DNA of 64,000 bases, taken from Candidatus Parcubacteria bacterium (GTDB lineage: Bacteria > Patescibacteriota > Minisyncoccia > UBA9983). Below are positions 1 to 64,000 of the stretch, in pieces. The notes under the pieces are model-generated. The model ran no database searches, was not told the origin of the DNA, and saw nothing but the letters and a program-made list of their open reading frames with translations. The DNA is taken from assembly GCA_003599625.1 (NCBI GenBank), contig QZIU01000008.1, positions 1,690 through 65,689 on the forward strand, in the 5' to 3' direction. The translations under genes were made by a program, and so were the position numbers. The first letter of the stretch is position 1, and each line of letters begins with the position of its first letter.

Positions 1-1656
1 GGAGAAAAAATGTTCGATGTCGGCGGCATAGGATATTCTTCGAAGGGACACATCGCCTTGGAGGGAAGCCAAGACGCGATCGACCCTCTTAACCACCCTG
101 AACTTCTCATTGCCGGCAAGATCGCCGCTTACTGCGCCAACGCAAAGGTTGTTTATTCCAAGGAGAAAAAAGATTGGGTCGCCAGCGGCGACCCGACAGA
201 AGCGGCCATATATGTTCTGGCGGAAAAGATCGGCTTCAACAAAAAGAATCTTGAAAAGGAATCTTTTTTGATATCCGAGATACCTTTTAATTTCGTTAAT
301 AAATATCACGCCACCCTTCATGTGGAGAAGGGGGGAGATGATTTTTTGACGGTTGTGGGGGCGCCGGAAGTTGTTTTAAAAAAGTCCGCCACTTTCTGGT
401 TCCGGGGAGATCATCTTTATCTGGATGAGAAAAAGAGACGCGAATTCGAAAAAATAATCGAGGATATGTCGATGCAAGGTTTGCGCGTCTTGGCTTTCGC
501 CACCAAAGAAAAGCCGGGGAGGGTCCTCAAAGAAAATAATATCGATAGCTTAAGTTTCGCGGGTTTTTTCGGCATGAAGGACGCCTTGCGACTGGAAGCT
601 TTTAGTTCCATAGAAGAAGCTGCCAAAGCGGGGATCAAAACCGTGATGATCACCGGCGACCATAAAGTGACGGCAAGAGCCATAGCAAAAGAAGCCGGGA
701 TCTTTAAAGAGGGAGATATTGTTTTGACCGGGCAGGAGATCGATGCCATGCCGGAAAAAGATTTCTTGGAAGCAATAGGAAGCACATCCGTCTTTGCCAG
801 AGTCACGCCGCATCATAAGTTGAAGATAGTCGAGGCTTACAAAAAAAGAGGGGAGATTGTCGCCATGACCGGAGACGGAGTTAACGACGCGCCCTCCCTT
901 GTGGCCGCGGACCTGGGTGTCGGGATGGGAAAGATCGGGACGGAGGTGGCGAAGGAGGCGGCCGATATCGTTTTGCTCGACGACAACCTGTCCAGCATCG
1001 TCCGGGCCATAGAAGAAGGCAGGAATATTTACAAAACCATTAAAAAAGTGATACTTTATCTTTTCTCCACCAGTCTTGGAGAAGTTCTGACCTTGGGCGG
1101 AGCGTTGTTCTTCGCCTCTCCTTTGCCAATATTGCCCGCCCAGATCATTTGGCTTAATTTTGTGACGGACGGATTCCTGAATGTCGCTCTGGCGCTGGAG
1201 CCAAGAGAGAAAGGACTGCTTGTCGAAAAATTCAAAAAGCCGGGAAGGTTCATTGTCGATTTTTTAATGATACAAAGAATGTTCACCATGGCCGCGCCCA
1301 TGATGCTTGGAACTTTGATTTTATTTCCGTTTTATGTTTCCGCCGATATGAGAAAAGCTTGGACGGTTTCTCTCACGGTCTTGGCTGTCTTTCAGTGGTT
1401 CAACGCATGGAATTGCCGGAGCGAGACGGAGTCACTCTTCAAATCGAAGTTTTTCGCCAATAAATACCTTGTGGCAGCCACCGGGATAGTGATCTTCCTC
1501 CAACTTCTTGCCGTTTATAACCCGTTTATGCAGAAAATTTTACGCACGGCGCCGCTTGAACTGAAAGATTGGCTGATTATCGTCCCTGTCGCCGCTTCAA
1601 TCATCCTCTTTGAGGAAATCAGAAAGATGTTGCATAGAAAAATGGCAAGAATATAG
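1..1656 (+). CDS. P-type cation-transporting ATPase, 5'-partial (C-terminal N/P domains and TM helices only)
   Basis: Frame is open to nt 1. P-type ATPase hinge motifs MITGDHKVTA and TGDGVNDAPSL(V/K) are present. The C-terminal hydrophobic helices are present. The DKTGT phosphorylation site and A-domain are absent, so the gene is truncated by the window edge. Confidence 0.85.
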   Translation, partial: GEKMFDVGGIGYSSKGHIALEGSQDAIDPLNHPELLIAGKIAAYCANAKVVYSKEKKDWVASGDPTEAAIYVLAEKIGFNKKNLEKESFLISEIPFNFVNKYHATLHVEKGGDDFLTVVGAPEVVLKKSATFWFRGDHLYLDEKKRREFEKIIEDMSMQGLRVLAFATKEKPGRVLKENNIDSLSFAGFFGMKDALRLEAFSSIEEAAKAGIKTVMITGDHKVTARAIAKEAGIFKEGDIVLTGQEIDAMPEKDFLEAIGSTSVFARVTPHHKLKIVEAYKKRGEIVAMTGDGVNDAPSLVAADLGVGMGKIGTEVAKEAADIVLLDDNLSSIVRAIEEGRNIYKTIKKVILYLFSTSLGEVLTLGGALFFASPLPILPAQIIWLNFVTDGFLNVALALEPREKGLLVEKFKKPGRFIVDFLMIQRMFTMAAPMMLGTLILFPFYVSADMRKAWTVSLTVLAVFQWFNAWNCRSETESLFKSKFFANKYLVAATGIVIFLQLLAVYNPFMQKILRTAPLELKDWLIIVPVAASIILFEEIRKMLHRKMARI

Positions 1657-1659
1657 AAA

Positions 1660-1687
1660 AATTTTCAATTTTCAATTTTCAATTTTC
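1660..1687. repeat. Perfect tandem heptamer (aattttc)x4, 28 nt, intergenic
   Basis: Direct reading of the sequence. The same 28-nt tract recurs at 27321-27348 and as a reverse complement at 25951-25978. Confidence 0.9.
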
Positions 1688-1722
1688 AATAAATTTTCAA
1701 TGAATCAATTTTATCGCCAATC

Positions 1723-2490
1723 GTGACAGCATTTATGAGCGAAATCATCAACATAATCTATCAAGACAACGACATCATAGCCGTCAACAAACCGGCGGGG
1801 ATGACAGTTCATAAAGTTCAAGGTTATAAGGTTCATAAAGAAGGAGAGGCCTTTTTAACAGACTTGCTTGTTGAAAATTTCCCCGAAGTGAAAGAGGTGG
1901 GCGATGAGCCCGAGCTGAGGCCGGGTATCGTCCATCGCTTGGACAAAGAAACTTCCGGAGTCCTTCTGATTGCCAGAAACCAAAAAGCTTTTGAATATCT
2001 TAAATCCCTTTTTCAGCAAAAAGAAATAATAAAAAAGTACGTTGTCTTGGTGGTAGGGGATTTAAAACAAGAAAAAGGAGTCATAGACCTGCCTATAGGG
2101 AGAAGCAGAAGCGATTTTCGCAAAAAATTGGCTTCCGCCGAGGCTAAAGGGGAATTAAGAGAAGCGGTCACCGAGTATCGCGTTATAGAAAGATTTTCCG
2201 GAAAAAATGAGTTTTCGGATAAAGTGAATCTTTACACCCTTGCCGAAGCTTATCCAAAAACCGGTCGAACCCATCAAATAAGAGCGCATTTCAAGGCCAT
2301 TGGCCATCCCGTCGTCTGCGATTTTTTATATGGCGGCAAAAAACCGATTTGTCCGTTCGGCTTGTCCAGGCACTTTTTACACGCTAATTTTTTAGAATTC
2401 ACAACACCCGGAGGGATCAGGCTTAAGTTGGAGGCCGATCTTCCCGAGGATTTAAGAAAAGCGCTGGAGGGATTGCGGAAAAATAAATAA
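1723..2490 (+). CDS. RluA-family pseudouridine synthase
   Basis: Catalytic-Asp motif HRLDKETSGVLLIARN and the RTHQIRAHF motif typical of the RluA/RluD family. Confidence 0.85.
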   Translation: MTAFMSEIINIIYQDNDIIAVNKPAGMTVHKVQGYKVHKEGEAFLTDLLVENFPEVKEVGDEPELRPGIVHRLDKETSGVLLIARNQKAFEYLKSLFQQKEIIKKYVVLVVGDLKQEKGVIDLPIGRSRSDFRKKLASAEAKGELREAVTEYRVIERFSGKNEFSDKVNLYTLAEAYPKTGRTHQIRAHFKAIGHPVVCDFLYGGKKPICPFGLSRHFLHANFLEFTTPGGIRLKLEADLPEDLRKALEGLRKNK

Positions 2491-2508
2491 TATGTTAGAT
2501 TCTTATCT

Positions 2509-2913
2509 ATGACAGTAAACATGGAACAGAGGAAAAAATGGGATGTTTCTCCCGGCAATACCGTCAAAGTCTGGCAAAAGATCAAAGAAGGAGACAAATT
2601 CAGATTGCAGGCTTTTGAGGGCCTTGTGATTGCCCATAAGCACGGCTTTGAACCGGGCGCCACTTTTACCGTAAGAAAGATCTCTAGCGGTATCGGCGTG
2701 GAAAGAATTTTCCCGGTATTTTCTCCAGCCATTGAAAAAATAGACGTAACGAAGACCGCCAAAACCAGGAAGTCCAAACTTTACTACGTAAGAACAAAAG
2801 CCGCTAAGGAAATAAGAAGGAAAATGAAAACGTTGAAGGTCGCCGCTAAAAAGGAATCTCCCGCGGCCGCGGAAGCGCCGAAGGAAACCGAGAAGGCGGA
2901 AGAGGGGAAGTAG
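2509..2913 (+). CDS. rplS: 50S ribosomal protein L19
   Basis: 134 aa. L19-like GDxV...KLYYVR core and a Lys/Ala-rich C-terminal extension. Confidence 0.8.
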   Translation: MTVNMEQRKKWDVSPGNTVKVWQKIKEGDKFRLQAFEGLVIAHKHGFEPGATFTVRKISSGIGVERIFPVFSPAIEKIDVTKTAKTRKSKLYYVRTKAAKEIRRKMKTLKVAAKKESPAAAEAPKETEKAEEGK

Positions 2914-2939
2914 AGAATTAAGAATCAAGAATTAAAATA

Positions 2940-2967
2940 CCCGGCAATACTTGCGGGTATTTTTAAA
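2940..2967 (+). terminator. Rho-independent terminator after rplS
   Basis: Hairpin acccgcaagtattgccgggt is followed by a T-run. Confidence 0.5.
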
Positions 2968-2990
2968 TTATAGCTGGCTACGCAATTGCG

Positions 2991-3030
2991 GAAAAGTTGT
3001 GGATAACTCAGCCAACCCGGCGGGTTGAAA
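2991..3030 (+). repeat. REP-like element copy 1 (TGTGGATAACTCAGCCAACCCGGCGGGTTG)
   Basis: Same ~45-nt family as 14609, 15096, 16702(rc) and 20725. Contains a perfect DnaA-box-like nonamer (rc TTATCCACA) and a 15-nt palindrome. Confidence 0.7.
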
Positions 3031-3094
3031 AGGGGTTAGAAGCGGCTTGAAAGCGAGAAAAAACTTAGGCATAATAAGAACGCACCACAAAATT

Positions 3095-3177
3095 GCGCGG
3101 GTGGCGAAATGGCAGACGCACTACCTTGAGGTGGTAGCGCCCTTACGGGCATGGAGGTTCAAGTCCTCTCCCGCGCA
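3095..3177 (+). tRNA. tRNA-Leu (anticodon GAG), long variable arm
   Basis: Manual cloverleaf: 7-bp acceptor stem gcgcggg/cccgcgc, anticodon stem ctacc/ggtag with loop ttGAGgt, long variable arm, T-arm ggagg-ttcaagt-cctct. Confidence 0.8.
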
Positions 3178-3191
3178 TTTCTTATTTTTAT

Positions 3192-3266
3192 GGTGGCTAT
3201 AGTTTAGTGGTAAAACTCCGCTCTGTGAAAGCGGTATCGAGAGTTCGATTCTCTCTAGCCACCCCA
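3192..3266 (+). tRNA. tRNA-His (anticodon GTG) with encoded G-1 and CCA
   Basis: Extra 5' G before the acceptor stem gtggcta/tagccac, anticodon loop ctGTGaa, and CCA encoded at 3264-3266. Confidence 0.8.
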
Positions 3267-3268
3267 TC

Positions 3269-3337
3269 GGGTTGTAGTACCAGCCTACCGGCAGGCAGGT
3301 ACCGGTAGTACGCACGTTTCGGGGTTCTCAATTTTCT
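3269..3337 (+). pseudogene. Degenerate partial copy of the tRNA-Pro 5' half, interrupted by an 18-nt GC palindrome
   Basis: gtagta...ggtagtacgcacgtttcgggg mirrors the D-arm/anticodon-arm sequence of the downstream tRNA-Pro but cannot fold as a tRNA. The palindrome cctaccggcaggcagg is inserted. Confidence 0.35.
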
Positions 3338-3408
3338 CGGGGTGTAGTATATCGGTAGTACGCACGCTTCGGGTGCGTGAAGGCCGAGTTCAATTCTCGG
3401 CACCCCGA
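3338..3408 (+). tRNA. tRNA-Pro (anticodon CGG)
   Basis: Acceptor stem cggggtg/caccccg, anticodon stem cacgc/gcgtg with loop ttCGGgt, T-arm ggccgagttcaattctcggc. Confidence 0.8.
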
Positions 3409-3439
3409 GAAAGTTGAGAACGGGAATGCCATACGGCAT

Positions 3440-3500
3440 TCCCCGGGAATCTTGATAAAAGATTCGTGTAGACCGGGTTCGATTCCCGGCAGCCCGACCA
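3440..3500 (+). other. tRNA-like 3' fragment (anticodon-like arm with a 9-nt loop containing GAT, canonical T-arm, acceptor 3' strand plus CCA) lacking a matching 5' acceptor strand
   Basis: T-arm ccggg-ttcgatt-cccgg followed by cagcccg-a-cca. No upstream cgggctg partner is present, and a 9-bp hairpin gggaatgcc/ggcattccc sits where a D-arm would be. Confidence 0.3.
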
Positions 3501-3571
3501 TTGACTTCTTAATCCGACCGTGTATTATATTCTCATAAGCCCGGGAAGGGGCTTTTTTAAGAAGCAAAAGA

Positions 3572-3754
3572 ATGTCAAAACTGACAAATTACATAAAAGA
3601 GACGAAAGTCGAACTCAAGTCCGTTAATTGGCCTACGAAAAAGCAGGCTTTAAACTATACTTTGTTGGTGATAGGCGCTTCCGTGGCCGTCGCCGCTTTC
3701 CTTGGCGTATTTGACATGCTATTTGCTTATTTATTGGGAAAATTCATAATATAA
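3572..3754 (+). CDS. secE: Preprotein translocase subunit SecE
   Basis: 60-aa single-TM protein immediately upstream of nusG. This conserved secE-nusG-rplK synteny plus the SecE-like C-terminal TM helix support the call. Confidence 0.75.
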   Translation: MSKLTNYIKETKVELKSVNWPTKKQALNYTLLVIGASVAVAAFLGVFDMLFAYLLGKFII

Positions 3755-3758
3755 AACC

Positions 3759-4304
3759 ATGTCGAAACAAAAAGTCCAAGCCGGAAGAAACTGGTATGCC
3801 GTCCATACTTATGCCGGCTATGAAGATGCCGTGGTTAGAAATCTCAAGCAAAGAATGGAATCCTTGGGAATGGAAGACGTTATCTTCAATGCCATAGTTC
3901 CGACAGAGAAAAAAATAAAGATACAAGGAGGGAAGCGAAAGGTTGTAGAAGAAAAAATATATCCGGGCTACGTGCTGGTGGACATGGTCGTTACGGACAA
4001 TTCCTGGTACGTCGTGCGGAATACTCCCAGGGTGACGGGATTCGTCGGCGCGGGCACCACGCCGGTGCCGCTGGAGAAAAAAGAAATCGACTTTCTTTTC
4101 GAGAGAATGGGCATGGCGGAGCCGAAGTATAAGATGGATATCAAGGCGGGGGATGTTGTGAAGATAAACGACGGACCGTTCAAGGATTTTGAGGGAAGCG
4201 TCAGCGAGATAGACGAAGAAAGAGGCAAGATCAAAATTTTGGTTTCAATGTTCGGTAGGGAAACGCCGGTAGAAATAGATTATTTGCAAGTCAAAAAGAT
4301 TTAG
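3759..4304 (+). CDS. nusG: Transcription termination/antitermination factor NusG
   Basis: NGN domain (WYAVHTYAGYE) plus a C-terminal KOW motif (GDVVKINDGPFKDFEGSV). Confidence 0.9.
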   Translation: MSKQKVQAGRNWYAVHTYAGYEDAVVRNLKQRMESLGMEDVIFNAIVPTEKKIKIQGGKRKVVEEKIYPGYVLVDMVVTDNSWYVVRNTPRVTGFVGAGTTPVPLEKKEIDFLFERMGMAEPKYKMDIKAGDVVKINDGPFKDFEGSVSEIDEERGKIKILVSMFGRETPVEIDYLQVKKI

Positions 4305-4383
4305 ATTAAAGTTGTAGGAATTAGGCGTAGTGCTTGATTTTAATTCCTAAGAAGCTAACTCCTAATTCCTAAAAAGCTAACAT

Positions 4384-4809
4384 ATGGCAAAAAAAATAAA
4401 AACAATAGTAAAATTGCAGATTCCGGCCGGTAAGGCGACCCCGGCTCCTCCGATCGGTCCGGCCTTGGGCCAACACGGAGTCAATATCGGTGAATTCGTC
4501 AGCAAGTTCAACGAAGCGACGAGAGAGAAAGGAACCGATGTTATTCCGGTTGAGATTTCAATTTACGATGATCGGACTTTTTCATTCAAAATGAAGACTC
4601 CTCCGGCTTCCGACCTGTTGAGAAAAGCCGTCGGTGTTGAGAAAGGTTCCGGCAAGAATGTGGCGAGCAAGGTTGGAAAGATCACAAGGGAAAAACTCAG
4701 AGAAATAGCGGAAAGAAAAATGGAAGACCTCAACGCGAACGATGTGGAAGCCGCGATGAATATAATAGCGGGTACGGCCAGAAGCATGGGAGTCGTGATT
4801 GAGAAATAA
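4384..4809 (+). CDS. rplK: 50S ribosomal protein L11
   Basis: [26 protein letters not shown] is the L11 signature. Confidence 0.9.
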
Positions 4810-4820
4810 AGAATTAATCA

Positions 4821-4858
4821 AAAGCCATCATTCGAAAGATTTGATGGCTTTTGTTGTG
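4821..4858 (+). terminator. Rho-independent terminator after rplK
   Basis: 9-bp stem aagccatca/tgatggctt followed by a T-rich tail. Confidence 0.55.
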
Positions 4859-5201
4859 TTTGAGAATAAAGTGCTTTATCATTAAAGCAAATAGGACCTT
4901 ATTTTATTTCTGTACTTTAAATGCGAAAGGGGAATATATGCGTTGGAATGAAGGATTTAAATTGAGTTCTTTTTATTGCATTGGCAAGGTAACTCATGAT
5001 GGCGCGGGAAAACCGGTTGGTGTAAACAAAAACACCGGACTGCCCAAAATGCCGAGAGGTTATCTGAAGGGGATCTCCGATTTTTTCAAGCGGAAACAGG
5101 GGATTGAAACCGAAAAAAACAAGTGCGGCATTGCGGAAGCCATAGAAAATTTAAGTATTCCGTCCACGAATCTCAACTCTTACGGCATACCCGTTAAATA
5201 G
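4851..5201 (+). CDS. Hypothetical protein (occupies the position where rplA is usually found)
   Basis: ORF only, no recognisable motif. The real start is probably the internal Met near 4938. Confidence 0.25.
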   Translation: MLCLRIKCFIIKANRTLFYFCTLNAKGEYMRWNEGFKLSSFYCIGKVTHDGAGKPVGVNKNTGLPKMPRGYLKGISDFFKRKQGIETEKNKCGIAEAIENLSIPSTNLNSYGIPVK

Positions 5202-5254
5202 TTATTTATTATTTTTTTGCTTCTTTATGATCGGCCACGGGAGGATGGCCGATT

Positions 5255-6280
5255 TTATTTTACTTGAATCGTCTCTTTCGCCGCCGCTTTTATCTTTTCT
5301 TCCAATTCTTGGATCAATTTGGGATTTTCTGCTAGGTGCGTTTTGGCGTTGTCGTATCCGCGGCCGAGACTTTGGCCGTCGTAGGAGTAGGAAGCGCCCG
5401 CTTTCTTTATGATCTCATATTTTTCGCCCAAGTTTAAAATATCGCCGGTATAAGAAATTCCCTCGTTAAAAATGATGTCAAACTCGGCGGTTCTGAAGGG
5501 GGCTGCCACTTTATTTTTCACAATCTTTACTTTTACGCGGTTGCCGATAACATCTTCTCCTTTCTTGATCTGCGCCGCTCTTCTGACCTCAATTCTTACC
5601 GAACAATAAAATTTAAGAGCTTTTCCTCCGGGGGTGGTTTCCGGATTACCGAACATAATGCCGATCTGCATTCTGATCTGATTGATGAAGATAACGACGG
5701 TTTTTGATTTGGCGGTAATTGCCGTCAGTTTTCTGAGGGCTTGGGACATCAGCCGGGCCTGCAATCCGACATGGGATTGGCCCATTTCTCCTTCGATCTC
5801 GGCTTTAGGGGTAAGCGCGGCCACCGAATCGATAACAACGACATCGATACTGCCGGAGCGAACAAGGCTTTCCGTGATCTCCAAAGCCTGTTCTCCCGTG
5901 TCAGGTTGTGAGACGAGCAGGTCGTCGATCTTGACGCCAAGTTTTTTGGCATACTCCGGATCTAGGGCGTGTTCAGCATCGATGAAGGCGCAGACCCCGC
6001 CTTTTTTCTGGGCCTGAGCTATAGCGGTCAAGGCCAAAGTTGTCTTGCCGGAAGATTCCGGACCGTAAACCTCAATGATCCTGCCTCGCGGCAAACCGCC
6101 GACTCCAAGCGCCATATCAAGACTTAGGGAGCCGGAAGGTATGACATCAACATCAACCTTGGGTGTTTCGCCAAGCTTCATTATGGATCCGTCGCCGAAT
6201 TTGCTCTTGATATCGCGAAGAGCATTCTCAATGCCTGTGTCCCTGCCCTTCGATTCTTTTGGTTCTTTTTTTGAAATCAT
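5255..6280 (-). CDS. recA: Recombinase RecA
   Basis: Walker [14 protein letters not shown]1/L2 loop regions, and overall RecA-like sequence across 341 aa. Confidence 0.95.
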
Positions 6281-6281
6281 G

Positions 6282-6632
6282 TTATTTATATACCAACTCC
6301 AGTATCTCCTTTACCTGTCTGCCGAATTTATCCATGCCTGACACCTCTATTATATTGTAGCCGGAGGCAAGGAGCAAATTTCCTTTAAAATTTCCGTCCT
6401 TGTCGGTAAAAATTTGTCGCCCGTTGAGAAACACGCTGGATACATTCAGCGCCTTTCCTGTAATTTCCGTGTATGATTTTTTTACTCCTTCGCCGCTCCT
6501 GGGGGATTCGATTATTATCTTCGGCCCCTCGAGAAAAGCCTTGGCTTTGTAAAGCCCGTAGGCGCCGAAAGAGAACAGCAAAAGAGCGATGATACCGGCG
6601 CTGGTTAAAATTTTTGTTTTTTGCAAAGTCAT
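6282..6632 (-). CDS. Hypothetical membrane-anchored protein, co-transcribed upstream of recA
   Basis: N-terminal signal-anchor helix. There is a 1-nt gap to the recA start. Confidence 0.4.
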
Positions 6633-6659
6633 TTTATTAAAGCTCTTTTTAAATTCTAA

Positions 6660-8891
6660 TTAAACTTGCTCTTCCTTTGACCCCGCTTCTCCCAGTAACT
6701 TATCCGCTTCCGCTTCCAGCGCGGCGCTTTCCGGATTCTCATTGCCAATAAGCACTTGTCTCGCTTTGGCGCCGTCTCCCTGGCTTATCACCCCGCGCTC
6801 CTCGAGCATGTCTATCAGCCGGGCGGCCCTGGCATAGCCGATCTTCAGCTTCCTTTGCAGGAATGACGTGGAAGCTTTGCCTGTCTCGATCACAGTTTCT
6901 CTCGCTTCCTCGTACATATCGTCGTCCATGTCATCTGCCGCTTCATCAAAGTTGATTTGGAGAGCTTGGGTCGAACCGTTGGCCGCCTGTTCGGTGGCCA
7001 GGCTTAGGTCTTCAAAGTCCACATTCTTGTACTTGTCGGCCAGATAGTTGACTACATTCTTGACTTCTTTCTCGGAAATATACGGGCCCTGGATCCTTCT
7101 CGGTTTGGCTGTATCTCCGGCCAGGAAGAGCATATCGCCGTGGCCGAGCAACTTTTCCGCCCCTGCCATATCGAGGATCGTCCTGGAGTCTATCTGAGAA
7201 GCCACCTGAAGAGCCACTCTGCTGGTGATGTTGGCTTTTATCAGACCGGTGATTACTTCAACGGACGGCCTTTGTGTTGAAAGAACAAGGTGAATGCCCA
7301 CCGCTCTCGACATTTGCGCAAGTCTTACTATGGAAGCCTCCACCTCCCTCGGGTAGGTGCTCATCAAGTCGGCCAACTCGTCGATTATGACCACAAGGTA
7401 AGGCATGGGCGGGTTGTTTTCCTTCTTTTCTTTGTGATATGAATGAATATCTCTGACGCCGGCCGTCATCAGGGTGTCATATCTTCTTTCCATTTCCTTT
7501 GTCAGCCATTTAAGCGTAAGAATCGCTTTTTTGGTGTCTATTATCGCGGGGGTTAGCATATGAGGAATACTATTGTATACGGTAAGCTCCACGCGTTTTG
7601 GATCTATCATGATGAACCTCAGATTTTCGGGAGAGTTACGATAGAGCAAACTCACAATAAAAGCATGAATATAAATGGACTTGCCGCTGCCCGTAGCTCC
7701 GGCCACGAGAAGGTGAGGCATCTTGGCGACATTGGAATATATCGGCTTGCCCGCCACATCCCGTCCAAGAGCCACAAGAAGCGGATCCGGTTTCTTGTAT
7801 CCTTCGTCGGCAAACAAGCTTGCCAACCCGATTATCGTCTTGGAGCTGTTTGGAATCTCAATGCCGACCAAAGATCTCCCGGGGATAGGGGCTTCTATTC
7901 TTAAGGGGTGAGCCGCAAGAGCAAGGGACAGATCGTTTTGCAAAGCAAGAATTCGGGAAAGTTTGATCCCTTCGGCGGGCTTCAGCGTGTATTGAGTAAC
8001 GGAAGGACCGATATTTATTTCCCCCAGTTCAACCTCGATGCCAAAGTTCTGAAGAGTTCTTTTGATTATGTTGGCATTGGCTTTGATGTCGCCGCTCGAA
8101 GGCTTGCCCTTGTCTCCCTCAAGAAGGCTCAATGGGGGCATCTCGAAATCCATTTTTTGTTTTCTGGCGCTTCCGACATAGGAATCGGTCTTCAGGTCGG
8201 GGAGCTCTTCCTCTTCCTTTTCGGCGGCCTTTTTCGGCAGAGCGTTTTTTATCTTTTCCGTCAGTTTTTCTTTTATGGACGACCCCGCCTTTTCTTTCTT
8301 CTCTTCCGCTTCGGCCGTTTCTTCGTCTGATTCTTCGATCTCATCCTCATCCTCGTTATCCCTGACGCTTCGCTTGAAACTCAACTTAAGCGGCATGTTG
8401 AGCATCACTAATATGGAAACGAGACAGATGCCTATAAGGATGATGAGACTCAGAGAGAGGTCGAAGAATTTGAGCAGAGGATAAGAAACAAAATAGCCGA
8501 CATAGCCGCCTCCGCTTATGCCCCATACGGAACCTATCGCGCCAAGCGAGCTGATCAGAAAAATCGAACCGCCGATGATGGTATGAGAAACAATGCTCGG
8601 GCGAAGCGAGTATATAAAGGACACTGCCGCAAAGAGCAAAACTATCGGCGCCAGAAATGACCCGTTTCCAAAAAGAGCGGTGAATATTTTATTTATGAAG
8701 TCTCCGGCCGGACCCGCTTTGTCCAGATAAGACAAAATAAAAACAGCCGCCGCGACAAGAGAAATGATCCCCAGGATCGAATGCTTGGTCTCTCGCTTCA
8801 ATTCCCCGAAGAGTTTATTGACGGGTTGTTCTTTTTTGTGGACAGCGGCCTTAGGCGTTTCCTTCTTTTTTTCTTTTCTAACTTTTTTCAC
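6660..8891 (-). CDS. ftsK: DNA translocase FtsK/SpoIIIE
   Basis: N-terminal TM helices, Walker A GATGSGKS, and a C-terminal gamma/winged-helix domain (QRKLKIGYARAARLIDMLEERGVI). Confidence 0.9.
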   Translation of the reverse strand: MKKVRKEKKKETPKAAVHKKEQPVNKLFGELKRETKHSILGIISLVAAAVFILSYLDKAGPAGDFINKIFTALFGNGSFLAPIVLLFAAVSFIYSLRPSIVSHTIIGGSIFLISSLGAIGSVWGISGGGYVGYFVSYPLLKFFDLSLSLIILIGICLVSILVMLNMPLKLSFKRSVRDNEDEDEIEESDEETAEAEEKKEKAGSSIKEKLTEKIKNALPKKAAEKEEEELPDLKTDSYVGSARKQKMDFEMPPLSLLEGDKGKPSSGDIKANANIIKRTLQNFGIEVELGEINIGPSVTQYTLKPAEGIKLSRILALQNDLSLALAAHPLRIEAPIPGRSLVGIEIPNSSKTIIGLASLFADEGYKKPDPLLVALGRDVAGKPIYSNVAKMPHLLVAGATGSGKSIYIHAFIVSLLYRNSPENLRFIMIDPKRVELTVYNSIPHMLTPAIIDTKKAILTLKWLTKEMERRYDTLMTAGVRDIHSYHKEKKENNPPMPYLVVIIDELADLMSTYPREVEASIVRLAQMSRAVGIHLVLSTQRPSVEVITGLIKANITSRVALQVASQIDSRTILDMAGAEKLLGHGDMLFLAGDTAKPRRIQGPYISEKEVKNVVNYLADKYKNVDFEDLSLATEQAANGSTQALQINFDEAADDMDDDMYEEARETVIETGKASTSFLQRKLKIGYARAARLIDMLEERGVISQGDGAKARQVLIGNENPESAALEAEADKLLGEAGSKEEQV

Positions 8892-8986
8892 AAGTTAATT
8901 ATACTTCCTATTTTCAGCAAACTCAAAAGGAAAAATCATTGAATTGATTTTTTTAGAATGTCCGTTAAAATGTCTCTAATGCAAAA

Positions 8987-9754
8987 ATGCCGAAGGAGCT
9001 TTTTAAAGGACAAAGCAAGATAAATATAATGGACAACATTAAAGACATATTCGATCACATTACGGACAGAACCCAAAAGCTAACAGCGGCTTTATATAGG
9101 GTTACTGACCTTTTGTCCGATAAAGAACCGTTGAAATGGACACTCAGGGACAAAGCGCTAGTAATTCATGATAATCTGGTGATCATTAGAAAGACAAAGG
9201 ACAAGAATGGTTTGATATTCGAATCCGTGGATTTGATATCCGCGGTAACGAGGTCTTTGGAACTTGCCGCTTATGGCGTTTGCGTCTCCAGCTTGAATTT
9301 CGAAATCTTGAAAAGAGAATATTCCAATTTAAAGAATTTCATAGAAGGGAAAAAAGAGGAGATCTCATACGATCCGGAACTTCTCTCGGGCATTTCCGCG
9401 TCGGAAAAAATCGAAGAAAAAAGCGTCAAAAATTTTACGGAAAAAAGGGAGAATTCAATACCGAAGGAAAGTCTCCGTCCGGCAGACCTATTCGCCAAAA
9501 GACCTGCTTTGACTCCCATTCAAATAGACCCCAAAAGCCGGAAGGGCAGGATATTGGATTTGCTTAAAGGCGGAGCGGGAAAAACTGTAAATGAAATAGC
9601 CTCCGTTTTCACGGGCGAGACTAGCGAAAAATCAATACAAAGGGATCTTTTGGATCTTGTTAAGCATAGGAAGGTTTTGGCGATCGGGGACAAAAGATGG
9701 CGCAAATACGAAATAATTAAAGAAAATACGAACCTCGAGGCGGCAAGCGTATGA
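8987..9754 (+). CDS. Hypothetical protein with a C-terminal winged-helix-like segment
   Basis: C-terminal GRILDLLKGGAGKTVNEIA...IQRDLLDLVKH resembles a wHTH. No other motif was found. Confidence 0.35.
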   Translation: MPKELFKGQSKINIMDNIKDIFDHITDRTQKLTAALYRVTDLLSDKEPLKWTLRDKALVIHDNLVIIRKTKDKNGLIFESVDLISAVTRSLELAAYGVCVSSLNFEILKREYSNLKNFIEGKKEEISYDPELLSGISASEKIEEKSVKNFTEKRENSIPKESLRPADLFAKRPALTPIQIDPKSRKGRILDLLKGGAGKTVNEIASVFTGETSEKSIQRDLLDLVKHRKVLAIGDKRWRKYEIIKENTNLEAASV

Positions 9755-9755
9755 T

Positions 9756-9784
9756 TTGACAAAAACTAAGCTTTGATGTATCAT
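9756..9784 (+). promoter_or_regulatory. Candidate sigma70-type promoter (TTGACA-17-TATCAT) at the head of a 480-bp leader upstream of the giant surface-protein gene
   Basis: Spacing and hexamers read directly. The long AT-rich leader 9785-10237 contains a gcggct...gccgc hairpin. Confidence 0.3.
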
Positions 9785-10237
9785 TTTAGGTCTGATTGAC
9801 CCTGTATTCCGTTTCTGCCATAATATGCCCTAGACTCTGATTTTATTAAGGAAACGCCCGGAACAATTCCGGAGTTATCCACAGTTATTATTTGCGCGAC
9901 TTTTTTTTGCGGTTTATAATAATATTTAATAATCAGAAAAATGAGAAACGGATAGGCAGCGATGATGGCCCGGAAGCGTGTCTGACCTTTGAAAATCAAA
10001 TAACGATGGATGCATTAAAGATCATGGAAAGAAATTGCTGAATTTCAGAATTGAAAACTTCAATTAGAATTCGATTGAACAGATTAATTAGATTATTGGA
10101 TAATTGCGCGAAATATTCGGTTTTGTCGAAATCGGATCAAATTCGCGCGAGAAGTAATTTCGCTTTCGGTCGCGGCTAATAAAAAGCCGCAACAAAGTTC
10201 ATGAAGGCGAAGTTATATTAAGAGATTAGAAAACATT

Positions 10238-13200
10238 ATGAATAATTTTAAGACAACTAAAGTTGGTAAAACAACTTCAGTTATCGTTGGCTTGGCAACA
10301 GCCGCCTGGTTGTCTGTCGGAGCTTTGGTAGCTCCTATGACGACTTTGGCCGCCACCACCGAAGAAACGATTGCTTCACTGTTGGCCCAGATCACGCAGT
10401 TGCAAGCCCAGCTCGCCTCGCTTCAGACCGGATCAACGGGAGGAAGCACCGCGACAAAGTGCTCATTCACACGATCATTGACCGTCGGGTCAAAGGGTGA
10501 GGATGTCACTTGTTTGCAAAAGTATTTGCAAACCACCGGTCATTACACCTTTTCAGGCGGAGCGACCGGATACTTCGGTTCTGTGACAAAGTCAGCCGTT
10601 GCCGCGTGGCAAGCCGCTAACGGAGTTTCTCCGGCAGCCGGTTACTTCGGTTCATTGTCGCAAGCCAAGTACAGCAGCTTGGTCTCGTCATCAAGCTCAT
10701 CTTCAGTTTCGTCAGTATCATCTTCTGTTTCATCCGGAGCTTCCTCATCGGCAAGCTCGGTCGCGACAGGCGAAGGATTGACGATATCAACCGCGACGCA
10801 ACCGGTTGCCACATTGGCAGTCGAGGGCGCGGCCAGACTTCCTTTCACCAAGGTCACTTTGACCGCCGGATCCCAGGATATCACAGTCACGGGAGTCACG
10901 GTTGAGAGGACCGGATTGGCCAATGATGCGGTTTTCGATGGAATCGTTCTCTTGGATGAGAACGGAGCCCAACTTGGAATCTCCAAGACATTGAATTCCG
11001 ATCACAAAGCTACAATAGGAGACACTGTTACTATAAAAGCCGGACAGTCAAAAACATTCACGGTAGCCGGAAACATGGATGATGACGGCAGCACCGCTAC
11101 CAATGCTTTGACTTCATACGCCGGTCAAGTCGCTTACCTTTCAGTGACCGGAGTTTCAACTTCAGCCACTGTTTCAGGAAGCCTTCCGATAACCGGAGCA
11201 GGACACACTATTAACTCCAGTTTGGCTATCGGCAGCGTCTCGAACGCTCGAGGATCTATTGATCCGGCCACCAGCCCGACAAAGCCTATCGGCACGACCG
11301 GTTACACTTTCTCGGCTGTTAAGTTCACCGCCGGTTCAGCTGAAAAGATCAAAGTCAAATCAATCAGGTGGAATCAGTCAGGTTCGGCCGCCACTTCAGA
11401 CTTGGCTAACGTCAAGACTTATATAGACGGCACAGCCTACGACACGACGGTTTCTTCAGACGGCAAATATTACACCGCCACATTCGGCGATGGCATAGTT
11501 GTCGACAAGGGAGGAAACATCGAGATCTCCGTTAAAGGAGACATTGTCGGAGGTTCAGGCAGAACGATAGACTTCGATATTTATAAGAATACCGATGTCT
11601 ATATAACGGGAGAGACTTATGGATATGGAATCACGGCTCCGAACGGAGGTTCAGATCCTGCAGATGATTCCAGTAATTTCAGCAGCACCAATCCTTGGTA
11701 CGATGCTTCACAGGTAGAAGTTTCAGCCGGAACGATTACCGTTACCAAAGCTACTTCAGTAGCCGCGCAAAATGTCGCGGAGAACGTAGCGAATCAGCCC
11801 TTGGGCGGATTCATCGTAGAAGTAAAGGGTGAGCCTATCTCGGCTAATAACTTGATCTTCAATTTCTTGATAACAGGAACAGGAGGTCAGGTAGCCGATA
11901 TAACAAATATTTCCCTTTATGACGAGAATGGCAGTGTAGTAGCCGGTCCGGCCGATGGCTCGGGGGCGGCCGCTTATGGAACAGTTACATTCTCTGATAC
12001 AGTTACTTTCCCAGTCGGAACAAAAACTTATACTTTGAAAGGAAAACTCGGAACAGACTTTGCTAACGATCAGACAGTAGTTGCTTCAACCACGCCTTCA
12101 TCCAACTGGTCAAACGTTACTGGTCAAACAACCGGTAACTCGATCACCGGAAGCTCGATTACTTCCTCGGTAGTAACGGGTAACACAATGACTCTGAAGA
12201 CCGCCGCTATGACGATCAGCGTCTCAAGCGACCCGGTCGCGCAGACAGTCGTTTCCGGAGCGCAAGGATTCACTTTCGCGAAATATGTCCTTGATGCCGC
12301 GGCCTCAGGAGAGGATGTAAAGTTCAGTTCGCTGCCTTTGGCTTATGAAATTTTCGGAGGTACAGCAACGAACGTTAACAACTGTATCCTTTACGACGGT
12401 TCAACGGCACTGAACACAGGTTCAAATGTGGTCAATCCTTCAGCCGCCGGTTCATCGACTTCATTCACCCTTGATTCAGCTTTCACTGTTTCAAAAGGAA
12501 CATCGAAGACTTTGACGCTCAAGTGCAACATTATTGCCGGAGCCACCGGGAATTATGCTTGGGGTTATGACAGCGGAGCTTCTCCGACAATCACTGGAGT
12601 TACTTCAGGCCAATCAGCCGGTTTAACTGAGAACGATTCAACCGGTCAAATGATGACCTTGACTGCAAATGGCACATTGACCGTTACCGCCAACACCTCG
12701 CTGAGCCCGGCCGCCAATGCGGTTGCCTCGGCTGGAACAAGCGGCGTTACCCTTGGAGTCATAGACTTCCACGCGGCTAATGAAGCTATCAATCTCACCA
12801 AACTTGGATTGACCCTTACCAACACGGCTTCAAGCTCGGCTTCCAACTTCACCACATCGGGAACGAACGGAGCCCACTTGACTTTGTGGGACGGTTCAAC
12901 CAAAGTCGGTTCTTTGACTCTTACCGGAGCCACTGGAACCTCGACTTTGACTTCAGACTTCATCATTCCTAAGGATGGAGACAAGACTTTGACCATCAAA
13001 GGAGATTTGTCTGACATCGGCACCAGCCAGGCTGGTACACAAGGAGCTTTGATCGCCGTCAATTATATTGGCGCGGGCAATGCTCAGGGTACAGGCCAGT
13101 CAAGCGGCGTGTCATTGACTTCAAGCTCAGGCGCGACATCATTGTCGTCAACCAGAGTCTTCAAGTCTTACCCGACAGTCGCCAGACTTTCAGGCATAGA

Positions 13201-13795
13201 GTCAACATTGGCGGGAACAACGGATGAAACAGTCATGGGCTTCAGTGTAACGGCCGACAGTAAAGGCAAGATTGCTTTGTACAAACTTGCTTTCAACGTC
13301 GCCACCACCGGAGTAACAGCCGATAGCTTGAATGTCTACGCTTACAACAGCTACAGCAGCGGCACATTCTCAAGCCCTGTTTCAGGAATCGGTTCAGGCG
13401 GAAAGATGTTGAATACGGATGCTGATTTGGAAACTCTCTGGGCGGCAGCTTCAACCGATATTGAGGTATATCCTCAAACAACGGCCGGAGCTTCAACGAC
13501 CATCGAGATAGCGGCTGGAGCCACGATGTACTTCAAAGTGGTTGCCACCATTACCGGGGTCGGTTCGGGAGATTCAATGACAGTGACCTTGAGAGGCGAC
13601 AACGCCTATCCTTCATTGGCCAATTTGATGGGTAACTATGTTAACATTGAAGCGGCTGGCACTGCTGCCAACAACTTCATCTGGTCTCCGAGAGCCACCA
13701 GCACGACAGTTTCGATCAACGATCTTGATTGGACGAACGGATACAATGTTGCATCGCTGCCTTCAAGCGGCATCTCATTCACCAAGTCCAAGTAA
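10238..13795 (+). CDS. Giant secreted/surface protein (1185 aa): signal/TM, coiled segment, peptidoglycan-binding-like domain, poly-Ser linker, long Thr/Ser/Gly-rich beta-rich repeat region
   Basis: Hydrophobic N-terminus. The PG_binding_1-like motif CLQKYLQ...GYFGSVTKSAVAAWQAANG is present. A 28-residue Ser-rich linker follows. Higher GC content and a repetitive T/S/G composition are typical of cell-surface/S-layer-like proteins. Confidence 0.8.
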   Translation: MNNFKTTKVGKTTSVIVGLATAAWLSVGALVAPMTTLAATTEETIASLLAQITQLQAQLASLQTGSTGGSTATKCSFTRSLTVGSKGEDVTCLQKYLQTTGHYTFSGGATGYFGSVTKSAVAAWQAANGVSPAAGYFGSLSQAKYSSLVSSSSSSSVSSVSSSVSSGASSSASSVATGEGLTISTATQPVATLAVEGAARLPFTKVTLTAGSQDITVTGVTVERTGLANDAVFDGIVLLDENGAQLGISKTLNSDHKATIGDTVTIKAGQSKTFTVAGNMDDDGSTATNALTSYAGQVAYLSVTGVSTSATVSGSLPITGAGHTINSSLAIGSVSNARGSIDPATSPTKPIGTTGYTFSAVKFTAGSAEKIKVKSIRWNQSGSAATSDLANVKTYIDGTAYDTTVSSDGKYYTATFGDGIVVDKGGNIEISVKGDIVGGSGRTIDFDIYKNTDVYITGETYGYGITAPNGGSDPADDSSNFSSTNPWYDASQVEVSAGTITVTKATSVAAQNVAENVANQPLGGFIVEVKGEPISANNLIFNFLITGTGGQVADITNISLYDENGSVVAGPADGSGAAAYGTVTFSDTVTFPVGTKTYTLKGKLGTDFANDQTVVASTTPSSNWSNVTGQTTGNSITGSSITSSVVTGNTMTLKTAAMTISVSSDPVAQTVVSGAQGFTFAKYVLDAAASGEDVKFSSLPLAYEIFGGTATNVNNCILYDGSTALNTGSNVVNPSAAGSSTSFTLDSAFTVSKGTSKTLTLKCNIIAGATGNYAWGYDSGASPTITGVTSGQSAGLTENDSTGQMMTLTANGTLTVTANTSLSPAANAVASAGTSGVTLGVIDFHAANEAINLTKLGLTLTNTASSSASNFTTSGTNGAHLTLWDGSTKVGSLTLTGATGTSTLTSDFIIPKDGDKTLTIKGDLSDIGTSQAGTQGALIAVNYIGAGNAQGTGQSSGVSLTSSSGATSLSSTRVFKSYPTVARLSGIESTLAGTTDETVMGFSVTADSKGKIALYKLAFNVATTGVTADSLNVYAYNSYSSGTFSSPVSGIGSGGKMLNTDADLETLWAAASTDIEVYPQTTAGASTTIEIAAGATMYFKVVATITGVGSGDSMTVTLRGDNAYPSLANLMGNYVNIEAAGTAANNFIWSPRATSTTVSINDLDWTNGYNVASLPSSGISFTKSK

Positions 13796-13810
13796 ACTAA
13801 CCATCTTGTG

Positions 13811-13874
13811 TCCCGCTTTTAGCGGGAGGTTAAGCGAAAACACCGCGCCCTATGGGCGCGGTGTTTGCTTTTGG
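13811..13874 (+). terminator. Tandem hairpin terminator after the surface-protein gene
   Basis: Hairpins tcccgcttttagcggga and aaacaccgcgccctatgggcgcggtgttt are followed by a T-run. Confidence 0.6.
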
Positions 13875-13907
13875 TCGCCTTTTTCCTTAAAATAAAACAA
13901 AAGCAAA

Positions 13908-14597
13908 ATGACCAAAAAAATTATTTTAATTACCTTATCAATTCTCCTGTTTGGATCGGTAGGCTTTTATATCAAAGAAAATATTAAAAACAGTAAGGAG
14001 GCAGCTCAAAAAAACGGCAACAAAACTCAGAATAATAATCCTGGCATAGTTGTTGAGGGAAACGGCAATTATGAGGTTAAAAAAATTGATTTGCCTAAAA
14101 ACTTCGAAAATATAGATAAAATTCCGATGCCTGATTTAGATAAGCCGATCATGGCTCTGCCTGGCGTTGATGATATAACTCTAAAATTCGCGACGGAAAA
14201 GATCAAAGAAGTAACAACCAGATTAAAAGCAAACAAATATTCTCTGGAAGATTGGTTGATCTTGGGAGTTCATCGCAAAACCATAGAAGATTACGAAGAA
14301 GCGAGGACAATATGGACATACGCCGGCCTTGCCTGGCCCCAAAATGAGAGATCTTTCCATAACCTCGGCGAGCTTTACGGATACTACTTGAAAGATTACA
14401 AAAAAGCCGAAGAAAATTACAAGAAAGCCTTAGAAAACAACCCTTCCGCCATTTATATTTACCGCAATTTTGCCGATTTCTACCGCTTTGTTATCAAAGA
14501 TAACACTAAAGCCAAAGCTATTCTTGAACAGGGCATTGCCGCCAACCCCGGCGAAGCTCCCCTCGACCTCCAAAATCTTCTCAAGGCCATAAAATAG
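13908..14597 (+). CDS. Membrane-anchored tetratricopeptide (TPR) repeat protein
   Basis: N-terminal TM helix followed by repeated W-LG-Y/A-F-P TPR-like 34-residue patterns. Confidence 0.65.
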   Translation: MTKKIILITLSILLFGSVGFYIKENIKNSKEAAQKNGNKTQNNNPGIVVEGNGNYEVKKIDLPKNFENIDKIPMPDLDKPIMALPGVDDITLKFATEKIKEVTTRLKANKYSLEDWLILGVHRKTIEDYEEARTIWTYAGLAWPQNERSFHNLGELYGYYLKDYKKAEENYKKALENNPSAIYIYRNFADFYRFVIKDNTKAKAILEQGIAANPGEAPLDLQNLLKAIK

Positions 14598-14608
14598 CTG
14601 TTCATAAT

Positions 14609-15146
14609 CTGTGTATAACTCATCCAACCCTGCCTACCGGCAGGCAGGCCGCCGGGTTGGAATTACCGATTTTCTAAGCTATAATCCCAGGCATGGGAAA
14701 TATTTACCATATCTTGAATCGGGGGGTTAATAAAGATCCGATTTTTCTCGGCACTAACGACTATTTGCGTTTTATCTACTGTCTTCATCGCTTCAACAAT
14801 CGCGGTCGCAGGCTTGGCGAAAGAGAAGATCCGAAGGAATACCTCAAAGACCCTCCTCCTCAAGACAAACTGGTCAATATTCTAAAGTGGAGCCTGATGC
14901 CGAATCATTATCATATTCTGGTTGAAGAAGTGGTCGAAGGAGGCGCGCTTAAATTCGTCCAGCGGGTTATCGCTGGTCTGATTATTTTTTAAGTGTTGGG
15001 AGCAGGGAGTTCCCGATGATAAGCGACAAAGAGGCCTTTTTTGAACTGTATGAAACCAACGAAGAAAAATATCTCGACAGCTTCCACGACTGGCTTGTGG
15101 AAAACCTGTGAACAACTCAGTCATGCCTGCCGGTAGGCAGGTTGGA
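14609..15146 (+). mobile_element. Minimal IS200/IS605-family-like element (~540 bp): Y1 HUH transposase gene bracketed by two REP-like subterminal hairpin sequences
   Basis: The left hairpin repeat lies at 14609-14662 and the right hairpin repeat at 15096-15146. Between them is a single tnpA-like ORF with a HUH motif. The size is typical of tnpA-only IS200 elements. Confidence 0.55.
14693..15111 (+). pseudogene. IS200/IS605-type Y1 (HUH) transposase, frameshifted near the T6 run at 14981-14990
   Basis: Frame 2 gives YHILNRGVNKDPIF...LMPNHYHILVEE (HUH motif). Frame 1 continues with DYFLSVGSRE...EEKYLDSFHDWLVENL, whose ~20-residue tail resembles the C-terminal end (…YIENQ-like) of this tnpA family. 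Whether a catalytic Tyr is retained was not verified. The two pieces are in different frames. Confidence 0.6.
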
Positions 15147-15266
15147 AAAGAGAATTTAACTTGTTTGGTTGTCAAAAATTCAAAATTTTGGCAAGTTGGG
15201 AAATAACCCTTTAGTAAAGGGTTATTTTTTTGTCAAAATTTTAGAAATATTTTATCTCGGTTTGGT

Positions 15267-15956
15267 ATGATAGAATTAATTAATCAAGTCTTATTCAAAA
15301 AAATGCTAAAGTTTATAAAATTAAATCTTACAAAAATAAAATACGCTGGCAATTCCGTTGGCCGTGATATTAGAGTAGAGATTGAAGCCTTTGGAAAATT
15401 TTTCCGAGTTGATAAAAGAATTAAAGCGGGAGAAGCAAAAAGTATTGATCAAGAAATCTTAAGATTAGAATCAGATCAGGATGTGTTGCAATCAGATCTT
15501 GCCATAGCAGTCATCGAAAAAGATTTATTGTTTAGCGATACCGGCGCGCTGAAAAGCAGCATTAAAATCGATGTTGCCTCGGAGAAGTCACAAATATTCA
15601 GGTTTAATGTGGAGGTAAAGGAAAGCCGTTCGCTGTTGAGCAAATTATTCTGGGGCGGCAGGAAAGCCGTTTTCGAACTTGAATTTGAAGCGATAATCGG
15701 AGATGTCGAGAGATATATCCCAAATACGAAGGATGGCTGGTTTTTGACATTGGATAATAAGGATGACAATGCGTCATTGCCGGAATATCTAAAGTTGATC
15801 TTAAGGTATGAAAAGGGTGGACGTGAATCTGGGTTGGTTTCTGCGGGCTGTATCTCTATTGCAGAAACTGAGCGGTGGATGGAAATATACCGCACTCTTA
15901 TCAAAGCGCGCAAAGGAGATAATAGAAGTGTCGGTGTTTTAAAGGTTGTTGATTGA
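15267..15956 (+). CDS. Hypothetical protein
   Basis: ORF only. Its start codon lies 121 nt downstream of the REP-like copy at 15096-15146 that ends the IS200-like element. Confidence 0.4.
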   Translation: MIELINQVLFKKMLKFIKLNLTKIKYAGNSVGRDIRVEIEAFGKFFRVDKRIKAGEAKSIDQEILRLESDQDVLQSDLAIAVIEKDLLFSDTGALKSSIKIDVASEKSQIFRFNVEVKESRSLLSKLFWGGRKAVFELEFEAIIGDVERYIPNTKDGWFLTLDNKDDNASLPEYLKLILRYEKGGRESGLVSAGCISIAETERWMEIYRTLIKARKGDNRSVGVLKVVD

Positions 15957-16749
15957 TATTTCTATGCCTGGAAAATCTTTTTCAAAAGCCATTGCAATGA
16001 TTTTTGGGATAATTATCGCAATTTCTTTTTTGGCATTTGCTCTGCGTTGGAATAAAAAAGAAGAGGTTTCTCAGGTGGCAAAGCAATTAAGTCTGCCAGT
16101 TATAAGCTGGAAAAAAATTACCATAGAGAAGGAACCAAAAAAGTTCTTAATAAGCTTAAGGGTTCCCGAGGTGGCTTTTTACACCAATGATTCCTTGGCC
16201 GAAAAAATTAACGAGGATGTTGATAGATATATCGGAGCATTGAAGGATACTTTTATTCGAGGTGTCATAACTGCCGCCGATGATAACGGGGAAGCAAGCA
16301 CTCTCAATATCGATACGGAAATATTGCTTATGTCACCGCGTTTGATTTCCCTGGCTTTTACATCATCAGACCATCTGTCTGGCGGCAAAGTCGGCGACCT
16401 CGAGCGAACATATCTTATTTTCGACCTTGAAAAGGGCGAAATGATGAGGGAGGGAAACGAACTGTTTCGCGATGATTTGGCTTGGGCGGAAGCGGTAAGA
16501 ATAATGAAGCCGCTGCTGCTTTCTAAATATGACGGAGAACCAAGCTGTGATCTGATGTTTGCCCCGAAACGGGAAGCTTTCTCGGCCTCTTGCATCGGAG
16601 TTGATTACAACAATGAAGATAAAGGTCCTTTTTCTATATTCGGAGATATCCCAATTTCCGCAATCCAAGAATTTGTCGCTCCATGGGCGTTAAAAGAGAT
16701 TTTCCAACCCGGCGGGTTGGATGAGTTATCCACAGGTTTTCCACAATAA
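15946..16749 (+). CDS. Hypothetical membrane-anchored protein (possibly DUF3298/RsiV-like extracytoplasmic domain)
   Basis: N-terminal TM helix. The last 12 codons are supplied by the inverted REP-like copy at 16702-16746. Confidence 0.35.
   Translation: MLIDISMPGKSFSKAIAMIFGIIIAISFLAFALRWNKKEEVSQVAKQLSLPVISWKKITIEKEPKKFLISLRVPEVAFYTNDSLAEKINEDVDRYIGALKDTFIRGVITAADDNGEASTLNIDTEILLMSPRLISLAFTSSDHLSGGKVGDLERTYLIFDLEKGEMMREGNELFRDDLAWAEAVRIMKPLLLSKYDGEPSCDLMFAPKREAFSASCIGVDYNNEDKGPFSIFGDIPISAIQEFVAPWALKEIFQPGGLDELSTGFPQ
16702..16746 (-). repeat. REP-like element copy in inverted orientation (contains TTATCCACA)
   Basis: The reverse complement matches ttgtggaaaacctgtggataactcatccaacccgccgggttgg. 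Confidence 0.7.
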
Positions 16750-16855
16750 GGGCTGCTTGCAAATTATGGACTTTAGAAAGATTTTATCTCGGTTTGGTAA
16801 GATGGAATCGTTTTTATTTTTACTTTTAAAATAACGACAAAAATGAGAAAATGAA

Positions 16856-17512
16856 TTGGAAGTCGAAATTAGAAAATTAAACAAATTTAAAATGAAACTT
16901 TTCAAAAAGATAATCATAAGAGCGGTATTGGTAATAGTCATTCTCTTTATTGGTCTGGTAATCTATCGCATTCCTCATGTGATAAAGAAAAGTAAAACAG
17001 AAGAATTGGTTGCAAAAATCCATAACACGAAACTCGTCATGGACGATGTGATGGGCAAGAATTTGCCGCCCGATCCGGGAATGGAAGCGGATAAGACGGT
17101 CCAAGGAATCGATGCAAACCAAAACGGCATCCGAGACGATGTGGAGTTGGCCATCTTCAAAGAATATCCGAATTCGGCCAAAACCAGGGCGGCGCTTTTG
17201 CAATATGCGTTGGCGTTGCAGATGGAGATGAGTCAGTCGTTTCTGAATACAGAAGTGGTGATTGCGGCGATACAGGAGGCAAGCAGAGCTAATATTTGTG
17301 TTGCCGATACTCTTGTACCAAGGAAAAGTCCTGAATCTGCGAGAGAATATTCCGACTTAGAGAAAATCGATAAATATATTGATTTTGTTGAAAAAAAGCA
17401 GCTTAACACGGATGAAAGAAAAAGATTTAGAAAAGAGTTTTATAAAAAAATTGGAAGTTATAACTCTTTGCCGCATGTTTGCGATATTGATTATTCGTTG
17501 CTAGTAAATTAG
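16856..17512 (+). CDS. Hypothetical membrane-anchored protein
   Basis: N-terminal TM helix. No conserved motif recognised. Confidence 0.4.
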   Translation: MEVEIRKLNKFKMKLFKKIIIRAVLVIVILFIGLVIYRIPHVIKKSKTEELVAKIHNTKLVMDDVMGKNLPPDPGMEADKTVQGIDANQNGIRDDVELAIFKEYPNSAKTRAALLQYALALQMEMSQSFLNTEVVIAAIQEASRANICVADTLVPRKSPESAREYSDLEKIDKYIDFVEKKQLNTDERKRFRKEFYKKIGSYNSLPHVCDIDYSLLVN

Positions 17513-17514
17513 GA

Positions 17515-20500
17515 ATGAATCGTTTAGGCTTTATGAAAATATTTTCGTTAATTTTTTTAGGATTTTTCCCTGTGTTTAATTTTGTTTCAGCAAGCGAGAT
17601 TAAGTGTTCTGCCACAGGCTATTCAATCTTTGCTATAAACGGGATTTTTGTTGATGAAGACGAAGCAGATGACAATAAAACCGCACTTGAAAAAATTCTA
17701 CCTCCTTCCTTCAACAATCAACCCATCACCGTCGACTATCTCCACAACCCTTCTCATCTCGCCGGTCTGGGGGACTTGGTAAAGGTTGTATATCAGAAGA
17801 TCTTCGAATACGAGACGGTGATGGACTATGATCTGGTGGAAATGATCAGAGACGCCAGCGAGAAGGTGAAGACGCAAAAAGTCCTTCTCGTGGCTCACTC
17901 CCAAGGAAATTTCTACGCCAACAGTTTCTACGGCAGCGTGGCCGGAAAAGAAGGGGGTGTCCCCAAAGAATCCATAGGCGTTTACGCCGTCGCCACTCCG
18001 GCCGCAAGAGTGGCCGGAGAAGGGGGTTGGCTTACCTCCGACACCGACAAGGTCATCGCCGGCCTGATGTCGAAATTCCCGTTCAAACAAATCATGCCGC
18101 CCAATGACAGCATTGTCTTGAAAGAAGGCGATGATGAAATGGGACACAATTTTTCCCTCGTGTATCTCAAGTATAGCGGCGGAAAAATTGTCTCCGATAT
18201 CCAATCCTCTTTAAGTAAACTAACCTCAAGCGATGTTCAAGAGGAAGAAGAGAATTGCATCGATCCTCCGAAGATAACTTTGGCGCATAAGACCACGGGG
18301 GCGCTATTGGGCGTCTCCGACTTTGCCGGAGAATCGGTTGTCGATGCCGCCAAGGTTGTGGGAGAAAAATCATATCAACTGGGTTCATTGGCCGTAAAGA
18401 CCACCGAGCAAGTGGCTTCGGCGATAATAAAGGCTCCGGCTTTGATTTTAGGAGGTGGCCAAACTGATAACTCGGCCGCCGTCGCGGGGAATCCGGGAAA
18501 TTCCCAACCTGAGCCTGCTGAAAACTCTGCGGGTGGGCTGGAGTCTGTTGAAAACTCTGCAGTCCTGCCTGGTCGTCTTCGACCTGCCCGCCAGCCACTC
18601 TTCGCTGGCGATAGCGGGCGGGGAAGGTCGGCAGAGTTTTCAACAGGTGAAGTTGCTTCTAGGACTGCGGAGTTTTCTGCGGGAGACTCTACTAGCGAGC
18701 TGTGGAAAACTTCGCTCACCTTGCAGGTTGAAGACAACCAGCCAGGAGAGCGAAGTTTTCCACAGCCCCTTCGATCAAGAGGTTCGAATTTTTCCTCAAT
18801 CGCCCAACTCCAAAATTCTTTGGATGAGATGAGAAGACAAGCCGAGGCTTTGATGGAAGCGGAGAAGGGTGCGAAAAATGATCAAGCGGCTGAAGCTGAA
18901 GCCGCGACTCGCCAAGCCTCCCGTCCAACCCTTCTCTTCCTCGGTCCTCTGTATCCCGGCTTTGGCGGTGGAGCAGCTCCGAGTCAAATATCTCTTGTCT
19001 CAGAATCGAATCAACAGGAAGAAGAGGAAGAAGAAGAACAAGAGCCGGACTCTCTTTCGGCCCCGAATCTTCTCGTCCCTCAATGCGATTACTCTTTGGC
19101 TACGGACGGCTGTCTCCTCGCCACAACCACCGTATCATTTTCCTGGCAAGCCGTTTCCGGAGCTAGTCATTACGCCGTAAGCAAAAATGGAGAATACGCC
19201 ACGACCACGGAATTAAATTTTGTCGCAAACATCCCCGATTTCTCCGATTACAATTTCTCCGTCTCGGCCTCGTCGGCCGCTATCAGCCCCGCTTCCAGCG
19301 GGACAAGCACTCAAACTGTCTCTGTCGCCACTATTCCAATTGCCATAAACGAGATCGCCTGGATGGGAACAACCGCCTCTTCCTACGACGAATGGCTGGA
19401 AATCAAAAACAATACAAGCCATACGATAGACTTGTCTCAATGGGCCATAGAATCCCAAGACGGCCTGCCATATATCGCTCTTTCCGACGCGATCGGTCCG
19501 AAAGAATACCTTATCCTTGAAAGAAGGCAAGACGCGATAATCGTAAATCAATCCATCATTACCTACGGCACCGGAGCTTCCCAATGGGCGATGAGCAACA
19601 GCGGCGAAGAGCTTATCCTTTCTCATTCCTCCACCACGCTGGACAGAACCCCATCCGTAGCAGGCGAATGGGCCGCCGGAGACAGCGCAACCAGAAAAAC
19701 GATGGAGCGCGTCAATCCCAAAGGATCAGGAACCGATCCTTCCAACTGGACCACTTGGGGGGCAAATATCGATTTCATCAAAAGCGGCGAAGACACCGAT
19801 AATAACTCAATCTCCGGCACGCCCGGCCAATGCAATTCCGCAAGCTTCATCAACATCAACAACGGCCAAAACATATATCAGGATCTCACCCTTGAAAAAG
19901 ATAATTGCTATTATGTTTCAGAGAATATCCAAGTCTCGGCCACATCAACTCTTGCAATCGAATCCGGCGTTCAAGTCAGTCTTTATCTGAATAATCTTGT
20001 CGTCAACGGTGTCCTTGATGCCGAGGGGGAAGAAAGCAATCCGATAGTTTTCGATTCTTTTTCCGAAAATCCGACAACAAACAGGATAAGGATAAATAAC
20101 GATAACGGAACCAGTACAATGACCAATGTCGTTATCTCAAACACGGGAGGAATCAGGTTGAACAACGGAGCCGATCTGGAGATAACCAACGCGGAATTTA
20201 TCAACAACAATGCCAGCATCGAACTAAACAACAACAGCTCGGCGGAAATTGAAAACGTGACTTTCGCCAGCACCACGAATGAGGCGATCGCGGCGTACAA
20301 TGGCAGCAGTGTTTCTGTCGCTTCTTCCACTATATCCAACACCATCAACGCCGACGCTATCGGAATATACGATTCCAATCTATCGATGTCTTCGACAACG
20401 ATAGACACCGTTCTTGGCGGCGACGGCATAGGCGTTTATGATTCGACAGTTTCCATAGCCAGCTCTACGATCAGCAATGTTTTAAACGGAGATGGCATCA

Positions 20501-20715
20501 CCGCGTATCATTCAACCGTATCAATATCGACTTCCACAATAAGCGACATATCGAGCGAGATGCCGGCAAGAGACGGCATTAGTCTTTATGATGAATCTGT
20601 CGCGACTGTCCTAGACGCGGTAATCGAAAATGTCTCCGGCGAAGGTATAATCGTTTCGGAAGACAGTAGTATCTCCGGCAACGCGATAATAGAGGGGGAG
20701 GAAGTGGAGTTCTAG
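17515..20715 (+). CDS. Secreted multidomain protein: N-terminal alpha/beta-hydrolase (lipase-like) domain, GC-rich linker carrying an inserted palindromic element, lamin-tail domain (LTD), C-terminal right-handed beta-helix repeats
   Basis: Signal peptide. Nucleophile-elbow-like VAHSQGN is present. The LTD signature INEIAWMGT...DEWLEIKN...GEELIL is present. There are ~10 repeats of the xxISNTxxxDGIxxYxS beta-helix type. Confidence 0.75.
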   Translation: MNRLGFMKIFSLIFLGFFPVFNFVSASEIKCSATGYSIFAINGIFVDEDEADDNKTALEKILPPSFNNQPITVDYLHNPSHLAGLGDLVKVVYQKIFEYETVMDYDLVEMIRDASEKVKTQKVLLVAHSQGNFYANSFYGSVAGKEGGVPKESIGVYAVATPAARVAGEGGWLTSDTDKVIAGLMSKFPFKQIMPPNDSIVLKEGDDEMGHNFSLVYLKYSGGKIVSDIQSSLSKLTSSDVQEEEENCIDPPKITLAHKTTGALLGVSDFAGESVVDAAKVVGEKSYQLGSLAVKTTEQVASAIIKAPALILGGGQTDNSAAVAGNPGNSQPEPAENSAGGLESVENSAVLPGRLRPARQPLFAGDSGRGRSAEFSTGEVASRTAEFSAGDSTSELWKTSLTLQVEDNQPGERSFPQPLRSRGSNFSSIAQLQNSLDEMRRQAEALMEAEKGAKNDQAAEAEAATRQASRPTLLFLGPLYPGFGGGAAPSQISLVSESNQQEEEEEEEQEPDSLSAPNLLVPQCDYSLATDGCLLATTTVSFSWQAVSGASHYAVSKNGEYATTTELNFVANIPDFSDYNFSVSASSAAISPASSGTSTQTVSVATIPIAINEIAWMGTTASSYDEWLEIKNNTSHTIDLSQWAIESQDGLPYIALSDAIGPKEYLILERRQDAIIVNQSIITYGTGASQWAMSNSGEELILSHSSTTLDRTPSVAGEWAAGDSATRKTMERVNPKGSGTDPSNWTTWGANIDFIKSGEDTDNNSISGTPGQCNSASFININNGQNIYQDLTLEKDNCYYVSENIQVSATSTLAIESGVQVSLYLNNLVVNGVLDAEGEESNPIVFDSFSENPTTNRIRINNDNGTSTMTNVVISNTGGIRLNNGADLEITNAEFINNNASIELNNNSSAEIENVTFASTTNEAIAAYNGSSVSVASSTISNTINADAIGIYDSNLSMSSTTIDTVLGGDGIGVYDSTVSIASSTISNVLNGDGITAYHSTVSISTSTISDISSEMPARDGISLYDESVATVLDAVIENVSGEGIIVSEDSSISGNAIIEGEEVEF
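18510..18775 (+). repeat. GC-rich palindromic MITE/RPE-like element(s) inserted in frame in a coding region (16-bp TIR ctgttgaaaactctgc at 18546/18631, core cgacctgcccgcc...ggcggggaaggtcg)
   Basis: Local GC content far exceeds the genome background. Nested inverted repeats are present. The core is shared with 21309-21429. Confidence 0.6.
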
Positions 20716-20724
20716 CCATGATTT

Positions 20725-20770
20725 CCTGTGGATAAACCTGTTGATAACTCAGCCAACATGCCGGGTTGGA
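20725..20770 (+). repeat. REP-like element copy between convergent genes (cctgtggataaacctgttgataactcagccaacatgccgggttgg)
   Basis: Family match. Overlaps the last codons of the minus-strand glycosyltransferase gene. Confidence 0.65.
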
Positions 20771-22089
20771 ATGAGGGAATATGCCGCGATGGTGTCGTCT
20801 AGCATTTTCTGGAGGGAGAATTTTGACAGGATTTTTTGGCGAAGATTGGCGGCGAATTGCTCGCGAAGATTTTTATCTTCCATCAGCTTTTTAATCGCTT
20901 CGGCTAGGGCTTCAGGATTTTTGGGTGGCGCCAAAATGCCTTCTTTTCCGTTATCTATGATCTCCGGTATGCCTCCGACGCTGGAAGCAATAACCGGCAA
21001 TCCGGCCAAGCCGGCTTCAAGTAACAGATAAGGCAGGCCTTCTTTGACGGAAGGCAAGACAAAAATATCAAGGGCTTTAAGATAATTGGCCGAGTTCGGA
21101 TCAGACAATTCGTTTTTACCGATTATAAAAAATTTATCTCCAATTTCGTAATTCTTGATTCTTGATTCATAATTCTTTTTTTCTTCCCCCCAGCCAATAA
21201 GGATAGTCGTCAAGCGATAGCCTCTAGCCGCTAGCGAATGGATCGCTTCGATCAAGTTTATGTGTCCTTTGTTTTTGGTAAACTCGCCAATGGTGCCGAT
21301 AAGGTGGTCTGATAAATTTGCCGACCTTCCCCGCCCGCTATCGCCAGCGAAGCGTGGCGGGCGGGCAGGTTGAAGACAACCAGCTTGCCCCGCCAAATAC
21401 GGCGGGGGCAGGACTTCAAATTTATCAGACTGCGATTTATAATTTGCCGCAAGCTCCTCTCTTGCCCTTTCTTTTTCCAAGAAATTATAATCCTCCTGTT
21501 TGATTCCGTTATGTATTACTGTCATTTTTCTTGCCGGAGCGATTTTGTTTTTTATCGCCTCTCTATAATCATTTTCCGAGACACAGATTATTTTGTCGTA
21601 AAAAAGACAAGTCAACCTACTGATCATTTTTATAAGTATGTTTTGCCAGCGGAGCCGGTCTTCGAGAAAGGCCCAACCGTGAACTGTAAACACAGTGGAA
21701 AGTTGAAAGTGGAAAGTTGAAAGTTTATAAACAAAACAAGCCAATCCCGCAGCTCCGCCTGCTTTGGAGCTGGACACATGAACAATGTCAGGCCTTGTTT
21801 TCAAAAGAAGAAAAAAAACTTCAACAGAAGAAAAAATATCTTTTAAGAAATTTACATTTCTTTGAAAATTTTTAATTTCAAAATAGGGCAAGTTGGCCCC
21901 TGTCAGCCTTTGGGCCATCAGGCCTCTTCCGCCTCCCGCGATAATCGGCTCAAATTGATCCTTTGGCAGATTTGTCGCCAGGTCGAAAACATATTTCTGA
22001 GCCCCGCCCCAGACCGACTTGGTTATGATATATAAAACCTTCTTTTTCGTTGATTTTTCGGGCATTTTATTATACCGTAAGGATACCAT
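20749..22089 (-). CDS. Glycosyltransferase family 1 (GT-B fold; GT4-like)
   Basis: C-terminal EGLPYLLLEAGLAGLPVIASSVGGIPEII motif. Carries two in-frame repeat insertions (21309-21429 and 21695-21726). The start (22089 or 22065) overlaps the divergent neighbour. Confidence 0.8.
   Translation of the reverse strand: MVSLRYNKMPEKSTKKKVLYIITKSVWGGAQKYVFDLATNLPKDQFEPIIAGGGRGLMAQRLTGANLPYFEIKNFQRNVNFLKDIFSSVEVFFLLLKTRPDIVHVSSSKAGGAAGLACFVYKLSTFHFQLSTVFTVHGWAFLEDRLRWQNILIKMISRLTCLFYDKIICVSENDYREAIKNKIAPARKMTVIHNGIKQEDYNFLEKERAREELAANYKSQSDKFEVLPPPYLAGQAGCLQPARPPRFAGDSGRGRSANLSDHLIGTIGEFTKNKGHINLIEAIHSLAARGYRLTTILIGWGEEKKNYESRIKNYEIGDKFFIIGKNELSDPNSANYLKALDIFVLPSVKEGLPYLLLEAGLAGLPVIASSVGGIPEIIDNGKEGILAPPKNPEALAEAIKKLMEDKNLREQFAANLRQKILSKFSLQKMLDDTIAAYSLIPTRHVG
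21309..21429. repeat. Second copy of the GC-rich palindromic element, with 12-13-bp TIRs (tctgataaatttg/caaatttatcaga)
   Basis: Core ccgaccttccccgcccgctatcgccagcgaagcgtggcgggcgggcaggttgaagacaaccagc is near-identical to the reverse complement of 18583-18634. Confidence 0.65.
21695..21726. repeat. Heptamer-periodic tract (gtggaaa gttgaaa)x2, 28 nt plus gttt, inside the GT gene
   Basis: Direct reading. Encodes STFHFQLSTV in frame. Confidence 0.8.
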
Positions 22090-22096
22090 ATTTATG

Positions 22097-23263
22097 GATC
22101 TTTCTGAAGAAAAACGAAAAAGAATCCTTATTTTTTCCCTGGCTTACGCGCCATTCGTGGGCGGGGCGGAGCTGGCAGTCAAGGAAATTACCGATAGGAT
22201 CGATAATGCCGATTTTGATCTAATCACCCTCCGTTTCGACCGGAAATGGCCTAGAAAAGAGCGACTCGGCAATGTAAATGTTTATCGGATCGGCGGAGGG
22301 AAGCTTTTCTTCCCCATTTTTGCTTTTTGTAAAGCGAACAGGCTTCATAAAAAAAACCCGTTTGATTTGGTCTGGTCTATCATGGCAAACCGGGCGGGGT
22401 TCGCTGCGTTGTTTTTTAAACTTCGGCATCCGGAAGTCAAATATTTGCTCACTTTGCAGGAGGGCGACCCAGTCGATCATCCGTTCAGGCAGATGGGGGT
22501 GCTCAGATATTTTTTGACCAGGCTTTACCGGAAAGTTTTCAGCAAGGCGGATTGCATGCAGGCGATAAGCAATTATCTGGCGGAATGGGGAAGGAACATG
22601 GGAGTAAGGGCGGAAGTGGAGGTGGTGCCGAATGGAGTGGATACGAAGTCCATAAAGTCGAAAGTTCATAAAGTTCATAAAGTTAAAGACAAAAATAAAA
22701 AAACAATAATTACGACCTCGAGATTGGTTCATAAAAACGGGATTGATACTTTGATCAGAGCGGTGAGTAAATTAAAGCTACAAGCTACAAGCTACAAGCT
22801 ACAAGCCCTTATTCTCGGCGCGGGGCCGGAGGAGCAAAAGCTGAAAAATCTGGCAAAAGAATTGCAGGTTGAAGATGTTGTCAGATTTCTCGGCCATGTC
22901 GGGCCAGAGAAAATTCCGGATTATTTGGGTCAGGCCGATATATTCGTGAGGCCTTCAAGGTCGGAAGGCTTGGGGAGTTCTTTCCTGGAAGCGATGGGGG
23001 CGGGGCTTCCCGTGATAGGCACAAGAACGGGCGGCATTGTTGATTTTATTAAAGATCCTGAAGATGTCGGCCCGAACGTTGCCACCGGAGTCTTTGCCAA
23101 AATAGACGATCCGGAAGACTTGGCCTACAAGATCCGCATGCTCTTCATTAACGACGAGTTGGCCGGCTTTATCTCGCGAAACGGCAAGTGGCTGGTGGAG
23201 AACAATTATTCCTGGGACAGCGTGGCCGTCAGAATGCGAGAAATTTTTAGTAAAGTTGCATAA
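22097..23263 (+). CDS. Glycosyltransferase family 1 (GT-B)
   Basis: GLGSSFLEAMGAGLPVIGTRTGG motif. Start taken at MDLSEEKRKRILIF because the longer ORF overlaps the divergent gene. Contains the (gctacaa)x4 tract and the aaagttcat repeats. Confidence 0.8.
   Translation, partial: DLSEEKRKRILIFSLAYAPFVGGAELAVKEITDRIDNADFDLITLRFDRKWPRKERLGNVNVYRIGGGKLFFPIFAFCKANRLHKKNPFDLVWSIMANRAGFAALFFKLRHPEVKYLLTLQEGDPVDHPFRQMGVLRYFLTRLYRKVFSKADCMQAISNYLAEWGRNMGVRAEVEVVPNGVDTKSIKSKVHKVHKVKDKNKKTIITTSRLVHKNGIDTLIRAVSKLKLQATSYKLQALILGAGPEEQKLKNLAKELQVEDVVRFLGHVGPEKIPDYLGQADIFVRPSRSEGLGSSFLEAMGAGLPVIGTRTGGIVDFIKDPEDVGPNVATGVFAKIDDPEDLAYKIRMLFINDELAGFISRNGKWLVENNYSWDSVAVRMREIFSKVA
22777..22804 (+). repeat. Perfect tandem heptamer (gctacaa)x4, 28 nt, in frame (encodes LQATSYKLQ)
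   Basis: An identical tract in the same reading frame occurs at 26212-26239 in a different GT gene. Confidence 0.9.
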
Positions 23264-23310
23264 AAAAGCGAGTGGAGTTATAATATTATGGACAGTTAAG
23301 TCCATAATAA

Positions 23311-23928
23311 ATGAACAAAATCATCAAAATTAAAGACAGAACATCAGCCGGTAATCGCATTGCTGAGATTGCTTCGCGGGGCGAGGTAGTTTTCCATTCC
23401 GGGGATCTGGCGAACTTATGGGGTATTCAAAACAAAAGTACTCTGAATAAAACTCTTCTCAGGTACGCCGCCAGAAAATTTATCTATCGAATTTATAAAG
23501 GGCTTTATGCGCTAAAAAAGATTGAGGATATAGATCCATTTTTTCTGGGGATAAAGGCCATACACGGTCCCGCGTATGTGTCTTGCGAGTCGGCGCTTTA
23601 CGAGTTCGGTATTCTAAATCAGCCCCCGAAAGAAATCACCTTGGTAAGTTCTTTTTCTAGACATTTTAAGGTTGACGGTTACAAGTATCGTTCCAGAAAA
23701 ATGAAGGATGACTTTCTTTATAATGATATCGGCATAGAAGTTAGAAACGGCATAAGGATTGCTTCCGTGGCGAGAGCCGTTGCTGACATGCTTTACTTTA
23801 ATCCGCGGAAATATTTTGACGCTTGGAATTCCGGTTTGATCGACCGCAAAGAAGTAAAAAATATTATCGATGCCATGGGTTATAAAATCAAACTTCCGAA
23901 ACATGAGTTCAATGATATTGCCGGATAA
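23311..23928 (+). CDS. AbiEi-like antitoxin/transcriptional regulator (type IV TA)
   Basis: ~200-aa protein with an N-terminal wHTH-like region. Its end overlaps a downstream AbiEii-family nucleotidyltransferase gene, the canonical AbiE operon arrangement. Confidence 0.5.
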   Translation: MNKIIKIKDRTSAGNRIAEIASRGEVVFHSGDLANLWGIQNKSTLNKTLLRYAARKFIYRIYKGLYALKKIEDIDPFFLGIKAIHGPAYVSCESALYEFGILNQPPKEITLVSSFSRHFKVDGYKYRSRKMKDDFLYNDIGIEVRNGIRIASVARAVADMLYFNPRKYFDAWNSGLIDRKEVKNIIDAMGYKIKLPKHEFNDIAG

Positions 23929-24646
23929 AAAAGACGCCATTCACAAAGCTTGGCTTTACAGGGTTCTGCAGTCACTCGCGGATGAGCCTTATCTTGCGGG
24001 TTGTTTATATTTTAAGGGCGGGACATGCGCTTCCATGCTTGGTTGGCTGGACAGATTTTCCGTTGATCTGGATTTTGATTACGCAGGGGAGGAGAAAGAT
24101 GTCAAAAAAACAAAAATCTTACTTGAGAAAATTTTTGCCGAATTGGGGTTGACTATTAAAGACGGCAGTAAAAACGGAATCCAATATTTTCTGAAATACG
24201 AGAATGACGGCCGGGGGAGAAGAATATTAAAACTGGATGCTTCGTTTCCACTCTTTCATGCCAGCAAGTATAAGCCGGAGAGATTTTTGGAGATAGACAG
24301 AATTCTGAACTGCCAAACCAAAGAAACGATGTTTGCTCATAAGCTCGTTGCTTTGAGGGACAGGTTCAACCGAACCGGGGGCATCGCGGGAAGAGATATA
24401 TACGACATTCACCATTTTTTCATGAATGGATGGAAATATGATACAGAGGTGATCATAGAAAGAACCGACAAAGAGCCGAAAGAGTTTCTAAAAGAACTCG
24501 TTGGATTTATAGAAACCAAGGTTTCCAAAAAACATATTGATGAAGACTTGAACCCGCTCCTTCCGGCGGGTAAATTCGCTTTGGCTCGTAAAGTTCTAAA
24601 GGGGGAAACAATTAGCCTTATAAAAGATGAAATAAGGAGGTTGTAG
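23903..24646 (+). CDS. AbiEii/AbiGii-family nucleotidyltransferase toxin (DUF1814)
   Basis: LYFKGGTCASMLGWLDRFSVDLDFDY matches the GGTAL...RFSEDIDF nucleotidyltransferase motif of AbiEii. Confidence 0.7.
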   Translation: MSSMILPDKKDAIHKAWLYRVLQSLADEPYLAGCLYFKGGTCASMLGWLDRFSVDLDFDYAGEEKDVKKTKILLEKIFAELGLTIKDGSKNGIQYFLKYENDGRGRRILKLDASFPLFHASKYKPERFLEIDRILNCQTKETMFAHKLVALRDRFNRTGGIAGRDIYDIHHFFMNGWKYDTEVIIERTDKEPKEFLKELVGFIETKVSKKHIDEDLNPLLPAGKFALARKVLKGETISLIKDEIRRL

Positions 24647-24686
24647 GCAGGAGAGTCTTGTATTTTTAACACTTCGCGTTAATTCT

Positions 24687-25703
24687 ATGATAACCGGCAA
24701 AAATATCTTAATCTGTACCGGAATTTATCCGCCGGATGTGGGCGGACCGGCAAAGTATGCCCTTAATCTTGAGCAAGAATTTTTAAGAATGGGGCACAGC
24801 GTCAAGGTGTTGGCTTATGGGGTAGAGAAAAAAATGCCAATAGGCATAAGACATGTTTGGTATTTTTTGAGAACGATTTTTGCCTTGGCGAAAGTCGATT
24901 TGATCATCGGTTTGGATATTTTTTCAACGGGTTTTCCGGCGGTTTTGGCGGGCAAGATTTTCGGCAAAAAAACTATTTTGCGCGTGGGCGGCGATTTCCT
25001 CTGGGAAACCTATGTCGAATCGACCGGCAATCTTATAAAGCTCAAAGATTTCTACGCAAATCAACCGCCGCTTTCTTTGAAATTCAAAATCATCGCGTTC
25101 CTCCAAAAATTCGCGCTAAAAAACGCGACGGTTTTGGCGTTTAATACAAAGTGGCATGCTGAGATTTTTGAAAAAGTGTATGAATTAAAAAAGGATGCAA
25201 TATTTATTGTAGAAAACTTTTATAAAAAAGAAAAAGAAACCAGTCCTTATTCTAGAAAGAATTATATTTTTGCGGGGCGTTTAATTAAACTTAAAAATAC
25301 AGAAGCTTTGTCTTCCGCTTTTGAAGAAGCAAAAAAAGAAAGAAAAGATATAGAATTAGAAGTGATTAGTGATATGCAGCAAAAAGAATTACTAGAGCAA
25401 ATTAAAAATTGCTACGCCGTTATACTTGTTTCAATTTCGGATGTAAATCCGAACATTATAGGCGATGCTGTAAGATTCGGCAAGCCTTTTATAGTTACCA
25501 AAGAAACTGGTTTGCCTGAAAAAGTAAAAAATATGGGACTCCTGGTAGACCCATTAGACCAGAAAGATATTAAAGAAAAAATAATAAAATTATTAAATAC
25601 TGATACTTATGAAGAATATCGTCAAAGAATTATCTCCTCGGATTTTGCGCATTCATGGAATGATATTGCAAAAGAGTTTCTGGAGATTTATAAAAATTTA
25701 TGA
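24687..25703 (+). CDS. Glycosyltransferase (GT-B-like)
   Basis: N-terminal GIYPPDVGGPAKYALNL motif and C-terminal ETGLPEK region typical of GT1/GT4 enzymes. Confidence 0.6.
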   Translation: MITGKNILICTGIYPPDVGGPAKYALNLEQEFLRMGHSVKVLAYGVEKKMPIGIRHVWYFLRTIFALAKVDLIIGLDIFSTGFPAVLAGKIFGKKTILRVGGDFLWETYVESTGNLIKLKDFYANQPPLSLKFKIIAFLQKFALKNATVLAFNTKWHAEIFEKVYELKKDAIFIVENFYKKEKETSPYSRKNYIFAGRLIKLKNTEALSSAFEEAKKERKDIELEVISDMQQKELLEQIKNCYAVILVSISDVNPNIIGDAVRFGKPFIVTKETGLPEKVKNMGLLVDPLDQKDIKEKIIKLLNTDTYEEYRQRIISSDFAHSWNDIAKEFLEIYKNL

Positions 25704-27910
25704 AAATTTTAAGTATAGGCACGGACAGAAAAATATTTGATGAGAATTCTGAAGTTAGAAAGAGAGTTATTGAATATGGCAAATTGGCGGAAGAATTACA
25801 CATCGTAATTTTAACTCAAAAGTCAAAAGTCAAAACTCAAAACGACAAATCAAAACTTAGTATATCAAATAATGCGTTTATTTATCTGACAAATTCAAGA
25901 AATAAATTATTTTATATTTTTGATGCAATAAAAATCGGCAAAAAAATAATTGAAAATTGGAAATTGAAAATTGAAAATTCAAGTGACAAGCCTCTTGTCA
26001 CTTGCCAGGATCCTTTTGAAACCGGCTTTATTGGTTGGAGAATTGCGAGAAAATTCAAATTGCCGTTGCAACTACAGGTTCATACCGATTTTTTAAGCCC
26101 ATATTTCTGGAAGGAATCTTTTTTAAATAAAATCCGAGTTTTGCTGGGGAAATTTTTAATCAAACGCGCGGATAGCATCAGGGTTGTGAGCGAAAGAATC
26201 AAACAATCTTTGCTACAAGCTACAAGCTACAAGCTACAAACTAAAGTAACCGTACTTCCGATTTTTGTAGATACGGAAAAAATAAAAAATACGCCGATCA
26301 AAACCGACCTCCATAAAAAATATCCCCAATTCGATTTCATTATTCTGATGGCCTCGCGCTTCAGCAAAGAGAAAAATATTGAGCTGGCGATCGGGGCATT
26401 CAGCGAAGTTGTTAAAATTCATCCAAAAGTCGGCTTAATCATCGTCGGTTCCGGCCAGGAAAAACAGAATTATGAACCTGCCTGCCGGCGAGGCAGGTCA
26501 AGAATAAAGAAAGAATTGCAGAAGAATATAATAATAGAGAATTGGACGGACGATCTAGCTTCTTATTACAAAACTACTGACCTGTTTTTGCTAACCTCCA
26601 ATTATGAAGGCTATGGCAGGACTTTGGTTGAAGCTGCCGCAGTTGGCTGCAAAATCATTTCCAGCGATGCCGGCGTCGCGCCGGAAATTTTGGAAAAAGA
26701 AAATATTTTCGCCGTAGGGGATAAAAATGGTTTAATCCAGAAACTTATTGCCGCTCTTTCTGGCAGTATTAAAGAAACTAAAACGATTCCAACAAAGACA
26801 AAAGAAGAATATTTAAAGGAGTATAAAGAAATTTGGGAATCTGCAGGAAAGAGAAAACCAAAAATTTTAATCGTTACCCAAAAAGTTGATATCAACGACG
26901 ATGTCCTGGGTTTTTTCCACGATTGGCTGAGCAAAATGGCAGAATCGGCCGATTTGGTTGTTGTTGCAAATTCTGTCGGAAGATATGAGTTGCCGGAAAA
27001 TGTAAAGATTTTCTCTTTGGGTAAGGAAAGGGGAGCGGGGAAGCTTGCAAAGTTTTTTAAATACCAGTTCTTGCTATTGAAATTCTTGCCAAAGTCAGAC
27101 GGCATATTTTACCACATGTGCCCGGAGTATGTATTTTCGGCGGGACTTTGGCCGAAAATATTCAGGAAAAAAACCTTGCTATGGTATACTCATAAGGCGG
27201 TTAACTGGAAACTCAAATTGGCGGAAAAATTGATTGACGGGGTATTTACCGCCTCAAAAGAGAGTTTCAGATTGCCTTCAAAAAAAGTCGAGATTACGGG
27301 GCATGGGATAGACCTCGAAAAATTTTCAATTTTCAATTTTCAATTTTCAAAAAAAGACAAAAAGACTAATGATAAATTTAGAATCATAAGTGTGGGGAGG
27401 ATCGCGCCGGTGAAGAATTATGATTTGTTGATAGATGCCGCGGAGATATTGAAAAATAAGAATTTTAGCGCGGGAAATTGGGAAATCAAAATTGCCGGAT
27501 CGCCGGCTTTAGAGAGCGACAAAATTTATTTTGAAAGACTGAAAGAAAAGATCCGAGAAAAAAAACTGGAAGATGAAATAATTTTTGTCGGCCCCATTCC
27601 AAACAAAGATATTGTGGATTTTTACCAAAAAGGCGATCTGTTTGTAAATTTTAGCGATACTGGCAGCTTGGATAAAGCGGTGCTTGAGGCCATGGCTTGC
27701 GGATTGAAGATTCTGACTTCGAATGAGGCGTTTGCAAGAATGATTCCTGAAGAAGATTTTACTAAGAATGACGCTGGTTCAATCGCCAATAAAATATTTA
27801 ACTTATCTCAAAAAGAAAATAATTCAGATCTGCAACTATTTGTTGTAGAAAAACATAACCTTGCTAATTTGATTAAAAATGTCGTGAATTTTTATAGAGA
27901 GACTATCTAG
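25700..27910 (+). CDS. Tandem two-module glycosyltransferase family 1 protein (two GT-B units)
   Basis: Two E-x7-E-type C-terminal GT1 motifs (EGYGRTLVEAAAVGCKIISS and GSLDKAVLEAMACGLKILTS). Carries four short-repeat insertions. Confidence 0.8.
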   Translation: MKILSIGTDRKIFDENSEVRKRVIEYGKLAEELHIVILTQKSKVKTQNDKSKLSISNNAFIYLTNSRNKLFYIFDAIKIGKKIIENWKLKIENSSDKPLVTCQDPFETGFIGWRIARKFKLPLQLQVHTDFLSPYFWKESFLNKIRVLLGKFLIKRADSIRVVSERIKQSLLQATSYKLQTKVTVLPIFVDTEKIKNTPIKTDLHKKYPQFDFIILMASRFSKEKNIELAIGAFSEVVKIHPKVGLIIVGSGQEKQNYEPACRRGRSRIKKELQKNIIIENWTDDLASYYKTTDLFLLTSNYEGYGRTLVEAAAVGCKIISSDAGVAPEILEKENIFAVGDKNGLIQKLIAALSGSIKETKTIPTKTKEEYLKEYKEIWESAGKRKPKILIVTQKVDINDDVLGFFHDWLSKMAESADLVVVANSVGRYELPENVKIFSLGKERGAGKLAKFFKYQFLLLKFLPKSDGIFYHMCPEYVFSAGLWPKIFRKKTLLWYTHKAVNWKLKLAEKLIDGVFTASKESFRLPSKKVEITGHGIDLEKFSIFNFQFSKKDKKTNDKFRIISVGRIAPVKNYDLLIDAAEILKNKNFSAGNWEIKIAGSPALESDKIYFERLKEKIREKKLEDEIIFVGPIPNKDIVDFYQKGDLFVNFSDTGSLDKAVLEAMACGLKILTSNEAFARMIPEEDFTKNDAGSIANKIFNLSQKENNSDLQLFVVEKHNLANLIKNVVNFYRETI
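25814..25856 (+). repeat. Heptamer-periodic tract (NNcaaaa)x6 inside the GT gene
   Basis: ctcaaaa gtcaaaa gtcaaaa ctcaaaa cgacaaa tcaaaac, in frame (QKSKVKTQNDKSKL). Confidence 0.75.
25951..25978 (+). repeat. (gaaaatt)x4, 28 nt, reverse complement of the aattttc tract, in frame
   Basis: Direct reading. Unit 2 is ggaaatt. Confidence 0.85.
26212..26239 (+). repeat. (gctacaa)x4, 28 nt, in frame (LQATSYKLQ)
   Basis: Identical to 22777-22804. Confidence 0.9.
27321..27348 (+). repeat. (aattttc)x4, 28 nt, in frame (FSIFNFQFS)
   Basis: Identical to the intergenic tract at 1660-1687. Confidence 0.9.
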
Positions 27911-28218
27911 CAGTATGGGACTGGTTCATTGTTCCGGTTTTCCATATGCCTAAGCTTTCCATTCTTTCATCAACCGGGGTCGTTATAATGATATTGTTTA
28001 TTAAAGGTGGGTGTCAGGAATTCCCCAAAGATTCATCTGCAAAGAATGAGTTATTAAAGAGAAATGTTAGCAGTATGATTAAATCGTTATTAATCCTTTC
28101 CATTGGCTGGATTGTTAAGTTCTTCATCTAAAAATAGTCTAACCAGGAACTTTCTGAGCCCAAGACGTTTGTCTTTGGGCTCTTTATTTTTTATAACAAT
28201 ACTGTTAAGATAAACACA

Positions 28219-29268
28219 ATGAAAAACAAGATACTTATCACGGGCGGGGCTGGATTTATCGGAGTTAATTCGGCCAGGCGTTTTTTAAAAAATGGCTGGG
28301 AGGTGCATATTTTAGACAATTTTTCCCGCAGGGGAACAGATCTGAATATCGAAAAGTTAAAGAACGAGTATTCAACATCCAAGCTAAAAATAATTAAAGC
28401 TGATATAGTAAAAGATTATTCTGTATTATGCGTCGCGGTCTCTGATGTTGACGTTGTTCTTCATTTGGCCGCGCAAGTTGCCGTAACTACTTCGGTGGCC
28501 AATCCCAGGCATGATTTTGAGACTAACGCCATAGGATCTTTCAATGTCCTTGAAGCTGTCAGGTTGTCTGACAATAAGCCCATCGTTCTATATTCTTCCA
28601 CAAACAAAGTTTACGGCTGCCTCGAACATCTGCCGGTCAAAGAATTTGATAAGCATTATCAATTCCACGATAAAGAAATACATAAATACGGAGTCCATGA
28701 GAACGTAAATTTGGATTATCATTCTCCTTATGGTTGCAGCAAAGGAATAGCTGACCAATATTTTATTGATTACAACAGAATATACGGACTTAAAACGGTT
28801 GTTTTCAGGCAATCGTGCATATACGGACCTCACCAGTTTGGAATAGAGGATCAAGGTTGGGTGGCTTGGTTTACCATTGCCAGTATGTTGGAAAGGGGTA
28901 TTAATATTTATGGAACGGGTAAACAGGTAAGGGATTTATTATTTGTGGACGATCTCTCACGGTTATATGAGTTGGCTATAGAAAAAATAAATAAAACTGC
29001 CGGGAAAGCTTATAATATCGGCGGCGGTCCTGAAAATAAGCTATCATTATTGCAATTCCTGGATAAACTCATGTCGCATATGGGCAGGGAAATCCCATTG
29101 GCGTATTCTGACATAAGATCCGGCGACCAGCCTATTTTTATCGCTGACACCAGAAAGGCTTTTAACGAAATCGGTTGGAAACCGGAATACGATTTTAATG
29201 AAGGCTTTGATGCAATGTCGGAGTGGGTTAAAGGGAATAGAGGAATATTTAATAGTTTCTTCAATTAA
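28219..29268 (+). CDS. NAD-dependent sugar-nucleotide epimerase, CDP-paratose 2-epimerase (Tyv/RfbE)-like SDR
   Basis: GGAGFIG Rossmann motif, YSSTNKVYG, and catalytic YGCSKGxADQY. Strong overall resemblance to the CDP-tyvelose epimerase family. Confidence 0.8.
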   Translation: MKNKILITGGAGFIGVNSARRFLKNGWEVHILDNFSRRGTDLNIEKLKNEYSTSKLKIIKADIVKDYSVLCVAVSDVDVVLHLAAQVAVTTSVANPRHDFETNAIGSFNVLEAVRLSDNKPIVLYSSTNKVYGCLEHLPVKEFDKHYQFHDKEIHKYGVHENVNLDYHSPYGCSKGIADQYFIDYNRIYGLKTVVFRQSCIYGPHQFGIEDQGWVAWFTIASMLERGINIYGTGKQVRDLLFVDDLSRLYELAIEKINKTAGKAYNIGGGPENKLSLLQFLDKLMSHMGREIPLAYSDIRSGDQPIFIADTRKAFNEIGWKPEYDFNEGFDAMSEWVKGNRGIFNSFFN

Positions 29269-29271
29269 AAG

Positions 29272-30369
29272 ATGAAAATAGGATTTGTCGCAGAACCTTA
29301 CGAAGAGAAAAACGCCTCCGGAATGGGTCATGTTGTTTTGGAACTAATAGATGCGTTCCTAAAAAAAGATTCTCAAAATGAATTTGTAGTATATTCATCC
29401 GCGACATTTGCTAAGAAAAGAATGTCAAGTAATGCAACGAATGTTTTGATTCCAAAAAATTTTTTTCATAAGATTTATTGGTTTTTTCGAAACCATTCCG
29501 AATGTGACGTTTTATTTTTTATAGTCCCGCTACTTCCTCTAATTCTCCCCAGAGAATCAAAGACAATTCTTATCTGTCAAGAGTTGGCGAGCCAAAAAAT
29601 CAAACCAGATAATCTTTTTGAATCAATAAAGGCTTTTTTGCGAGACAAGGTTTTGATGCCCATATCTTTAAAAAGAGGTTCATTGATTATTGCCGCCTCC
29701 AATGCCACGAAATTTGACCTTTTAAAATTTTACAACTTGAATGAAAGTAAAATCAAGGTAATTTATAATGGTTATCAAAAGTTTCAGGAACCGATCAAAT
29801 CATCTTGCAATCCGAATCAGCGACCTTATTTTTTCTTTGCCGGTAAAGTAAAGTACAGGAAAAATGTTCATGGCATAGTTGAGGCTTTTATTAAATTCAT
29901 AAGTAAGCATAATGTTGATTGCGATCTTAAAATAGCGGGCAGTTACGGAGGAGAATATTACGAAAACATTTTGGAAAATATTGGAAAAAATGGTTTAATA
30001 GACAAGGTGAAGTTTCTGGGGTATGCCGATAAAGATCAAATGTTTCATTTATATAAGAACTGCGTTGCGTGCTTATTCCCATCAATTAACGAAGGTTTTG
30101 GCATGCCAATAGTCGAGGCGATGAGTCTGGGGGCCCCGGTGGTAACTTCCAATATCTCTTCCATGTCTGAAGTTGCCGGCGAGGCCGGTATTTTAGTGGA
30201 TCCCTTCAATACTGATCAGCTTGCTAATGCAATGTGGAATATTTTTTCAGATAAAAATTTAAGAAACAATCTCATAAAAAAAGGAAAAGATAGGTCAAAG
30301 CTTTTTTCTTGGGACAAGGCCGCTAAAGAATATTTGGAAAATGCTTATTATTTGACTGACGCTAACTGA
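29272..30369 (+). CDS. Glycosyltransferase family 1
   Basis: FPSINEGFGMPIVEAMSLGAPVVTSN motif. Confidence 0.85.
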   Translation: MKIGFVAEPYEEKNASGMGHVVLELIDAFLKKDSQNEFVVYSSATFAKKRMSSNATNVLIPKNFFHKIYWFFRNHSECDVLFFIVPLLPLILPRESKTILICQELASQKIKPDNLFESIKAFLRDKVLMPISLKRGSLIIAASNATKFDLLKFYNLNESKIKVIYNGYQKFQEPIKSSCNPNQRPYFFFAGKVKYRKNVHGIVEAFIKFISKHNVDCDLKIAGSYGGEYYENILENIGKNGLIDKVKFLGYADKDQMFHLYKNCVACLFPSINEGFGMPIVEAMSLGAPVVTSNISSMSEVAGEAGILVDPFNTDQLANAMWNIFSDKNLRNNLIKKGKDRSKLFSWDKAAKEYLENAYYLTDAN

Positions 30370-30392
30370 AGCCAGCAATATACCTTACAATT

Positions 30393-31112
30393 ATGGCCGA
30401 AACTGAAATAAAAAAACTTTCAATAATAATACCCGCATATAACGAAATTAAGACTATTGAGGAATTGATAGAAAAAGTGGAGGCAGTAAAGCTGCCTTTG
30501 CTTAAAGAAATAATAGTTGTGGATGATTGCTCCACGGATGGCACTGCTGAGGTATTGGTTAAATTAGGCGGAAAAAAGGAAAATCTCAAAATTATTCTCA
30601 GTCGAAAGAACGGAGGGAAGGGCTCAGCTTTAAAATCAGGATTTTTTGCTGCCACGGGTGATATAATAATAATTCAGGATGCTGATCTGGAATATGATCC
30701 GGAAGAATATGGAATATTAATAGAGCCGATGTTGCTGGGAAAGGCGGACGTTGTTTACGGCTCTAGGTTCTTTACCGGAAAAGCAAAAAGGGTGCTTTAT
30801 TTTTGGCATATTTCTGCCAATCTTTTTTTAACCTTTCTTTCTAATTTATTAACCGGGCTTACCCTTACGGATATGGAGACGGGGTATAAAGCTTTTCGCA
30901 GAGAAGTGGTTGATTCGTTTAAAAGTGATATCAGGGCAAAAAGATTCGGTATTGAGCCGGAAATAACGGCAAAAATTGCGAAGGGAAAATGGAGGATTTA
31001 CGAGGTTGGCATTTCATACTATGGGAGGACGTATACTGAAGGAAAAAAAATAAGTTGGAAAGACGGTATTGCGGCAATTTGGCACATAGTTCGATTTAAT
31101 TTATTCAAGTGA
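30393..31112 (+). CDS. Glycosyltransferase family 2 (polyprenyl-phosphate glycosyltransferase, DPM1/GtrB-like, soluble)
   Basis: LSIIIPAYNE...VVDDCSTDGT and QDADLEYDPEE (DxD) motifs. Confidence 0.85.
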   Translation: MAETEIKKLSIIIPAYNEIKTIEELIEKVEAVKLPLLKEIIVVDDCSTDGTAEVLVKLGGKKENLKIILSRKNGGKGSALKSGFFAATGDIIIIQDADLEYDPEEYGILIEPMLLGKADVVYGSRFFTGKAKRVLYFWHISANLFLTFLSNLLTGLTLTDMETGYKAFRREVVDSFKSDIRAKRFGIEPEITAKIAKGKWRIYEVGISYYGRTYTEGKKISWKDGIAAIWHIVRFNLFK

Positions 31113-31123
31113 TGTAAAAAAAA

Positions 31124-32527
31124 ATGAAGGTAATGCTTTTAAAACCGTATTCGGCATCGGATGAGTTGATACCGCCATTCGGGTTGGGTTATTTGGCCAC
31201 GGCTATCAGGGATAAACACGAGGTGGAAGTTGTTGATGGCATTAAAGACAAAATAACACCGGATAAGTTCGAAAAAATTATAGAAGGAAAGAATTATGAT
31301 GTTATTGGCATCCAGATTTTCACTTTCCATATTCCGATAGCCAAAAAATACATACAAGCAATAAAAAAAATTTCTCCTTCAGCAAAAATAATACTCGGCG
31401 GTCCTCATCCCTCGTGCAGCCCGGCAAATATTTTTGGAATTTTCCCCGATATTGATTGGGCGTTTAAAGGGGAAGCAGAAATTGGCTTAGCCAAGCTTCT
31501 TGAGCTGATTTCTGGCGGTAAAACGAATGAGGAAAATCTTGCGATTGTACCTGGTTTAATATGGAAAAAAGGAGAAGTGGCAAATGTTAATAAACAGATA
31601 TTTGTTGATAACCTTGATGAGCTGGGTATGCCTAGCTGGGATTTGTTAAAACCGAATACTTACCCCCTTTCTCCTCATGGCGGCTTTTTCAAAAATTATC
31701 CGATTGCGCCAATAATTATAACCAGGGGATGTCCATTTTCATGCACTTATTGCGCCGGACATTTGGTTAGCGGGAAAAAGATAAGATTCCGCAGTATTGC
31801 CAAGGTTATAGAGGAAATAAAAGTTCTTTATCATGATTATGGGATAAGAGAAATCCACATAGAAGATGACAACTTTACCATGCGGCATGAATTGGTATAC
31901 AAGTTTTGCGATGAGTTGAAAAAAAATAATTTGAAAATAACATGGACTTGTCCAAATGGCGTTAGACTGGATACGTTAACCGAAGATCTGCTTTTTGCAA
32001 TGAAATCCGCGGGCTTATACAGCATATCCGTCGGCATAGAGTCTGGTTCGAAAAGAATACTCAAAGAAATGAAAAAAAGCATAACAAAAGAGAAGATAAA
32101 AGAAAAAATCAACCTTATAAAAAAATGCGGCCTTGAAGTGTCTGGATTTTTTATCATAGGTTACCCGTCTGAGACAAGAGATGATATTATGCAAACTATA
32201 AATTTCGCTCTCGAGTTGGATCTTAAAAGAGCCGGCTTTTCTCTTTTTAAACCTTTCCCGGGGACCGAAGCTGCCGATAATCTTATAAAAAGCGGGGATC
32301 TTGACGCGATGACCGACGAAGACTGGAGTAGATTTGTTTTGGCTGATACTGTTTATGCTCCGCCCGGTTTTACAAAGAAAGAAATGAGGCTGCTTCGCAG
32401 GAAGGCCTTGATAAGGTTTTATTTCCGGCCAAAAATATTCTTTAAGTTTGTAAAAGAAATTAGAAATTTTGATCATCTGAAGCTTGTAATTAAAAGAGCT
32501 TACAGTTGGCTTGTTGCCTCCAGGTAA
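31124..32527 (+). CDS. B12-binding radical SAM enzyme (class B radical SAM, probable C-methyltransferase)
   Basis: N-terminal cobalamin-binding-like domain plus a radical SAM CxxxCxxC motif (GCPFSCTYCAG). Confidence 0.85.
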   Translation: MKVMLLKPYSASDELIPPFGLGYLATAIRDKHEVEVVDGIKDKITPDKFEKIIEGKNYDVIGIQIFTFHIPIAKKYIQAIKKISPSAKIILGGPHPSCSPANIFGIFPDIDWAFKGEAEIGLAKLLELISGGKTNEENLAIVPGLIWKKGEVANVNKQIFVDNLDELGMPSWDLLKPNTYPLSPHGGFFKNYPIAPIIITRGCPFSCTYCAGHLVSGKKIRFRSIAKVIEEIKVLYHDYGIREIHIEDDNFTMRHELVYKFCDELKKNNLKITWTCPNGVRLDTLTEDLLFAMKSAGLYSISVGIESGSKRILKEMKKSITKEKIKEKINLIKKCGLEVSGFFIIGYPSETRDDIMQTINFALELDLKRAGFSLFKPFPGTEAADNLIKSGDLDAMTDEDWSRFVLADTVYAPPGFTKKEMRLLRRKALIRFYFRPKIFFKFVKEIRNFDHLKLVIKRAYSWLVASR

Positions 32528-33995
32528 AATGAAACAAATCTCAAAAATTCGCTTAATAATGATTTCTTTGTTATTAGCCTCAGCAGTTTTTCTGATCACT
32601 TTTCGGTTCGCTGAAACGCCTAAAGTCTGGATAGATGAAGGTATTTTTACGGAGACGGCAAAAAATTTAGCCGTAAAAGGCAATTCCGGCATTCAGATAA
32701 ACCCTCAAAAAATAATATCTTCAGCAGCCTGGTCAACCGCTGGGTATCCGCTTATATTTCCTGTTGCAGCAAGTTTTAAAATATTTGGCGTTGGGCTTAT
32801 GGAGGCGCGTTTGCCTATGCTTATCTATTTGATGGGATTAGTCGTTGCTTTTTATGTTTTCTCCTTTAGAGTCGCCGGTTTCTATGCCGGGGTTTCTTCG
32901 GTTCTGCTTCTTTTAAGTTTTTCTCCCTTTTACGGGAATGGCAGGCCTGTCCAAGGGGAAATACCTGGTCTGGTGTTCTTTATTTTTGCTTCAGTATTTC
33001 TTTTTAATTGGGAAAAAAGAGACTTCAAAAAAACAGCTCTTCTTTTTTGGTCGGGATTATTTTTTGGTTTGGCTGCTTCCTCTAAACCTCTATATTTAAT
33101 GCTAATCTTGCCGACATTGCTATTGATCTCAATTTTGATCAAGAAAAAAGGCGGTTATTTTAAAAATCTGATTTTTTTTGGAGGGGGCTTTATTATTCCC
33201 TTGGTGTTGTGGTTTTTTACCCAGTTTCCTAATTTTTCATTGTTCCAAAAAGCTCTCCGGATTTATTTTACGGCCAACCCTGACGCCTCGGTCTCTTCCA
33301 CCGATTCCATCTTAAGTAATATTCCAAAATTTTTTAGCGAATCAACGCCAATGCTATTTATGGCGATGCTTTTTCCAGCTGTTATTTTTTACTCTATAAA
33401 AGTAATAAAAAGAAAAAAATATACCATTGCTGAAGTTGCCATTTTGATTTTTATAATCTTGAACCTGTTTGCCTTTTTAAAGGGGCCGGGTTGGTATAGA
33501 CATTTTTTTCCGGGGCATATTTTGTTGTATTTAATAATACCTGTTATTTTAATTGAGTCGTATAAATTCTTTTTAGAAAAAAAACGTTTAAAAAATATAG
33601 CAATAGCGATCCCAATTATTTTTATTGTATTTACCGCGACGCAGTTTTATCACTTGTTGTTTTTGTCCCAAACTTCTTTTGTCGTAAAAAGAGAAAGGAA
33701 TAAGCAACTGGCGGAAGTTTTAGGTCAAATAAAGGCGAACAAAACGGTTTTTCTTTACAATGCCATAGAAGCTGCCATTTTTTTAAGGCATGATAATTAT
33801 TTTCAATATCTTAAACCTTCCGATTACTTGGAAGAAGGAGATAAAAATATTTTGAAAGAGCCATATACTGATTTCATTTTAATTCATGCCGATGAAGCGC
33901 AACAACAAGGCTTTGATCCTAAATGTTATCGGAAAAAGGAGATCGATCAATATTATTTATTTGAAAAAACACCAGATTGCTTAAAGGTATCATGA
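32511..33995 (+). CDS. GT-C fold membrane glycosyltransferase (ArnT/PMT family-like)
   Basis: ~11 TM helices with the N-terminal periplasmic-loop motif PKVWIDEG. Paralogous to 43999-45477. Confidence 0.7.
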   Translation: MLPPGKMKQISKIRLIMISLLLASAVFLITFRFAETPKVWIDEGIFTETAKNLAVKGNSGIQINPQKIISSAAWSTAGYPLIFPVAASFKIFGVGLMEARLPMLIYLMGLVVAFYVFSFRVAGFYAGVSSVLLLLSFSPFYGNGRPVQGEIPGLVFFIFASVFLFNWEKRDFKKTALLFWSGLFFGLAASSKPLYLMLILPTLLLISILIKKKGGYFKNLIFFGGGFIIPLVLWFFTQFPNFSLFQKALRIYFTANPDASVSSTDSILSNIPKFFSESTPMLFMAMLFPAVIFYSIKVIKRKKYTIAEVAILIFIILNLFAFLKGPGWYRHFFPGHILLYLIIPVILIESYKFFLEKKRLKNIAIAIPIIFIVFTATQFYHLLFLSQTSFVVKRERNKQLAEVLGQIKANKTVFLYNAIEAAIFLRHDNYFQYLKPSDYLEEGDKNILKEPYTDFILIHADEAQQQGFDPKCYRKKEIDQYYLFEKTPDCLKVS

Positions 33996-34786
33996 TTTCA
34001 TTTATAAAAAAAATCTTTTACTTACCCGAAGCGGCAGAATGGTTGATGAGAAAAGATAGTGCTGATAATTATATTATTCACAGAAGAATAATATCTAAAA
34101 AAAAGCTTTTACGGAAAATTTATTCATTTTACTTCTCTGAAGTGACAGGGCATTTTAGTTATTTGAAGGAAAAGAAGATAATTGAAATTGGCTCTGGGGC
34201 TTGGAGTATGTCATTGTATAATCCTAAAATTATTTCTTCCGATCTTATAAAAAACAAATTCGTAGAAATGTCTGTAGATGCCCAAAAAATGCCTTTTAAA
34301 GACAATGATCTTGACGGTATTGTCATGATTGATGTCTTGCATCATTTACCAGACCCTGAAAAATTTTTTCTTGAAAGTGTCAGAGTCTTGAAAAAAGGAG
34401 GGCGAGTCGCAATGATAGAACCATATCTTAGTCCTCTTGGGAAATTATATTATAATTATATCCACCATGAAGAATGCGATCATAAGTCCTTGTCATGGAG
34501 TCTGCCTCAGGCTTCCGGGCGCTTAAGCGGATCAAATTTAGCAACCCCTTTCAATATTTTCATAAGAGACAGGGAATTATTTAGAAATAAGTTCAAAGAT
34601 TTAAAGGTGCTAAAAATATCTCTTCATACGTGTTTTTCTTATTTTTTGTCCGGAGGTTTGTCTTTTCGGTCATTAGTTCCCAATTTTTTAGCTGGTTTTA
34701 TAATGTTTTTAGAAAGAAAGATATTTTTTTTATACCCCTATCTGGCAAGTCAGATGACTATTGTATTGGAAAAAAAAGATAATTGA
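33977..34786 (+). CDS. Class I SAM-dependent methyltransferase
   Basis: IEIGSGAWS (motif I) and VLKKGGRVAMIEP. Confidence 0.75.
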   Translation: MLKGIMISFIKKIFYLPEAAEWLMRKDSADNYIIHRRIISKKKLLRKIYSFYFSEVTGHFSYLKEKKIIEIGSGAWSMSLYNPKIISSDLIKNKFVEMSVDAQKMPFKDNDLDGIVMIDVLHHLPDPEKFFLESVRVLKKGGRVAMIEPYLSPLGKLYYNYIHHEECDHKSLSWSLPQASGRLSGSNLATPFNIFIRDRELFRNKFKDLKVLKISLHTCFSYFLSGGLSFRSLVPNFLAGFIMFLERKIFFLYPYLASQMTIVLEKKDN

Positions 34787-35427
34787 CATTTAAAATCATG
34801 AACCTAATTTTACCAAAAAAAGAAAAACTTATAATGACCAACGCGGAAGATCCCTTAAAATATTATTATTGGCCAATTGCCAGTTCTTTTTATAAGAAAA
34901 GGTTACTTGATGTAATCTCACTGTTGGGGAATAAAAGATATGAAAAGATTTTAGATATTGGATTCGGCAGTGGGATTCTATTTCCCGAGCTTAGAAAAAA
35001 GGCCGGAGAATTGTATGGATTGGAAACACATGATAAGGTCATGGATGTTCAAAGTGCCCTGGCGGACATGGGCGTCCGGACATTTTTGAGTAAAGGAAGT
35101 ATTTTGAACATGCCATATGAAGAAAATTTTTTTGATGCGATTGTTTCAGTTAGCACGCTGGAGCATGTAAAAGAACTAGAGGAAGCATCCAATGAAATAG
35201 TCAGAGTCCTAAAGCCCGGGGGTGTTGCGGTGCTTGGTTTTCCCGCGCGCAACTTCATTACGGACTTTATTTTTACAATTTTCGGAAATAATCCGAGAGA
35301 ACTGCACCCATCGAGCCACAAAGACATTCTTTCAGTCTTCGACAAAAAGATGTTAAGAGGAAGGGTTATAAAGTTTCCTCAATATTTTTTTAACTTATAC
35401 GTGTCGGTTCTTTTTATAAAGAAATAA
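34783..35427 (+). CDS. Class I SAM-dependent methyltransferase
   Basis: ILDIGFGSGIL motif I and VLKPGGVAVLGFP. Confidence 0.75.
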   Translation: MTFKIMNLILPKKEKLIMTNAEDPLKYYYWPIASSFYKKRLLDVISLLGNKRYEKILDIGFGSGILFPELRKKAGELYGLETHDKVMDVQSALADMGVRTFLSKGSILNMPYEENFFDAIVSVSTLEHVKELEEASNEIVRVLKPGGVAVLGFPARNFITDFIFTIFGNNPRELHPSSHKDILSVFDKKMLRGRVIKFPQYFFNLYVSVLFIKK

Positions 35428-35428
35428 T

Positions 35429-37303
35429 ATGTGCGGAATAGCCGGGTCAAATGATGAAAATTTTATATTAGGAAAAAACGATCTTAAGCATAGAGGACCG
35501 GATTCTTTTAACGCTTTTAAAGAAAGGGGAATGAATTTTTACCACTGGCGGCTGGCGATAATTGATCCGACTGAAAACGGCAATCAACCCATATTCAATG
35601 AAGATAAAACAATATCGGCTATCTTTAATGGAGAAATTTATAATTATCTGGAGCTTAGGGATAAATATCTCAAAAAACATCAATTTTATACTAATACCGA
35701 CACAGAAGTAATAGTCCACATGTATGAGGAATTCGGAGAGCGATTCGTGGATTATCTAAACGGGGACTTTGCCATATCGCTTTGGGACAATAAAACCAAT
35801 ACACTTTTTTTATATAGGGATCGCCTGGGTATAAAGCCTCTTTATTATACGTCAGAAAGAGGAAAGTTATATTTTGCTTCTGAAATAAAACCGCTCTTAA
35901 AAGCGGCTCATTTAAAGCAAGATAGGGAATTGGATTTCTGTTCCATTGATTCTTATCTGAGATATCGTTACATACTCAGCCCGGAGGATACTTTTTTTAA
36001 AAGAATAAAAAAACTTTTGCCCGGTCATTTTCTTGTGTGGAACACTTGCCAATTTGAGATAAAAAAATATTGGGATGTGAAATTTTTGCCAAATCCGGCA
36101 ATAAGAAAAGAGGAATATGTTGCCAAATTTGCCTCTTTATTTTCCGATTCTGTTCGTTTAAGGATGATATCGGATGTTCCCGTGGGCGCCTATTTAAGCG
36201 GCGGTATCGATTCCAACAGCGTAGTTGCGGAGATGAAGAAACATAACATGGCGGAATACCCGATAAGAACTTTTTCAATAGGTTTCAAGGGGAGTACAGA
36301 TGAAACATTTTTAGCCAGTAAATATGCCGCGTTTCATGGGACTAACCATCAAAGTTTTTATTTAAAACCAGATGATTATAAATGCTATAAGGAATTGGTT
36401 CATTATTTAGACGAACTCGTGGGAGATCCAATTATTTTACCTACCTACATTCTTTCCAAAATGGCTTCCGAAACCGTAAAGGTTGTGCTTACCGGCGAGG
36501 GTGCCGATGAAATCCTCGGAAGCTATATTCATCATTATGCCGTTTACTATGTCTCCAAATATTGGACAGTTTTGCCAAATATTTTTAAAAATATCTTCAT
36601 CGTTATAATGAAGTTAATACCGCACAATATCTTTAACAAAATTTTTCCTTATCCCGCCGATCTTGGAAAGAATGGGAAAGAAAAGGTAATTGCTTTTTTA
36701 AAAAACAGCAAGGGAAATCTGAAGATTGCCGACTTGATAGAACTTTTTAATGAAGACGAGAGGAAGAAATTGTTTAATATTGACCTAAATATTTTTCATT
36801 TTGACAGATCAAGGAATAATATAGATTCCCGATCCATTAATGACCTTCTGACCTTTGACTTGAAACATTGGCTTCCAAACTATACTTTACTAAAACAAGA
36901 CCGCCTGGCAATGGCGAACGGAATCGAAAGCAGAAGTCCTTTTCTCGACCATCGGCTTGTAGAACTAGTTTCTCAAATCCCGGATAATCTAAGGGTTAAA
37001 AATTTTAAAACTAAAGTTATTTTGCGGCAAGCTATGTCAAAAAAACTGACCAAAAAAATCACCAAAGCAAAGAAAAAGGCCTTTTATTTGCCGCTTACTG
37101 CTGTTTTTGACGAGAACTTCTGGTTGTTTGTTAAGGATATATTGTCCAAAAAAAATATTGAAAAAATAGGTATTTTAAACTACACTTATATAAACCAGCT
37201 ATTAGGAGAGGAAAAAAATTTATTAAATACAAAGAAAATTTTCAATATTTTCCTTCTCCAGCTTTGGTTTGATGAATTTATAGCTTCGGATAAAAAAATA
37301 TGA
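35429..37303 (+). CDS. asnB: Asparagine synthase (glutamine-hydrolysing)-family amidotransferase
   Basis: N-terminal MCGIAG Cys nucleophile and the PP-loop SGGIDSNSVVA. Confidence 0.9.
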   Translation: MCGIAGSNDENFILGKNDLKHRGPDSFNAFKERGMNFYHWRLAIIDPTENGNQPIFNEDKTISAIFNGEIYNYLELRDKYLKKHQFYTNTDTEVIVHMYEEFGERFVDYLNGDFAISLWDNKTNTLFLYRDRLGIKPLYYTSERGKLYFASEIKPLLKAAHLKQDRELDFCSIDSYLRYRYILSPEDTFFKRIKKLLPGHFLVWNTCQFEIKKYWDVKFLPNPAIRKEEYVAKFASLFSDSVRLRMISDVPVGAYLSGGIDSNSVVAEMKKHNMAEYPIRTFSIGFKGSTDETFLASKYAAFHGTNHQSFYLKPDDYKCYKELVHYLDELVGDPIILPTYILSKMASETVKVVLTGEGADEILGSYIHHYAVYYVSKYWTVLPNIFKNIFIVIMKLIPHNIFNKIFPYPADLGKNGKEKVIAFLKNSKGNLKIADLIELFNEDERKKLFNIDLNIFHFDRSRNNIDSRSINDLLTFDLKHWLPNYTLLKQDRLAMANGIESRSPFLDHRLVELVSQIPDNLRVKNFKTKVILRQAMSKKLTKKITKAKKKAFYLPLTAVFDENFWLFVKDILSKKNIEKIGILNYTYINQLLGEEKNLLNTKKIFNIFLLQLWFDEFIASDKKI

Positions 37304-38118
37304 AGACAGTGGAAGAAGTAAAAAATTACTGGAGCAGAAACCCATTGTTCAGCTTGGAGGTAAAAAACCCCGGATCTCCTGATTTTTTTAACGCAATCGA
37401 TGAAATAAAAAAAAGAGATGTGGAATCTTTCGCCATGAATTACTGGGATTTTAAAGGCTTTAACGGCAAGAAGGTATTGGATGCGGGATGCGGGCCTGGT
37501 TGGCTGACAGTAAGCTATGCGGTGGAAAAAGCCGAGGTTTATTCTGTTGATTTGACAAAGGCAGCGGTTGAACTGACTAGAAAGTTTTTGGATCATAAAA
37601 AAGCTTTTGCTTATGTGGAAGAAGGAAGCGTTGAAAAGCTAAAATTCGAAAATAACTTCTTTGATTTGGTTGTCAGTTCCGGAGTGATACATCATACTCC
37701 TGATCTTGGAAAGGGTTTTAGAGAATGTTTTAGGGTTTTAAAACCCGGAGGGGTTGCAAAGATTACTCTTTATCATAAGGGCATCTTGCACAACAAATTT
37801 GTTTTTCCAGTGATTAGGTTTGCTATGAAAATGATAAATTTCAATAGACCTGGAGCCAATCTGCCTTCTGCAAAAGACGCTGATGATTTTATAAGACAAT
37901 ACGATGGTCTAAATAACCCGGTTGGTATAGGAATGAACGCTTCCAGTTGGTCTGATGAGCTTAAAAAAGCCGGTTTTGTCATAGAAAATTTTGAACTGCA
38001 TTTTTTTCCTAAAAGATTTATCCCTTTTGGCCAGCTTATTCCTGTGTGGTTTCATTATTTGTTGGATCGTTATTTTGGGACAATGATCTACTTTAATTTG
38101 CGCAAACCCAATAACTAA
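37300..38118 (+). CDS. Class I SAM-dependent methyltransferase
   Basis: VLDAGCGPGWLT and VLKPGGVAKI. Confidence 0.8.
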   Translation: MKTVEEVKNYWSRNPLFSLEVKNPGSPDFFNAIDEIKKRDVESFAMNYWDFKGFNGKKVLDAGCGPGWLTVSYAVEKAEVYSVDLTKAAVELTRKFLDHKKAFAYVEEGSVEKLKFENNFFDLVVSSGVIHHTPDLGKGFRECFRVLKPGGVAKITLYHKGILHNKFVFPVIRFAMKMINFNRPGANLPSAKDADDFIRQYDGLNNPVGIGMNASSWSDELKKAGFVIENFELHFFPKRFIPFGQLIPVWFHYLLDRYFGTMIYFNLRKPNN

Positions 38119-38121
38119 GAC

Positions 38122-38997
38122 ATGCATGTATCCATAATATTGCCTGCCTATAACGAAGAAGAAGCTATCGGTAAAGTGATAGACGATGTTACATTTGCAA
38201 TGAATAATTCTTCGTACAAAGATGAGTATGAAATCTTGGTAATAGACGACGTGTCGCAAGATTCAACCGCAGAAATAGCCCAAACTAAAGCCGCAAGAGT
38301 AATAAAAAGAAAAGTTCGGGGAGGGTCGGGCGCCAGCAGAAAGACCGGAATTCTTGAGTCAAAGGGCGAAATAATAGTAATGCTTGATGCGGATGACACC
38401 TATACGGCTTCCGATATACCTAAAATGCTGGAATTTTTTCCAGAATACGACCAGGTTAACGGAGCGAGAGATTCCGAGAAAGGGACTATTAAATTTTTAC
38501 GAGTCCCCACTAAATGGGTTATACGAAAGATTGCTTCTTATTTAACCGGCGTAAACATACCGGATCTAAATACGGGATTTAAAGCTTTTAAAAAAGAATT
38601 AATGCTAAAGTACATGTGGGTCATACCCGATGGGTTTAGTTGCGTTACAACGATGACCCTGGCTTTTTTGTGCAATGGGCACAGCGTAAAATATTTGCCC
38701 ACAAATTACAAAAAAAGAAAGGGGTCTTCCAAATTTCATATCGTTAAAGATACTTCGAAATATCTGCAGACAGTTATCCGAATGATAATATACTTTAATC
38801 CGTTAAAGTTCTTTTTGCCGTTTTTTGTTGTCGTGTTTAGTATCGGCATTTTAAAGGTTTTAGTTGAGTTTATTTGGCTTAGCCATCGCGTTCAAGCTTC
38901 CAGTATCATAATCATATTGGCAAGCGTGAATATTTTCTTTTTCGGCGTGATTGCCGATCTTTTGGTCAGTCAACAGAAGGCCAGGAATAATGCCTAA
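38122..38997 (+). CDS. Glycosyltransferase family 2 with C-terminal TM helices (GtrB-like polyprenyl-phosphate glycosyltransferase)
   Basis: VSIILPAYNEE...VIDDVSQDST, DAD motif, two C-terminal TM segments. Confidence 0.85.
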   Translation: MHVSIILPAYNEEEAIGKVIDDVTFAMNNSSYKDEYEILVIDDVSQDSTAEIAQTKAARVIKRKVRGGSGASRKTGILESKGEIIVMLDADDTYTASDIPKMLEFFPEYDQVNGARDSEKGTIKFLRVPTKWVIRKIASYLTGVNIPDLNTGFKAFKKELMLKYMWVIPDGFSCVTTMTLAFLCNGHSVKYLPTNYKKRKGSSKFHIVKDTSKYLQTVIRMIIYFNPLKFFLPFFVVVFSIGILKVLVEFIWLSHRVQASSIIIILASVNIFFFGVIADLLVSQQKARNNA

Positions 38998-39002
38998 TTT
39001 TA

Positions 39003-40595
39003 ATGAGTATTGAAAATATTTTAATAAATTCGGTAAAAAAAACACTCTCTTGCCTTGATACAAACACATATTCGGAAACTTTTGGTTGTTTTGATAGAGA
39101 TTTTTGGCATTACAAAACCCTCAGGGATTTTCCCTCCGCAACCTATCAACAAAGCGTTTTAACATTGGCGCTCGTTTTTAAAAATGATTTTCCCGGGAAT
39201 ATCTTTTTTAAAAATCAAAGATGCTTGGAATTTATAACAGCCGGCATAAAATACTGGTCGAGAATACAGAACAAAGACGGGTCTTTTAATGAATGGTTCC
39301 CCAACGAACATAGTCATGTCGCGACCGCATTTACAACTTATGCGGTCACGGAAACGCTGTTGCTCTTGAAAGAAGATTTAGAAATTTCTAAAGGTGTCTT
39401 AGAGAGCATCAAAAAAGCCGCCGATTGGTTGTCCAATAATTCTGATTTTTTGGTTACAAATCATGCTGCCGGAGCTGCCGTTGCTTTGTATAATAGCTTC
39501 TTAATCACTCAAGAAAAAAAATATTTGGATTCATCAAGAAAAGAAATTGAAATAGTTTTAGGCAATCAGGACAAAGAGGGTTGGTATTTGGAATATGATG
39601 GTTGCGATCCAGGTTATTTGAGTGTAACGGTTGACTTCTTGGCAAGGTATTATCATAAGTCAGGCGATCAGCATGTTTTTGATTCCTTAGCCAGCGCGAT
39701 TAAATTCATGAAATATTTTCTTCATCCTGACGGATCTTACGGGGGAGAATACGGTTCAAGAAACACTAAATATATGTTTACCGGCGGTTTAACTTTTCTT
39801 TTTGAAAAACTTCCGGAAGCAAAAAAAATATTTAACGAATATTGGGAAAAAAGATGCTTCGATGTTGGATTTTCCTCTGATGATCGGTATTTATTTTTTT
39901 TCTTTCTGCCCAATTATCTCGAAACTTTTTTATTTGTTGAGAAAAATAGCAAGAATAAACCGGAAGAGAAAAAAGAGAATCAGGAATTTTTTGAAAAAAA
40001 CTTTCAAAGCGCGGGAATTTATGCCAAAAAGACCGAAAAATTCCATATCGTAATAAATTACAACAAAGGGGGAATCATAAAAATTTTTTCAAATGCAAAT
40101 GGAGAGATGATCTACAGCGACACGGGATATTTAATAAAAACAAATAAAGGCATATATCATTCGCAAGGCTCAAGGAAGTCGAATAATACTTTTCAAAAAA
40201 ATGTCGCCACAAAGAAATTTTCTATTCAGAATAATTTTGTTTTGCTTAAGAACAAACACCCCCTTAAGAAGAGTTTGATTTTTTTCAGATTGTTTAATTA
40301 TACATTTGGAAAAAACAACAAGATAATGAGCGCCTTCAACAAAGCTTTAAAAAAGAGGATGATTCTAAGGGAAAAAACGGCAAAGATCAAGCTGATCAGG
40401 AAAATTGAAATTCAAGCAAAATCTGTTAAGATAGAAGACGAGATTATAAATAATTCTAATTTGATCATAATAGAGAAAAAAAGGACAAGCGTTTTTTCTT
40501 CTCGACACGTTCCTTCTTCAAGAATTTTTAGAAGTAATGACTTTTTTTCTCCGGAGATAAGCGGGGCGGAAAAAATTTTAGAAATAAAATTTTAA
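39003..40595 (+). CDS. Hypothetical protein, possibly alpha/alpha-toroid repeat fold
   Basis: Repeated DGS(F/Y)xxW/E-like segments. No catalytic motif recognised. Confidence 0.3.
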   Translation: MSIENILINSVKKTLSCLDTNTYSETFGCFDRDFWHYKTLRDFPSATYQQSVLTLALVFKNDFPGNIFFKNQRCLEFITAGIKYWSRIQNKDGSFNEWFPNEHSHVATAFTTYAVTETLLLLKEDLEISKGVLESIKKAADWLSNNSDFLVTNHAAGAAVALYNSFLITQEKKYLDSSRKEIEIVLGNQDKEGWYLEYDGCDPGYLSVTVDFLARYYHKSGDQHVFDSLASAIKFMKYFLHPDGSYGGEYGSRNTKYMFTGGLTFLFEKLPEAKKIFNEYWEKRCFDVGFSSDDRYLFFFFLPNYLETFLFVEKNSKNKPEEKKENQEFFEKNFQSAGIYAKKTEKFHIVINYNKGGIIKIFSNANGEMIYSDTGYLIKTNKGIYHSQGSRKSNNTFQKNVATKKFSIQNNFVLLKNKHPLKKSLIFFRLFNYTFGKNNKIMSAFNKALKKRMILREKTAKIKLIRKIEIQAKSVKIEDEIINNSNLIIIEKKRTSVFSSRHVPSSRIFRSNDFFSPEISGAEKILEIKF

Positions 40596-40606
40596 ATAAT
40601 CAAAAG

Positions 40607-42064
40607 ATGACTAATCCAAAAACATTATTGCTTGTTCCTCCTTCAAAATTTAGCAAGAATGTTGCCAGGGATCTTGTCTATGGCTGCTGGTGCAAAGGGA
40701 AAAGGATAGCGGGGGTTACTTTCCCGCCGGTATCTTTGGCCATGATCGCAACCGTTCTAAGAAAAAACGGATTGGATGCGGACGTTCTCGATGCTGCCGG
40801 AGAAGGCTTGGGATTGGATGAAGTATTAAAAGAAACATCGCAATACGATTTTTGCATTATGTTGACTTCATCCATGACTCTTAATGAAGATGCCGAAATA
40901 CTTGATACTGTCAAAAGAAATAATCCAAGAATAATAACTGTTGTTTTTGGGGGACATGTAACTGCGGAGCCAAAGAGCACTCTCTCCAGAAAGGGTATTG
41001 ACATTGTCGTCAGGAGGGAGGCCGAGTTTATTATAAAGGACATTGTTTCATCCTTTAGGTCGGGCGATGATTGGCGGAAAATCATGGGCATCTCCCATAT
41101 GGATGACGGCAAGTATTACGAAAACCCGCCATACCCTTTGATCGAGAATCTTGATGATTTATCCGTTCCTGATCGGCAATTGCTTTCCGAAAAAATAGAT
41201 TACTTTAATCCATTGGTAAAAAGAATGCCTTATACCACCATGTTTACAAGCCGAGGTTGTCCCGGAGCCTGCACTTTTTGTTCTTCGCCGACTTTTTATG
41301 GCAGAAGTATCAGGTTTATGAGCGCAAATCGCGTGCTGGAAGAGATGAAGGAGTGCGCCAAGCTGGGGTATAGGGAAATTTTCTTTCGTGATGAAATTTT
41401 CACCGCTTCTAAGAGCAGGGTGATTGAAATTTGCGAAGGAATCAAAAAAGCGAAGCTGGATATTTCTTGGATATGCAGTTCTCGAATAAATACCATAGAT
41501 AAGGAGATGATGGTAAAAATGAAAGAAGCCGGTTGTCATATGATAAGATTCGGGGTTGAGTCCGGCTGTCAGGAGTTGCTCAATAATGTTAAAAAGGGAA
41601 TCAAAGTGGAAAAGATAAAAGAAGTTTTTAGGTGGGCGAGAGAGGTTAGGTTGGACACTCATGCCCATATGATGATTGGCATACCTGGAGAAAGCCATGA
41701 GACACTAAAAAGAACTTTAAGATTTTTAAAAGAAATTAAACCCACCACCGTAACTTTCGGAATATTGACGCCTTATGCCGGGACGGAACTTTTTGATAAA
41801 CTGAAGGAGTATCATCCGGAAATGGGCGATGGCACCACGATGGATGTTTCAAAGCTGCATACCCACGCTTATTATAATGAGTATTTTACCAAGCTGACCG
41901 CCACAGAACTGCAAAAGTACATAAGAAAGGTTTACAGGAATTTTTATCTTAATCCGCGATATATAATTAGAAGACTAGTCAGTATAAGAAATAAAGACGA
42001 GTTTAAGAGAACGGTTTTAGCCGGTCTTGATGTGTTTAATTTTGTTTTCGGCAAAGATGATTAA
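40607..42064 (+). CDS. B12-binding radical SAM enzyme
   Basis: SRGCPGACTFCSS radical SAM motif after a cobalamin-binding-like N-terminal domain. Confidence 0.85.
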   Translation: MTNPKTLLLVPPSKFSKNVARDLVYGCWCKGKRIAGVTFPPVSLAMIATVLRKNGLDADVLDAAGEGLGLDEVLKETSQYDFCIMLTSSMTLNEDAEILDTVKRNNPRIITVVFGGHVTAEPKSTLSRKGIDIVVRREAEFIIKDIVSSFRSGDDWRKIMGISHMDDGKYYENPPYPLIENLDDLSVPDRQLLSEKIDYFNPLVKRMPYTTMFTSRGCPGACTFCSSPTFYGRSIRFMSANRVLEEMKECAKLGYREIFFRDEIFTASKSRVIEICEGIKKAKLDISWICSSRINTIDKEMMVKMKEAGCHMIRFGVESGCQELLNNVKKGIKVEKIKEVFRWAREVRLDTHAHMMIGIPGESHETLKRTLRFLKEIKPTTVTFGILTPYAGTELFDKLKEYHPEMGDGTTMDVSKLHTHAYYNEYFTKLTATELQKYIRKVYRNFYLNPRYIIRRLVSIRNKDEFKRTVLAGLDVFNFVFGKDD

Positions 42065-43394
42065 AAGAGAAAAAAAAATAATAATATTGATCACAATCGC
42101 AATTTTTATTTTTTCACTGGCGATTTCTTTTACCCTCAGGATCCCGCCTGAAGTTGATGCCAGGGCTTACGATAGAATTGCGGTTAATCTTATAAACGGA
42201 AGCGGTTACATTGAGGATGCCGGAAAAAACCTTGCAGACGATTTTTCCATCGCGAGAGTCGGTCCTGGCTACGAATTCTTCCTTGCCGGAATTTATAAAA
42301 TATTTGGTCATCGATATTGGGTTGTTTGGTTTTTCCAGGCATTATTGCACGCCTTAACCGCATTTCTTGTCTACGAAATATCAAAGAGAATATTTAAAAG
42401 CCAATGGAGATCAACGGCTGGATATCTGGCGGCTTTGCTAGTTGGTTTTTCGCCAGACTTGCTCTTGGCAAGCTCAATGTTGTTGACGGAAACTTTGGGT
42501 ATTTTTCTTATGGTGTCGGCTGTATATTTATTTTTTAGATATTTTGATGATAACAGGCTTATAATTCTTGTTGCTTCGGCCATTTTTTTTGGAGTTGCCG
42601 TGCTTACCCGCTCCCAATTGGTTGTATTCTTGCCGATCTTCGCGGCTCCCTTGCTCTTTAAAAAAGAGTGGATGAGGGTGACTATTTTTATTCTGCTATT
42701 GGCTGCAATTTTTGCCCCATGGGTTGCAAGGAATTACAAAGTTTACAACGAGTTTATACCGTTTAACGCTTCCTTAGGCTACAACCTCTGGGGTGGAAAT
42801 CACATTGGGGCCAGCGGGGAAATGGAGACAAATTACGCGCCTTTGATAGAATACGCGGTAAATCATATGCCTATTGAGGTTAATGAAGAAGGAGTTTCCA
42901 AATTTAAAGAGTTTCTTATTGATCATCCTGTTGATTTTATAAAATTGATCGGGAAAAAGATTTCAATATTTTTCAGTTTCAGCAGGCCGACTGGTTTTTG
43001 GCCGACCCTATATCCTTTCCAGCAGGCAGCCATCGCCTTCTTTTCGCTGATTTATTCCGTCTTGATATTTGGCTTGGGGATTTCCGGGGGCGTATTGATG
43101 GTAAAAAAACTTAAAACGATGGATCAGTCGGAGAAGATCAAGACAATTTTCGCCCTTGCCATGGCAGTATTGATACCTCTTTCCGTTATTGTTATTTTAG
43201 TGGAAAGTCGGTACAGGTATCCGATATATCCTTTTATGGCGATTTTTGCCGGATATTTGGCATCACACAAGAATGAAGTTTTTAAAAATCTTAAATATCC
43301 CTTGATGGTTTTTGCTATATTGTTTTTAAATTCTTTTTTTGATTTTTTTGCGAATTTTGAAAGATTTTGGGATAAATTTAAAGAAATTCTTTAA
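42057..43394 (+). CDS. GT-C fold membrane glycosyltransferase (ArnT/GT39/GT83-like)
   Basis: Multi-TM protein. Start set at MIKREKK, overlapping the radical SAM stop by 8 nt. Confidence 0.65.
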   Translation: MIKREKKIIILITIAIFIFSLAISFTLRIPPEVDARAYDRIAVNLINGSGYIEDAGKNLADDFSIARVGPGYEFFLAGIYKIFGHRYWVVWFFQALLHALTAFLVYEISKRIFKSQWRSTAGYLAALLVGFSPDLLLASSMLLTETLGIFLMVSAVYLFFRYFDDNRLIILVASAIFFGVAVLTRSQLVVFLPIFAAPLLFKKEWMRVTIFILLLAAIFAPWVARNYKVYNEFIPFNASLGYNLWGGNHIGASGEMETNYAPLIEYAVNHMPIEVNEEGVSKFKEFLIDHPVDFIKLIGKKISIFFSFSRPTGFWPTLYPFQQAAIAFFSLIYSVLIFGLGISGGVLMVKKLKTMDQSEKIKTIFALAMAVLIPLSVIVILVESRYRYPIYPFMAIFAGYLASHKNEVFKNLKYPLMVFAILFLNSFFDFFANFERFWDKFKEIL

Positions 43395-43396
43395 TT

Positions 43397-44002
43397 ATGA
43401 CGCAAAACTACATCAAGCCCGGCTATATTACCAAGGATCGCTGGAATAATTATTGGTATCAAATCGATAGCTTGAAAAGATTTAGAAATGCCAAGACAGT
43501 TTTAGAGATTGGACCTGGTAATAAAGTCGTAAACGATATGTTGAAGAAGCTCGGTTTCTTGGCGAAATCTGTTGATGTAGACAAGTCGGTTTCTCCGGAT
43601 TACATAGCATCCGCGGAAAAAATTCCCGTGGATGATAAAAGTTATGATTTGGTTTTAGCCGCAGAGATAATAGAACATCTTCCTTTTGAAAAAGTTGACG
43701 AAGTTTTGGAAGAAATCAAGAGGATTGCCAAGACAGGGGCTGTAATTTCTCTCCCGCACTCCGGCTATACGCTTTCTTTGGGCTTTAAAGTTCCTCTTAT
43801 AAAGTGGAAATTCGGAATTTTAAAAATCCCGCACTTTTGGCGAAGAAAAACTTCCACAGAAGAGCACTTCTGGGAACTTGGATTAAGGAATTATCCGGTC
43901 AGGAAATTTAAAAAAATTCTTAAAAAGGCAGGTTTTAAAATAATTAATAATTTTATTGGGCACGATGACCCATCCCACATTTTCTTTGTCTTGGAACTAT
44001 GA
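43397..44002 (+). CDS. Class I SAM-dependent methyltransferase
   Basis: VLEIGPGNKVV motif I. Confidence 0.7.
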   Translation: MTQNYIKPGYITKDRWNNYWYQIDSLKRFRNAKTVLEIGPGNKVVNDMLKKLGFLAKSVDVDKSVSPDYIASAEKIPVDDKSYDLVLAAEIIEHLPFEKVDEVLEEIKRIAKTGAVISLPHSGYTLSLGFKVPLIKWKFGILKIPHFWRRKTSTEEHFWELGLRNYPVRKFKKILKKAGFKIINNFIGHDDPSHIFFVLEL

Positions 44003-45477
44003 CAAGTGTTCAAAAAAAGGACTTGTTTTTAATCGGGATTTTATTAGCCATAACTGGTTTTTTCTTTTTTAACGATTTTTTAACGGCTCCCAGGGTTGCC
44101 TGGGACGAGGGATTAAATCTTAACCTCGCCAAAAATCTGGCAGAATTTGGCAAGTGGCAGGTACAGGAATCGCCCGGCCAATTTTCCGGGCAAACTCATT
44201 TTTATTCAACCGGGTGGACAATCCTTTTTCCGTCCGCCGTTATTTTTAAAATTTTTGGCGTCAGTTTTATGGCGGGCAGATTGATGATGTTTGCTTACTT
44301 GACTGGGTTCTTGATATTATCTTTCTTTTTGGGAAAAATGTGGTTTGGAAGGAGCGCGGCTTTTCTTGGAGTCCTTTTAATAGCCGTATTTACTCCCGTT
44401 TATACTTACGGCAAGCCCCTTTTGGGAGAAATACCAAGCTTGTTCTGGCTGGTTCTTGGTATCTTGCTTTTTGAAAAATTAAAGCAAAAATGGCAATGGC
44501 AACATGCCGCATTGACCGGATTTTGCTTTGGAGCAGCAGCCGCTTCAAAGTTAACATATGTAATCTTATTTTCTCCCGTTGTTGCGATAATGGCTTTAAC
44601 ATACTTTGCCAGAAAGAAAGTCTCATTAATTTGGTTGCTATTTTTTACCCTTTCCTTTTTTGTGGCAATTGCTCCCGTCTTATGGTTTTCTTTCTCTTTT
44701 GCTGTCTTAAATTCCTCATTTGGCGAAGTAATTTCATTTTATTCAAACAATCATGCTTCCAGTTGCCTCTCCTGCGACGTGAAAAATAATTTCATAAAGT
44801 TTTTTACTTCCAAAAGTCTCCTTTATACCGGTGTATTGATGATGATTGCTATTTTGGGGGCGTTAAAAATCTTTATCAAAAACAAGACTTTGCATTACGC
44901 CGTTTGGGGAGCCGGTTTGTATGGACTGTTAACTCTGACTTACTTCTTTAAAAGTCCCGGGGTTGTCAGATATCTTTTGCCGATACAAATCATCGTAATT
45001 TTTGTCGCTCCGTTTTTAATTATTAGGCTGGCTGACAATTTATCAGAAGTTATTAAAAATAAAATTTTTTTAAAAAGGCTTGGTTGGGCGCTCATTGCTT
45101 TGCTTGTTTTATTCAATCTTTACTCAATTATAATCTCAGGTTATGCCACTTCATCATCAGCTCCCGTTGAGATGGAAAAGTATGTAAAGAATTATTTGCC
45201 CAAAGAAGGGATGGTGGGCGTTATTAATCTTCCCGCTTTAGCCGCGGTTATCCCTTCTCATAGATTGATAAACTACATAAGAATAGACAATCAAACAGAC
45301 AGAGCGGTGGGGATCAACCCCCTTGCATTTAACAAAGAAGAAATGCCAGAATTTTTGATTTTTGACGAGTCTAACGGAAAAACAGAAAAAGATCTCAGGC
45401 CATTCAATGACAAGCTGGAGAATTTATATGCAAAAATTTTTGAAGCTGAAAAGTATAAAATTTTTCAATTAAAATGA
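43999..45477 (+). CDS. GT-C fold membrane glycosyltransferase (paralog of 32511-33995)
   Basis: PRVAWDEG loop motif and the shared KIFGV motif. ~11 TM helices. Confidence 0.7.
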   Translation: MTSVQKKDLFLIGILLAITGFFFFNDFLTAPRVAWDEGLNLNLAKNLAEFGKWQVQESPGQFSGQTHFYSTGWTILFPSAVIFKIFGVSFMAGRLMMFAYLTGFLILSFFLGKMWFGRSAAFLGVLLIAVFTPVYTYGKPLLGEIPSLFWLVLGILLFEKLKQKWQWQHAALTGFCFGAAAASKLTYVILFSPVVAIMALTYFARKKVSLIWLLFFTLSFFVAIAPVLWFSFSFAVLNSSFGEVISFYSNNHASSCLSCDVKNNFIKFFTSKSLLYTGVLMMIAILGALKIFIKNKTLHYAVWGAGLYGLLTLTYFFKSPGVVRYLLPIQIIVIFVAPFLIIRLADNLSEVIKNKIFLKRLGWALIALLVLFNLYSIIISGYATSSSAPVEMEKYVKNYLPKEGMVGVINLPALAAVIPSHRLINYIRIDNQTDRAVGINPLAFNKEEMPEFLIFDESNGKTEKDLRPFNDKLENLYAKIFEAEKYKIFQLK

Positions 45478-46646
45478 GAAAGATTAATGTCATAATAAAT
45501 GCAAGGATACCGACGCAGAAAGCGCATGGTATACAGGTTATGAATTTGTGTAAAGAATTTGCAGAAGCCGGTTTTGATGTAACGATGATTATTCCTTTCA
45601 GGTTTAACAAAATCAAGGATGATCCATTTACTTACTACGACATAAAACCGATTTTTAAAATTAAAAAACTTCCTTCTTTGGATGTTATTCCGCTGTCCAC
45701 TTTTTTAGGGAAGTTTGGTTATCTGATACAATCTTTCAGCTTCGCCGCGAGTCTTCTTTTGTATTGCTTATTTTGCACGGAAGGAGACGACTTTTTCTAT
45801 TCCAGGGAAGAAATTTCATTATTCCCATTATTATTTGTTCGTTCAAATGTTTTTTATGAGATGCATGACTATCCCAGCGAACATAAAATTTATAGAATCT
45901 TTTTTAAAAAAATTATGGGTATTGTGGCGACAAACAAATGGAAAAAAGACAATGTGAAAGAGAGATTTAAAATAAATCCTGAGAAAATAATTGTTTATCC
46001 TAATGCGGTAAACATTGGAAGATTTGATATAACCCTCAGCAAAGAGGAGGCCAGGCGAACCTTAGGTATTCCGCCAGAAGATAAAGTTATTTTATACACA
46101 GGGCACTTATATGTATGGAAGGGTGTATATACACTAATGTCGTCAATTAAATATTTGAAGGATCAAACTATAAAGATATATTTCGTAGGTGGGATGGAGT
46201 CAGACAGGAAGAAGTTGTTAGAATTTGCCGAAGCTCAAGATATAGCTTCGGCAAGATTCAGCTTAATTGAGCATCAGCCACATGAAAAAATACCTTTTTT
46301 TCTAAAAGCTGCGGATGTTCTTGTTCTACCCAATACCGCCAAGGAAAAAATATCTCAGTTTTATATGGGCGGTCCCCTGAAACTAATGGAATACATGACC
46401 GCCTCCCGGCCAATCGTTGCCTCTGATTTGACAAGTGTTAGGGAAATAGTGGATGAATCCACTGCTTTGCTATTCAAACCGGATGATCCGGTATCTTTGG
46501 CTAATGCGTTGGATCAAATTACAATTGATGGAAATTTAGCTGAAAAAATAGCCATAAGAAGCAGGGAGAATGTTGAGAAATTTTCCTGGAAAAATCGCAT
46601 AAACGGAATAAAAGAGTTTATGTTGAAAGCAGTAGCTATTCATTAA
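45474..46646 (+). CDS. Glycosyltransferase family 1
   Basis: GT-B C-terminal domain with EGGPLKLMEYMTASRPIVASD. Confidence 0.8.
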   Translation: MRKINVIINARIPTQKAHGIQVMNLCKEFAEAGFDVTMIIPFRFNKIKDDPFTYYDIKPIFKIKKLPSLDVIPLSTFLGKFGYLIQSFSFAASLLLYCLFCTEGDDFFYSREEISLFPLLFVRSNVFYEMHDYPSEHKIYRIFFKKIMGIVATNKWKKDNVKERFKINPEKIIVYPNAVNIGRFDITLSKEEARRTLGIPPEDKVILYTGHLYVWKGVYTLMSSIKYLKDQTIKIYFVGGMESDRKKLLEFAEAQDIASARFSLIEHQPHEKIPFFLKAADVLVLPNTAKEKISQFYMGGPLKLMEYMTASRPIVASDLTSVREIVDESTALLFKPDDPVSLANALDQITIDGNLAEKIAIRSRENVEKFSWKNRINGIKEFMLKAVAIH

Positions 46647-46818
46647 TTTTGAAACAATATTCTCTGTCGGTGGAGCTTTTAAGCAGCTTTAAAATAGCTG
46701 TTATTTCAAACAAAACATTAAATCTTAATTATTGCAATATTGATATTGATCAATTTGTGATGTAATCTCTGGTAAAACATTTTATTTCTTTAACAACTAA
46801 AACAAAGGAGATAACAAT

Positions 46819-47748
46819 ATGAATGGAAAGATAGGAATTGTAGGAGTAGGAGTGGTTGGAGGATATAGAAAAACTTGGTTCGAAAGCGAAGGGTATAAAA
46901 GAGGCCGTTCACTCTTTCTTAGAGATTTCCGGAAAGGGTATTATGACAAGCTGACTGAACCTGATTTGATCTTCATATCAGTTTGTCCGCCGGCTAAAAA
47001 TCCCAGAAAATCAACTTTTCTTTTGGTAAGATCTGTAATAAAAAAACTTCCTTGTAGAAAGGTAATTGTTATTAACTCAACCCTGGGGATAGGTCATACT
47101 CTTAAGCTGCAGAATGAGTTTAAACATCACTCTCTGTTCTTTAATCCAGAATTTATATGGATGCCTGATGGGTTTAAAAATACCATTGAGCCAGAGAGAC
47201 AAATAATCGCGCCAGCCATTAAATCTGAGCAAACAAAAGAAATGGCAATGCAAATCCTGCGACTTTTGCCAAAGGCGATAAAATTTGAATCGCCATCGGA
47301 CGAAGTTTTTTTGTCTTCTACAGAGGCTGAAATAGTGAAATTATTCACTAACTTCTACATTTCTCAGCAAGTTGATTTTTCTAGTCTGCTTTACGAGGTG
47401 TGCCAAGATATGGAAACTTACAGAAAGATTATGGGAACTATGTTACACGATGATAGAATTTCCCCTTCCCACTTAATCAATCCAATTCATGGAGGGTATG
47501 TTGGCTGGGGAGGGCATTGTCTTATAAAAGATGCTTATCAGCTCAAGAATAGCCTGGAAGGCAAGGAGAAGAAGAGGGTAATCGCTTCACTGTCTTACAA
47601 TAAAGCAGTTTTGAAGGGCCAAGGAATAACGGAAAGCGAAGCGGCTCTTAAAAAAACTTCCAGACATAATGGAATAAAGCAGAAAGGAGGAATAAACAGT
47701 GAACAAGAAAGTGATTTTCGTAACAACTCCAGTCTTGGAGTTGGATGA
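46819..47748 (+). CDS. Hypothetical Rossmann-fold protein (possible truncated nucleotide-sugar dehydrogenase-like)
   Basis: GIVGVGVVGG dinucleotide-binding motif. Preceded by AAGGAG RBS. Confidence 0.35.
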   Translation: MNGKIGIVGVGVVGGYRKTWFESEGYKRGRSLFLRDFRKGYYDKLTEPDLIFISVCPPAKNPRKSTFLLVRSVIKKLPCRKVIVINSTLGIGHTLKLQNEFKHHSLFFNPEFIWMPDGFKNTIEPERQIIAPAIKSEQTKEMAMQILRLLPKAIKFESPSDEVFLSSTEAEIVKLFTNFYISQQVDFSSLLYEVCQDMETYRKIMGTMLHDDRISPSHLINPIHGGYVGWGGHCLIKDAYQLKNSLEGKEKKRVIASLSYNKAVLKGQGITESEAALKKTSRHNGIKQKGGINSEQESDFRNNSSLGVG

Positions 47749-48982
47749 TGATTGTCTTGAGCCGCCGTTGGGGATTCTTTACATGGCCACTATTTTAAGG
47801 CAAAGGGGCATTGAATGTTCCGTATGCGATTTATCCGGGCTGGGAGATGACAAAACTAAATGGCAGGCTGATTTAGAATTCGGAGAGATATATGCTTTTT
47901 CCACTTATTCTGTAACATACAGACGGACACTGGAAGTAAAAAAATTAATCCAAGAAAGAATTAATCCTGACGCGATTTTTATAGGAGGCGGCCATCATGT
48001 TACAGCGATGCCCGGCGATTGTATCAATGACTTTGATATTATAATCACCGGAGAAGCGGAAAAAACTTTTCCCGAGGTTGTAAGCAAAATTTTATCAGGA
48101 ACGGTTGTGAAGGGGGTTATTAAAGGCCAACCTGTAACGGAATTGGACACGATTCCTTTTCCGGATTTTAATTTAGTTGATCTCGGAAGGTATCACCGCA
48201 TAGTCGAAGGTAAGCCAAGTTTAAGCCTTGTATCCAGCAGAGGCTGTCCTTTTAAATGCGCGTTTTGCAATAGTAGAATATCAGACAGGGGAAGTTTAAG
48301 ATTTCGTTCCGCCGATAATGTTGTCACTGAGATATGCGAGCTGATTAAGAGTTATGGCATAAGACATTATCGCTTCAATGATGATTTGTTTACTTTTTCA
48401 AAAAAACGAGTATTTGAAATAGCAGAACTTCTTATCAAAAAGGCTGATATTATCTACAGAGTATTTGCCCAGGCAAGAACACTGACACCGGACATATGCA
48501 ATATTCTCTATGAGAGCGGATGCAGGCATGTTTCAATTGGTATTGAAAGCATGTCTGACAGGATGTTAAAGCTTTTGGAGAAAGGCAACACTGCCGAACA
48601 AAATTCGACAGCCCTTGATAATTGTAAAAAAGCCGGTCTTAAAGTAAGAATCTATCTTATGGTCGGCTTTCCTGGCGAAACGGAGGAAACGGTAAAAGAA
48701 TCATTGGAAAAACTAAAACAATGTCATTTTGATGAATTTGTCGTCTATTCTTTTATTCCGTATCCAGGCACTCCTGTCTGGCATAATCCCGCAAAATGGG
48801 GAATAAAAAATATGGATAAAGATTTTACCAAATATGTTCAGGTGGGAAAAAGAAGAAGTACCTGTTTTGTAGTTGAAACCAAAGATTTCACCTCGGCTGA
48901 CGTAGAAAGATGGCGAAGGGCAATGATAGATGAGTTGGAAAGAAGATTCTGTTGGGCGGGACAATCTCCTGACAATAAATGA
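47699..48982 (+). CDS. B12-binding radical SAM enzyme
   Basis: SRGCPFKCAFCNS motif with an N-terminal B12-like domain. Confidence 0.85.
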   Translation: MNKKVIFVTTPVLELDDDCLEPPLGILYMATILRQRGIECSVCDLSGLGDDKTKWQADLEFGEIYAFSTYSVTYRRTLEVKKLIQERINPDAIFIGGGHHVTAMPGDCINDFDIIITGEAEKTFPEVVSKILSGTVVKGVIKGQPVTELDTIPFPDFNLVDLGRYHRIVEGKPSLSLVSSRGCPFKCAFCNSRISDRGSLRFRSADNVVTEICELIKSYGIRHYRFNDDLFTFSKKRVFEIAELLIKKADIIYRVFAQARTLTPDICNILYESGCRHVSIGIESMSDRMLKLLEKGNTAEQNSTALDNCKKAGLKVRIYLMVGFPGETEETVKESLEKLKQCHFDEFVVYSFIPYPGTPVWHNPAKWGIKNMDKDFTKYVQVGKRRSTCFVVETKDFTSADVERWRRAMIDELERRFCWAGQSPDNK

Positions 48983-50415
48983 AATTTACTAAAAAGGGGC
49001 GACAAATCGCCCCTTTATTTTTTTGCGATTCCGTGTTACTTTATGGGAAAGAAATGGTTTCTGAAGGTCAATTTAGCGGAAGGGTAATAAAAGACAGCGC
49101 CATTGTAAGCATGGGGGCTTTTGCCACTAAACTGATCGGTTTTGGTTCGACTGTTATTGTTCTATATGTTCTCAGTCTAAGCGAATATGGTCTTTACAAA
49201 TTGGTTTTTGCGGCTTTTGGTATATTCGGAACATTCCTTTTCTCCGGACTTGATCAGATAATTCTTTCAGACTCTGCCAATGACTGGAGAGAGCAAAATA
49301 GAGGCAGAATTAAAAAGAGGTTTCTGGAATTTCTAGTCATGAAAATGGTTCTCGGAATAGTCCTTTGGTCTGTTGTTTTTTTGGGCTCAGAAGTTATAGA
49401 AAAATATTATGGGGAAAGTATCTCCAGTTTGCTCAAGATAATTTCCTTTCTTTATTTGTTGAATCCTTTAAAAGGAGTCCTGCTTTTTTGGTTTAATTTA
49501 AACATGAATTTCGTTTTTCTTTCCATTGCCTCAGCAATGGAGGAGGCGATGAAATTAATCTTCGTGGTAACGGGTTTTTTTGTTTTTGGAATGGGTGTTG
49601 AGGGGGTTATCCTTTCGCATGTGGCCGCAAGTTTTTTCGTTGTTGTTTTTCTTTTTTCTTTTGGGGGCGCCAGTATTATATCTCTCATTAAAGAAAAAGC
49701 AGAAAAAGGTTTCATTCTGCTTGACACATTAAAAAGTCATGGCAAATGGGGCATTCTGACAAATTACAACATAGATCTGCAAAGAAATATTCACCCTTGG
49801 TTTATAAAGTATTTTATCGGAACGGAAGCGGTGGCAATTGTGAGTATTGCCGAAAGCGCCGTTGGTCATATTACTTCTCTCTTTCCAATGGCCAAAATTT
49901 TAATGCCCGTTGTCCCCAGGGAGATTGGAGATAAAGAAAGAATCAAAAGAATTTTCTTCAGGGGGATAAAGTATGGAACTATGTCTTTTGCCGCTATGGG
50001 CATGATTTCTTTTTTTGCCATGCCTTATCTTATCGAAGTTGCCTTGCCCAAATACATCCCTTCTATCCCTGTTTTTCGTGTAATAATCATAAGTGTAGTC
50101 TTTACTGCCATGGCTAATATTTTGACCGGCTTTTTTTACGCATTAAAAATGCAGAAAGAATTTTTTTGGGCCTCGCTTGTGAGGTTTCCCGCAATGGTCT
50201 TCCTATCAGTCTTACTGTTTCCCTTTGTGGGAATTTTGGGCGTTGGAATTGAAGTTGTTGCCGTCTCGGCAATTTTTATAGGCGTTAGGTATTATTTTAT
50301 CGTAAAAAGAATTCCCGGCCTGTCTCTTGATTTAAACCAACTTTTTAAATTTGACAGTTACGATAAGGCTTTACTGGCAAGGTCCTGGAGCTTTTTTAAA
50401 AGTAAAGTTTTTTAA
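48979..50415 (+). CDS. Polytopic membrane protein, Wzx/MOP-type oligosaccharide flippase candidate
   Basis: ~12 predicted TM helices. ATGA overlap with the upstream gene. Confidence 0.5.
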   Translation: MKFTKKGRQIAPLFFCDSVLLYGKEMVSEGQFSGRVIKDSAIVSMGAFATKLIGFGSTVIVLYVLSLSEYGLYKLVFAAFGIFGTFLFSGLDQIILSDSANDWREQNRGRIKKRFLEFLVMKMVLGIVLWSVVFLGSEVIEKYYGESISSLLKIISFLYLLNPLKGVLLFWFNLNMNFVFLSIASAMEEAMKLIFVVTGFFVFGMGVEGVILSHVAASFFVVVFLFSFGGASIISLIKEKAEKGFILLDTLKSHGKWGILTNYNIDLQRNIHPWFIKYFIGTEAVAIVSIAESAVGHITSLFPMAKILMPVVPREIGDKERIKRIFFRGIKYGTMSFAAMGMISFFAMPYLIEVALPKYIPSIPVFRVIIISVVFTAMANILTGFFYALKMQKEFFWASLVRFPAMVFLSVLLFPFVGILGVGIEVVAVSAIFIGVRYYFIVKRIPGLSLDLNQLFKFDSYDKALLARSWSFFKSKVF

Positions 50416-51786
50416 ATGAAAAATCTGATTATAAATATTGCCGACAGTAATATAGCAAAAAATATTCTAAGAACAGGCGTATTGAATGAACTTAAAAAAA
50501 GTAAATTAAGACTTGTATTGCTGGTTCCGGCTTCCAAAAAAAGTAATTACCACGAAGAGTTTTCGGATGAAAACGTGATTGTAGACGCATGGCCTGACGT
50601 ATTGCCGTCAAAAATAGAACGCCTTTGTTTGTTTGCCGCAAAAAATAGCATCCCGACTCATGCCGTCAGGCAAATTCAGGAGGTTGGTTTTGATGGCCGA
50701 ACCATGAGGATGATCCCCTATGTTTTGGCCAGATTGTTTTGGGTTGTAGGTCACTTGCCCTTTTGGAGATCCATATTAGCGTTTATCGCCAGTCGCTTTT
50801 TTCAGGATCGTCTTTTTCAGGAGATATTTGATAGATACAAACCGGATATGGTATTTACGCACACCATTTATTCTACCAATGATCTAAGGCTCTTAAAGGG
50901 CGCAAAACGCAGCGGGGTAAGCTCAATCGGGATGATAAAGAGCTGGGATAATCTGACTAGCAAAGATCCTCTGCTTATCAAGCCGGATTGGCTTATAGTT
51001 CACAACGAAATAATCAAAAAAGAAGCAATAAAGTTTGGAAATTACCCAGAGGAGAAGATTTTTATTTCCGGGATTCCTCAGTTTGATTTCTACGCGGATA
51101 AGAATTTTTTGAAGCCTAGAGAAGAGTTTTTTTCTGAATTAGGCCTTGATCCCCAAAGAAAGCTCGTAACCTTTTTTGCGGTAGGGTCATGTCTTATGAT
51201 TCATGAAAAAGAAATGATAGAACTTATCGCAGAAATTATAAATAGCGGCGAGCTGAACCGTCCTTGTCAGCTTTTAGTCCGTCTGCACCCCGCCTTTACC
51301 AGTGATGAAGAAAAACTCAAGAGTCTGCAGAATGTGAGGATAGACCGCCCCGGTAAGATTGTTTCAAGTACCAAAGTCGCCCTTCGCGACGGTTGGGAAT
51401 TTGATTTTGAAGAAACAAAAAGGCTGGCCAATACTCTTAATTGGAGCGATGTGTCTATGAATTGCGGCTCGACCACTTTGGTTGAAGCCGCAATTTATGA
51501 TACGCCCGTAATAATGACAGGATTCGACGCTATAAAAGAAAAAAATTATTGGCGTTCGGCTGAAAGATTGCCCAAAAGAGAGCATATGTTGCCTGTTTTG
51601 TGCAGCGGAGGAACCCGTCTTGTTAAAAACAAATCGGAAATGGTAAAATGGTTAAACAATTATCTGGGAAATAAAAATCTTGATAAAGAGGGGAGGCAGA
51701 GGTTAGTAAATGAACAATGTTATAAGCAAGACGGCAGATCTGGGGAAAGAATTTGCTCATTTATCTTAAGTAAAATAAAATTATGA
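50416..51786 (+). CDS. Hypothetical protein, possibly CDP-glycerol glycerophosphotransferase (TagB/TagF)-like
   Basis: Weak resemblance to the GT-B-like TagF C-terminal region (RLHP...NCGSTTLVEAAIYDTPVIM). Confidence 0.3.
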   Translation: MKNLIINIADSNIAKNILRTGVLNELKKSKLRLVLLVPASKKSNYHEEFSDENVIVDAWPDVLPSKIERLCLFAAKNSIPTHAVRQIQEVGFDGRTMRMIPYVLARLFWVVGHLPFWRSILAFIASRFFQDRLFQEIFDRYKPDMVFTHTIYSTNDLRLLKGAKRSGVSSIGMIKSWDNLTSKDPLLIKPDWLIVHNEIIKKEAIKFGNYPEEKIFISGIPQFDFYADKNFLKPREEFFSELGLDPQRKLVTFFAVGSCLMIHEKEMIELIAEIINSGELNRPCQLLVRLHPAFTSDEEKLKSLQNVRIDRPGKIVSSTKVALRDGWEFDFEETKRLANTLNWSDVSMNCGSTTLVEAAIYDTPVIMTGFDAIKEKNYWRSAERLPKREHMLPVLCSGGTRLVKNKSEMVKWLNNYLGNKNLDKEGRQRLVNEQCYKQDGRSGERICSFILSKIKL

Positions 51787-53621
51787 AATCAACAAAAAAT
51801 TTAAATATTTTAGGGCTAAAAATTAAAGGACATAATACCGGCGCGTCTCTTATATATGGAGATAAAATTATGGCCATATCAGAAGAGCGTCTTGATAGAA
51901 TTAAGAATTCTCCGAATGTTTTTCCTTCTCTTTCTATAGAGTATTGCCTAAAAGGAGCAAATCTTTCCGCGGAAGATATTGATCTTGTCGTTATTGATCA
52001 GATTGACCGCAAAAATGTTTATGACATGGAAAATATTTTTACAGCTTTCTATGGCGATAAGTTTAAAAATTCAAAAATAAAAATAATAAATCATCATCTT
52101 GCTCACGCCGCTTCTGCTTTTTTTGCCTCCCCGTTTGATGAGGCCGCTATTATGGTAATAGACGGGTCTGGTGAAAAAATCAGCACTCATCTTGGCACCG
52201 ATGTTATGGAGACTGATACTTATTACAGAGGTATCGGCAATGAAATATGCGAGATACAAAAAACTGCGCACAAAAGAGACGGAAGTAATTTCCCCCTGAC
52301 CTTCGGTGTAGGCAAGCTGTACTCATTTTTGACAGAAACATATATAGATCTTGGTAGATATAATGAAGGTAAAATGATGGGACTTGCTTCTTATGGCAAA
52401 GGACTCCTGAAAGAAAAATTTCCTTTGGATTTATGGTATAAAGAGACAAGTGGAGGGCATTTTTTATGCAATGCAAAAATATTGTATCCAAAAATATCGA
52501 CACTAAATAAGATCAATAAAATTATTACCAACCCCGGGAAAATCCTGGTTTCGGGCAGAGTCTACCTAAAAGGCAAAATTAACAAACTCAAGAGGGGCAC
52601 CTTTTTCAGTCAATTCAAACAAAAAACAGAAAATGGAAAGATTTTTTTGCCAATTAATTTACAAAAACCTCCCAGGAGCAAAGAATATAAATTACCGGAT
52701 GATTATTATACCGAAATGGCATGGATAGGTCAAAAAGTTCTTGAGGAAATTTTTATAAAAGCGTCAAGAAGGCTTAATTTTATAACCGGTTCTGAAAATT
52801 TATGTCTTGCCGGAGGTGTTGCCTTAAACGGAGTTAGTAACAATAAGATACTAGAAGATGGAAAATTTAAAAAATTATTTATACAACCTGCTTCTTCTGA
52901 TACGGGGATTCCATTGGGATGCGCTTTATGGGGGTACCATTGTTTTTACAAAAAAGAGGGAAGACCTTTTGCAATGGGGCATGCTCATCTTGGTAAAAAA
53001 TATGCCGATAAAGAAATATTCGAATTAATTAAAAAAACCGCGGGAATTAATTTTTATAGATCAGAAGATATTGCAAAAGAAACCGCCAGACTGATTGATG
53101 GCGGAAATGTTGTTGGATGGTTTTTTAATTCTTCAGAATATGGACCGAGAGCGCTTGGCGCCCGGTCCATATTAGGCGATCCAAGAAACCCGCGCATGAA
53201 GGATATTTTAAACGCAAAAGTTAAACACAGAGAGTGGTGGCGGCCTTTTGCAGCCTCGGTTTTAGAAGATAAGGCTTCTGATTATTTTGAAATAAAGCAT
53301 GAAAGTCCGTTCATGTTATTTGTTCCTAAAATTAAAAAAGACAAACTTCCGCTTATCCCTTCTCTTGTTCATGTAGATGAAACTTGTAGAATTCAAACAG
53401 TCTCAGCGGAGCATAATGGATTATATTACAATTTAATTAATGAATTTTATAATCTGACTGGCGTTCCGCTGCTAATCAATACATCGTTTAACGACGCGGG
53501 AGAGCCGATAATAGAAACTCCCAATGACGCCATGAGGTGTTTTTTAGGAACAGAAATGGATTATCTTATTTTTGCTGAAAATGATGGTATCGGAGGGTAT
53601 GTTGTCAAGAAAAACGAATAA
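51783..53621 (+). CDS. NodU/CmcH-family carbamoyltransferase
   Basis: N-terminal Kae1/HypF-like ASKHxxY domain (KGHNTGASLIYGDKIMAISEERL) and a C-terminal carbamoyltransferase domain. Confidence 0.8.
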   Translation: MKSTKNLNILGLKIKGHNTGASLIYGDKIMAISEERLDRIKNSPNVFPSLSIEYCLKGANLSAEDIDLVVIDQIDRKNVYDMENIFTAFYGDKFKNSKIKIINHHLAHAASAFFASPFDEAAIMVIDGSGEKISTHLGTDVMETDTYYRGIGNEICEIQKTAHKRDGSNFPLTFGVGKLYSFLTETYIDLGRYNEGKMMGLASYGKGLLKEKFPLDLWYKETSGGHFLCNAKILYPKISTLNKINKIITNPGKILVSGRVYLKGKINKLKRGTFFSQFKQKTENGKIFLPINLQKPPRSKEYKLPDDYYTEMAWIGQKVLEEIFIKASRRLNFITGSENLCLAGGVALNGVSNNKILEDGKFKKLFIQPASSDTGIPLGCALWGYHCFYKKEGRPFAMGHAHLGKKYADKEIFELIKKTAGINFYRSEDIAKETARLIDGGNVVGWFFNSSEYGPRALGARSILGDPRNPRMKDILNAKVKHREWWRPFAASVLEDKASDYFEIKHESPFMLFVPKIKKDKLPLIPSLVHVDETCRIQTVSAEHNGLYYNLINEFYNLTGVPLLINTSFNDAGEPIIETPNDAMRCFLGTEMDYLIFAENDGIGGYVVKKNE

Positions 53622-53665
53622 TTAAGATTAAGTAATCGATATCGCAGCTTTTCTTTTTAAGTCTA

Positions 53666-54682
53666 TTGAATCCTAAATTTTCTATTATAATACCGCTTTA
53701 TAACAGCTCCTTGACCATAAAGGACTGTTTAGATGCTGTTCTGAATCTTGATTATAGCAAGGAAGATTATGATGTTACTGTGGTTGACGATGCTTCGACC
53801 GACAATTCTGCTGAAATAGCCTCCGGTTTTCCTTTCAGATTGATAAAATCAGGCAGTAATAATGGTCCCGCTGCGGCTAGAAATATCGGCGCCAAACAGG
53901 CCAAAGGAGACTTTCTGTTCTTTCTTGACGCTGATGTGGTTCTACCGAAAAATTGTTTGAAATTGGCTGAAGATTGCCTAAAGGAAAAAAACAGAAAAGT
54001 TTTTTTTGCCTCTTTTTCGCGGCAGATGCGATATCAAAACGCAAGCAGTCAGTATAAGAATCTTTATCTGTGTTATTATTATCTTAAACAAAAAGAAAGG
54101 ACTCATACTTTGGATACGTCTTTTGCTTTTGTTTCGAGAGACTTATTTGAAGAAGTTAAGGGATTTGACGTTATGCCGAAAAAATTCGGGGAAGATATTG
54201 ACCTGGGTATGAGGTTGACAAAGATGGGCCATCATATAGAAATAAACAAAGAAATAGAGGCTGAGCACTTAAAAAAGTATAATTTTAAAAAATTAATGAA
54301 GACCGATTATCGCAGGGGGAAGGAAATATCCCGCCTTTTTTTAAAAAACTTTTTTAAAAAAGAAAAAAAAGAAAAAAGTTTTTTTTCCATGAGACCATTA
54401 AATATTTATTTTAATATGCCGATTTCTTTTCTTATTTCGGCCTTAGCGATAGCAACAATTATCTCATATAAAATTTTTATTTTTCCTTTGGTTCTTGTTA
54501 TTTCCTTTTTTGTGGGGATAAATTGTGGCTTTTGGTTCTATTTGTTTAAAGCGAACGGCTTCTTTTTTCTGCTTAAGGCGCTTTTTATAACTTTTGCTGA
54601 TTCATTGGCAATGGGATTAGGCACGGCAGTTTCTCTCTTTGCTGTTTTAAAAGAAAAAGTTATAGTTAAAAGATATGAATGA
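53666..54682 (+). CDS. Glycosyltransferase family 2
   Basis: FSIIIPLYNS...VVDDASTDNS, DAD, C-terminal TM helices. Confidence 0.8.
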   Translation: MNPKFSIIIPLYNSSLTIKDCLDAVLNLDYSKEDYDVTVVDDASTDNSAEIASGFPFRLIKSGSNNGPAAARNIGAKQAKGDFLFFLDADVVLPKNCLKLAEDCLKEKNRKVFFASFSRQMRYQNASSQYKNLYLCYYYLKQKERTHTLDTSFAFVSRDLFEEVKGFDVMPKKFGEDIDLGMRLTKMGHHIEINKEIEAEHLKKYNFKKLMKTDYRRGKEISRLFLKNFFKKEKKEKSFFSMRPLNIYFNMPISFLISALAIATIISYKIFIFPLVLVISFFVGINCGFWFYLFKANGFFFLLKALFITFADSLAMGLGTAVSLFAVLKEKVIVKRYE

Positions 54683-55772
54683 ATATAAGTTTAACAATCT
54701 TGTCGGGTACATAAGGGGATTGAAATATTTGCGGAGAGCCGTGCTAAAAAAGAGTGGGACGCCGCTTTACTTGATTTTTTTCATAACGAGCAAATGCAAT
54801 TTGCGTTGTAAACATTGTTTTTATTGGAAAGAACTAAATAAAGAGGAAAAATTCCTGAGCCTTGAAGAAATTCAGAAAATATCATTAAGCATGGAAGATT
54901 TGCCTTACTTGCGTTTAACCGGCGGCGAACCAAGTTTAAGGCCAGACTTTCCTCAAATTGCCGAAATATTCTACAAAAATAACAACCTGATAAATTTAGG
55001 GATAAACACTAATGGTTTTTTTACAGAAAAAATAATTGCAGGAGTCCAACAAATATTGGAGAAATGCCCAGATCTTAACGTTGATGTTTGTGTAAGCCTG
55101 GATGATACCCGAAAAGGTCATGATAATAATAGAGGCGTGGCTGGGACATATGATAATGCCGTCAATACTTTGCTTAAACTTAATAAATTAAGAGAAATTT
55201 ATCCCAAAATGAAGACGGTAATCGGATTGGACTTAAACAAAAGCAACCAAGACCGTTTGGCCTTAATCTTTGAGGAAATAAAGGCTCTGGATGTAAGTTA
55301 TATTTGCGACACGGTAGTCCGGGGGGATCCCAAAGAACCAGCCATCAAAGATGTTAAGATGAGTAATTATAAAACGCTCAATGATTTAGTGGGTTCTTAC
55401 AATATAAAAAGACAACACCACGCCTACTTTAATATAAACGCTAAGGATAAGATGGTCGAAGAAGCGGTTTTAAAAGCCAGAGTGGAAAATAAATGGTGGG
55501 GTTTTAATTGCACGGCGGGTGTAAACGCCGGAGTAATTTACGCGGATGGCGCTGTTTTCCCATGCGAGGGGAGGAATGAAAAAATAGGCAACATAAGAGA
55601 TTATAATTATGATTTTAAAGAACTTTGGAACTCCGAAGAAAATCAAAAAATAAGGGAAACGATCAAAAAAGGCAGGTGTCATTGCACCCATGAAAACTTC
55701 ATAACAGCCAGTATTTTTTCAAGTCCTTACGCTTTAATAAAACTTTTGTTTAAGGCTTTTAGAGACAATTAA
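54675..55772 (+). CDS. Radical SAM enzyme with C-terminal SPASM/twitch-like Cys cluster
   Basis: SKCNLRCKHCFY radical SAM motif plus a C-terminal cysteine cluster CTAG...CEG...CHCTH. Confidence 0.75.
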   Translation: MNEYKFNNLVGYIRGLKYLRRAVLKKSGTPLYLIFFITSKCNLRCKHCFYWKELNKEEKFLSLEEIQKISLSMEDLPYLRLTGGEPSLRPDFPQIAEIFYKNNNLINLGINTNGFFTEKIIAGVQQILEKCPDLNVDVCVSLDDTRKGHDNNRGVAGTYDNAVNTLLKLNKLREIYPKMKTVIGLDLNKSNQDRLALIFEEIKALDVSYICDTVVRGDPKEPAIKDVKMSNYKTLNDLVGSYNIKRQHHAYFNINAKDKMVEEAVLKARVENKWWGFNCTAGVNAGVIYADGAVFPCEGRNEKIGNIRDYNYDFKELWNSEENQKIRETIKKGRCHCTHENFITASIFSSPYALIKLLFKAFRDN

Positions 55773-55870
55773 TCAAGTCCTGCGTATTGCTGGACAATCA
55801 TCGCTAATAATGCTAGAAAAGTCTAAGTAAGTGATTGACCTTTTAAAATTTAATAGGAGGAATTGATAGA

Positions 55871-56575
55871 ATGAAAGTTGTTATTTTAGCTGCTGGAGAA
55901 GGAAGAAGGATGCGTCCTATAACGCTTGAAAGACCAAAACCGCTCATTAAAATAAACAACAAGCCTATTCTCTCTCATATCCTTGAATCTCTTCCAAAGG
56001 AAGTAGAAGAAGTTGTGCTGGTTGTAAGGTATCTGGCTGAAAAAATTAAAAATTTTTTTGGCAGAGAATTCATGGATCGTAAAATAAGTTATGCTGCCGG
56101 TTCTCCTCTGGGGACCGCTCATAGTTTCCTGGCGGCAAGTAAATCCATCGGAAGAGAAGAAAGATTCTTGGCACTCTATGGTGACGAGTTGGTTTTAAAA
56201 GAGGATATAGAAAATTGCCTCAAAGAAAGATTTTCTGTAATAGTTTTTAAATCGGAAAAACCATGGGCGGGTGGAGTCGCGAAGATTGATCAAAGCGGCT
56301 ATCTGATAAATATTGAGGAGAAACCGGAGAATCCATCCTCTGATATGGTGGCAGGCGGAATAATGGTTATTGACGGAGGAATTTTTGAGTGTGAGGCTGC
56401 AAGGGGAGCAAAAGGGGAGTATTATCTATCAGCTTTGCTGGCTCAGTTTGCCAAAAAAAAGAAAGTAAAAGCTGTTATTTCAGAAGAATTTTTAGGGGAC
56501 ATAACAACCCCTGAAGATATTAAAAGAATAGAATTGAAGATGAAATTGAGAGAACTAAGAAAGGAGGAAGCATGA
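55871..56575 (+). CDS. Sugar-phosphate nucleotidyltransferase (HddC/GmhD-like heptose-1-phosphate guanylyl/nucleotidyltransferase)
   Basis: ILAAGEGRRMRPITLERPKPL NTP-transferase motif. Operon context with hddA/gmhA/gmhB. Confidence 0.7.
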   Translation: MKVVILAAGEGRRMRPITLERPKPLIKINNKPILSHILESLPKEVEEVVLVVRYLAEKIKNFFGREFMDRKISYAAGSPLGTAHSFLAASKSIGREERFLALYGDELVLKEDIENCLKERFSVIVFKSEKPWAGGVAKIDQSGYLINIEEKPENPSSDMVAGGIMVIDGGIFECEAARGAKGEYYLSALLAQFAKKKKVKAVISEEFLGDITTPEDIKRIELKMKLRELRKEEA

Positions 56576-57543
56576 TTATTACAAAAACGCCATTCCGTAT
56601 CTCTTTGGGAGGCGGGGGAACGGATCTACCTTCCTATTGCAGGAATTTCGGCGGGTTTATATTTGGCGTAGCCATCAATCTTTACTTTAAAGTTTTTGTC
56701 ACAAAACCTGTGATAGATGAGGATGTGCATGTTAGATATTCCCAATATGAGGCGGTGGCACATCATTGTGATCTTAAGCACAATATCAGCAGAGAGTCGC
56801 TAAAAATGCTAGGCGTTTCAGCCAATATAGACATTACTTTCCAAAGCGATACGCCGGCAGGGACCGGACTTGGCTCTTCTGGAAGTTGCGCCGTCGGTCT
56901 TTTAAATGCTCTTCATTGCTTTAAAGAAAGACCCGTCTCTCAGGAAAAATTGGCCCAAGAAGCTTTCAAGGTTACGCAGAATCTTGGTTGGCCTGACGGA
57001 GCTCAAGATCCTTATCTAGCTGCGTTAGGAGGCTTTGTTGTACTGGAGATCGATAAAAGTAATAATGTTACTTTCTATCACCCTGAGATTGCGGAAGAAA
57101 CGGTTAAAAGATTTCTGAATCAAACACTGCTTTTCTATACGGGGGTCAGGAGAAATAGCGCTGATGTCTTAGGGCAGCAGGACCGAAAAAAAGCCATCGA
57201 GGCAAAGCATATAACCAAAGAGATTGGTCTTGATATCTTAAAAAATTTCGAATTGGGAGATTTAGATCGATTTGGGGTTAATATGCGCAAACATTGGGCG
57301 CTTAAAAAGCAGATGTCAAGCAACATAAGCTCGGATTATTTTGACAGTATTTACGACCTGGCCATAAAAAATGGCGCTATGGGCGGAAAATTAATAGGAG
57401 CGGGCGGGGGAGGATATTTCCTTTTTTACTGCTCTGGAGAAAAGATTGGCGGAGTAAAAAAAATATTGTCTGAAAACGGGTTAAGACAGGTAGCTTTTGG
57501 GATTGATTATCAAGGCACGAGATTTTTGGACGTTGATTTTTGA
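56572..57543 (+). CDS. GHMP kinase, D-glycero-D-manno-heptose 7-phosphate kinase (HddA)-like
   Basis: GHMP motif PAGTGLGSSGSCAVG and the characteristic N-terminal ISLGGGGTDLP. Confidence 0.75.
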   Translation: MIITKTPFRISLGGGGTDLPSYCRNFGGFIFGVAINLYFKVFVTKPVIDEDVHVRYSQYEAVAHHCDLKHNISRESLKMLGVSANIDITFQSDTPAGTGLGSSGSCAVGLLNALHCFKERPVSQEKLAQEAFKVTQNLGWPDGAQDPYLAALGGFVVLEIDKSNNVTFYHPEIAEETVKRFLNQTLLFYTGVRRNSADVLGQQDRKKAIEAKHITKEIGLDILKNFELGDLDRFGVNMRKHWALKKQMSSNISSDYFDSIYDLAIKNGAMGGKLIGAGGGGYFLFYCSGEKIGGVKKILSENGLRQVAFGIDYQGTRFLDVDF

Positions 57544-57567
57544 AAATTACAGAAAGGAAGACGCAAT

Positions 57568-58176
57568 ATGACGAATAAATACATTCTAAAATACTGTTCT
57601 GAATCTGTCGCTTGTATTATGGACTTAAAAAAATGCGCCGCAAAAATTGACCAGATAGTTGAAAATCTTTCTGATGCGTGGAAAAAAAGAAGAAATGTTT
57701 TTGTCATAGGGAATGGAGGATCGGCTTCTACGGCAACTCATTTTGCGGCAGATTTGATGAAGACAACAACAGATTCACCTTCAGGTGCTGGCATAAAAGC
57801 TATTTCTTTGGACAATGTTCCTTTAAATAGCGCGATCATAAACGACTGGGGGAAAGAACAACTCTTTTTTTGTCAACTGAATGCGTTATTTAATCCGGAG
57901 GATTTACTTGTTGTTTTTAGCGTGCATGGCGGCGCGGGCAGTGACAAAGCTGGCTTGTGGTCTCAAAATCTTGTTCAAGCTATTAATTTTGCAAAAGATA
58001 AAAGAGGCTTGACGATCGGATTTTCCGGGTTTGACGGCGGAATAATGGCAAAGATTTGCGACATATCCTTGGTGGTTCCTGTTAATTCCACGCCATTGGT
58101 AGAATCTTTTCATCTTTGGTTGTCACACCTGATCACATTTCGTTTAAAGGAGCTTATGAATGAGAGACAAATGTAG
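57568..58176 (+). CDS. gmhA: Phosphoheptose isomerase (SIS domain)
   Basis: VFVIGNGGSASTATHFAADL SIS signature. Confidence 0.85.
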   Translation: MTNKYILKYCSESVACIMDLKKCAAKIDQIVENLSDAWKKRRNVFVIGNGGSASTATHFAADLMKTTTDSPSGAGIKAISLDNVPLNSAIINDWGKEQLFFCQLNALFNPEDLLVVFSVHGGAGSDKAGLWSQNLVQAINFAKDKRGLTIGFSGFDGGIMAKICDISLVVPVNSTPLVESFHLWLSHLITFRLKELMNERQM

Positions 58177-58750
58177 AAAGAGAGCTGTTTTTATTGATAG
58201 AGACGGTGTAATCAACAAACTTGTGCATAGGCCTGGAATTGATGTGTGCGGAAGACGAATTTGTTATTCGGCCCCATGGAGTTACAGAGAGCTTGAAATA
58301 TATCAGGAAACAAAGAGTTCCTTAGATGCCTTAGGAAGGTTAAATTTACTCAAATTTCTGGTAACTAATCAGCCTGACATAGGATACGGTTTACTGCCAC
58401 GGGAAGAGCATAATAAAATTATGGCGGACATCTTCGCTCTTGGTTTTGATGATATTTTTATTTGCTTCCACGGAAGGCATGAAAATTGCAATTGCAAAAA
58501 ACCAAAACCTGGAATGCTGATAGAAGCGGCTCGGAAATGGAATATAGACCTGGGGAATTCTTATATGGTTGGCGATTCTGTTTCTGACATGGAGGCCGGT
58601 AAGTCTGTCGGATGTAAGACTTTGCTCGTAAGCGATTCTTTGAAGACAATTTGCAATAAATATGATTTTGTTGCGAAAAATATTTTGGAGGTGGCAAGGA
58701 TTATAGAGAAGAACGAAAGGAGAAAGAGAAACGATGGAAATTTTTATTGA
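58160..58750 (+). CDS. gmhB: D,D-heptose 1,7-bisphosphate phosphatase (HAD-IIIA)
   Basis: DRDGVIN motif I plus the Zn-binding Cys cluster C...CxC. Confidence 0.8.
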   Translation: MRDKCRKRAVFIDRDGVINKLVHRPGIDVCGRRICYSAPWSYRELEIYQETKSSLDALGRLNLLKFLVTNQPDIGYGLLPREEHNKIMADIFALGFDDIFICFHGRHENCNCKKPKPGMLIEAARKWNIDLGNSYMVGDSVSDMEAGKSVGCKTLLVSDSLKTICNKYDFVAKNILEVARIIEKNERRKRNDGNFY

Positions 58751-59468
58751 TTCGGCCAATCTTGAAGAGATAGAAGAGGCTCTTAAGCGAGGGTTTATAA
58801 GAGGCATTACAACGAATCCTTCAATTGTCGCGAAAGAAGAAAAAACGGACTTTAATTCATTGTTAATTAAGATAGGAGAGCTGATTAAAAAATACAGGCC
58901 AAATACTCACTTGAGCATTGAAGTTTTTTCAAAAGTACCTGAAGAAATTGAGAGACAGGCTAAGGAGTTTCAAAAAATTCTTAATCTGCCGGAACTAAGC
59001 ATCAAAGTGCACATTGGTTGGGACGAACTTGAGATCATTAGAAAATTGGCAAAGGATGGTTTTAGTGTTAATTGCACGTGTTGCATGACAGTAACTCAGG
59101 CCATTATGGCCGCTGCCGCCGGATCAAAGTATGTTTCTCTTTTTTGGGGAAGGATACGGGATGGAGGTCAAGATGAAAACTTCAAAGAAGAGAGGGATAA
59201 AGTTATAAAAGAAAAAACTTTAAGAGAAGAAGATTTTGATCCTGCTCTCGTTGTGAAGAAAGTCAAAAAATTTCTAACGCAAAATTATTCAGAAACTAAA
59301 TTAATAATCGGAAGCATTCGCTCTGCCTCTGATATTATGGATGCGGGCTTTTGCGGAGCGGATATTGTCACGATTCCTCCGAAATTATTTCCGGGAATGA
59401 TTAATCACTTTAAAACAGATGAAGTGATTAATCAGTTTTTGACTGATTTTCAAGCCTGGTTAAAGTGA
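58734..59468 (+). CDS. Transaldolase / fructose-6-phosphate aldolase family
   Basis: MEIFIDSANLEEI...GITTNPS signature plus Schiff-base Lys region. Confidence 0.8.
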   Translation: MEIFIDSANLEEIEEALKRGFIRGITTNPSIVAKEEKTDFNSLLIKIGELIKKYRPNTHLSIEVFSKVPEEIERQAKEFQKILNLPELSIKVHIGWDELEIIRKLAKDGFSVNCTCCMTVTQAIMAAAAGSKYVSLFWGRIRDGGQDENFKEERDKVIKEKTLREEDFDPALVVKKVKKFLTQNYSETKLIIGSIRSASDIMDAGFCGADIVTIPPKLFPGMINHFKTDEVINQFLTDFQAWLK

Positions 59469-59521
59469 ACAAAAAGGCAGGATTTGTTGCAAATTCCTGC
59501 CTTTTGCTTTATCTTTAAACA

Positions 59522-60454
59522 ATGATATCCATTATTTTCCCCGCGTACAATGAAGAAGATAATGTCAATTTGCTTCATGCCAGAATAAAAGAAGCCATGG
59601 TCTCTGTTGGTATGGAATATGAAATCATAGCGGTTGACAACGGATCTACCGACGGCACGCTTCGGAAACTAAAAGAACTATCTCCTATAAAGATAATTGA
59701 AATAGCAAAAAATATAAATCAAACAACCGGAATAGATGCCGGAATTAAAAATGCCGAAGGTGATATAATTATATTGATAGATGGGGACAGGCAAAATGAT
59801 CCAGCTGATATTCCGAAACTTTTGAATAAGCTCAATGAAGGTTTTGACATAGTTTCGGGGTGGCGTCTTAAAAGAGAAGATATTTGGTTAAGAAGATTTG
59901 TTTCATTGTTGGCAAACTGGATTACATATAAAATGACCGGGCTTCGTTTGCATGATTATGGTTGCGCTTTAAAAGCTTACAGGAAAGATATTCTAAATAA
60001 TATATCATTGTATGGAGAAACTCACGCTTTTCTTCCGGCCATTCTCTTTATGAAAGGTGCGATGGTTGCAGAAATACCAGTAAATCATTTTCCAAGAATA
60101 AATGGGAAATCAAAAGTAAAATTTTCCGGATTATTTAAAAATATTGGGGATTTGCTGTCTGTTGTTTTTTTACAGAAACACATGAGGAGGCCGTTGGTTT
60201 TTTTCGGCACTTGGGGAATAACGAGCATCTTTTTAGGAATTATTGCCGCGATTGCCGCGATTGCCTTAAAAATTCTTCAAGTGAGAAATTTGGCCCAAAC
60301 TCCCTTGCCCGTAATAGCTTCACTTTTTTTTATTATGGGTTTCATATTTTTTATGTGGGGTTTTTTAGGGGAAATGATGGCAAAAATCTATTTTGAAGGG
60401 AAGGACAGGACCCCTTACCTTATAAGAAGAATAACAAAAATCAGCTCTTCTTAA
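59522..60454 (+). CDS. Glycosyltransferase family 2 with C-terminal TM helices (polyprenyl-phosphate glycosyltransferase-like)
   Basis: ISIIFPAYNEE...VDNGSTDGT, DGD motif, two C-terminal TM helices. Confidence 0.8.
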   Translation: MISIIFPAYNEEDNVNLLHARIKEAMVSVGMEYEIIAVDNGSTDGTLRKLKELSPIKIIEIAKNINQTTGIDAGIKNAEGDIIILIDGDRQNDPADIPKLLNKLNEGFDIVSGWRLKREDIWLRRFVSLLANWITYKMTGLRLHDYGCALKAYRKDILNNISLYGETHAFLPAILFMKGAMVAEIPVNHFPRINGKSKVKFSGLFKNIGDLLSVVFLQKHMRRPLVFFGTWGITSIFLGIIAAIAAIALKILQVRNLAQTPLPVIASLFFIMGFIFFMWGFLGEMMAKIYFEGKDRTPYLIRRITKISSS

Positions 60455-60467
60455 GAAGAGCTGATGG
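60439..60467. terminator. Bidirectional hairpin between convergent genes
   Basis: Perfect 13-bp inverted repeat atcagctcttctt/aagaagagctgat overlapping the stop codon. Confidence 0.55.
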
Positions 60468-60477
60468 GCTTAATAAC

Positions 60478-61479
60478 TTAGATTATTTTTCTTGAGAGAA
60501 TTGATTGTTTTGTTCTTAAGGCCATTTCAAGCACAGTTTTACCTTGTTCCAAATCCACCAGCTCCTCTGCCTTCCCTGAAAGTGCTTTAAGAAAATGCGA
60601 CATTATTTCAATGTACATCATATTTCTTTCATAGCCAGCTGGCTCATTAATAATTTCTTCATTGCCTTCCATTGGTATAATCTTAGCTTCCTTTTTGAAA
60701 TAATCCCAACGGATTCTCCCTTTTGCCCCTGTGATTTCTATGAATCTGCTCGGCGGTTTTTTGAAATAATCCACATGAAGGGAAGCGATGACGCCGTTTG
60801 GAAATTGCATAATGCTTTTTGCCATATCCTCAACTTCAATATCAAGATTGCTTAGTTTCCCTCCAGTCGCAAAAATCCATTCCGATTTGCCGAATAGAGA
60901 ATAAAGCATATCAAGTTCATGGCTTTGAGTCAGAACCACACCTCCGCCAAGATCTTCACGGCTAGCATATGACGCGCGGTAGTCTTCCCAGGGATGCCAA
61001 TCAGTTAATCTTTCCGCCATTTCCATGTGGACGCATAAGACTTTGCCAATCCTCTCCTCGTTTAACCATTTTTGGATTTGCTTAAACAGGGGATGAAAAC
61101 GTAGTTGATAAGCAACAAAAACTTTCAATCTCTTCCTTTCCGTAATTTTCTTTAGGTCGTCCACTTTTTCCAATGAATGCGATATTGGTTTTTCCAAAAA
61201 AATATGACATCCTGCTTGTGCCGCGGTTATGGCCATAGGAATGTGAAGAGAAGTGGGGTTTGTTATTATTGCCGCTGTCGGTTTTTCTTTTAATGCGTCA
61301 TCAATAGAGTAGAATACTGGATGTTTGCCGCCGTGTTCGGATAAAACTTTGTCTCCGAAGTTTTTTGTTCCCTTGCCGGTTCGGTAAATAAGAATGTCTT
61401 CACATTTTACACCCAGCTTTTCCAAGTTTTCCAAGTGCCTTTTTCCGATACTTCCCAGTCCGCAGATTAAAAATTTCAT
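60478..61479 (-). CDS. Gfo/Idh/MocA-family NAD(P)-dependent oxidoreductase
   Basis: N-terminal Rossmann MKFLICGLGSIGKRH and the family's EKP motif. Confidence 0.85.
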   Translation of the reverse strand: MKFLICGLGSIGKRHLENLEKLGVKCEDILIYRTGKGTKNFGDKVLSEHGGKHPVFYSIDDALKEKPTAAIITNPTSLHIPMAITAAQAGCHIFLEKPISHSLEKVDDLKKITERKRLKVFVAYQLRFHPLFKQIQKWLNEERIGKVLCVHMEMAERLTDWHPWEDYRASYASREDLGGGVVLTQSHELDMLYSLFGKSEWIFATGGKLSNLDIEVEDMAKSIMQFPNGVIASLHVDYFKKPPSRFIEITGAKGRIRWDYFKKEAKIIPMEGNEEIINEPAGYERNMMYIEIMSHFLKALSGKAEELVDLEQGKTVLEMALRTKQSILSRKII

Positions 61480-61506
61480 TTTTTTCTCCTTGAATTAATT
61501 TGTTTT

Positions 61507-62331
61507 TTACCAAACAGTTTGTCCGCCGTCTGCCGTTACAATACTGCCAGTGATAAAAGAGGAAGCATCTGAACAGAGGAAAAGAATCAATCCGTTGTAT
61601 TCATCCGGCTTTGCAGGCCGCCCTAACATGTTTCTTTGACCTAATTTGGCCAAAAATTCCGGTTCCATTGATCCGAAATTAACGGCTCCCAGGCATACGG
61701 AATTTACTCGCACATTTGGAGCAGTGGAAGCAAAATAAGCCGCCCAACTTCTCGTTAAACCCAACAATGCTGTTTTTACCACCGGGTAAGCAGCCGATTT
61801 AAATTTGCCTTTCTCATACTTCCGATGGTCTGGAGCTGTGATTGCCGAAGTGGAAGCAATGTTAAGTATAATCCCGCTGTTTTGTCTTATCATGTGGCGA
61901 GCTGAGGCTTGGGTGCAATACATTGCGCCGTTTAGACCGATATCAAATTCTTTAAGCCATAAACTTTGCGGGTAGTCTTCATGAGGAAGCCAACATTCGC
62001 TTCCTGTTGAATCAGCATCTTTGCCCACCTTTGGATTAAAAGCGGCATTATTAATAAGAATATCCACTGAACCGTATTTTTGTTCAACAATATCAGTGGC
62101 TCGGAAAACATCATCTTTTTTGGTAATGTCAACTTTTTCTTGTTGAATATTCTTACCCAAAGCGTTGTTTATGACCACATCAAAAGAAACGACATTAGCC
62201 CCTGCTTTTTTAAGGGCTGTGACATATTGAACACCTAGTCTTCCTGCCCCACCTGTTATGATGGCAGTCATACCTTGGAGAGAAAACAAATTTGCAATGA
62301 AATCCCTGTCCAATTTTTTATTTAATGCCAT
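61507..62331 (-). CDS. Short-chain dehydrogenase/reductase (SDR)
   Basis: TGGAGRLG cofactor motif, NNAAF, catalytic YxxxK. Confidence 0.85.
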   Translation of the reverse strand: MALNKKLDRDFIANLFSLQGMTAIITGGAGRLGVQYVTALKKAGANVVSFDVVINNALGKNIQQEKVDITKKDDVFRATDIVEQKYGSVDILINNAAFNPKVGKDADSTGSECWLPHEDYPQSLWLKEFDIGLNGAMYCTQASARHMIRQNSGIILNIASTSAITAPDHRKYEKGKFKSAAYPVVKTALLGLTRSWAAYFASTAPNVRVNSVCLGAVNFGSMEPEFLAKLGQRNMLGRPAKPDEYNGLILFLCSDASSFITGSIVTADGGQTVW

Positions 62332-62346
62332 TCTTAGTCTCCTTTC

Positions 62347-63150
62347 CTAAATTTGCGTCAGTATTGAATTAATGTAATTAAAGTATCTTGAATTTAAATC
62401 AAAGTCGTTTACTTTATTCTGTCTTGCCCCATGAATTATCATCGGGCCGCTAAATCTAATTTCCTTAAGAGCTTGTAAAGTTTTCTGGAAATCTACGCAC
62501 CCAGTGCCAATAGGCACTGTCTCTCCTTTGTTGGCCAATCTGTCTTTGATATGAATGCCAAAAATCATTTTGTTGATCTTAAGAATTTCCGCCGCCGTGT
62601 CCGCCCCTATGCTTGCCATATTGCCGATGTCGTAATAAGAACCCACGAAAGAGGAATCAAAGGAATTGATTATTTCCAATAGGTCATCTGCCATTAGTTC
62701 TGTTTCTATTCCTAATCTAACACCCGTTTTTTCACAGGTGTCCAAGCAAGAGCTTATCAAACGCGCCGCATCCTTTTTTACCGATAAATCGGTGAGAAGA
62801 TTGTTATGGAAAAAAGGGATAAGCACTGTTTTTGCGCCAATCATTGCTGCTTGCTTAATAAGGTGATTAAGAGTCTCAGGATAATCAGTTGATCTTAAAA
62901 AAAATCCGTGTACTGAATCAATCTCGATACCTGAGGCATCTGCTATGTCCTTAATTTTCGTTACTCCTTTTTGTTCCATGAATGGATTGTTTTTGATTGT
63001 ATGATCGTTCTTAATCAGTAACTCAACATGGCTAAAGCCGATCCCTTTGGCAAGTCTAAATTCATTTTGCCAATTATCTGTCGGAAAAAACTGTATTCCT
63101 CTGCCGTTTGACGGGGTCAATCTTCCTTGCAAAATTCCTATTTTTAACAT
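62347..63150 (-). CDS. Sugar phosphate isomerase/epimerase (xylose isomerase-like TIM barrel)
   Basis: Length and the pattern of conserved acidic/His residues. Operon with the SDR and the oxidoreductase. Confidence 0.6.
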   Translation of the reverse strand: MLKIGILQGRLTPSNGRGIQFFPTDNWQNEFRLAKGIGFSHVELLIKNDHTIKNNPFMEQKGVTKIKDIADASGIEIDSVHGFFLRSTDYPETLNHLIKQAAMIGAKTVLIPFFHNNLLTDLSVKKDAARLISSCLDTCEKTGVRLGIETELMADDLLEIINSFDSSFVGSYYDIGNMASIGADTAAEILKINKMIFGIHIKDRLANKGETVPIGTGCVDFQKTLQALKEIRFSGPMIIHGARQNKVNDFDLNSRYFNYINSILTQI

Positions 63151-63262
63151 TAAGATTACTCTCCTTTCTCTAAGAATTTATTATTAACTTGTTAAAATAC
63201 ATGATATAATACTGATACTTAATAACATTATTTCCTTAATCAGTCAAATTATAAAGAATCGC

Positions 63263-63982
63263 ATGGATTATAAAGATTTTAAGGTGGGATATACCGAAGA
63301 TAGTTTTTGGCTAAAAAGCAAGAAATTTCTGATCGAAAATCTAGCGCAAAAAGTTAGCCATGGTCAAACAAACTTAAGGATTTTAAATATCGGCGCGGGT
63401 ATGGGGGGCGACCTCGAAATTTTGGCAAAGTTTGGACGTAATTATGTTTTAGATGTGGAGGCGGGAGCTGTGGATTCGATTGATGACAATCTTTGCGAAG
63501 AGAAAAAAGTTGCTGATGCCTGCGATATTCCTTACGGAGATAATCTTTTTGATTTGGTCATTGCTTCGGATGTGTTGGAGCACATTAAGGATGACAAGAA
63601 AGCCGTATCTGAAGTCTATAGGGTTTTAAAACATGGAGGAACCTTTATTTTTATGGTGCCCGCCTTCCAGTTCCTTTTTAGCAGCCATGATAAGGCGCTT
63701 GGTCATTATAGGAGATACAGCAAAGAAACTGTAAAAAATTTAATCGGAAATTTCAGAAATCTGAAAATTTTTTATTGGAATTCATTACTTTTACCGCCCA
63801 CATTTATTTTAAGGCTTATGAAGAAAAAGTCGGAGCCCAAGATTGATTATATTGCAATGCCTAATTTCTTAAATTTTTGTTTATTTAAAATAATTTCGAT
63901 AGACAATTTCTTAATTAAAAAGGGAATATCGCCATTTATCGGAATGAGCCTGGTCGGTTACTGTCAGAAGAAACAGTCGTGA
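63263..63982 (+). CDS. Class I SAM-dependent methyltransferase
   Basis: ILNIGAGMGGDL motif I and LKHGGTFIF. Confidence 0.75.
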   Translation: MDYKDFKVGYTEDSFWLKSKKFLIENLAQKVSHGQTNLRILNIGAGMGGDLEILAKFGRNYVLDVEAGAVDSIDDNLCEEKKVADACDIPYGDNLFDLVIASDVLEHIKDDKKAVSEVYRVLKHGGTFIFMVPAFQFLFSSHDKALGHYRRYSKETVKNLIGNFRNLKIFYWNSLLLPPTFILRLMKKKSEPKIDYIAMPNFLNFCLFKIISIDNFLIKKGISPFIGMSLVGYCQKKQS

Positions 63983-64000
63983 ATGTTTTTCTTAAGATTT

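Follow-up and report, generated by a model that had tools for sequence, protein, structure and literature searches.

Among the long simple-sequence repeats (LSSRs) of bacteria, heptanucleotide units are the most frequent, and an origin by polymerase slippage has been put forward (Mrazek 2007, cited in PMC4679880, PMC4692102). They include the cyanobacterial STRR and Xanthomonas GGGAATC repeats, which are head-to-tail 7-nt units with period 7 over-represented, as in CPR DNA, but are mainly intergenic, built from one or few genome-specific units and extend up to 26-43 copies. The CPR tracts, in contrast, lie mostly within ORFs (142 of 166 classified arrays, ~86%), use dozens of units and keep a fixed length of ~31 nt with no long tail. 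The TAACTGA repeats of the marine Beggiatoaceae (MacGregor 2015) resemble the intergenic CPR tracts in forming short heptamer sets (2-6 copies) directly upstream of start codons. These are copies of a single unit, mostly intergenic, with occasional in-ORF copies that lie at protein termini and only in the stop-free orientation, whereas the CPR tracts have many units and occur inside conserved domains of housekeeping proteins.

Contingency loci of Haemophilus, Neisseria and Campylobacter share with the CPR tracts a unit that is not a multiple of three and a position inside surface-glycan genes; the CPR tracts differ in having four units, deep conservation, essential host genes and a unit number that does not vary in close relatives. 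To our knowledge, the in-gene repeat units of Borg elements are multiples of 3 nt. Borg repeats, like the CPR tracts, are perfect in-ORF repeats translated into new peptide segments, and are described as evolving rapidly and making disordered regions (PMC9879509). The CPR repeat unit is 7 nt long and its number fixed at four, and these old, conserved tracts are capable of encoding ordered structure. Rickettsia palindromic elements are likewise short repeated DNA tolerated in frame in unrelated conserved genes, but measure ~150 bp and fall into discrete families that are conserved in sequence (PMC10969869); the CPR tracts are ~31-nt direct repeats with no palindrome. Separate GC-rich hairpins accompany the CPR tracts; these are palindromic, unlike the heptamer tracts, and are a good fit to the Rickettsia comparison. 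Finally, the operators of ribbon-helix-helix proteins, such as omega of pSM19035, are contiguous 7-bp repeats, a resemblance only. They use one consensus heptad at promoters or centromere sites, whereas the CPR units are many, unrelated and mostly in ORFs.

Heptamer tracts of the window

The window (the whole 64,000-nt stretch of Candidatus Parcubacteria DNA analysed here, from contig QZIU01000008.1) contains the tracts listed in Table 1. Seven of its eight strong tracts are inside ORFs, spread over three GT4 genes, and the eight include at least five unrelated units within one 26-kb stretch. A heptad operator for a ribbon-helix-helix protein was rejected on both counts.

Table 1. Repeat tracts of the window, with strand and genetic context
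Tract	Position	Strand	Context
(AATTTTC)4.4, exact	1660-1690	+	66-nt spacer between P-type ATPase gene (10-1656) and RluA-like gene (1723-2490)
GTTCATAAA-type 9-mer, degenerate	1807-1838	+	RluA-like pseudouridine synthase gene, peptide VHKVQGYKVHK
Period 7 (ATTCTTG on + strand)	21151-21177	-	GT4 gene 20749-22089, peptide KNYESRIKNYE
(AGTGGAA AGTTGAA)x2.2, exact period 14	21694-21724	-	GT4 gene 20749-22089, peptide KLSTFHFQLST
9-mer/7-mer composite	22646-22684	+	Interdomain linker of GT4 gene 22094-23263
(AAGCTAC)4.6, exact	22775-22806	+	GT4 gene 22094-23263, peptide KLQATSYKLQ
AACTCAA/AAGTCAA, degenerate	25813-25857	+	736-aa double GT4 gene 25700-27910
(AATTGAA)4.6, reverse complement of AATTTTC, one mismatch	25948-25979	+	736-aa double GT4 gene
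(GCTACAA)4 then ACTA	26212-26243	+	736-aa double GT4 gene, peptide LLQATSYKLQTK
(AATTTTC)4.3, exact	27321-27350	+	Linker of second GT4 module, peptide KFSIFNFQFS
Weak period 7 (TTTTTCG, 4.4 copies, 79% matches)	49633-49662	+	Polysaccharide flippase-like gene

An earlier, sequence-only reading had reported exact copies of (AATTTTC)x4 at 1660-1687 and 27321-27348 and of (GCTACAA)x4 at 22777-22804 and 26212-26239. All four were confirmed; dinucleotide shuffles gave no matches to either repeat, and none are expected by chance. The reverse-complement copy that it also called exact has one mismatch (TGG for TGA, at 25952-25979). Its rule of exactly four units (28 nt) holds for the four-unit regularity but not for the length, since the perfect runs measure 31, 32, 28 and 30 nt (4.0-4.6 units). 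Of the three further tracts described as heptameric, that at 21694-21724 is indeed exactly periodic, with period 14, two heptamer variants alternating in an ABAB pattern; that at 22646-22684 is a composite, in the order AAGTCCATA AAGTCGA AAGTTCATA AAGTTCATA AAGTTA, and belongs to one unit family with the 9-mer tract at 1807-1838. The spacer tract at 1660-1690 is spanned by no ORF, and degenerate units run on from it to ~1713.

The common reading frame of the two GCTACAA tracts (LQATSYKLQ), offered previously as evidence, carries no weight: 7 and 3 share no factor, and whichever frame of a strand is read, a 7-nt repeat thus yields one cyclic 7-residue peptide. Nor do both tracts fall in an interdomain linker. 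That in the GT encoded at 22094-23263 belongs to the C-terminal Rossmann domain, where residues ~228-237 are predicted to finish a helix, pass through a loop and enter a strand (pLDDT 88-95); that in the 736-aa GT directly precedes VLPIFVD, where the N-terminal domain ends. With these non-equivalent fold positions and no similarity in the flanks, the suggested gene conversion between the two genes is unlikely. In the tract at 25948-25979 the mismatch (TGG) and the end (TCA) sit exactly at would-be in-frame TGA positions. Similar stop editing is seen in orthologues, as TGT in L001 and TAT in L141.

Period and length across CPR

Period 7 overwhelmingly predominates among the tandem repeats in ~660 kb of CPR DNA. 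Of the 195 TRF arrays in 416 kb, picked irrespective of repeat unit, 121 have period 7, 14 or 21. Related CPR DNA totalling 473 kb contains 33 exact runs of at least three copies with period 7, one with period 5 and none with periods 6 or 8-11, and period-7 runs longer than 17 nt are absent from base-shuffled sequence. In these 473 kb the period-7 run lengths form a bimodal histogram that peaks at 30-34 nt and ends abruptly at 34. Lengths of 28-34 nt account for about 72% of arrays, with a mode of 31 nt, in genes and spacers alike (103/142 in ORFs, 16/24 noncoding). The tracts are specific neither to glycosyltransferases nor to this genome. Their hosts include genes for GT4, GT2, Lgt, RecJ, SMC, aminoacyl-tRNA synthetases, DnaG, NusA, UvrC, LigA and MiaA, and noncoding tracts fill spacers adjoining gene ends, immediately upstream of start codons.

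Ordinary slippage gives no reason to expect a maximum at four units, which counts against reading the tracts as microsatellites. The earlier argument against ordinary slippage is supported, as the four-unit regularity is lineage-wide and the same units are broad or decaying in length outside CPR and in viral contigs: no GCTACAA array of 35 nt or more occurs among 27 in CPR, compared with 35/98 elsewhere (p = 5e-5), and AATTTTC arrays of viral contigs show a monotonic decay with length. A reading-frame filter that allows only gains of three units fails as the sole cause of the rule; the same maximum appears in noncoding arrays, whose mode is exactly 31 nt.

The range of 28-34 nt is one period wide, as it would be if a de Bruijn assembler with k = 29 had collapsed longer arrays to ~k-1+7 nt. 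Such an artefact is hardly credible. All 142 coding arrays leave the frame intact, with good downstream protein alignments, and lengths are equal in records whose contig names indicate different assemblies and sources. In addition, a tract of 31 nt is far below the typical length of a short read.

Conservation and change at orthologous sites

Four-unit tracts are retained at orthologous sites at 57-71% amino-acid identity. Tracts orthologous to that at 22775-22806 are present in L001, L004, L141, L142, L144 and L147, and the composite at 22646-22684 was inherited with the orthologues L126, L131 and L194. At the site of 21694-21724 orthologues are unchanged in length and keep the 7-residue periodicity, and the tract at 27321-27350 is equal in length to its nearest orthologue, P0122. 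Units change in concert while their number stays constant, as with AAGCTAC, AAGTTAC and AAATTAC at one site, and elsewhere with CAATTTC against AATCTCA and AGCGACA against AGAGACA. At the site of 21151-21177 orthologues have NLKSQISNLKL-type peptides, which is the reading of an AATCTCA repeat, as seen at the protein level. Between contigs 98-99% identical, no difference in unit number was found among the eight tracts compared; seven arrays are identical and the eighth is replaced, not resized.

This bears on the suggestion that the tracts are contingency switches of surface-glycan transferases, in which gain or loss of one 7-nt unit within an ORF would shift the frame. The location of most of the window's strong tracts in GT4 genes is in keeping with such a role. 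The unit number is, however, fixed in deep orthologues and in the near-identical contigs, and phase variation is therefore not supported. Four units is also short for a slippage switch at a contingency locus, identical tracts occur in essential genes (DnaG, NusA, LigA, UvrC and aminoacyl-tRNA synthetases), and tracts are lacking from at least five other GT genes (GT4/GT2) of the window. Taken together, phase variation is highly improbable.

Where orthologues are saturated at third codon positions (33-49% identity), the arrays they retain are still 87-100% identical. Conservation so far above the gene background could indicate selection on the DNA or RNA itself. The tracts might then be cis-acting signals, such as internal promoters, structure-free sites where ribosomes land or stand by, or binding sites of a protein that recognizes a 7-bp periodicity. 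Intergenic tracts immediately upstream of start codons, comparable to the TAACTGA repeats of the Beggiatoaceae (PMC4679880), are consistent with this, and some units contain hexamers that could pass for -10 or -35 promoter elements. The diversity of units among the eight window tracts argues against it, as does the presence of unrelated units, or of no tract, at some orthologous sites; the tracts also match no Rfam family. Furthermore, peptide selection together with stop avoidance can alone slow unit change, because in a homogenized array each position of the unit is read as codon positions 1, 2 and 3. We regard cis-acting signals as an unlikely explanation.

Seeds, overwriting and the origin of the tracts

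Several arrays appear to stem from local seeds. The sequence AAATTACAAATT (KLQIL codons) is present in array-free orthologues and has grown to 4.7 units in L144, and the linker arrays begin at conserved KF codons, AAATTC. Tracts often replace unique sequence at approximately zero net change in length, with net changes of +30, +21, +3, -3 and -6 nt recorded where an array replaces unique sequence; compared with its orthologues, the tract at 26212-26243 shows none. Some pairs (L125/L128, L159/L153 and DnaG against 5vaz) differ by gaps of 21-30 nt, and many other cases are replacements of near-zero net length. The DnaG tract is a clean 10-residue (30-nt) insertion, and at 25813-25857 the L001 orthologue is shorter than the window by 7 residues (21 nt). 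Length-neutral overwriting demands more than simple slip-back.

These observations leave some room for a second origin, in which pre-formed modules of ~31 nt are installed by a length-measuring process and copied between loci, with templated patch synthesis, end-joining with reiterated templated fill-in or a miniature mobile element as candidate installers. The equal length in coding and noncoding DNA, the DnaG insertion and the recorded net changes would fit such modules. Relatives 81-88% identical carry three different arrays at one and the same site, and one spacer tract has been swapped wholesale, like a cassette, between contigs 99% identical. An irregular 9-7-9 composite recurs in two different genes of related genomes, which points to copying between loci. 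In the 736-aa GT, L001 has (AATTGWA)4 at the aligned site where the window has GCTACAA, and an AATTGAA-type unit is carried at different sites in the two. On the other hand, units are traceable to local seeds, and the single-base unit variants at one site resemble evolution in place. Arrays of the same locus share their unit barely more often than those of different loci (5.6% vs 2.9%). Copies in the window have in common only the array and 4-5 A-rich flanking bases, and no terminal inverted repeats, palindromic flanks or clear target duplication were found at the heptamer tracts. The short mobile insertion proposed from the sequence alone therefore keeps its cassette-like hints but not a flank-carrying element, and pre-formed modules seem to us a possible but doubtful source. 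A broader version, in which a length-measuring CPR process (patch synthesis, end-joining or a mobile module) writes the ~31-nt four-unit tracts into genes and spacers and at least some are kept at nucleotide level as cis-acting signals rather than tolerated filler, is also rather improbable.

The reading that we prefer, and consider about evenly balanced between right and wrong, is that the tracts are special, length-limited heptanucleotide microsatellites found across Patescibacteria. A tract of ~31 nt, four 7-nt units plus ~3 nt, would arise during replication or repair, when a local 7-12-nt seed is copied over and over in a single step or very few, often overwriting the adjoining 21-30 nt rather than lengthening the gene. 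Within genes, the survivors are stop-free orientations or copies with the stop edited out, and their products of ~10 residues are accommodated in loops, linkers or surface secondary structure of conserved genes. Identical units at several loci of the window would stem mostly from a limited set of tolerated units shared across CPR, with copying between loci perhaps occasional. The four units persist for very long periods, are homogenized in concert and do not serve as a switch, and they probably have no cis-acting function.

Heptamer tracts and other repeats in the window

Three GT4 glycosyltransferase (GT) genes in the window, at 20749-22089 (minus strand), 22094-23263 and 25700-27910 (a double-module gene encoding a 736-aa GT), host tandem tracts of 7-nt units. 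Four-unit AATTTTC and GCTACAA tracts were absent from dinucleotide shuffles; the window tracts are real and chance is ruled out. Of the exact 28-nt tracts described in the sequence-only reading, those starting at 1660, 27321, 22777 and 26212 are exact, but the reverse-complement copy has one mismatch. That reading's statement that every perfect tract is exactly 28 nt is too strict, although the perfect period-7 runs (31, 32, 28 and 30 nt) are all near four units. There are four identical-unit pairs in the window against approximately one expected, a surplus that is only suggestive as a sign of copying.

Strong tracts are absent from no fewer than five other GT genes (GT4/GT2) of the window and from the 28-52-kb glycan island. 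This glycan-synthesis island (28219-51786) contains GT4, GT2, three PMT_2 and three B12-binding radical SAM genes, together with asparagine synthase, methyltransferases and a flippase. At approximately 24000, upstream of the island, GC content falls from 0.40-0.51 to 0.35-0.40. The island may have been acquired later than the tract-rich core GT genes.

Repeats and related features of the window
Feature	Position	Location or remark
(AATTTTC)x4, exact	1660-1687	Spacer between P-type ATPase gene and RluA-like gene
(AATTTTC)x4, exact	27321-27348	In double-module GT4 gene 25700-27910
Reverse complement of AATTTTC tract, one mismatch	25952-25979	Wider tract 25948-25979
(GCTACAA)x4, exact	22777-22804	In GT4 gene 22094-23263
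(GCTACAA)x4, exact	26212-26239	In 736-aa GT gene 25700-27910
Period-7 tract	21151-21177	Tandem Repeats Finder (TRF)
Period-7 tract, exact at period 14	21694-21725	TRF
Period-7 tract	25813-25857	TRF
Period-9 tract	22646-22684	TRF; related tract at 1807-1838
Weak heptamer tract	49633-49662	Single one within glycan island
TTATCCACA/TTTTCCACA + CCAACCCGGCGGGTTGG copies	2985-3046, 14599-14648, 15095-15142, 16701-16747, 20734-20787	
Intergenic CCTGCCTACCGGCAGGCAGG hairpins, kin of in-gene hairpin	3280-3299, 14629-14648, 15122-15141	
tRNA-Leu(GAG), tRNA-His(GTG), tRNA-Pro(CGG) cluster	3094-3409	

Other repeat types are also present. A 21-nt GC-rich hairpin, CCTGCCTGCCGGCGAGGCAGG (26477-26497, peptide PACRRGRS), lies inside the 736-aa GT gene as a six-residue insertion relative to 15 orthologues. 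Eighteen copies (up to two mismatches) occur in related loci and the window, several of them within heptamer arrays and with clean 21-nt presence or absence (loci L127-129 versus L125/133/135). It is an in-frame mobile hairpin, which can be likened in manner to the Rickettsia palindromic elements. A GC-rich palindromic element of ~125 nt (21305-21432) sits cleanly inserted in GT4 gene 20749-22089, adding ~28 residues when compared with 24 orthologues; its single-stranded DNA fold has an energy of -42.5 kcal/mol (z = -6.6). An inverted counterpart of its 74-nt core, 91% identical, lies at 18545-18646 inside ORF 17515-20715, and both copies are translated (...PARxPxFAGDSGRGRSA...). An intergenic motif, DnaA-box-like TTATCCACA/TTTTCCACA with a CCAACCCGGCGGGTTGG hairpin, has five copies near gene ends, and a related palindrome lies inside an ORF (18699-18766). 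The CCTGCCTACCGGCAGGCAGG hairpins may be terminators or REP-like elements. A 37-nt direct repeat (15240-15276 and 16772-16808, 92% identical), upstream of two neighbouring genes, may be a common promoter or leader. In the GT linker of locus L130 (3553-3633), a unit comprising a 9-mer remnant and hairpin CCCGCCTGCCGGACGGGCAGG is tandemly duplicated (period 37, 2.2 copies).

Period, length and distribution of the arrays

Array length was surveyed in 80 orthologous GT loci (416 kb), picked blind to repeat unit. Period 7, 14 or 21 was found in 121 of 195 TRF arrays, with 46 different units among the period-7 arrays; in exact runs of at least three copies, the family is seen at period 7 only. The histogram of exact-run length is bimodal, with decay at 14-22 nt, a dip at 23-29 nt, a peak at 30-34 nt and a sharp end at 34 nt. 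In ~660 kb of CPR (Patescibacteria) DNA, a length of 28-34 nt is seen in 103 of the 142 ORF-internal arrays and in 16 of the 24 others, and the mode of the noncoding arrays is exactly 31 nt. Total length is the same for period-14 (ABAB) and period-7 arrays; therefore it is the length, or four 7-nt units, that is fixed, and not the copy number of the displayed period. The four-unit regularity noted in the sequence-only reading holds for coding and noncoding CPR arrays.

A reading-frame filter, allowing only gains of three units (+21 nt) within ORFs, was made attractive by the 21-nt gaps that do occur between orthologues. It is rejected as sole cause, since noncoding arrays peak alike (for 5-6-unit arrays, Fisher p = 1.0). 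The idea that a de Bruijn assembler collapsed longer arrays is also rejected: 142 arrays keep an intact frame, and the assemblies behind the loci carry many different names. A doubling model (one to two to four units) predicts lone two-unit arrays, which the array-length filter used here cannot separate from fragments of imperfect four-unit arrays.

A scan for (GCTACAA)x3 in one genome per species gave matches that include Pseudomonas, Alcanivorax, Vibrio, Bacteroides and many CPR classes. Among the matches listed, non-CPR arrays span 22-132 nt and 35 of 98 are at least 35 nt long, whereas all 27 CPR arrays fall within 23-34 nt (p = 5e-5). In viral contigs, (AATTTTC)n arrays show monotonic decay with length. 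In Pseudomonas (for example L030:6133-6200, L064, L109, L032), (GCTACAA)n is often followed by an inverted copy, AGCTTGTAGCTTG, giving long hairpins; Alcanivorax (for example L013, L037, L054, L086) has long arrays at many loci, flanked by variant-unit AGCTACG arrays. At these loci the unit seems to be put to a different, intergenic use.

Five of the 20 CPR host ORFs scanned for GCTACAA tracts encode GT4 proteins. Other hosts include GT2, PMT_2, Lgt, RecJ, SMC, two class-I tRNA synthetases, DnaG, NusA, UvrC (twice), LigA, MiaA and a pilin; the DnaG tract is a clean 10-residue loop insertion relative to a solved primase. With housekeeping hosts elsewhere and tract-free GT genes in the window, a specificity for GT genes is rejected.

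Coding constraint and evolution at orthologous sites

Because 7 and 3 have no common factor, a heptamer repeat read in any frame of one strand gives one cyclic 7-residue peptide. The LQATSYKLQ peptide common to two GTs, which the earlier reading had presented as a shared frame, is therefore automatic. The only coding constraint on the unit is absence of a stop codon in every frame; GCTACAA and AATTTTC are stop-free and their complements are not. The sole tract in the 'wrong' orientation (TTGAAAA, 25948-25979) has its single mismatch at an in-frame TGA, now TGG, and ends at the next would-be TGA, where TCA is found. Comparable edits occur in L001 (TGT) and L141 (TAT). These edits are clear signs of selection for an open ORF.

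In an AlphaFold model of GT 22094-23263 (mean pLDDT 85), KLQATSYKLQ forms a helix end, loop and strand start in the C-terminal Rossmann domain with high confidence, and the 9-mer tract lies on the low-confidence interdomain linker. By this model, tracts can encode ordered structure, beyond disordered filler.

At the site in this GT, four-unit tracts are found in seven lineages (51-71% amino-acid identity to the window GT), with lineage-specific units (AAGCTAC, AAGTTAC, AAATTAC, AAGCTAA). The arrays are mostly identical at 20-28 of 30 positions (lowest 17/30); the host gene outside the array is 56-70% identical, and its third codon positions 33-49%. An AATCTAA-type array in the interdomain linker is identical at 30/30 positions between clades whose genes are 62% identical. 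At other sites, all units of an array change in concert (CAATTTC versus AATCTCA; AGCGACA versus AGAGACA). Linker arrays begin at conserved KF codons, and a seed is present in array-free orthologues: AAATTACAAATT in L127, encoding KLQIL, is expanded to 4.7 units in L144. A gain does not simply add sequence: net length differences are +30, +21, +3, -3 and -6 nt, so that tracts often overwrite neighbouring unique sequence. The same loops of the 736-aa GT hold different fillers in the window and in L001, at 46% identity (GCTACAA versus AATTGWA; GC hairpin versus AAGTTAC). An irregular 9-7-9 composite, mixing 9-nt and 7-nt units, is found in two different genes.

Identical units are shared at 5.6% within a locus versus 2.9% between loci, too weak an effect to prove copying. 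Paralogy or gene conversion between the two GCTACAA-bearing GT genes, the latter proposed from the sequence alone, is rejected, as the tracts occupy non-equivalent fold positions and share no flank identity. Nor is phase-variation switching supported: in contigs 98-99% identical, seven of eight arrays are unchanged, none changes in unit number, and the eighth, a spacer tract, is exchanged whole for another array. L001, L002 and L003 are identical and carry no polymorphism information. In L173:2090-2140 and L177:2080-2145, from contigs 99% identical over 5.3 kb, one gene-to-gene spacer is wholly different, with a GATTTAC-type heptamer tract in one and a AAAGTTNNT 9-mer tract in the other; the differences extend into the adjoining genes, at their last and first codons.

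Origin and significance

Knowledge of heptanucleotide repeats dates back to the 1990s; to our knowledge, their origin and the reason for period 7 are not understood. In bacteria, no long simple repeats are commoner than heptanucleotide repeats, for which slippage of the polymerase over a contact of 7 nt has been put forward (Mrazek 2007, as cited in PMC4679880 and PMC4692102). In Beggiatoaceae, sets of 2-6 TAACTGA repeats precede start codons (PMC4679880). The CPR tracts differ in being mostly inside ORFs, with many units and a fixed length, and no description of them was found in the literature searched.

The best-supported explanation is that the tracts are a length-limited form of these microsatellites. 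A tract would be seeded from local sequence and made by reiterated copying; selection would retain only open, in-frame versions, and units would be homogenised in concert in tracts stable over time. Two rivals stay live: the tracts may be a mobile or templated module, or they may act in cis. Both are kept open by the constant length outside genes, by overwriting that leaves the length unchanged, by the spacer cassette swap and by the extreme conservation. Against a cis-acting function, no unit-level change is silent in a homogenised array, where each position of the unit is read at all three codon positions; part of the conservation can be explained in this way without DNA-level function. An Rfam search for an RNA family matched three tRNAs only.

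The length rule still calls for an explanation and merits further study. Any mechanism, such as length-limited stuttering of a polymerase or of repair, has to fit three sharp, testable regularities: arrays measure ~31 nt whether or not the DNA is coding, units change in concert while their number stays constant, and the nucleotides are conserved far more strongly than the host gene. Cultivable Saccharibacteria might serve as an experimental system. In annotation, such sites should not be called contingency loci or frameshift-prone pseudogenes. Together with the in-frame GC hairpins, the tracts account for some of the odd low-complexity CPR peptides seen here (KLQATSYKLQ, KSQISNLK, PAGEAG, PACRRGRS), and the three regularities offer a way into the question of how minimal genomes make and reshape protein loops.

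Follow-up and report, generated by a model that had tools for sequence, protein, structure and literature searches.

REP-like repeats with a DnaA-box handle at gene ends in a Candidatus Parcubacteria contig: probable non-autonomous ends of a Y1 transposase element

Introduction

The REP/BIME-RAYT systems of Enterobacteria and Pseudomonas, REPINs included, comprise short, imperfectly palindromic repeats that are scattered over gene ends and bear a conserved extension on the 5' side, and a Y1 HUH transposase gene with such repeats on its flanks, which is vertically inherited and either single-copy or degenerate. In the IS200/IS605 elements (IS608, ISDra2) the Y1 gene is enclosed by subterminal hairpins that point the same way, and in IS608 conserved bases are found 5' of the hairpin foot, in the position of the guide sequence. 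An end of a mobile element may also carry a DnaA box, as do the outside and mosaic ends of Tn5/IS50, DnaA being a host factor of Tn5 (PMC3347997). Tyrosine HUH transposases of the TIRYT type (Y1 subclass 2.1.2), associated with terminal inverted repeats, have been tied to DnaA-type DNA recognition (PMC6006769). High-affinity-type DnaA boxes located in intergenic regions outside the origin form clusters in E. coli (datA, DARS) and B. subtilis (DBCs, PMC2533591), while Rickettsia palindromic elements (RPE) are in-frame palindromes adding a peptide to the host protein.

Features of these systems recur in the locus described here, a 64 kb stretch of Candidatus Parcubacteria DNA, referred to as the window. 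In a literature search, no account of a REP-RAYT system from Parcubacteria (CPR) came up.

Results and Discussion

Between positions 2985 and 20771 the window contains five copies, A and C to F, of one unit of ca. 47 nt (Table 1), whose consensus, serving as the orientation reference, is ATTGTGGAAAACCTGTGGATAACTCAkCCAACCCGCCGGGTTGGAAAA. The unit begins with a 25-nt 5' handle, followed by AACTCA, invariant in all five copies, and a GC-rich imperfect palindrome; the bases adjoining the hairpin are AACTCA(T/G). Pairwise identity is 87% between A and E (over 47 nt), 89% between E and F (38 nt), 84% between C and E (32 nt), and 77% between D and E (43 nt). Since the non-box positions and the hairpin are common to the five copies at 77-89%, the copies descend from one ancestral sequence and are not separately evolved binding sites; the five-copy family proposed in the initial annotation is real. 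All five come from a single 18-kb stretch of one MAG contig, with 0.4-11 kb between elements. The top strand of four of the five copies lies on the G-rich strand.

Table 1. Position and structure of the repeat copies and of associated features in the window
Feature	Position	Strand	Structure and location
REP-like copy A	2985..3031	+	handle TGCGGAAAA-GT-TGTGGATAA, ACTCAG, hairpin CCAACCCGGCGGGTTGA
Solo second hairpin GCCTACCGGCAGGC	3279..3300	+	interrupts the D-loop region of a duplicated, truncated 5' half of tRNA-Pro
Site B	9853..9890	-	13-mer CTGTGGATAACTC immediately before a hairpin unlike that of the repeat copies, CCGGAATTGTTCCGG
REP-like copy C	14599..14662	+	handle TGTTCATAA-TC-TGTGTATAA, ACTCAT, outer stem CCAACCC/GGGTTGG; left flank of the transposase remnant
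Y1 (RAYT/IS200-like) transposase pseudogene	14693..15111	+	internally deleted, frame-shifted; between copies C and D
REP-like copy D	15095..15146	+	handle TGTGGAAAA-CC-TGTGAACAA, ACTCAG, hairpin TGCCTGCCGGTAGGCA, GGTTGGAAAA; right flank of the remnant
REP-like copy E	16701..16749	-	nearest to the consensus among the copies
Nest of long palindromic elements	18512..18766		in frame within a 1066-aa ORF
REP-like copy F	20725..20771	+	handle TGTGGATAA-ACC-TGTTGATAA (12-nt phasing), ACTCAG, hairpin CCAACATGCCGGGTTGG
Palindromic element	21307..21430		in frame within the GT1 gene

The handle is constant, while the hairpins vary among the copies: A, E, and F have the hairpin CCAACCCGCCGGGTTGG in common, in C a second hairpin, TGCCTACCGGCAGGCA, is nested inside the loop of the outer stem, and D carries the second hairpin inverted, as the reverse complement of the inner hairpin of C. 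Copy C folds with -13.3 kcal/mol (z -3.2), and the hairpins of A, D, E, and F are weak (-6 to -8 kcal/mol as DNA, z-scores from -0.5 to -2.3). A search of 185,579 species-representative genomes with the junction 20-mer returned seven isolated matches in unrelated taxa only, which is the chance level, and at the Rfam gathering score only three tRNAs were found in the window, with no match for the repeats. The arms ATCCAAC...GTTGGAA agree with those of an integron attC site (RYYYAAC...GTTRRRY) at 13 of 14 positions; attC was nevertheless rejected, as the hairpin is 17 nt long (attC has at least 57 nt) and, behind genes that run in one direction, copy E points opposite to C and D. The ORFs scanned in the region include no integrase.

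The pseudogene lying between copies C and D consists of an N-terminal part of 99 aa with the HUH motif (NHYHILV) and a C-terminal piece of 31 aa, and lacks the middle ca. 100 aa including the catalytic tyrosine region (GYTxYFN...YIHxNP). Its direct matches to Pfam and NCBIfam are weak; both pieces, however, match a full-length gene of the relative L064 (phmmer 1e-18 and 1e-6). A profile search of the transposase family gave 2253 representatives, and of 65 full-length members 59 matched Y1_Tnp; both the HUH and the catalytic tyrosine motifs are present in the family as a whole, whereas the window copy has HUH only. The gene of L064 lies between GGTATCGCATACC hairpins, the 3' one overlapping the gene end. 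In three other relatives (L072, L074, and L075) an intact Y1_Tnp gene directly follows the homologue of a 267-aa gene, with GTTGGAAACCGAGTTTCCAAC on both flanks, at the place occupied in the window by copy E. Copies C and D have the same direction, with the handle and the outer stem on one strand, and no terminal inverted repeats, as is characteristic of IS200/IS605 ends. The remnant and its hairpin-flanked intact relatives bear out the term REP-like used in the initial annotation. The REPs around the intact transposases contain no DnaA box, hence the box is not required by the transposase family. The 3' end of copy C, TTGGAA, is situated 17 nt before TATAAT and could act as a -35 element.

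The five repeats are thus probably non-autonomous REP-like ends of a Y1 (HUH) RAYT/IS200-like transposase element, their DnaA boxes being most likely an accessory or a passenger. If the transposase works like that of IS608 and like E. coli TnpA-REP, its substrate would be the hairpin folded in DNA that is single-stranded at the replication fork, and it would cut at a site set by the bases beside the hairpin foot, for which the invariant AACTCA is the candidate; the unit would have spread whole, landing beside or on gene ends. Variable hairpins with a constant handle are the reverse of what hairpin-directed recognition predicts, which hints that the handle is perhaps the part recognised by a protein. 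Within the window the family looks like a fossil: its one transposase gene there is dead, and the repeats are in decay.

A sixth DnaA box with a hairpin, site B, overlooked by the initial annotation, is built differently. It is located in the leader/promoter region of a 1185-aa PG_binding gene, just downstream of strong promoter-like sites at 9756-9824, and 25 of its 27 bases are kept at the orthologous position in the relative L065, belonging to another genus. Site B is therefore not a recent copy of the repeat, and a DnaA box beside a hairpin can be conserved and non-mobile in this lineage. Parts of the repeat are also found elsewhere: the solo hairpin is a 20-nt insertion in the alignment with tRNA-Pro, and in the nest within the 1066-aa ORF (fold z -8.0 and -11.7) the palindromes 18545-18646 and 18699-18766 have termini (CTGTTGAAAACTCTGC and GCTGTGGAAAACTTCGCTC, respectively) resembling the repeat handle, hence they look like inverted handle pairs around a core. 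The element within the GT1 gene (fold z -8.4) is located in the linker that separates the two glycosyltransferase domains; over a core of 74 nt it shows 91% complementarity to 18569-18642.

The exact nonamer TTATCCACA occurs four times in the window against 0.51 expected, a number reached in one of 100 shuffles, and every occurrence lies inside an element: copies A, E, and F (three copies, as counted in the initial annotation) and site B. Each repeat contains two head-to-tail DnaA-box 9-mers 11 bp apart, or 12 bp apart in copy F, owing to one additional base between the boxes; the tandem doublet is thus no peculiarity of copy F, for which it had been taken. In A, C, D, and E the pattern TGTGNAWAA-NN-TGTGNAWAA is found with no more than one mismatch; by chance 0.42 matches are expected, as computed with up to two mismatches allowed. 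CTGTGGATAACTC is the E. coli oriC box R4 including its flanks and CCTGTGGATAAC is oriC R1; the 'perfect DnaA box' first described is part of a doublet with 11-bp phasing. Among metagenomes and viral contigs, 21 unrelated clusters contain the 24-mer doublet (chance expectation well below 1); three of them adjoin dnaA and nine have more boxes nearby. In sequence, the handle is indistinguishable from origin boxes, being a head-to-tail pair at a spacing of one helical turn. Judging from this identity, DnaA is likely to bind the repeats, and the host protein would do so on the double-stranded copies. The most likely role of the boxes, by analogy with the DnaA site in Tn5/IS50 ends, is that of an accessory or a passenger; a host-selected titration system is less likely, and titration of DnaA by the repeats is speculative.

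The alternative surviving best, itself unlikely, is that one repeat family among many happens to resemble DnaA boxes, with no DnaA binding in vivo. A familiar motif was recognised first and the finding selected afterwards; the boxes decay roughly as fast as the rest of the element and are conserved no better than the neighbouring bases (box 2 varies at three of its nine positions, and box 1 is more variable), with no sign of extra selection when box and flanking positions of the five copies are compared; and the REPs of related transposases do without boxes. Such a coincidence would, however, have to cover several independent parts that agree, i.e., two boxes, their head-to-tail order, the 11-bp phasing, and the flanks of oriC R1/R4, as well as a 24-mer independently selected in 21 other contexts, upstream regions of dnaA among them.

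It is quite unlikely that the elements are host-selected DnaA-binding sites, dispersed for titration or regulation in the manner of datA in E. coli or the box clusters of B. subtilis, their repeat structure being subordinate to this function. Their boxes are origin-grade doublets at helical phasing, an 18-kb stretch contains 12 of the 13 handle-like matches of the window, and site B is kept in another genus; in B. subtilis, stable DnaA binding depends on how dense and how strong the boxes are locally, and sites of this kind tend to be near oriC (PMC2533591). Each element, however, offers two boxes only, 0.4-11 kb away from the next one, whereas a DnaA-box cluster is a unique locus with several consensus boxes in a few hundred bp. 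At the orthologous sites relatives have neither copy A nor copy E, site B alone being kept, and in ca. 126 kb of the relatives' DNA the density of boxes does not exceed background. The equal decay of boxes and adjacent bases also argues against selection by the host, as does the lack of a dnaA gene and of a skew switch within the 64 kb window.

An improbable explanation is that the handle is the recognition site of another protein encoded elsewhere, e.g., a TIRYT-type tyrosine transposase with a helix-turn-helix resembling DnaA domain IV, the palindromes being its cargo. The handle is indeed constant over at least four different palindromic cores and forms terminal inverted repeats in the in-ORF elements, and Y1 subclass 2.1.2 proteins have a Bac_DnaA_C-like C-terminal domain (PMC6006769). 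The window, though, encodes no protein of this kind, none of the 65 members of the local transposase family matches Bac_DnaA_C (hhalign probability 0.7%), and the inverted-repeat consensus of subclass 2.1.2 is unlike DnaA boxes (PMC6006769).

All copies are located at or just past the 3' ends of ORFs. Copy A has the L19 terminator on one side and the tRNA-Leu promoter on the other and is absent from the ca. 60-nt spacer between L19 and tRNA-Leu in the relative L079; it is therefore a lineage-specific insertion. Copy C begins 2 nt after the stop codon of the upstream gene, closer than the 10-80 nt stated for copies outside coding sequence. Copy D supplies the last codons (VENL) of the transposase remnant together with its stop codon, TGA 15109-15111, which arose by a G-to-A change inside box 2; the repeat stands here in place of the usual tail of 10-25 residues after the conserved (D/E)WL motif. 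ORF 15946-16749 reads across the whole of copy E up to TAA 16747-16749 at the element boundary, so that 13 residues, PGGLDELSTGFPQ (16708-16746), are added past the ancestral final Q (16705-16707). In the ortholog comparison suggested in the initial annotation, 16 homologues end with ...Q*. Copy E is absent at the orthologous places in L072, L074, L075, and L084, with IIQ* followed by unrelated DNA in L074 and L084, and in L008, an 89%-identical relative, synteny ends at 16714, within the hairpin loop of copy E. In the GT1 gene (20749-22089, minus strand; ...IPTRHVG*) copy F, situated between two convergent genes, encodes the last seven codons and the stop, a TGA complementary to the invariant ACTCA. 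Entered from its hairpin side, the unit is open except for one frame with a TGA; a C-terminus can thus be replaced or extended and the gene is not destroyed.

Of the proposed rewriting of C-termini, the comparison with homologues thus demonstrates one case, that of ORF 15946-16749; GT1 is compatible with rewriting by copy F, and the transposase tail is replaced. The stop codons at D and F are inside the element, and that at E lies on its boundary.

The position at gene ends, together with the stabilisation of upstream mRNA by REP hairpins in E. coli, might suggest intrinsic terminators or 3' mRNA-stabilising hairpins, as initially proposed, but this is very improbable, given the weak hairpins of A, D, E, and F, the absence of a T-run (A-rich sequence follows the hairpin one way and ATGAGTTATCC the other, and the terminator scan flagged E and B alone, on their antisense strand), the mixed orientation relative to transcription (A, C, and D in one sense, E in the other), and the canonical terminator that L19 has of its own at 2941-2965, upstream of copy A.

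Comparison with Known Systems

As probable ends of a Y1 element, the repeats differ from the classical REPs in lacking GTAG: a 25-nt handle, equivalent to a DnaA-box doublet, takes the place of the tetranucleotide, and the host belongs to the CPR. All five copies are single and not inverted doublets of the REPIN type, the two in-ORF palindromes having inverted handle-like termini, and several copies lie inside coding sequences. In contrast to IS200/IS605, the window contains no intact element and solo ends far outnumber the gene; the bias towards the G-rich strand weakly fits activity on the lagging-strand template.

Tn5 employs a DDE transposase acting on double-stranded ends with no hairpin, and its single box is of the TTATACACA type. 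The inverted termini of the in-ORF palindromes are reminiscent of TIRYT repeats, from which the locus is set apart by its transposase family and box sequence, as discussed above. Whereas datA, DARS, and the DBCs are unique conserved multi-box loci, a two-box module is carried here by a dispersed, decaying repeat. The RPE have no sequence relationship to the in-frame palindromes of the 1066-aa ORF and GT1 or to the tail encoded by copy E, and belong to a different phylum; here, moreover, a candidate transposase family is identifiable. One arm of the presumably mobile repeat matches a pair of DnaA sites, and its landing has changed at least one protein tail.

Repeat family and its location

The window holds five copies of one REP-like repeat of ca. 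47 nt with a pairwise identity of 77–89%, which bears out the family described in the initial annotation as real and well beyond chance. Each copy is built of three parts: a 25-nt handle, composed of two head-to-tail 9-mers fitting the DnaA-box consensus, the hexanucleotide AACTCA lying 3′ of it and invariant in 5/5 copies, and a GC-rich imperfect palindrome. The two 9-mers are spaced by 11 nt from start to start, except for copy F (12 nt), and the doublet is found with at most one mismatch in copies A, C, D, and E. The handle is constant across the copies while the palindromes vary. Copies A, E, and F share the palindrome CCAACCCGCCGGGTTGG; in copy C a second hairpin, TGCCTACCGGCAGGCA, is nested within the loop of a CCAACCCGCCGGGTTGG-type palindrome, and copy D carries the same second hairpin in reverse-complement form. 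The simple hairpins have only modest single-strand stability (-6 to -8 kcal/mol). No match of the repeats to a known RNA family was found in Rfam. An integron attC site, suggested by arms resembling RYYYAAC/GTTRRRY, was rejected owing to the wrong size and orientation and the lack of an integrase among the ORFs scanned in the region.

Positions of the REP-like copies and of the tandem heptamer runs in the window
Feature	Position	Strand
REP-like copy A	2985-3031	+
REP-like copy C	14599-14662	+
REP-like copy D	15095-15146	+
REP-like copy E	16701-16749	-
REP-like copy F	20725-20771	+
Tandem heptamer runs	1656-1693, 25942-25979, 27317-27354; 22777-22804, 26212-26239	

The window is part of a 78-kb contig of a metagenome-assembled Candidatus Parcubacteria genome; three of its proteins match NCBI entries from this contig with 100% identity along their whole database length, and two of these entries have C4572_ locus tags. 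All the repeat elements are located in positions 1-24,000, a region with a G+C content of 45–50% that also comprises the core genes for L19, tRNAs, NusG, L11, RecA, and FtsK. A sharp compositional step at ~24000 leads to the 24-64 kb part (G+C 36–38%, ~35 co-directional ORFs), in which no handle-bearing repeats were found. Tandem heptamers, AATTTTC and GCTACAA, occur in runs of about four units each in both orientations, one GCTACAA run lying within the second GT1 ORF (22019-23263).

Handle-like termini also frame long palindromic elements (18512-18766) that are read in frame within an ORF coding for a 1066-aa beta-helix/LTD protein. Another in-frame palindromic element (21307-21430), with termini not clearly handle-like, lies in the inter-domain linker of the glycosyltransferase GT1. 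These elements are very stable (fold z -8 to -12) and have in common a 74-nt core, 91% complementary; in adding peptide segments in frame they resemble the Rickettsia palindromic elements. The L082 1066-aa ORF, considered as a homologue for the in-frame insertions, proved unrelated.

Link to a Y1 transposase

Between copies C and D lies the remnant of a transposase gene. Its ORF 14693-14992 gives only weak direct matches to Y1_Tnp and to the model of REP-associated tyrosine transposases; both this ORF and an out-of-frame piece, 15016-15111, match a full-length gene from a relative, L064 (phmmer 1e-18 and 1e-6, respectively). A profile of the N-terminal part gathers 2253 cluster representatives, typically of 210–250 aa, and 59 of the 65 full-length family members match Pfam Y1_Tnp, the family consensus comprising the HUH motif (MPNHFHLL), GYTxYFNxKYxRxGxLFQG, and YIHxNP. 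The copy in the window is devoid of the middle third, tyrosine region included, and is a pseudogene. Just upstream of the remnant there is a promoter-like site (14657-14685), in which the TTGGAA at the 3′ end of copy C is followed after 17 nt by a TATAAT; its -35 element may be supplied by the repeat.

In three relatives (L072, L074, and L075) an intact Y1_Tnp gene is situated directly 3′ of the homologue of the gene for the 267-aa protein (ORF 15946-16749), in the position occupied by copy E in the window, and is bracketed on both sides by GTTGGAAACCGAGTTTCCAAC. The L064 transposase gene is bracketed by GGTATCGCATACC, the 3′ hairpin overlapping the gene end. Since the transposase is paired with hairpins in the relatives, the system is of the REP-RAYT or IS200-like type with lineage-specific hairpins. 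The "REP-like" designation of the initial annotation is therefore upheld: in this Parcubacteria genome the elements represent REP-like ends belonging to a Y1 transposase element, and they appear largely fossil within the window. The 267-aa protein gene itself belongs to an uncharacterised gene pair (~229–325 aa and ~245 aa) kept together in L072, L074, L075, L076, L077, and the window (15267-16749), which adjoins a Y1 transposase gene in several genomes; in L008, the closest relative available (89% protein identity), its first gene has a 320-nt deletion. A genome at this level of protein identity is contained in sample SRR13727534.

Several observations support insertion and rearrangement of the repeats. 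In L079 the short spacer separating L19 from tRNA-Leu has no copy A, the DNA homology with L008 reaches position 16714, in the loop of the copy E hairpin, and ends there, and L084 retains the ancestral IIQ* end without any repeat. The type-1 hairpin was not found in any of the relatives' loci fetched, and a 20-mer spanning the handle-hairpin junction gave only seven chance matches, in unrelated taxa, among 185,579 species-representative genomes. When the 24-mer handle was used to scan metagenomes and viral contigs, no homologous repeat emerged, with zero matches carrying the CCAACCC hairpin. A third copy of the second hairpin (3279-3300) forms a 20-nt insertion, CCAGCCTACCGGCAGGCAGG, in the D-loop region of a truncated second copy of the 5′ half of tRNA-Pro (3266-3336), which is located just upstream of the real tRNA-Pro gene. 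Related Parcubacteria (L065, L069, L081, and L082) have an insertion hot spot where L19 meets the tRNA/SecE-NusG-L11 block, occupied by a DAO oxidase gene, by reverse-transcriptase/bAvd genes resembling a diversity-generating retroelement, or by Fic/LAGLIDADG together with DNA-methylase and nuclease genes; in L081 the restriction-modification genes are complete, with a DNA methylase, R-HinP1I, and Vsr.

A literature search found no description of REP-RAYT-type repeats in the Candidate Phyla Radiation. The very small genomes of this group nevertheless put up with palindromic repeats that lie at coding sequences or within them.

Repeat-derived protein C-termini

All 16 of the 16 homologues of the product of ORF 15946-16749 end with ...D(I/V)(I/V/T)Q*, and in L074 and L084 the ancestral end, ...ATTATTCAATGA, is followed by unrelated DNA. 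The 267-aa protein of the window runs on past this Q with PGGLDELSTGFPQ, encoded by copy E, and its TAA stop codon sits on the boundary of the element. As the homologues end where the copy E residues begin, this C-terminus has been rewritten; sequence comparison demonstrably assigns the 13 added residues to the repeat, a clean case of a repeat extending a conserved protein. In GT1 (20749-22089, minus strand) copy F supplies the last seven codons together with the TGA stop, which is the complement of the invariant ACTCA. In a comparison with solved homologues the alignment stops at residue 432 and the tails are alike in length, which would fit a replaced as well as an extended C-terminus. In the transposase remnant copy D follows directly after the (D/E)WL motif, giving VENL*, with the TGA arising from a G-to-A change within box 2. 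The proposed rewriting of C-termini is thus shown for the 267-aa protein; the tails of GT1 and of the transposase remnant are also encoded by the element.

Alternatively, box 1 may be a relic of the sequence that coded for the C-terminal end of the transposase. Family members conserve the (D/E)WL motif and extend 10–25 residues past it, but the residues following the motif are not conserved.

Authenticity of the DnaA boxes

The exact nonamer TTATCCACA occurs four times in the 64 kb window vs. 0.5 expected, and all four occurrences fall in copies A, E, and F and in site B (9853-9890), a separate box-plus-hairpin site. The relaxed consensus TTWTNCACA is found 14 times (7 expected), nine of these matches lying inside repeat elements at 3-21 kb, and the 13-mer handle CTGTKGAWAACTC is found, with up to two mismatches, 13 times, in 12 cases at 2997-20750. 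When compared with the oriC boxes read directly from E. coli MG1655, CTGTGGATAACTC is identical to box R4, flanks included, and CCTGTGGATAAC to box R1.

The 24-mer handle pattern, comprising 19 fixed and five two-fold positions, was found in public metagenomes and viral contigs at 55 loci falling into 21 unrelated sequence clusters with a G+C content of 29% to 66%; with a chance of ~1e-13 per position and a collection of ~1e12 bases (a size assumed, not stated), well under one chance match is expected. None of the 55 loci has the hairpin of the repeat. Many matches belong to arrays in which TGTGGATAAcc units recur every 11 nt, three are located beside dnaA (L012, with dnaA-dnaN directly downstream, L049, and L052), and the largest cluster adjoins an AAA_25 helicase-type gene. 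These origin-type arrays and the dnaA neighbourhood identify the handle as a generic origin-type DnaA doublet and not a vague likeness. The "perfect DnaA box" of the initial annotation is thus authentic at the sequence level, and binding of DnaA to double-stranded copies of the repeat is a reasonable inference. In several phage-like contigs (L039, L048/L063, and L057/L060/L061) the 11-nt-phased arrays are flanked by G-run/C-run inverted repeats, which places the boxes in hairpin loops.

Site B

In site B, CCGGAAyAAyTCCGG-AGTTATCCACA, a DnaA box stands directly beside a hairpin. The site is located in the leader region of the PG_binding gene, a giant surface-protein gene coding for 1185 aa that begins 350 nt further downstream; two strong promoter-like sites precede site B by ~30–60 nt. 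In L065 (~19100-19135) 25 of 27 of its bases are kept at the same place, the intergenic alignment being otherwise patchy; L19 of L065 is 80% identical to that of the window, and the comparison spans two genera. The most fitting reading of site B is that of a conserved site with a regulatory role, which may depend on DnaA, rather than a member of the mobile family; control by DnaA or attenuation may take place there.

Possible roles of the handle

Being a textbook DnaA-box pair, the handle may connect the repeat with the replication initiator. The doublet could be a working part of the repeat, either coupling a tyrosine-transposase repeat to replication or, as dispersed copies, buffering free DnaA; we regard this as improbable. 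In the former case the handle would be bound by DnaA of the host, or by another protein whose DNA-binding domain is of the DnaA type, and the single-strand tyrosine-transposase repeat would thereby be coupled to the replication machinery. In the converse case, copies scattered over a very small genome would act as a buffer for free DnaA, and many of them could shift its free pool. A constant handle joined to varied palindromes is the opposite of the pattern expected from pure hairpin recognition, which makes a handle-binding protein, DnaA or another, conceivable.

Selection of the boxes for DnaA function is argued against by several observations. There are only two boxes per element, and their positions vary as much as the neighbouring bases, whereas AACTCA is invariant. 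The copies are not conserved in position, the REPs around intact transposases in relatives lack boxes, and ~126 kb of relatives' DNA contains boxes at background density only. Neither a dnaA gene nor an origin was found within the window by motif search and skew. Y1 subclass 2.1.2 carries a Bac_DnaA_C-like domain (PMC6006769). In the local transposase family none of the 65 members matches Bac_DnaA_C (hhalign probability 0.7%), so that reading of the box by the enzyme itself is not supported for this family. The terminator role also proposed for the repeats is not supported: no T-run comes after the hairpins in the sense orientation, the copies point both ways with respect to transcription, and a canonical terminator belonging to L19 already lies upstream of copy A.

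Because transposition through single strands is already coupled to the replication fork, an initiator-recruiting repeat would link mobile DNA with initiation control; if true, the family would be the first of the REP type with a tie to the replication initiator. No direct precedent for REP elements carrying DnaA boxes came up in a literature search. Where the palindromes are long, the box is part of the stem, and folding of the single strand would therefore restore a double-stranded DnaA box, similarly to the DnaA-dependent ABC-primosome site. Among the nearest precedents are the ends of Tn5, which contain a DnaA site (PMC3347997), and the DnaA-box clusters located outside oriC (PMC2533591).

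Follow-up and report, generated by a model that had tools for sequence, protein, structure and literature searches.

A 20-bp palindrome, which we call P, has entered four sites in the 64-kb stretch of DNA analysed here (the window), and at each of them insertion is harmless: a dead tRNA-Pro half, the two hairpin ends of a decayed Y1 transposase gene and a break in a helix of a glycosyltransferase (GT). P is specific neither to this genome nor to the Y1 element. The explanation that best accounts for the observations as a whole is that P is a 20-bp non-coding insertion element and the cis-element of a minimal GIY-YIG nuclease system, with the local Y1 gene a bystander; on balance we consider this probable, though far from secure. 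We found no published description of the palindrome.

The unit is the 20-nt sequence CCTGCCTGCCGGCAGGCAGG, composed as (CCTG)2-CCGG-(CAGG)2. It can form a stem of 8 bp closed by a 4-nt loop, and the hairpin of a perfect copy as single-stranded DNA has a stability of -8 kcal/mol. The original prediction described an 18-mer. A search of the window with that 18-mer, allowing up to three mismatches, returned plus-strand matches at 3282-3299 (one mismatch), 14631-14648 (exact) and 15124-15141 (two mismatches), all of which, the sequence being palindromic, match on the minus strand as well. Some 0.01 such matches are expected by chance, and six matches were reached in none of 100 shuffles. A 20-mer pattern search recovered the same three sites, with the unit CCTGCCTRCCGGYAGGCAGG, and an indel-tolerant fuzzy search added only the copy in the GT gene. 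The repeat is thus real and its three predicted sites hold, but its length was underestimated and the extents have been corrected (Table 1); the predicted GT variant is likewise present, as 21 nt at 26477-26497 rather than at 26481-26501. The A8/T13 variant is common to all three 20-mers, and copies 2 and 3 are mutually reverse-complementary.

Table 1. Copies of P in the window and the features in or beside which they lie
Feature	Position	Strand	Description
Uninterrupted REP-like element	2998..3027	+	DnaA box TGTGGATAAC.. and hairpin CCAACCCGGCGGGTTG; comparison
5' tRNA-Pro pseudo-fragment	3268..3324	+	Acceptor 5' strand to anticodon loop, interrupted by P
P copy 1	3280..3299	.	CCAGCCTACCGGCAGGCAGG; A8 variant and one more mismatch; D-loop of dead tRNA-Pro half
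Spacer, dead half to live tRNA	3325..3336	+	12 nt; pairs with 3409-3420
Live tRNA-Pro (CGG)	3337..3409	+	ARAGORN, Rfam
REP-like element with P inside	14611..14660	+	Degenerate DnaA-box-like motif 14611-14623 and hairpin 14624-14660; upstream end of Y1 gene
P copy 2	14629..14648	.	CCTGCCTACCGGCAGGCAGG; nested near centre of REP-like hairpin, upstream end of Y1 gene
Y1 (HUH) N-terminal part	14693..14992	+	99 codons, NHYH / FQ / YIHLNP type; HUH motif present
Y1 C-terminal remnant	14953..15111	+	Other frame; ends ..FFELYETNEEKYLDSFHDWLVENL*
P copy 3	15122..15141	.	CATGCCTGCCGGTAGGCAGG; inverted, 10 nt past Y1 stop, then TTGG
Uninterrupted REP-like element	16704..16734	-	Hairpin 16704-16720, DnaA box 16726-16734; opposite orientation; comparison
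P copy 4	26477..26497	.	21 nt, CCTGCCTGCCGGCGAGGCAGG, P plus one G; in frame in GT4 gene

Set against their uninterrupted counterparts, the copies in the tRNA fragment and in the REP-like hairpin are clean 20-nt additions without target duplication, and the GT copy is a clean addition of 21 nt. Such precise insertions, judged against live tRNAs and the GT ortholog, do not show the combination of terminal inverted repeats and target-site duplication that marks a MITE. Copy 1 lies, as predicted, within a degenerate tRNA-Pro-like fragment, which stands upstream of a real tRNA-Pro. Neither ARAGORN nor Rfam calls a tRNA in this fragment, and its alignment with the live gene reads gtagta/P/ta(c)cggtag against gtagtatatcggtag. 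With the pairing of the spacer, an 18-nt inverted repeat (3325-3342 / 3403-3420) encloses the live tRNA.

The GT4 glycosyltransferase gene at 25700-27910 carries the in-frame coding insertion that had been proposed. The insert encodes PACRRGR (residues 259-265) and is 21 nt long, and the reading frame is therefore kept. The closest ortholog (70% identity, DNA alignment) has no palindrome, and the 21 nt fall exactly between GAA and TCAAG; orthologs lack the segment. Pfam indicates no net domain disruption, and a structural model places the extra residues at a low-confidence break in a helix.

The arrangement around the Y1 gene raises a different possibility. Two inverted copies of P of the same variant enclose this pseudogene, 45 nt before its start and 10 nt after its stop, and P could be the cognate REP of a RAYT-type Y1, with P - Y1 - inverted P a REPtron whose Y1 enzyme spreads P via single-stranded DNA. 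HUH Y1 enzymes do use DNA hairpins as substrates, and their insertions produce no target duplication (PMC6006769), and canonical GTAG-tagged REP-like palindromes are also found in tRNA-fragment D-loops (L061). We nevertheless regard this reading as improbable and largely refuted. A single P occurs in 299 kb around 80 Y1 homologues, 2.5 kb from the gene, and a Y1 gene is present in only 2 of the 120 P loci listed, flanked by P in neither; a Y1 gene flanked by P was seen in the window only and is not a rule of the clade. The window Y1 has moreover lost its central catalytic part, the tyrosine-motif region having gone by internal deletion. The ORF at 14693-14992 has 1,224 homologues, and of 10 full-length ones scanned, 6 score above the Y1_Tnp cut-off of Pfam; the window ORF, which has the HUH motif (NHYH), reaches 16.5 bits against a cut-off of 23. 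From its sequence it appears to be a pseudogene of Y1_Tnp (IS200/RAYT superfamily), and its assignment to the NHYH / FQ / YIHLNP class follows PMC6006769.

The hairpins at the ends of the Y1 gene also argue against P being its REP. The closest Y1 homologues carry another flanking hairpin, GTCAACCTG-S-CAGGTTGAC, directly before the start and over or directly after the stop, and the CCAACCCGSCGGGTTGG element of the window, in which P is nested, is the local version of it. P is not this Y1's own hairpin. The CCAACCC...GGGTTGG hairpin contains P at 14624-14660, is free of P at 16704-16720 and, at 3012-3027, is present minus its final G. With P inside it, the upstream CCAACCCGSCGGGTTGG copy is longer by exactly 20 nt, the interrupted hairpin measuring 37 nt, or the 17-nt hairpin plus 20 nt. 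The nested-insertion hierarchy of the original prediction, with P within a REP-like hairpin that forms one end of a Y1 element, is borne out by copy 2, which splits the hairpin as described. That copy 3 replaced a second hairpin, as also claimed, is plausible but not proven: a possible right-arm remnant, CAGGTTGG, is all that is left. Copy 3 is without an uninterrupted counterpart for comparison. The local Y1 would, on this evidence, be a bystander whose hairpin ends were struck by P.

Far from being limited to the copies in the window, the palindrome occurs in many other genomes. It was found in at least 120 genome stretches from several phyla and in 48 viral stretches, and the identical 20-mer, with unrelated flanks, is shared by Bacteroidota, Patescibacteria, Omnitrophota, Planctomycetota, other phyla and viral contigs. 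REPs, by comparison, are specific to a species or genus and co-evolve with their transposase. The foot that typifies REPs and REPtrons also speaks against a REP of the Y1 gene: GT[AG]G / CGTC is not conserved beside P, and positions -8 to +8 of the flanks show no conservation save T depletion at -1. GTAG immediately precedes P in only a few copies on one viral contig. Intergenic positions account for 65% of 127 P sites, as against 14% of random positions. In-frame copies occur in ORFs that by eye resemble FtsK, DNA ligase, ValRS and LeuRS, among others, and the LPAGRQ frame is used by 13 of 16 of these copies (p = 1e-4). Within contigs, 102 of 117 pairs of P are of identical variant (permutation p < 2e-4), which points to intragenomic copying. 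Short tandem repeats contain some of the copies, and one locus (L250) holds a 21-nt tandem array of P-like units.

Many of the taxonomic labels of P-bearing genomes come from MAGs, and the recurrence of an identical 20-mer in very different taxa, together with one P-like array at the end of its locus, might suggest a sequencing or assembly artefact common to many assemblies. We find this hardly credible. Cultured isolates (Winogradskyella, Flagellimonas, Olivibacter, Terrimonas and Salinimicrobium) and one curated complete genome contain P, reading frames are kept through it, the same architecture recurs in independent samples, and variants are shared within contigs. It is also very unlikely, in our view, that P is not an insertion element but a functional site selected by the host, such as a terminator, an RNA-stabilizing hairpin or a protein operator. 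Its mostly intergenic location, its stable hairpin and its frequent position in the 5' or 3' untranslated region of GIY-YIG ORFs would suit such a role, but P also lies within itself, within dead tRNA halves and, in frame, in various unrelated proteins, and orthologous sites lack it. Further, a T-run after P is missing at most flanks listed, and a search of window positions 1-30000 with curated Rfam models, at their gathering scores, matched only three tRNAs and nothing at P.

P is over-represented in hairpin tips, including its own centre (L030, L038, L044, L080, L086 and L110), and in dead tRNA pieces, where it occupies D-, anticodon- and T-loops. A stem of at least 7 bp spans the insertion point at 8.1% of P sites and at 0.8% of control positions; about 85-90% of P sites have no hairpin across the junction. 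A tRNA lies within 100 nt of 5.6% of sites, compared with 0.9% of control positions. At L005, L008, L011, L037, L060, L070 and L115, as in the window, a 5' tRNA fragment carries P in its D-loop and is followed downstream by a live tRNA of the same kind; L032 has P in the D-loop of a 5' fragment that has diverged from the downstream tRNA-Met. The same D-loops are occupied by other GC-rich palindromes at L061 and L084. The tRNA-fragment context is a recurrent pattern, and it is tied to GIY-YIG nuclease cassettes.

This association carries the explanation we favour. P lies 18-101 nt from 12 of the 13 minimal (77-90 aa) GIY-YIG nuclease genes examined, including all six that were chosen regardless of P (from Chitinophagaceae, Magasanikbacteria, Paceibacterota, Berkelbacteria, the isolate Salinimicrobium sediminis and Omnitrophica). 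Each of these six loci has a P-bearing dead tRNA piece beside the nuclease gene and a live tRNA alongside, and in five the nuclease gene lies between the two; minimal GIY-YIG genes usually have a P-bearing dead tRNA piece on one side and, on the other, a live tRNA of the same kind. Among loci selected through P, eight of the nine with GIY-YIG ORFs have them about 400 nt or less from P, whereas the 299 kb around Y1 homologues contained none. Pfam GIY-YIG (PF01541) matches each of the seven nuclease sequences that were aligned, with a best E-value of 1.4e-17. They are stand-alone ORFs that consist of the catalytic domain only, with no separate DNA-binding domain, and their nearest solved relatives are UPF0213 proteins and SLX1, a structure-specific endonuclease. 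The window contains no GIY-YIG gene, a point against this explanation; its tRNA-Pro locus may be the relic of a P/GIY-YIG cassette whose ORF has since been lost.

A GIY-YIG gene is beside only about 4% of P sites, and at most sites both a nuclease and a hairpin are missing from the vicinity. Apart from effects of shared synteny, no gene family is enriched next to P, unrelated palindromes gather in the same D-loops, and there are the copies in short tandem repeats and the 21-nt P-like array. P might accordingly spread with no dedicated enzyme, through replication errors that hairpins provoke (template switching, slipped synthesis) or through short-patch recombination, and be kept only at harmless sites, its proximity to GIY-YIG genes being a side effect. 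The link could indeed be indirect in this way, as cassettes make dead tRNA halves, which may offer the safest landing pads for any hairpin element. We think this reading rather unlikely. An exact 20-mer with sharp ends and dissimilar flanks across phyla is hard to obtain without a sequence-specific factor, P lies about 100 nt or less from nearly every nuclease gene examined, and the two also occur together where tRNAs are absent: at L111, P and a GIY-YIG ORF are inserted in frame in an HsdS-like gene, with GC below that of the host gene, and L019 has a P'-GIY-YIG-P arrangement.

We therefore return to P as the cis-element of a minimal GIY-YIG system, a role that we infer, as we do the inserting enzyme. 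After a structure-specific nick in an exposed single-stranded loop, the P hairpin would be copied or joined in. Joining of DNA is not a known activity of GIY-YIG nucleases, so a ligase or copying step must be assumed. Solo copies of P would be the short products of this process, and cassettes of P, nuclease gene and tRNA part the long ones. More tentatively, it is possible, although we would stop short of calling it probable, that P forms the cis-acting end of a mobile element of a class not yet described, in which a minimal GIY-YIG nuclease nicks the loops of hairpin- or cloverleaf-forming DNA and either bare P or a cassette results. A cassette of P, nuclease gene and replacement tRNA part would break the resident tRNA gene, and the host would then depend on the element's own tRNA copy. 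If true, this system would be common to Bacteroidota, Patescibacteria, Omnitrophota and other phyla, and both dead tRNA halves and 'LPAGRQ' inserts in housekeeping proteins would be accounted for.

P has partial likenesses to several known systems. Rickettsia palindromic elements (RPEs) and the mobile GC clusters of yeast mitochondria are selfish palindromes found in frame in protein and RNA genes of AT-rich genomes, where their inserts are tolerated in surface loops. RPEs are about 100-150 nt long and restricted to one genus, and GC clusters are confined to organelles, whereas P is 20 nt long, spans several phyla and needs a +1/-2 adjustment to keep the frame. IS1397, ISKpn1 and members of IS110/IS1111 target REP hairpins and insert centrally, giving nested elements. 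P likewise goes into the central part of an existing palindromic repeat, but as a bare 20-nt palindrome, whereas these are full-size elements that encode a transposase. Among nucleases, the closest solved relatives by sequence are minimal GIY-YIG proteins of the UPF0213/YhbQ type and SLX1 (1YWL, 1ZG2, 6SEH); the two bacterial UPF0213 proteins are annotated in the PDB as hypothetical only. SLX1 is a nuclease of branched and stem-loop DNA, and we know of no reported link between any of these proteins and a palindrome or tRNA genes.

Like the REPs of REP/RAYT systems (REPtrons, REPINs), P is a short, GC-rich, dispersed and mainly intergenic palindrome. REPs are sometimes found in frame in genes such as those for DNA ligase and tRNA synthetases (PMC3733652), and the gene for their associated enzyme adjoins repeat copies (PMC6006769); both hold for P. 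Unlike REPs, P lacks a GT[AG]G or CGTC tag, its exact 20-mer is common to phyla rather than lineage-specific, it is apparently low-copy in the stretches seen, and its associated gene encodes a GIY-YIG nuclease and not a Y1 HUH enzyme.

Finally, SegB of phage T4 is encoded by a free-standing GIY-YIG homing endonuclease gene in a tRNA gene region. SegB is mentioned in PMC13096335. The P-linked nucleases differ from this type in being only 77-90 aa long, without the separate DNA-binding domain of I-TevI and the Seg proteins, and in being accompanied by an invariable 20-bp palindrome and by duplicated parts of tRNAs. Any homing by them, with cleavage of cassette-free alleles and copying of the cassette, would be putative, the cassette of foreign GC content in the HsdS-like gene being the one indirect sign of it. 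They resemble it in their GIY-YIG domain, in being stand-alone ORFs in or beside tRNA genes and, judging by the insertion of foreign GC content in an unrelated HsdS-like gene, probably also in the mobility of their cassettes.

The palindrome that recurs in the window, a Candidatus Parcubacteria MAG sequence, is P (CCTGCCTRCCGGYAGGCAGG), a discrete 20-nt insertion without target duplication. The repeat noted in the original prediction is real, its 18-mer matching at three places in the window where about 0.01 would be expected by chance, but the unit is longer than proposed: extending the pattern gave 20 nt. A search of the window with indels allowed added only one copy, in a glycosyltransferase (GT) gene, to the three 20-mers. 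Copies 1–3 are the same variant, with A at position 8 (T at position 13 on the other strand). The single strand of a perfect P forms a DNA hairpin with 8 bp in the stem and 4 nt in the loop (-8 kcal/mol); in the A8 variant of the window the stem is 7 bp (-6.1 kcal/mol). Rfam returned three tRNAs and no other match in the window's first 30 kb.

Positions in the window of P copies and of other features discussed in the text
Feature	Position (nt)	Remarks
tRNA-Leu, tRNA-His, tRNA-Pro	3094-3409	
P copy 1	3280-3299	20-mer pattern search
P copy 2	14629-14648	20-mer pattern search
P copy 3	15122-15141	20-mer pattern search; reverse complement of copy 2
P copy 4 (GT gene)	26477-26497	21 nt, P plus one G; indel-tolerant search
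Dead tRNA-Pro fragment	3268-3324	between tRNA-His and tRNA-Pro
Inverted repeat bracketing live tRNA-Pro	3325-3342 / 3403-3420	18 nt
Y1 transposase ORF	14693-14992	99 aa
CCAACCC...GGGTTGG with P inside	14624-14660	
CCAACCC...GGGTTGG uninterrupted	16704-16720	
CCAACCC...GGGTTGG minus last G	3012-3027	
DnaA-box 9-mer (TGTGGATAA) then hairpin	2998-3027, 14611-14660, 16704-16734	REP-like element
GT gene	25700-27910	
Further perfect GC-rich hairpins	176-194, 17992-18019, 18589-18610, 21388-21407, 21750-21772	7-8 bp stems; several within long ORFs
Inverted repeat	18699-18766	32-nt arms, 91% complementary; outer ends TGTGGAAAAC-like; within ORF 17515-20715

The window holds other structures of this kind. 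It contains 15 perfect GC-rich hairpins, against 0–4 in shuffled sequence, and a long inverted repeat that leaves its host reading frame intact and may likewise have arisen when a palindromic element entered coding sequence. GC content is 0.40–0.51 in the first 24 kb and 0.35–0.41 in 24000-64000; of the four P copies, only the GT copy lies outside the GC-richer part, just beyond the boundary.

Copies 2 and 3 flank a decayed HUH (Y1) transposase gene, lying 45 nt upstream of its start and 10 nt downstream of its stop. Direct protein-family scans of this ORF were all sub-threshold, and its homologues numbered two in a word-indexed search versus 1,224 in an exhaustive one. Full-length relatives span 200–250 aa, pass the Pfam Y1_Tnp cut-off in six of ten cases and carry the motifs NH[YF]H, FQ and Y[IV]HLNP, the signature of TnpA(Y1) subclass 2.1 (Quentin et al. 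2018, PMC6006769). In the window gene, the central region with the tyrosine motif is missing and a C-terminal remnant survives in another frame; judged by its sequence, the gene is a pseudogene. That P is this gene's own REP was rejected from both directions. Across 80 fetched loci encoding Y1-protein relatives (299 kb in total), P occurs once, 2.5 kb from the gene, and only 2 of the at least 120 P stretches listed contain a Y1 gene, which flanks P in neither. Instead, each of the six closest Y1 loci is flanked by the hairpin GTCAACCTG-S-CAGGTTGAC or a close variant, just 5' of the start and over or just past the stop, often in inverted orientation. This hairpin is similar to CCAACCCGSCGGGTTGG of the window, so the cognate end of the Y1 gene is the latter element rather than P. 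Copy 2 sits inside CCAACCC...GGGTTGG, and the interrupted hairpin is exactly 20 nt longer than the uninterrupted one. Because the cognate hairpin differs from P and P is nested in it, the predicted hierarchy, in which a small palindrome is nested in a REP-like hairpin that terminates an IS-like gene, was right.

The REP-like element beside the Y1 gene consists of a DnaA-box 9-mer followed by the hairpin, an arrangement also seen in L125, L142 and other Y1 loci; such 9-mers number 32 in the 299 kb of Y1-homologue loci versus 6 in 872 kb of other loci. Subclass 2.1 proteins are reported to possess a DnaA_C-like tail but to lack REPs (PMC6006769), whereas the CPR members analysed here do have flanking hairpins.

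The proposed in-frame coding insertion also holds. The GT gene encodes two fused GT4-type halves (736 aa; first-half relatives are ~370 aa). When 120 first-half relatives were aligned, the window GT had six extra residues compared with its closest relative, protein P0003 (70% identity); in the DNA, the 21-nt palindrome, precisely absent from this orthologue, stands exactly between the orthologue's GAA and TCAAG, with a separate 3-nt loss downstream. By itself a 20-nt insertion would shift the reading frame, and the extra G corrects this. In an AlphaFold model (mean pLDDT 92.7, falling to ~61 in the stretch with the inserted residues), residues 259–265 lie in a break between helices 255–263 and 268–276. 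The GT family is a hot spot: three orthologues have GC-rich hairpin insertions inside the same four codons. One of these is a P+1 copy, and its position three codons from the window's site points to an independent insertion. The comparison covered the window and stretches L001, L003, L004 and L253; in L001 and L003, the two orthologues read at the DNA level, a tandemly repeated heptamer, (AATCTCA)n, encodes the NLKS.. motif next to the insertion.

Among the P loci, 16 copies lie well within long ORFs, which by eye are similar to FtsK, DNA ligase, ValRS, LeuRS, a histidine kinase, MiaA and others, and 13 of these are read in the frame LPAGRQ (binomial p = 1e-4). In-frame insertions in DNA ligase and tRNA synthetase genes are reported from other REP families (PMC3733652).

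P is common to several phyla. A scan of one genome per species returned at least 120 P stretches, those listed representing, among others, Bacteroidota (including cultured Winogradskyella, Flagellimonas, Olivibacter and Terrimonas), many Patescibacteria lineages (including one curated complete WWE3 genome), Omnitrophota, Planctomycetota, Ignavibacteria, Bdellovibrionota, Nitrospirota and uncultured Gammaproteobacteria; IMG/VR added 48. Nearly all listed matches are the full 20-mer, although the query fixed only 18 positions. The flanks are unrelated, with T depletion directly before P as the sole positional signal, and 65% of the sites among the listed matches are intergenic versus 14% of random positions in the same stretches. 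P is also copied within genomes, as indicated by within-contig pairs, of which 102 of 117 share the same variant type (permutation p < 2e-4).

P is enriched in hairpin loops and in tRNA loops. A perfect stem of at least 7 bp spans the junction at 8.1% of P sites versus 0.8% of control positions; window copy 2 exemplifies such hairpin-tip insertion, and in six stretches (L030, L038, L044, L080, L086 and L110) P is nested at the centre of another P. At 8% of sites this is a subset only, and hairpin-loop targeting was rejected as a general rule.

Three further readings of the flanks were also set aside. When all ORFs up to 1.5 kb from P were clustered by all-against-all BLAST, the only families to emerge were unrelated ones, namely response regulators, phage portal proteins and ParB; the ParB signal arises because the ParB/tRNA-Leu neighbourhood is conserved in Parcubacteria. 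Inspection of the ORFs between P pairs found no transposase, against P being the joined ends of a larger excised element. Flanking direct repeats are weak as target duplications and confined to few loci; some are duplicated tRNA pieces, and one may be a frame-restoring heptamer duplication.

Other repeats were seen near P. L250 (3916-4142; IMG/VR contig 3300025106_000007) has 11 or more tandem 21-nt units (CATGCCTACCGGCAGGCAGGC), an array that reaches the end of the stretch, with several more P-like copies within 4 kb. In Bacteroidota and viral contigs (L123, L230, L231, L026 and L098), P repeatedly stands directly next to a different GC-rich motif (..CTCCCCTCTCCTTTGGAGAGGG..GGGGTGAGG..), apparently a further palindromic repeat family, present in more than one group.

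A tRNA lies within 100 nt of 5.6% of P sites versus 0.9% of control positions. In the window, the dead tRNA-Pro fragment, a broken gene piece, duplicates the first ~38 nt of tRNA-Pro with P precisely in its D-loop (gtagta|P|taccggtag, against gtagtatatcggtag in the live gene) and is followed, after a 12-nt spacer, by the live tRNA-Pro. Elsewhere, a 5' tRNA fragment with P in the D-loop lies just upstream of a live tRNA in L008, L011 (Omnitrophota), L032, L037 and L005 (Bacteroidota), L060, L070 and L115; fragment and live tRNA are of the same kind in all except L032, whose fragment is divergent. In other dead tRNA pieces P occupies the anticodon loop or the T-loop, and in a phage tRNA-Met (L236, 2239-2330) it adds an arm to the variable loop, yet ARAGORN still calls the gene as a tRNA.

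A contig related to the latter (L207, 8616) has the same tRNA-Met insertion with a truncated T-arm. The live tRNA-Pro of the window is bracketed by an inverted repeat that prolongs its acceptor stem into leader and trailer, and the live tRNA-Leu of L262 shows similar pairing. In several Parcubacteria (L008, L115, L259 and L261), parB, and also parA, adjoins the tRNA-Leu(CAA)/GIY-YIG/P locus. In L061 (~4920-5120, - strand) and L084 (~1740-1930), live tRNA-Pro and tRNA-Ile are preceded by 5' tRNA fragments whose D-loop is occupied by other GC-rich palindromes, such as GTAG-tagged ones, TCCGCCAGAGGCGGA and CCAGCCTAGGGCTGG, so dead tRNA halves may collect palindromic elements in general.

P is physically linked to genes for minimal GIY-YIG nucleases. 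Where the spacer between dead piece and live tRNA is long, it encodes a protein of 77–90 aa with the motif ..REKYLKSG.., and all seven aligned spacer-encoded sequences match Pfam GIY-YIG. In stretches selected by P, eight of nine loci with GIY-YIG ORFs have them within ~400 nt of P; the 299 kb of Y1 loci and the 64-kb window contain none. The family exceeds 7,500 relatives at E ≤ 1e-8 in one search, with Bacteroidota, Patescibacteria and Omnitrophica, all P-carrying taxa, among the named sources. A plasmid search gave no matches and a phage search only three weak ones; relatives in viral contigs came from only two contigs, both already known through P. Among solved structures, the closest relatives are the structure-specific endonuclease SLX1 and a pair of bacterial UPF0213 proteins whose entries call them hypothetical.

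The link also appears when P plays no part in the choice of loci. Loci of six family members were picked by taxon and by the length of their contig, and in all six the nuclease ORF has a P-bearing dead tRNA piece no more than 70 nt away and a live tRNA alongside. Five follow the order dead piece (P in the D-loop or anticodon loop), ORF, live tRNA, the last, tRNA-Leu(CAA) in four and tRNA-Asn in one, beginning 0–30 nt past the nuclease stop codon; in three of the five, a 3' tRNA fragment with P or P variants in its loops comes next. In the sixth, from the isolate Salinimicrobium sediminis, the live tRNA-Leu(CAA) precedes two nuclease copies, and behind each copy comes a 3' tRNA piece whose T-loop holds P. 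Overall, P (up to three changes) lies 18–101 nt from the ORF in 12 of 13 nuclease genes. The window's tRNA-Pro locus would then be a relic of such a cassette (P, nuclease gene and tRNA part) minus its ORF, and L008 is probably a relic of this sort when set against L259 and L261, the ParB/tRNA-Leu neighbourhood being common to all three.

The main rival explanation is that the link is indirect: cassettes would yield dead tRNA halves, and it is there that any hairpin element survives best. The other palindromes in the same D-loops of L061 and L084 fit this account, as does the nuclease gene adjoining only ~4% of P sites. Two loci have P and nuclease together with no tRNA nearby: in L111, an HsdS-like gene carries both in frame, at the junction of its two target-recognition halves, and in L019 the nuclease gene stands between a partial and a full P. 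The inserted segment of L111 (3861-4180) has a GC content of 0.38–0.50, versus mostly 0.53–0.73 in the surrounding type I restriction specificity gene.

If the link is direct, the nuclease would make a structure-specific nick in an exposed loop, where P would then be copied or joined, and solo P copies would be short products of the process that moves cassettes. We rate P as a palindromic insertion element, a known kind, in a new form, and see a considerable chance that it points to nuclease-driven elements as a new class. The literature, as incompletely covered here, gave no description of the 20-mer, the LPAGRQ peptide, the GIY-YIG link or the dead-tRNA architecture. If this reading is true, few known insertion elements are as small as P, its constancy of sequence between distant phyla is unusual, and a testable function follows for the very large UPF0213-like family of minimal GIY-YIG proteins. 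The reading would also explain, in CPR and Bacteroidota genomes, the recurrence of half tRNA genes adjoining live ones, of small nuclease genes beside tRNAs and of conserved proteins into which short GC-rich peptides (LPAGRQ) are inserted. In practice, gene calling, tRNA detection and marker-protein alignment can go wrong at P copies and dead tRNA halves.

Among known systems, the cassettes are similar to free-standing GIY-YIG homing endonuclease genes near tRNA genes, such as T4 SegB, but have no DNA-binding domain. P itself behaves like REP and RPE-type palindromic elements, but differs from REP/RAYT systems in the defining features examined, having neither a GTAG or CGTC tag nor a cognate Y1 gene and not being lineage-specific.
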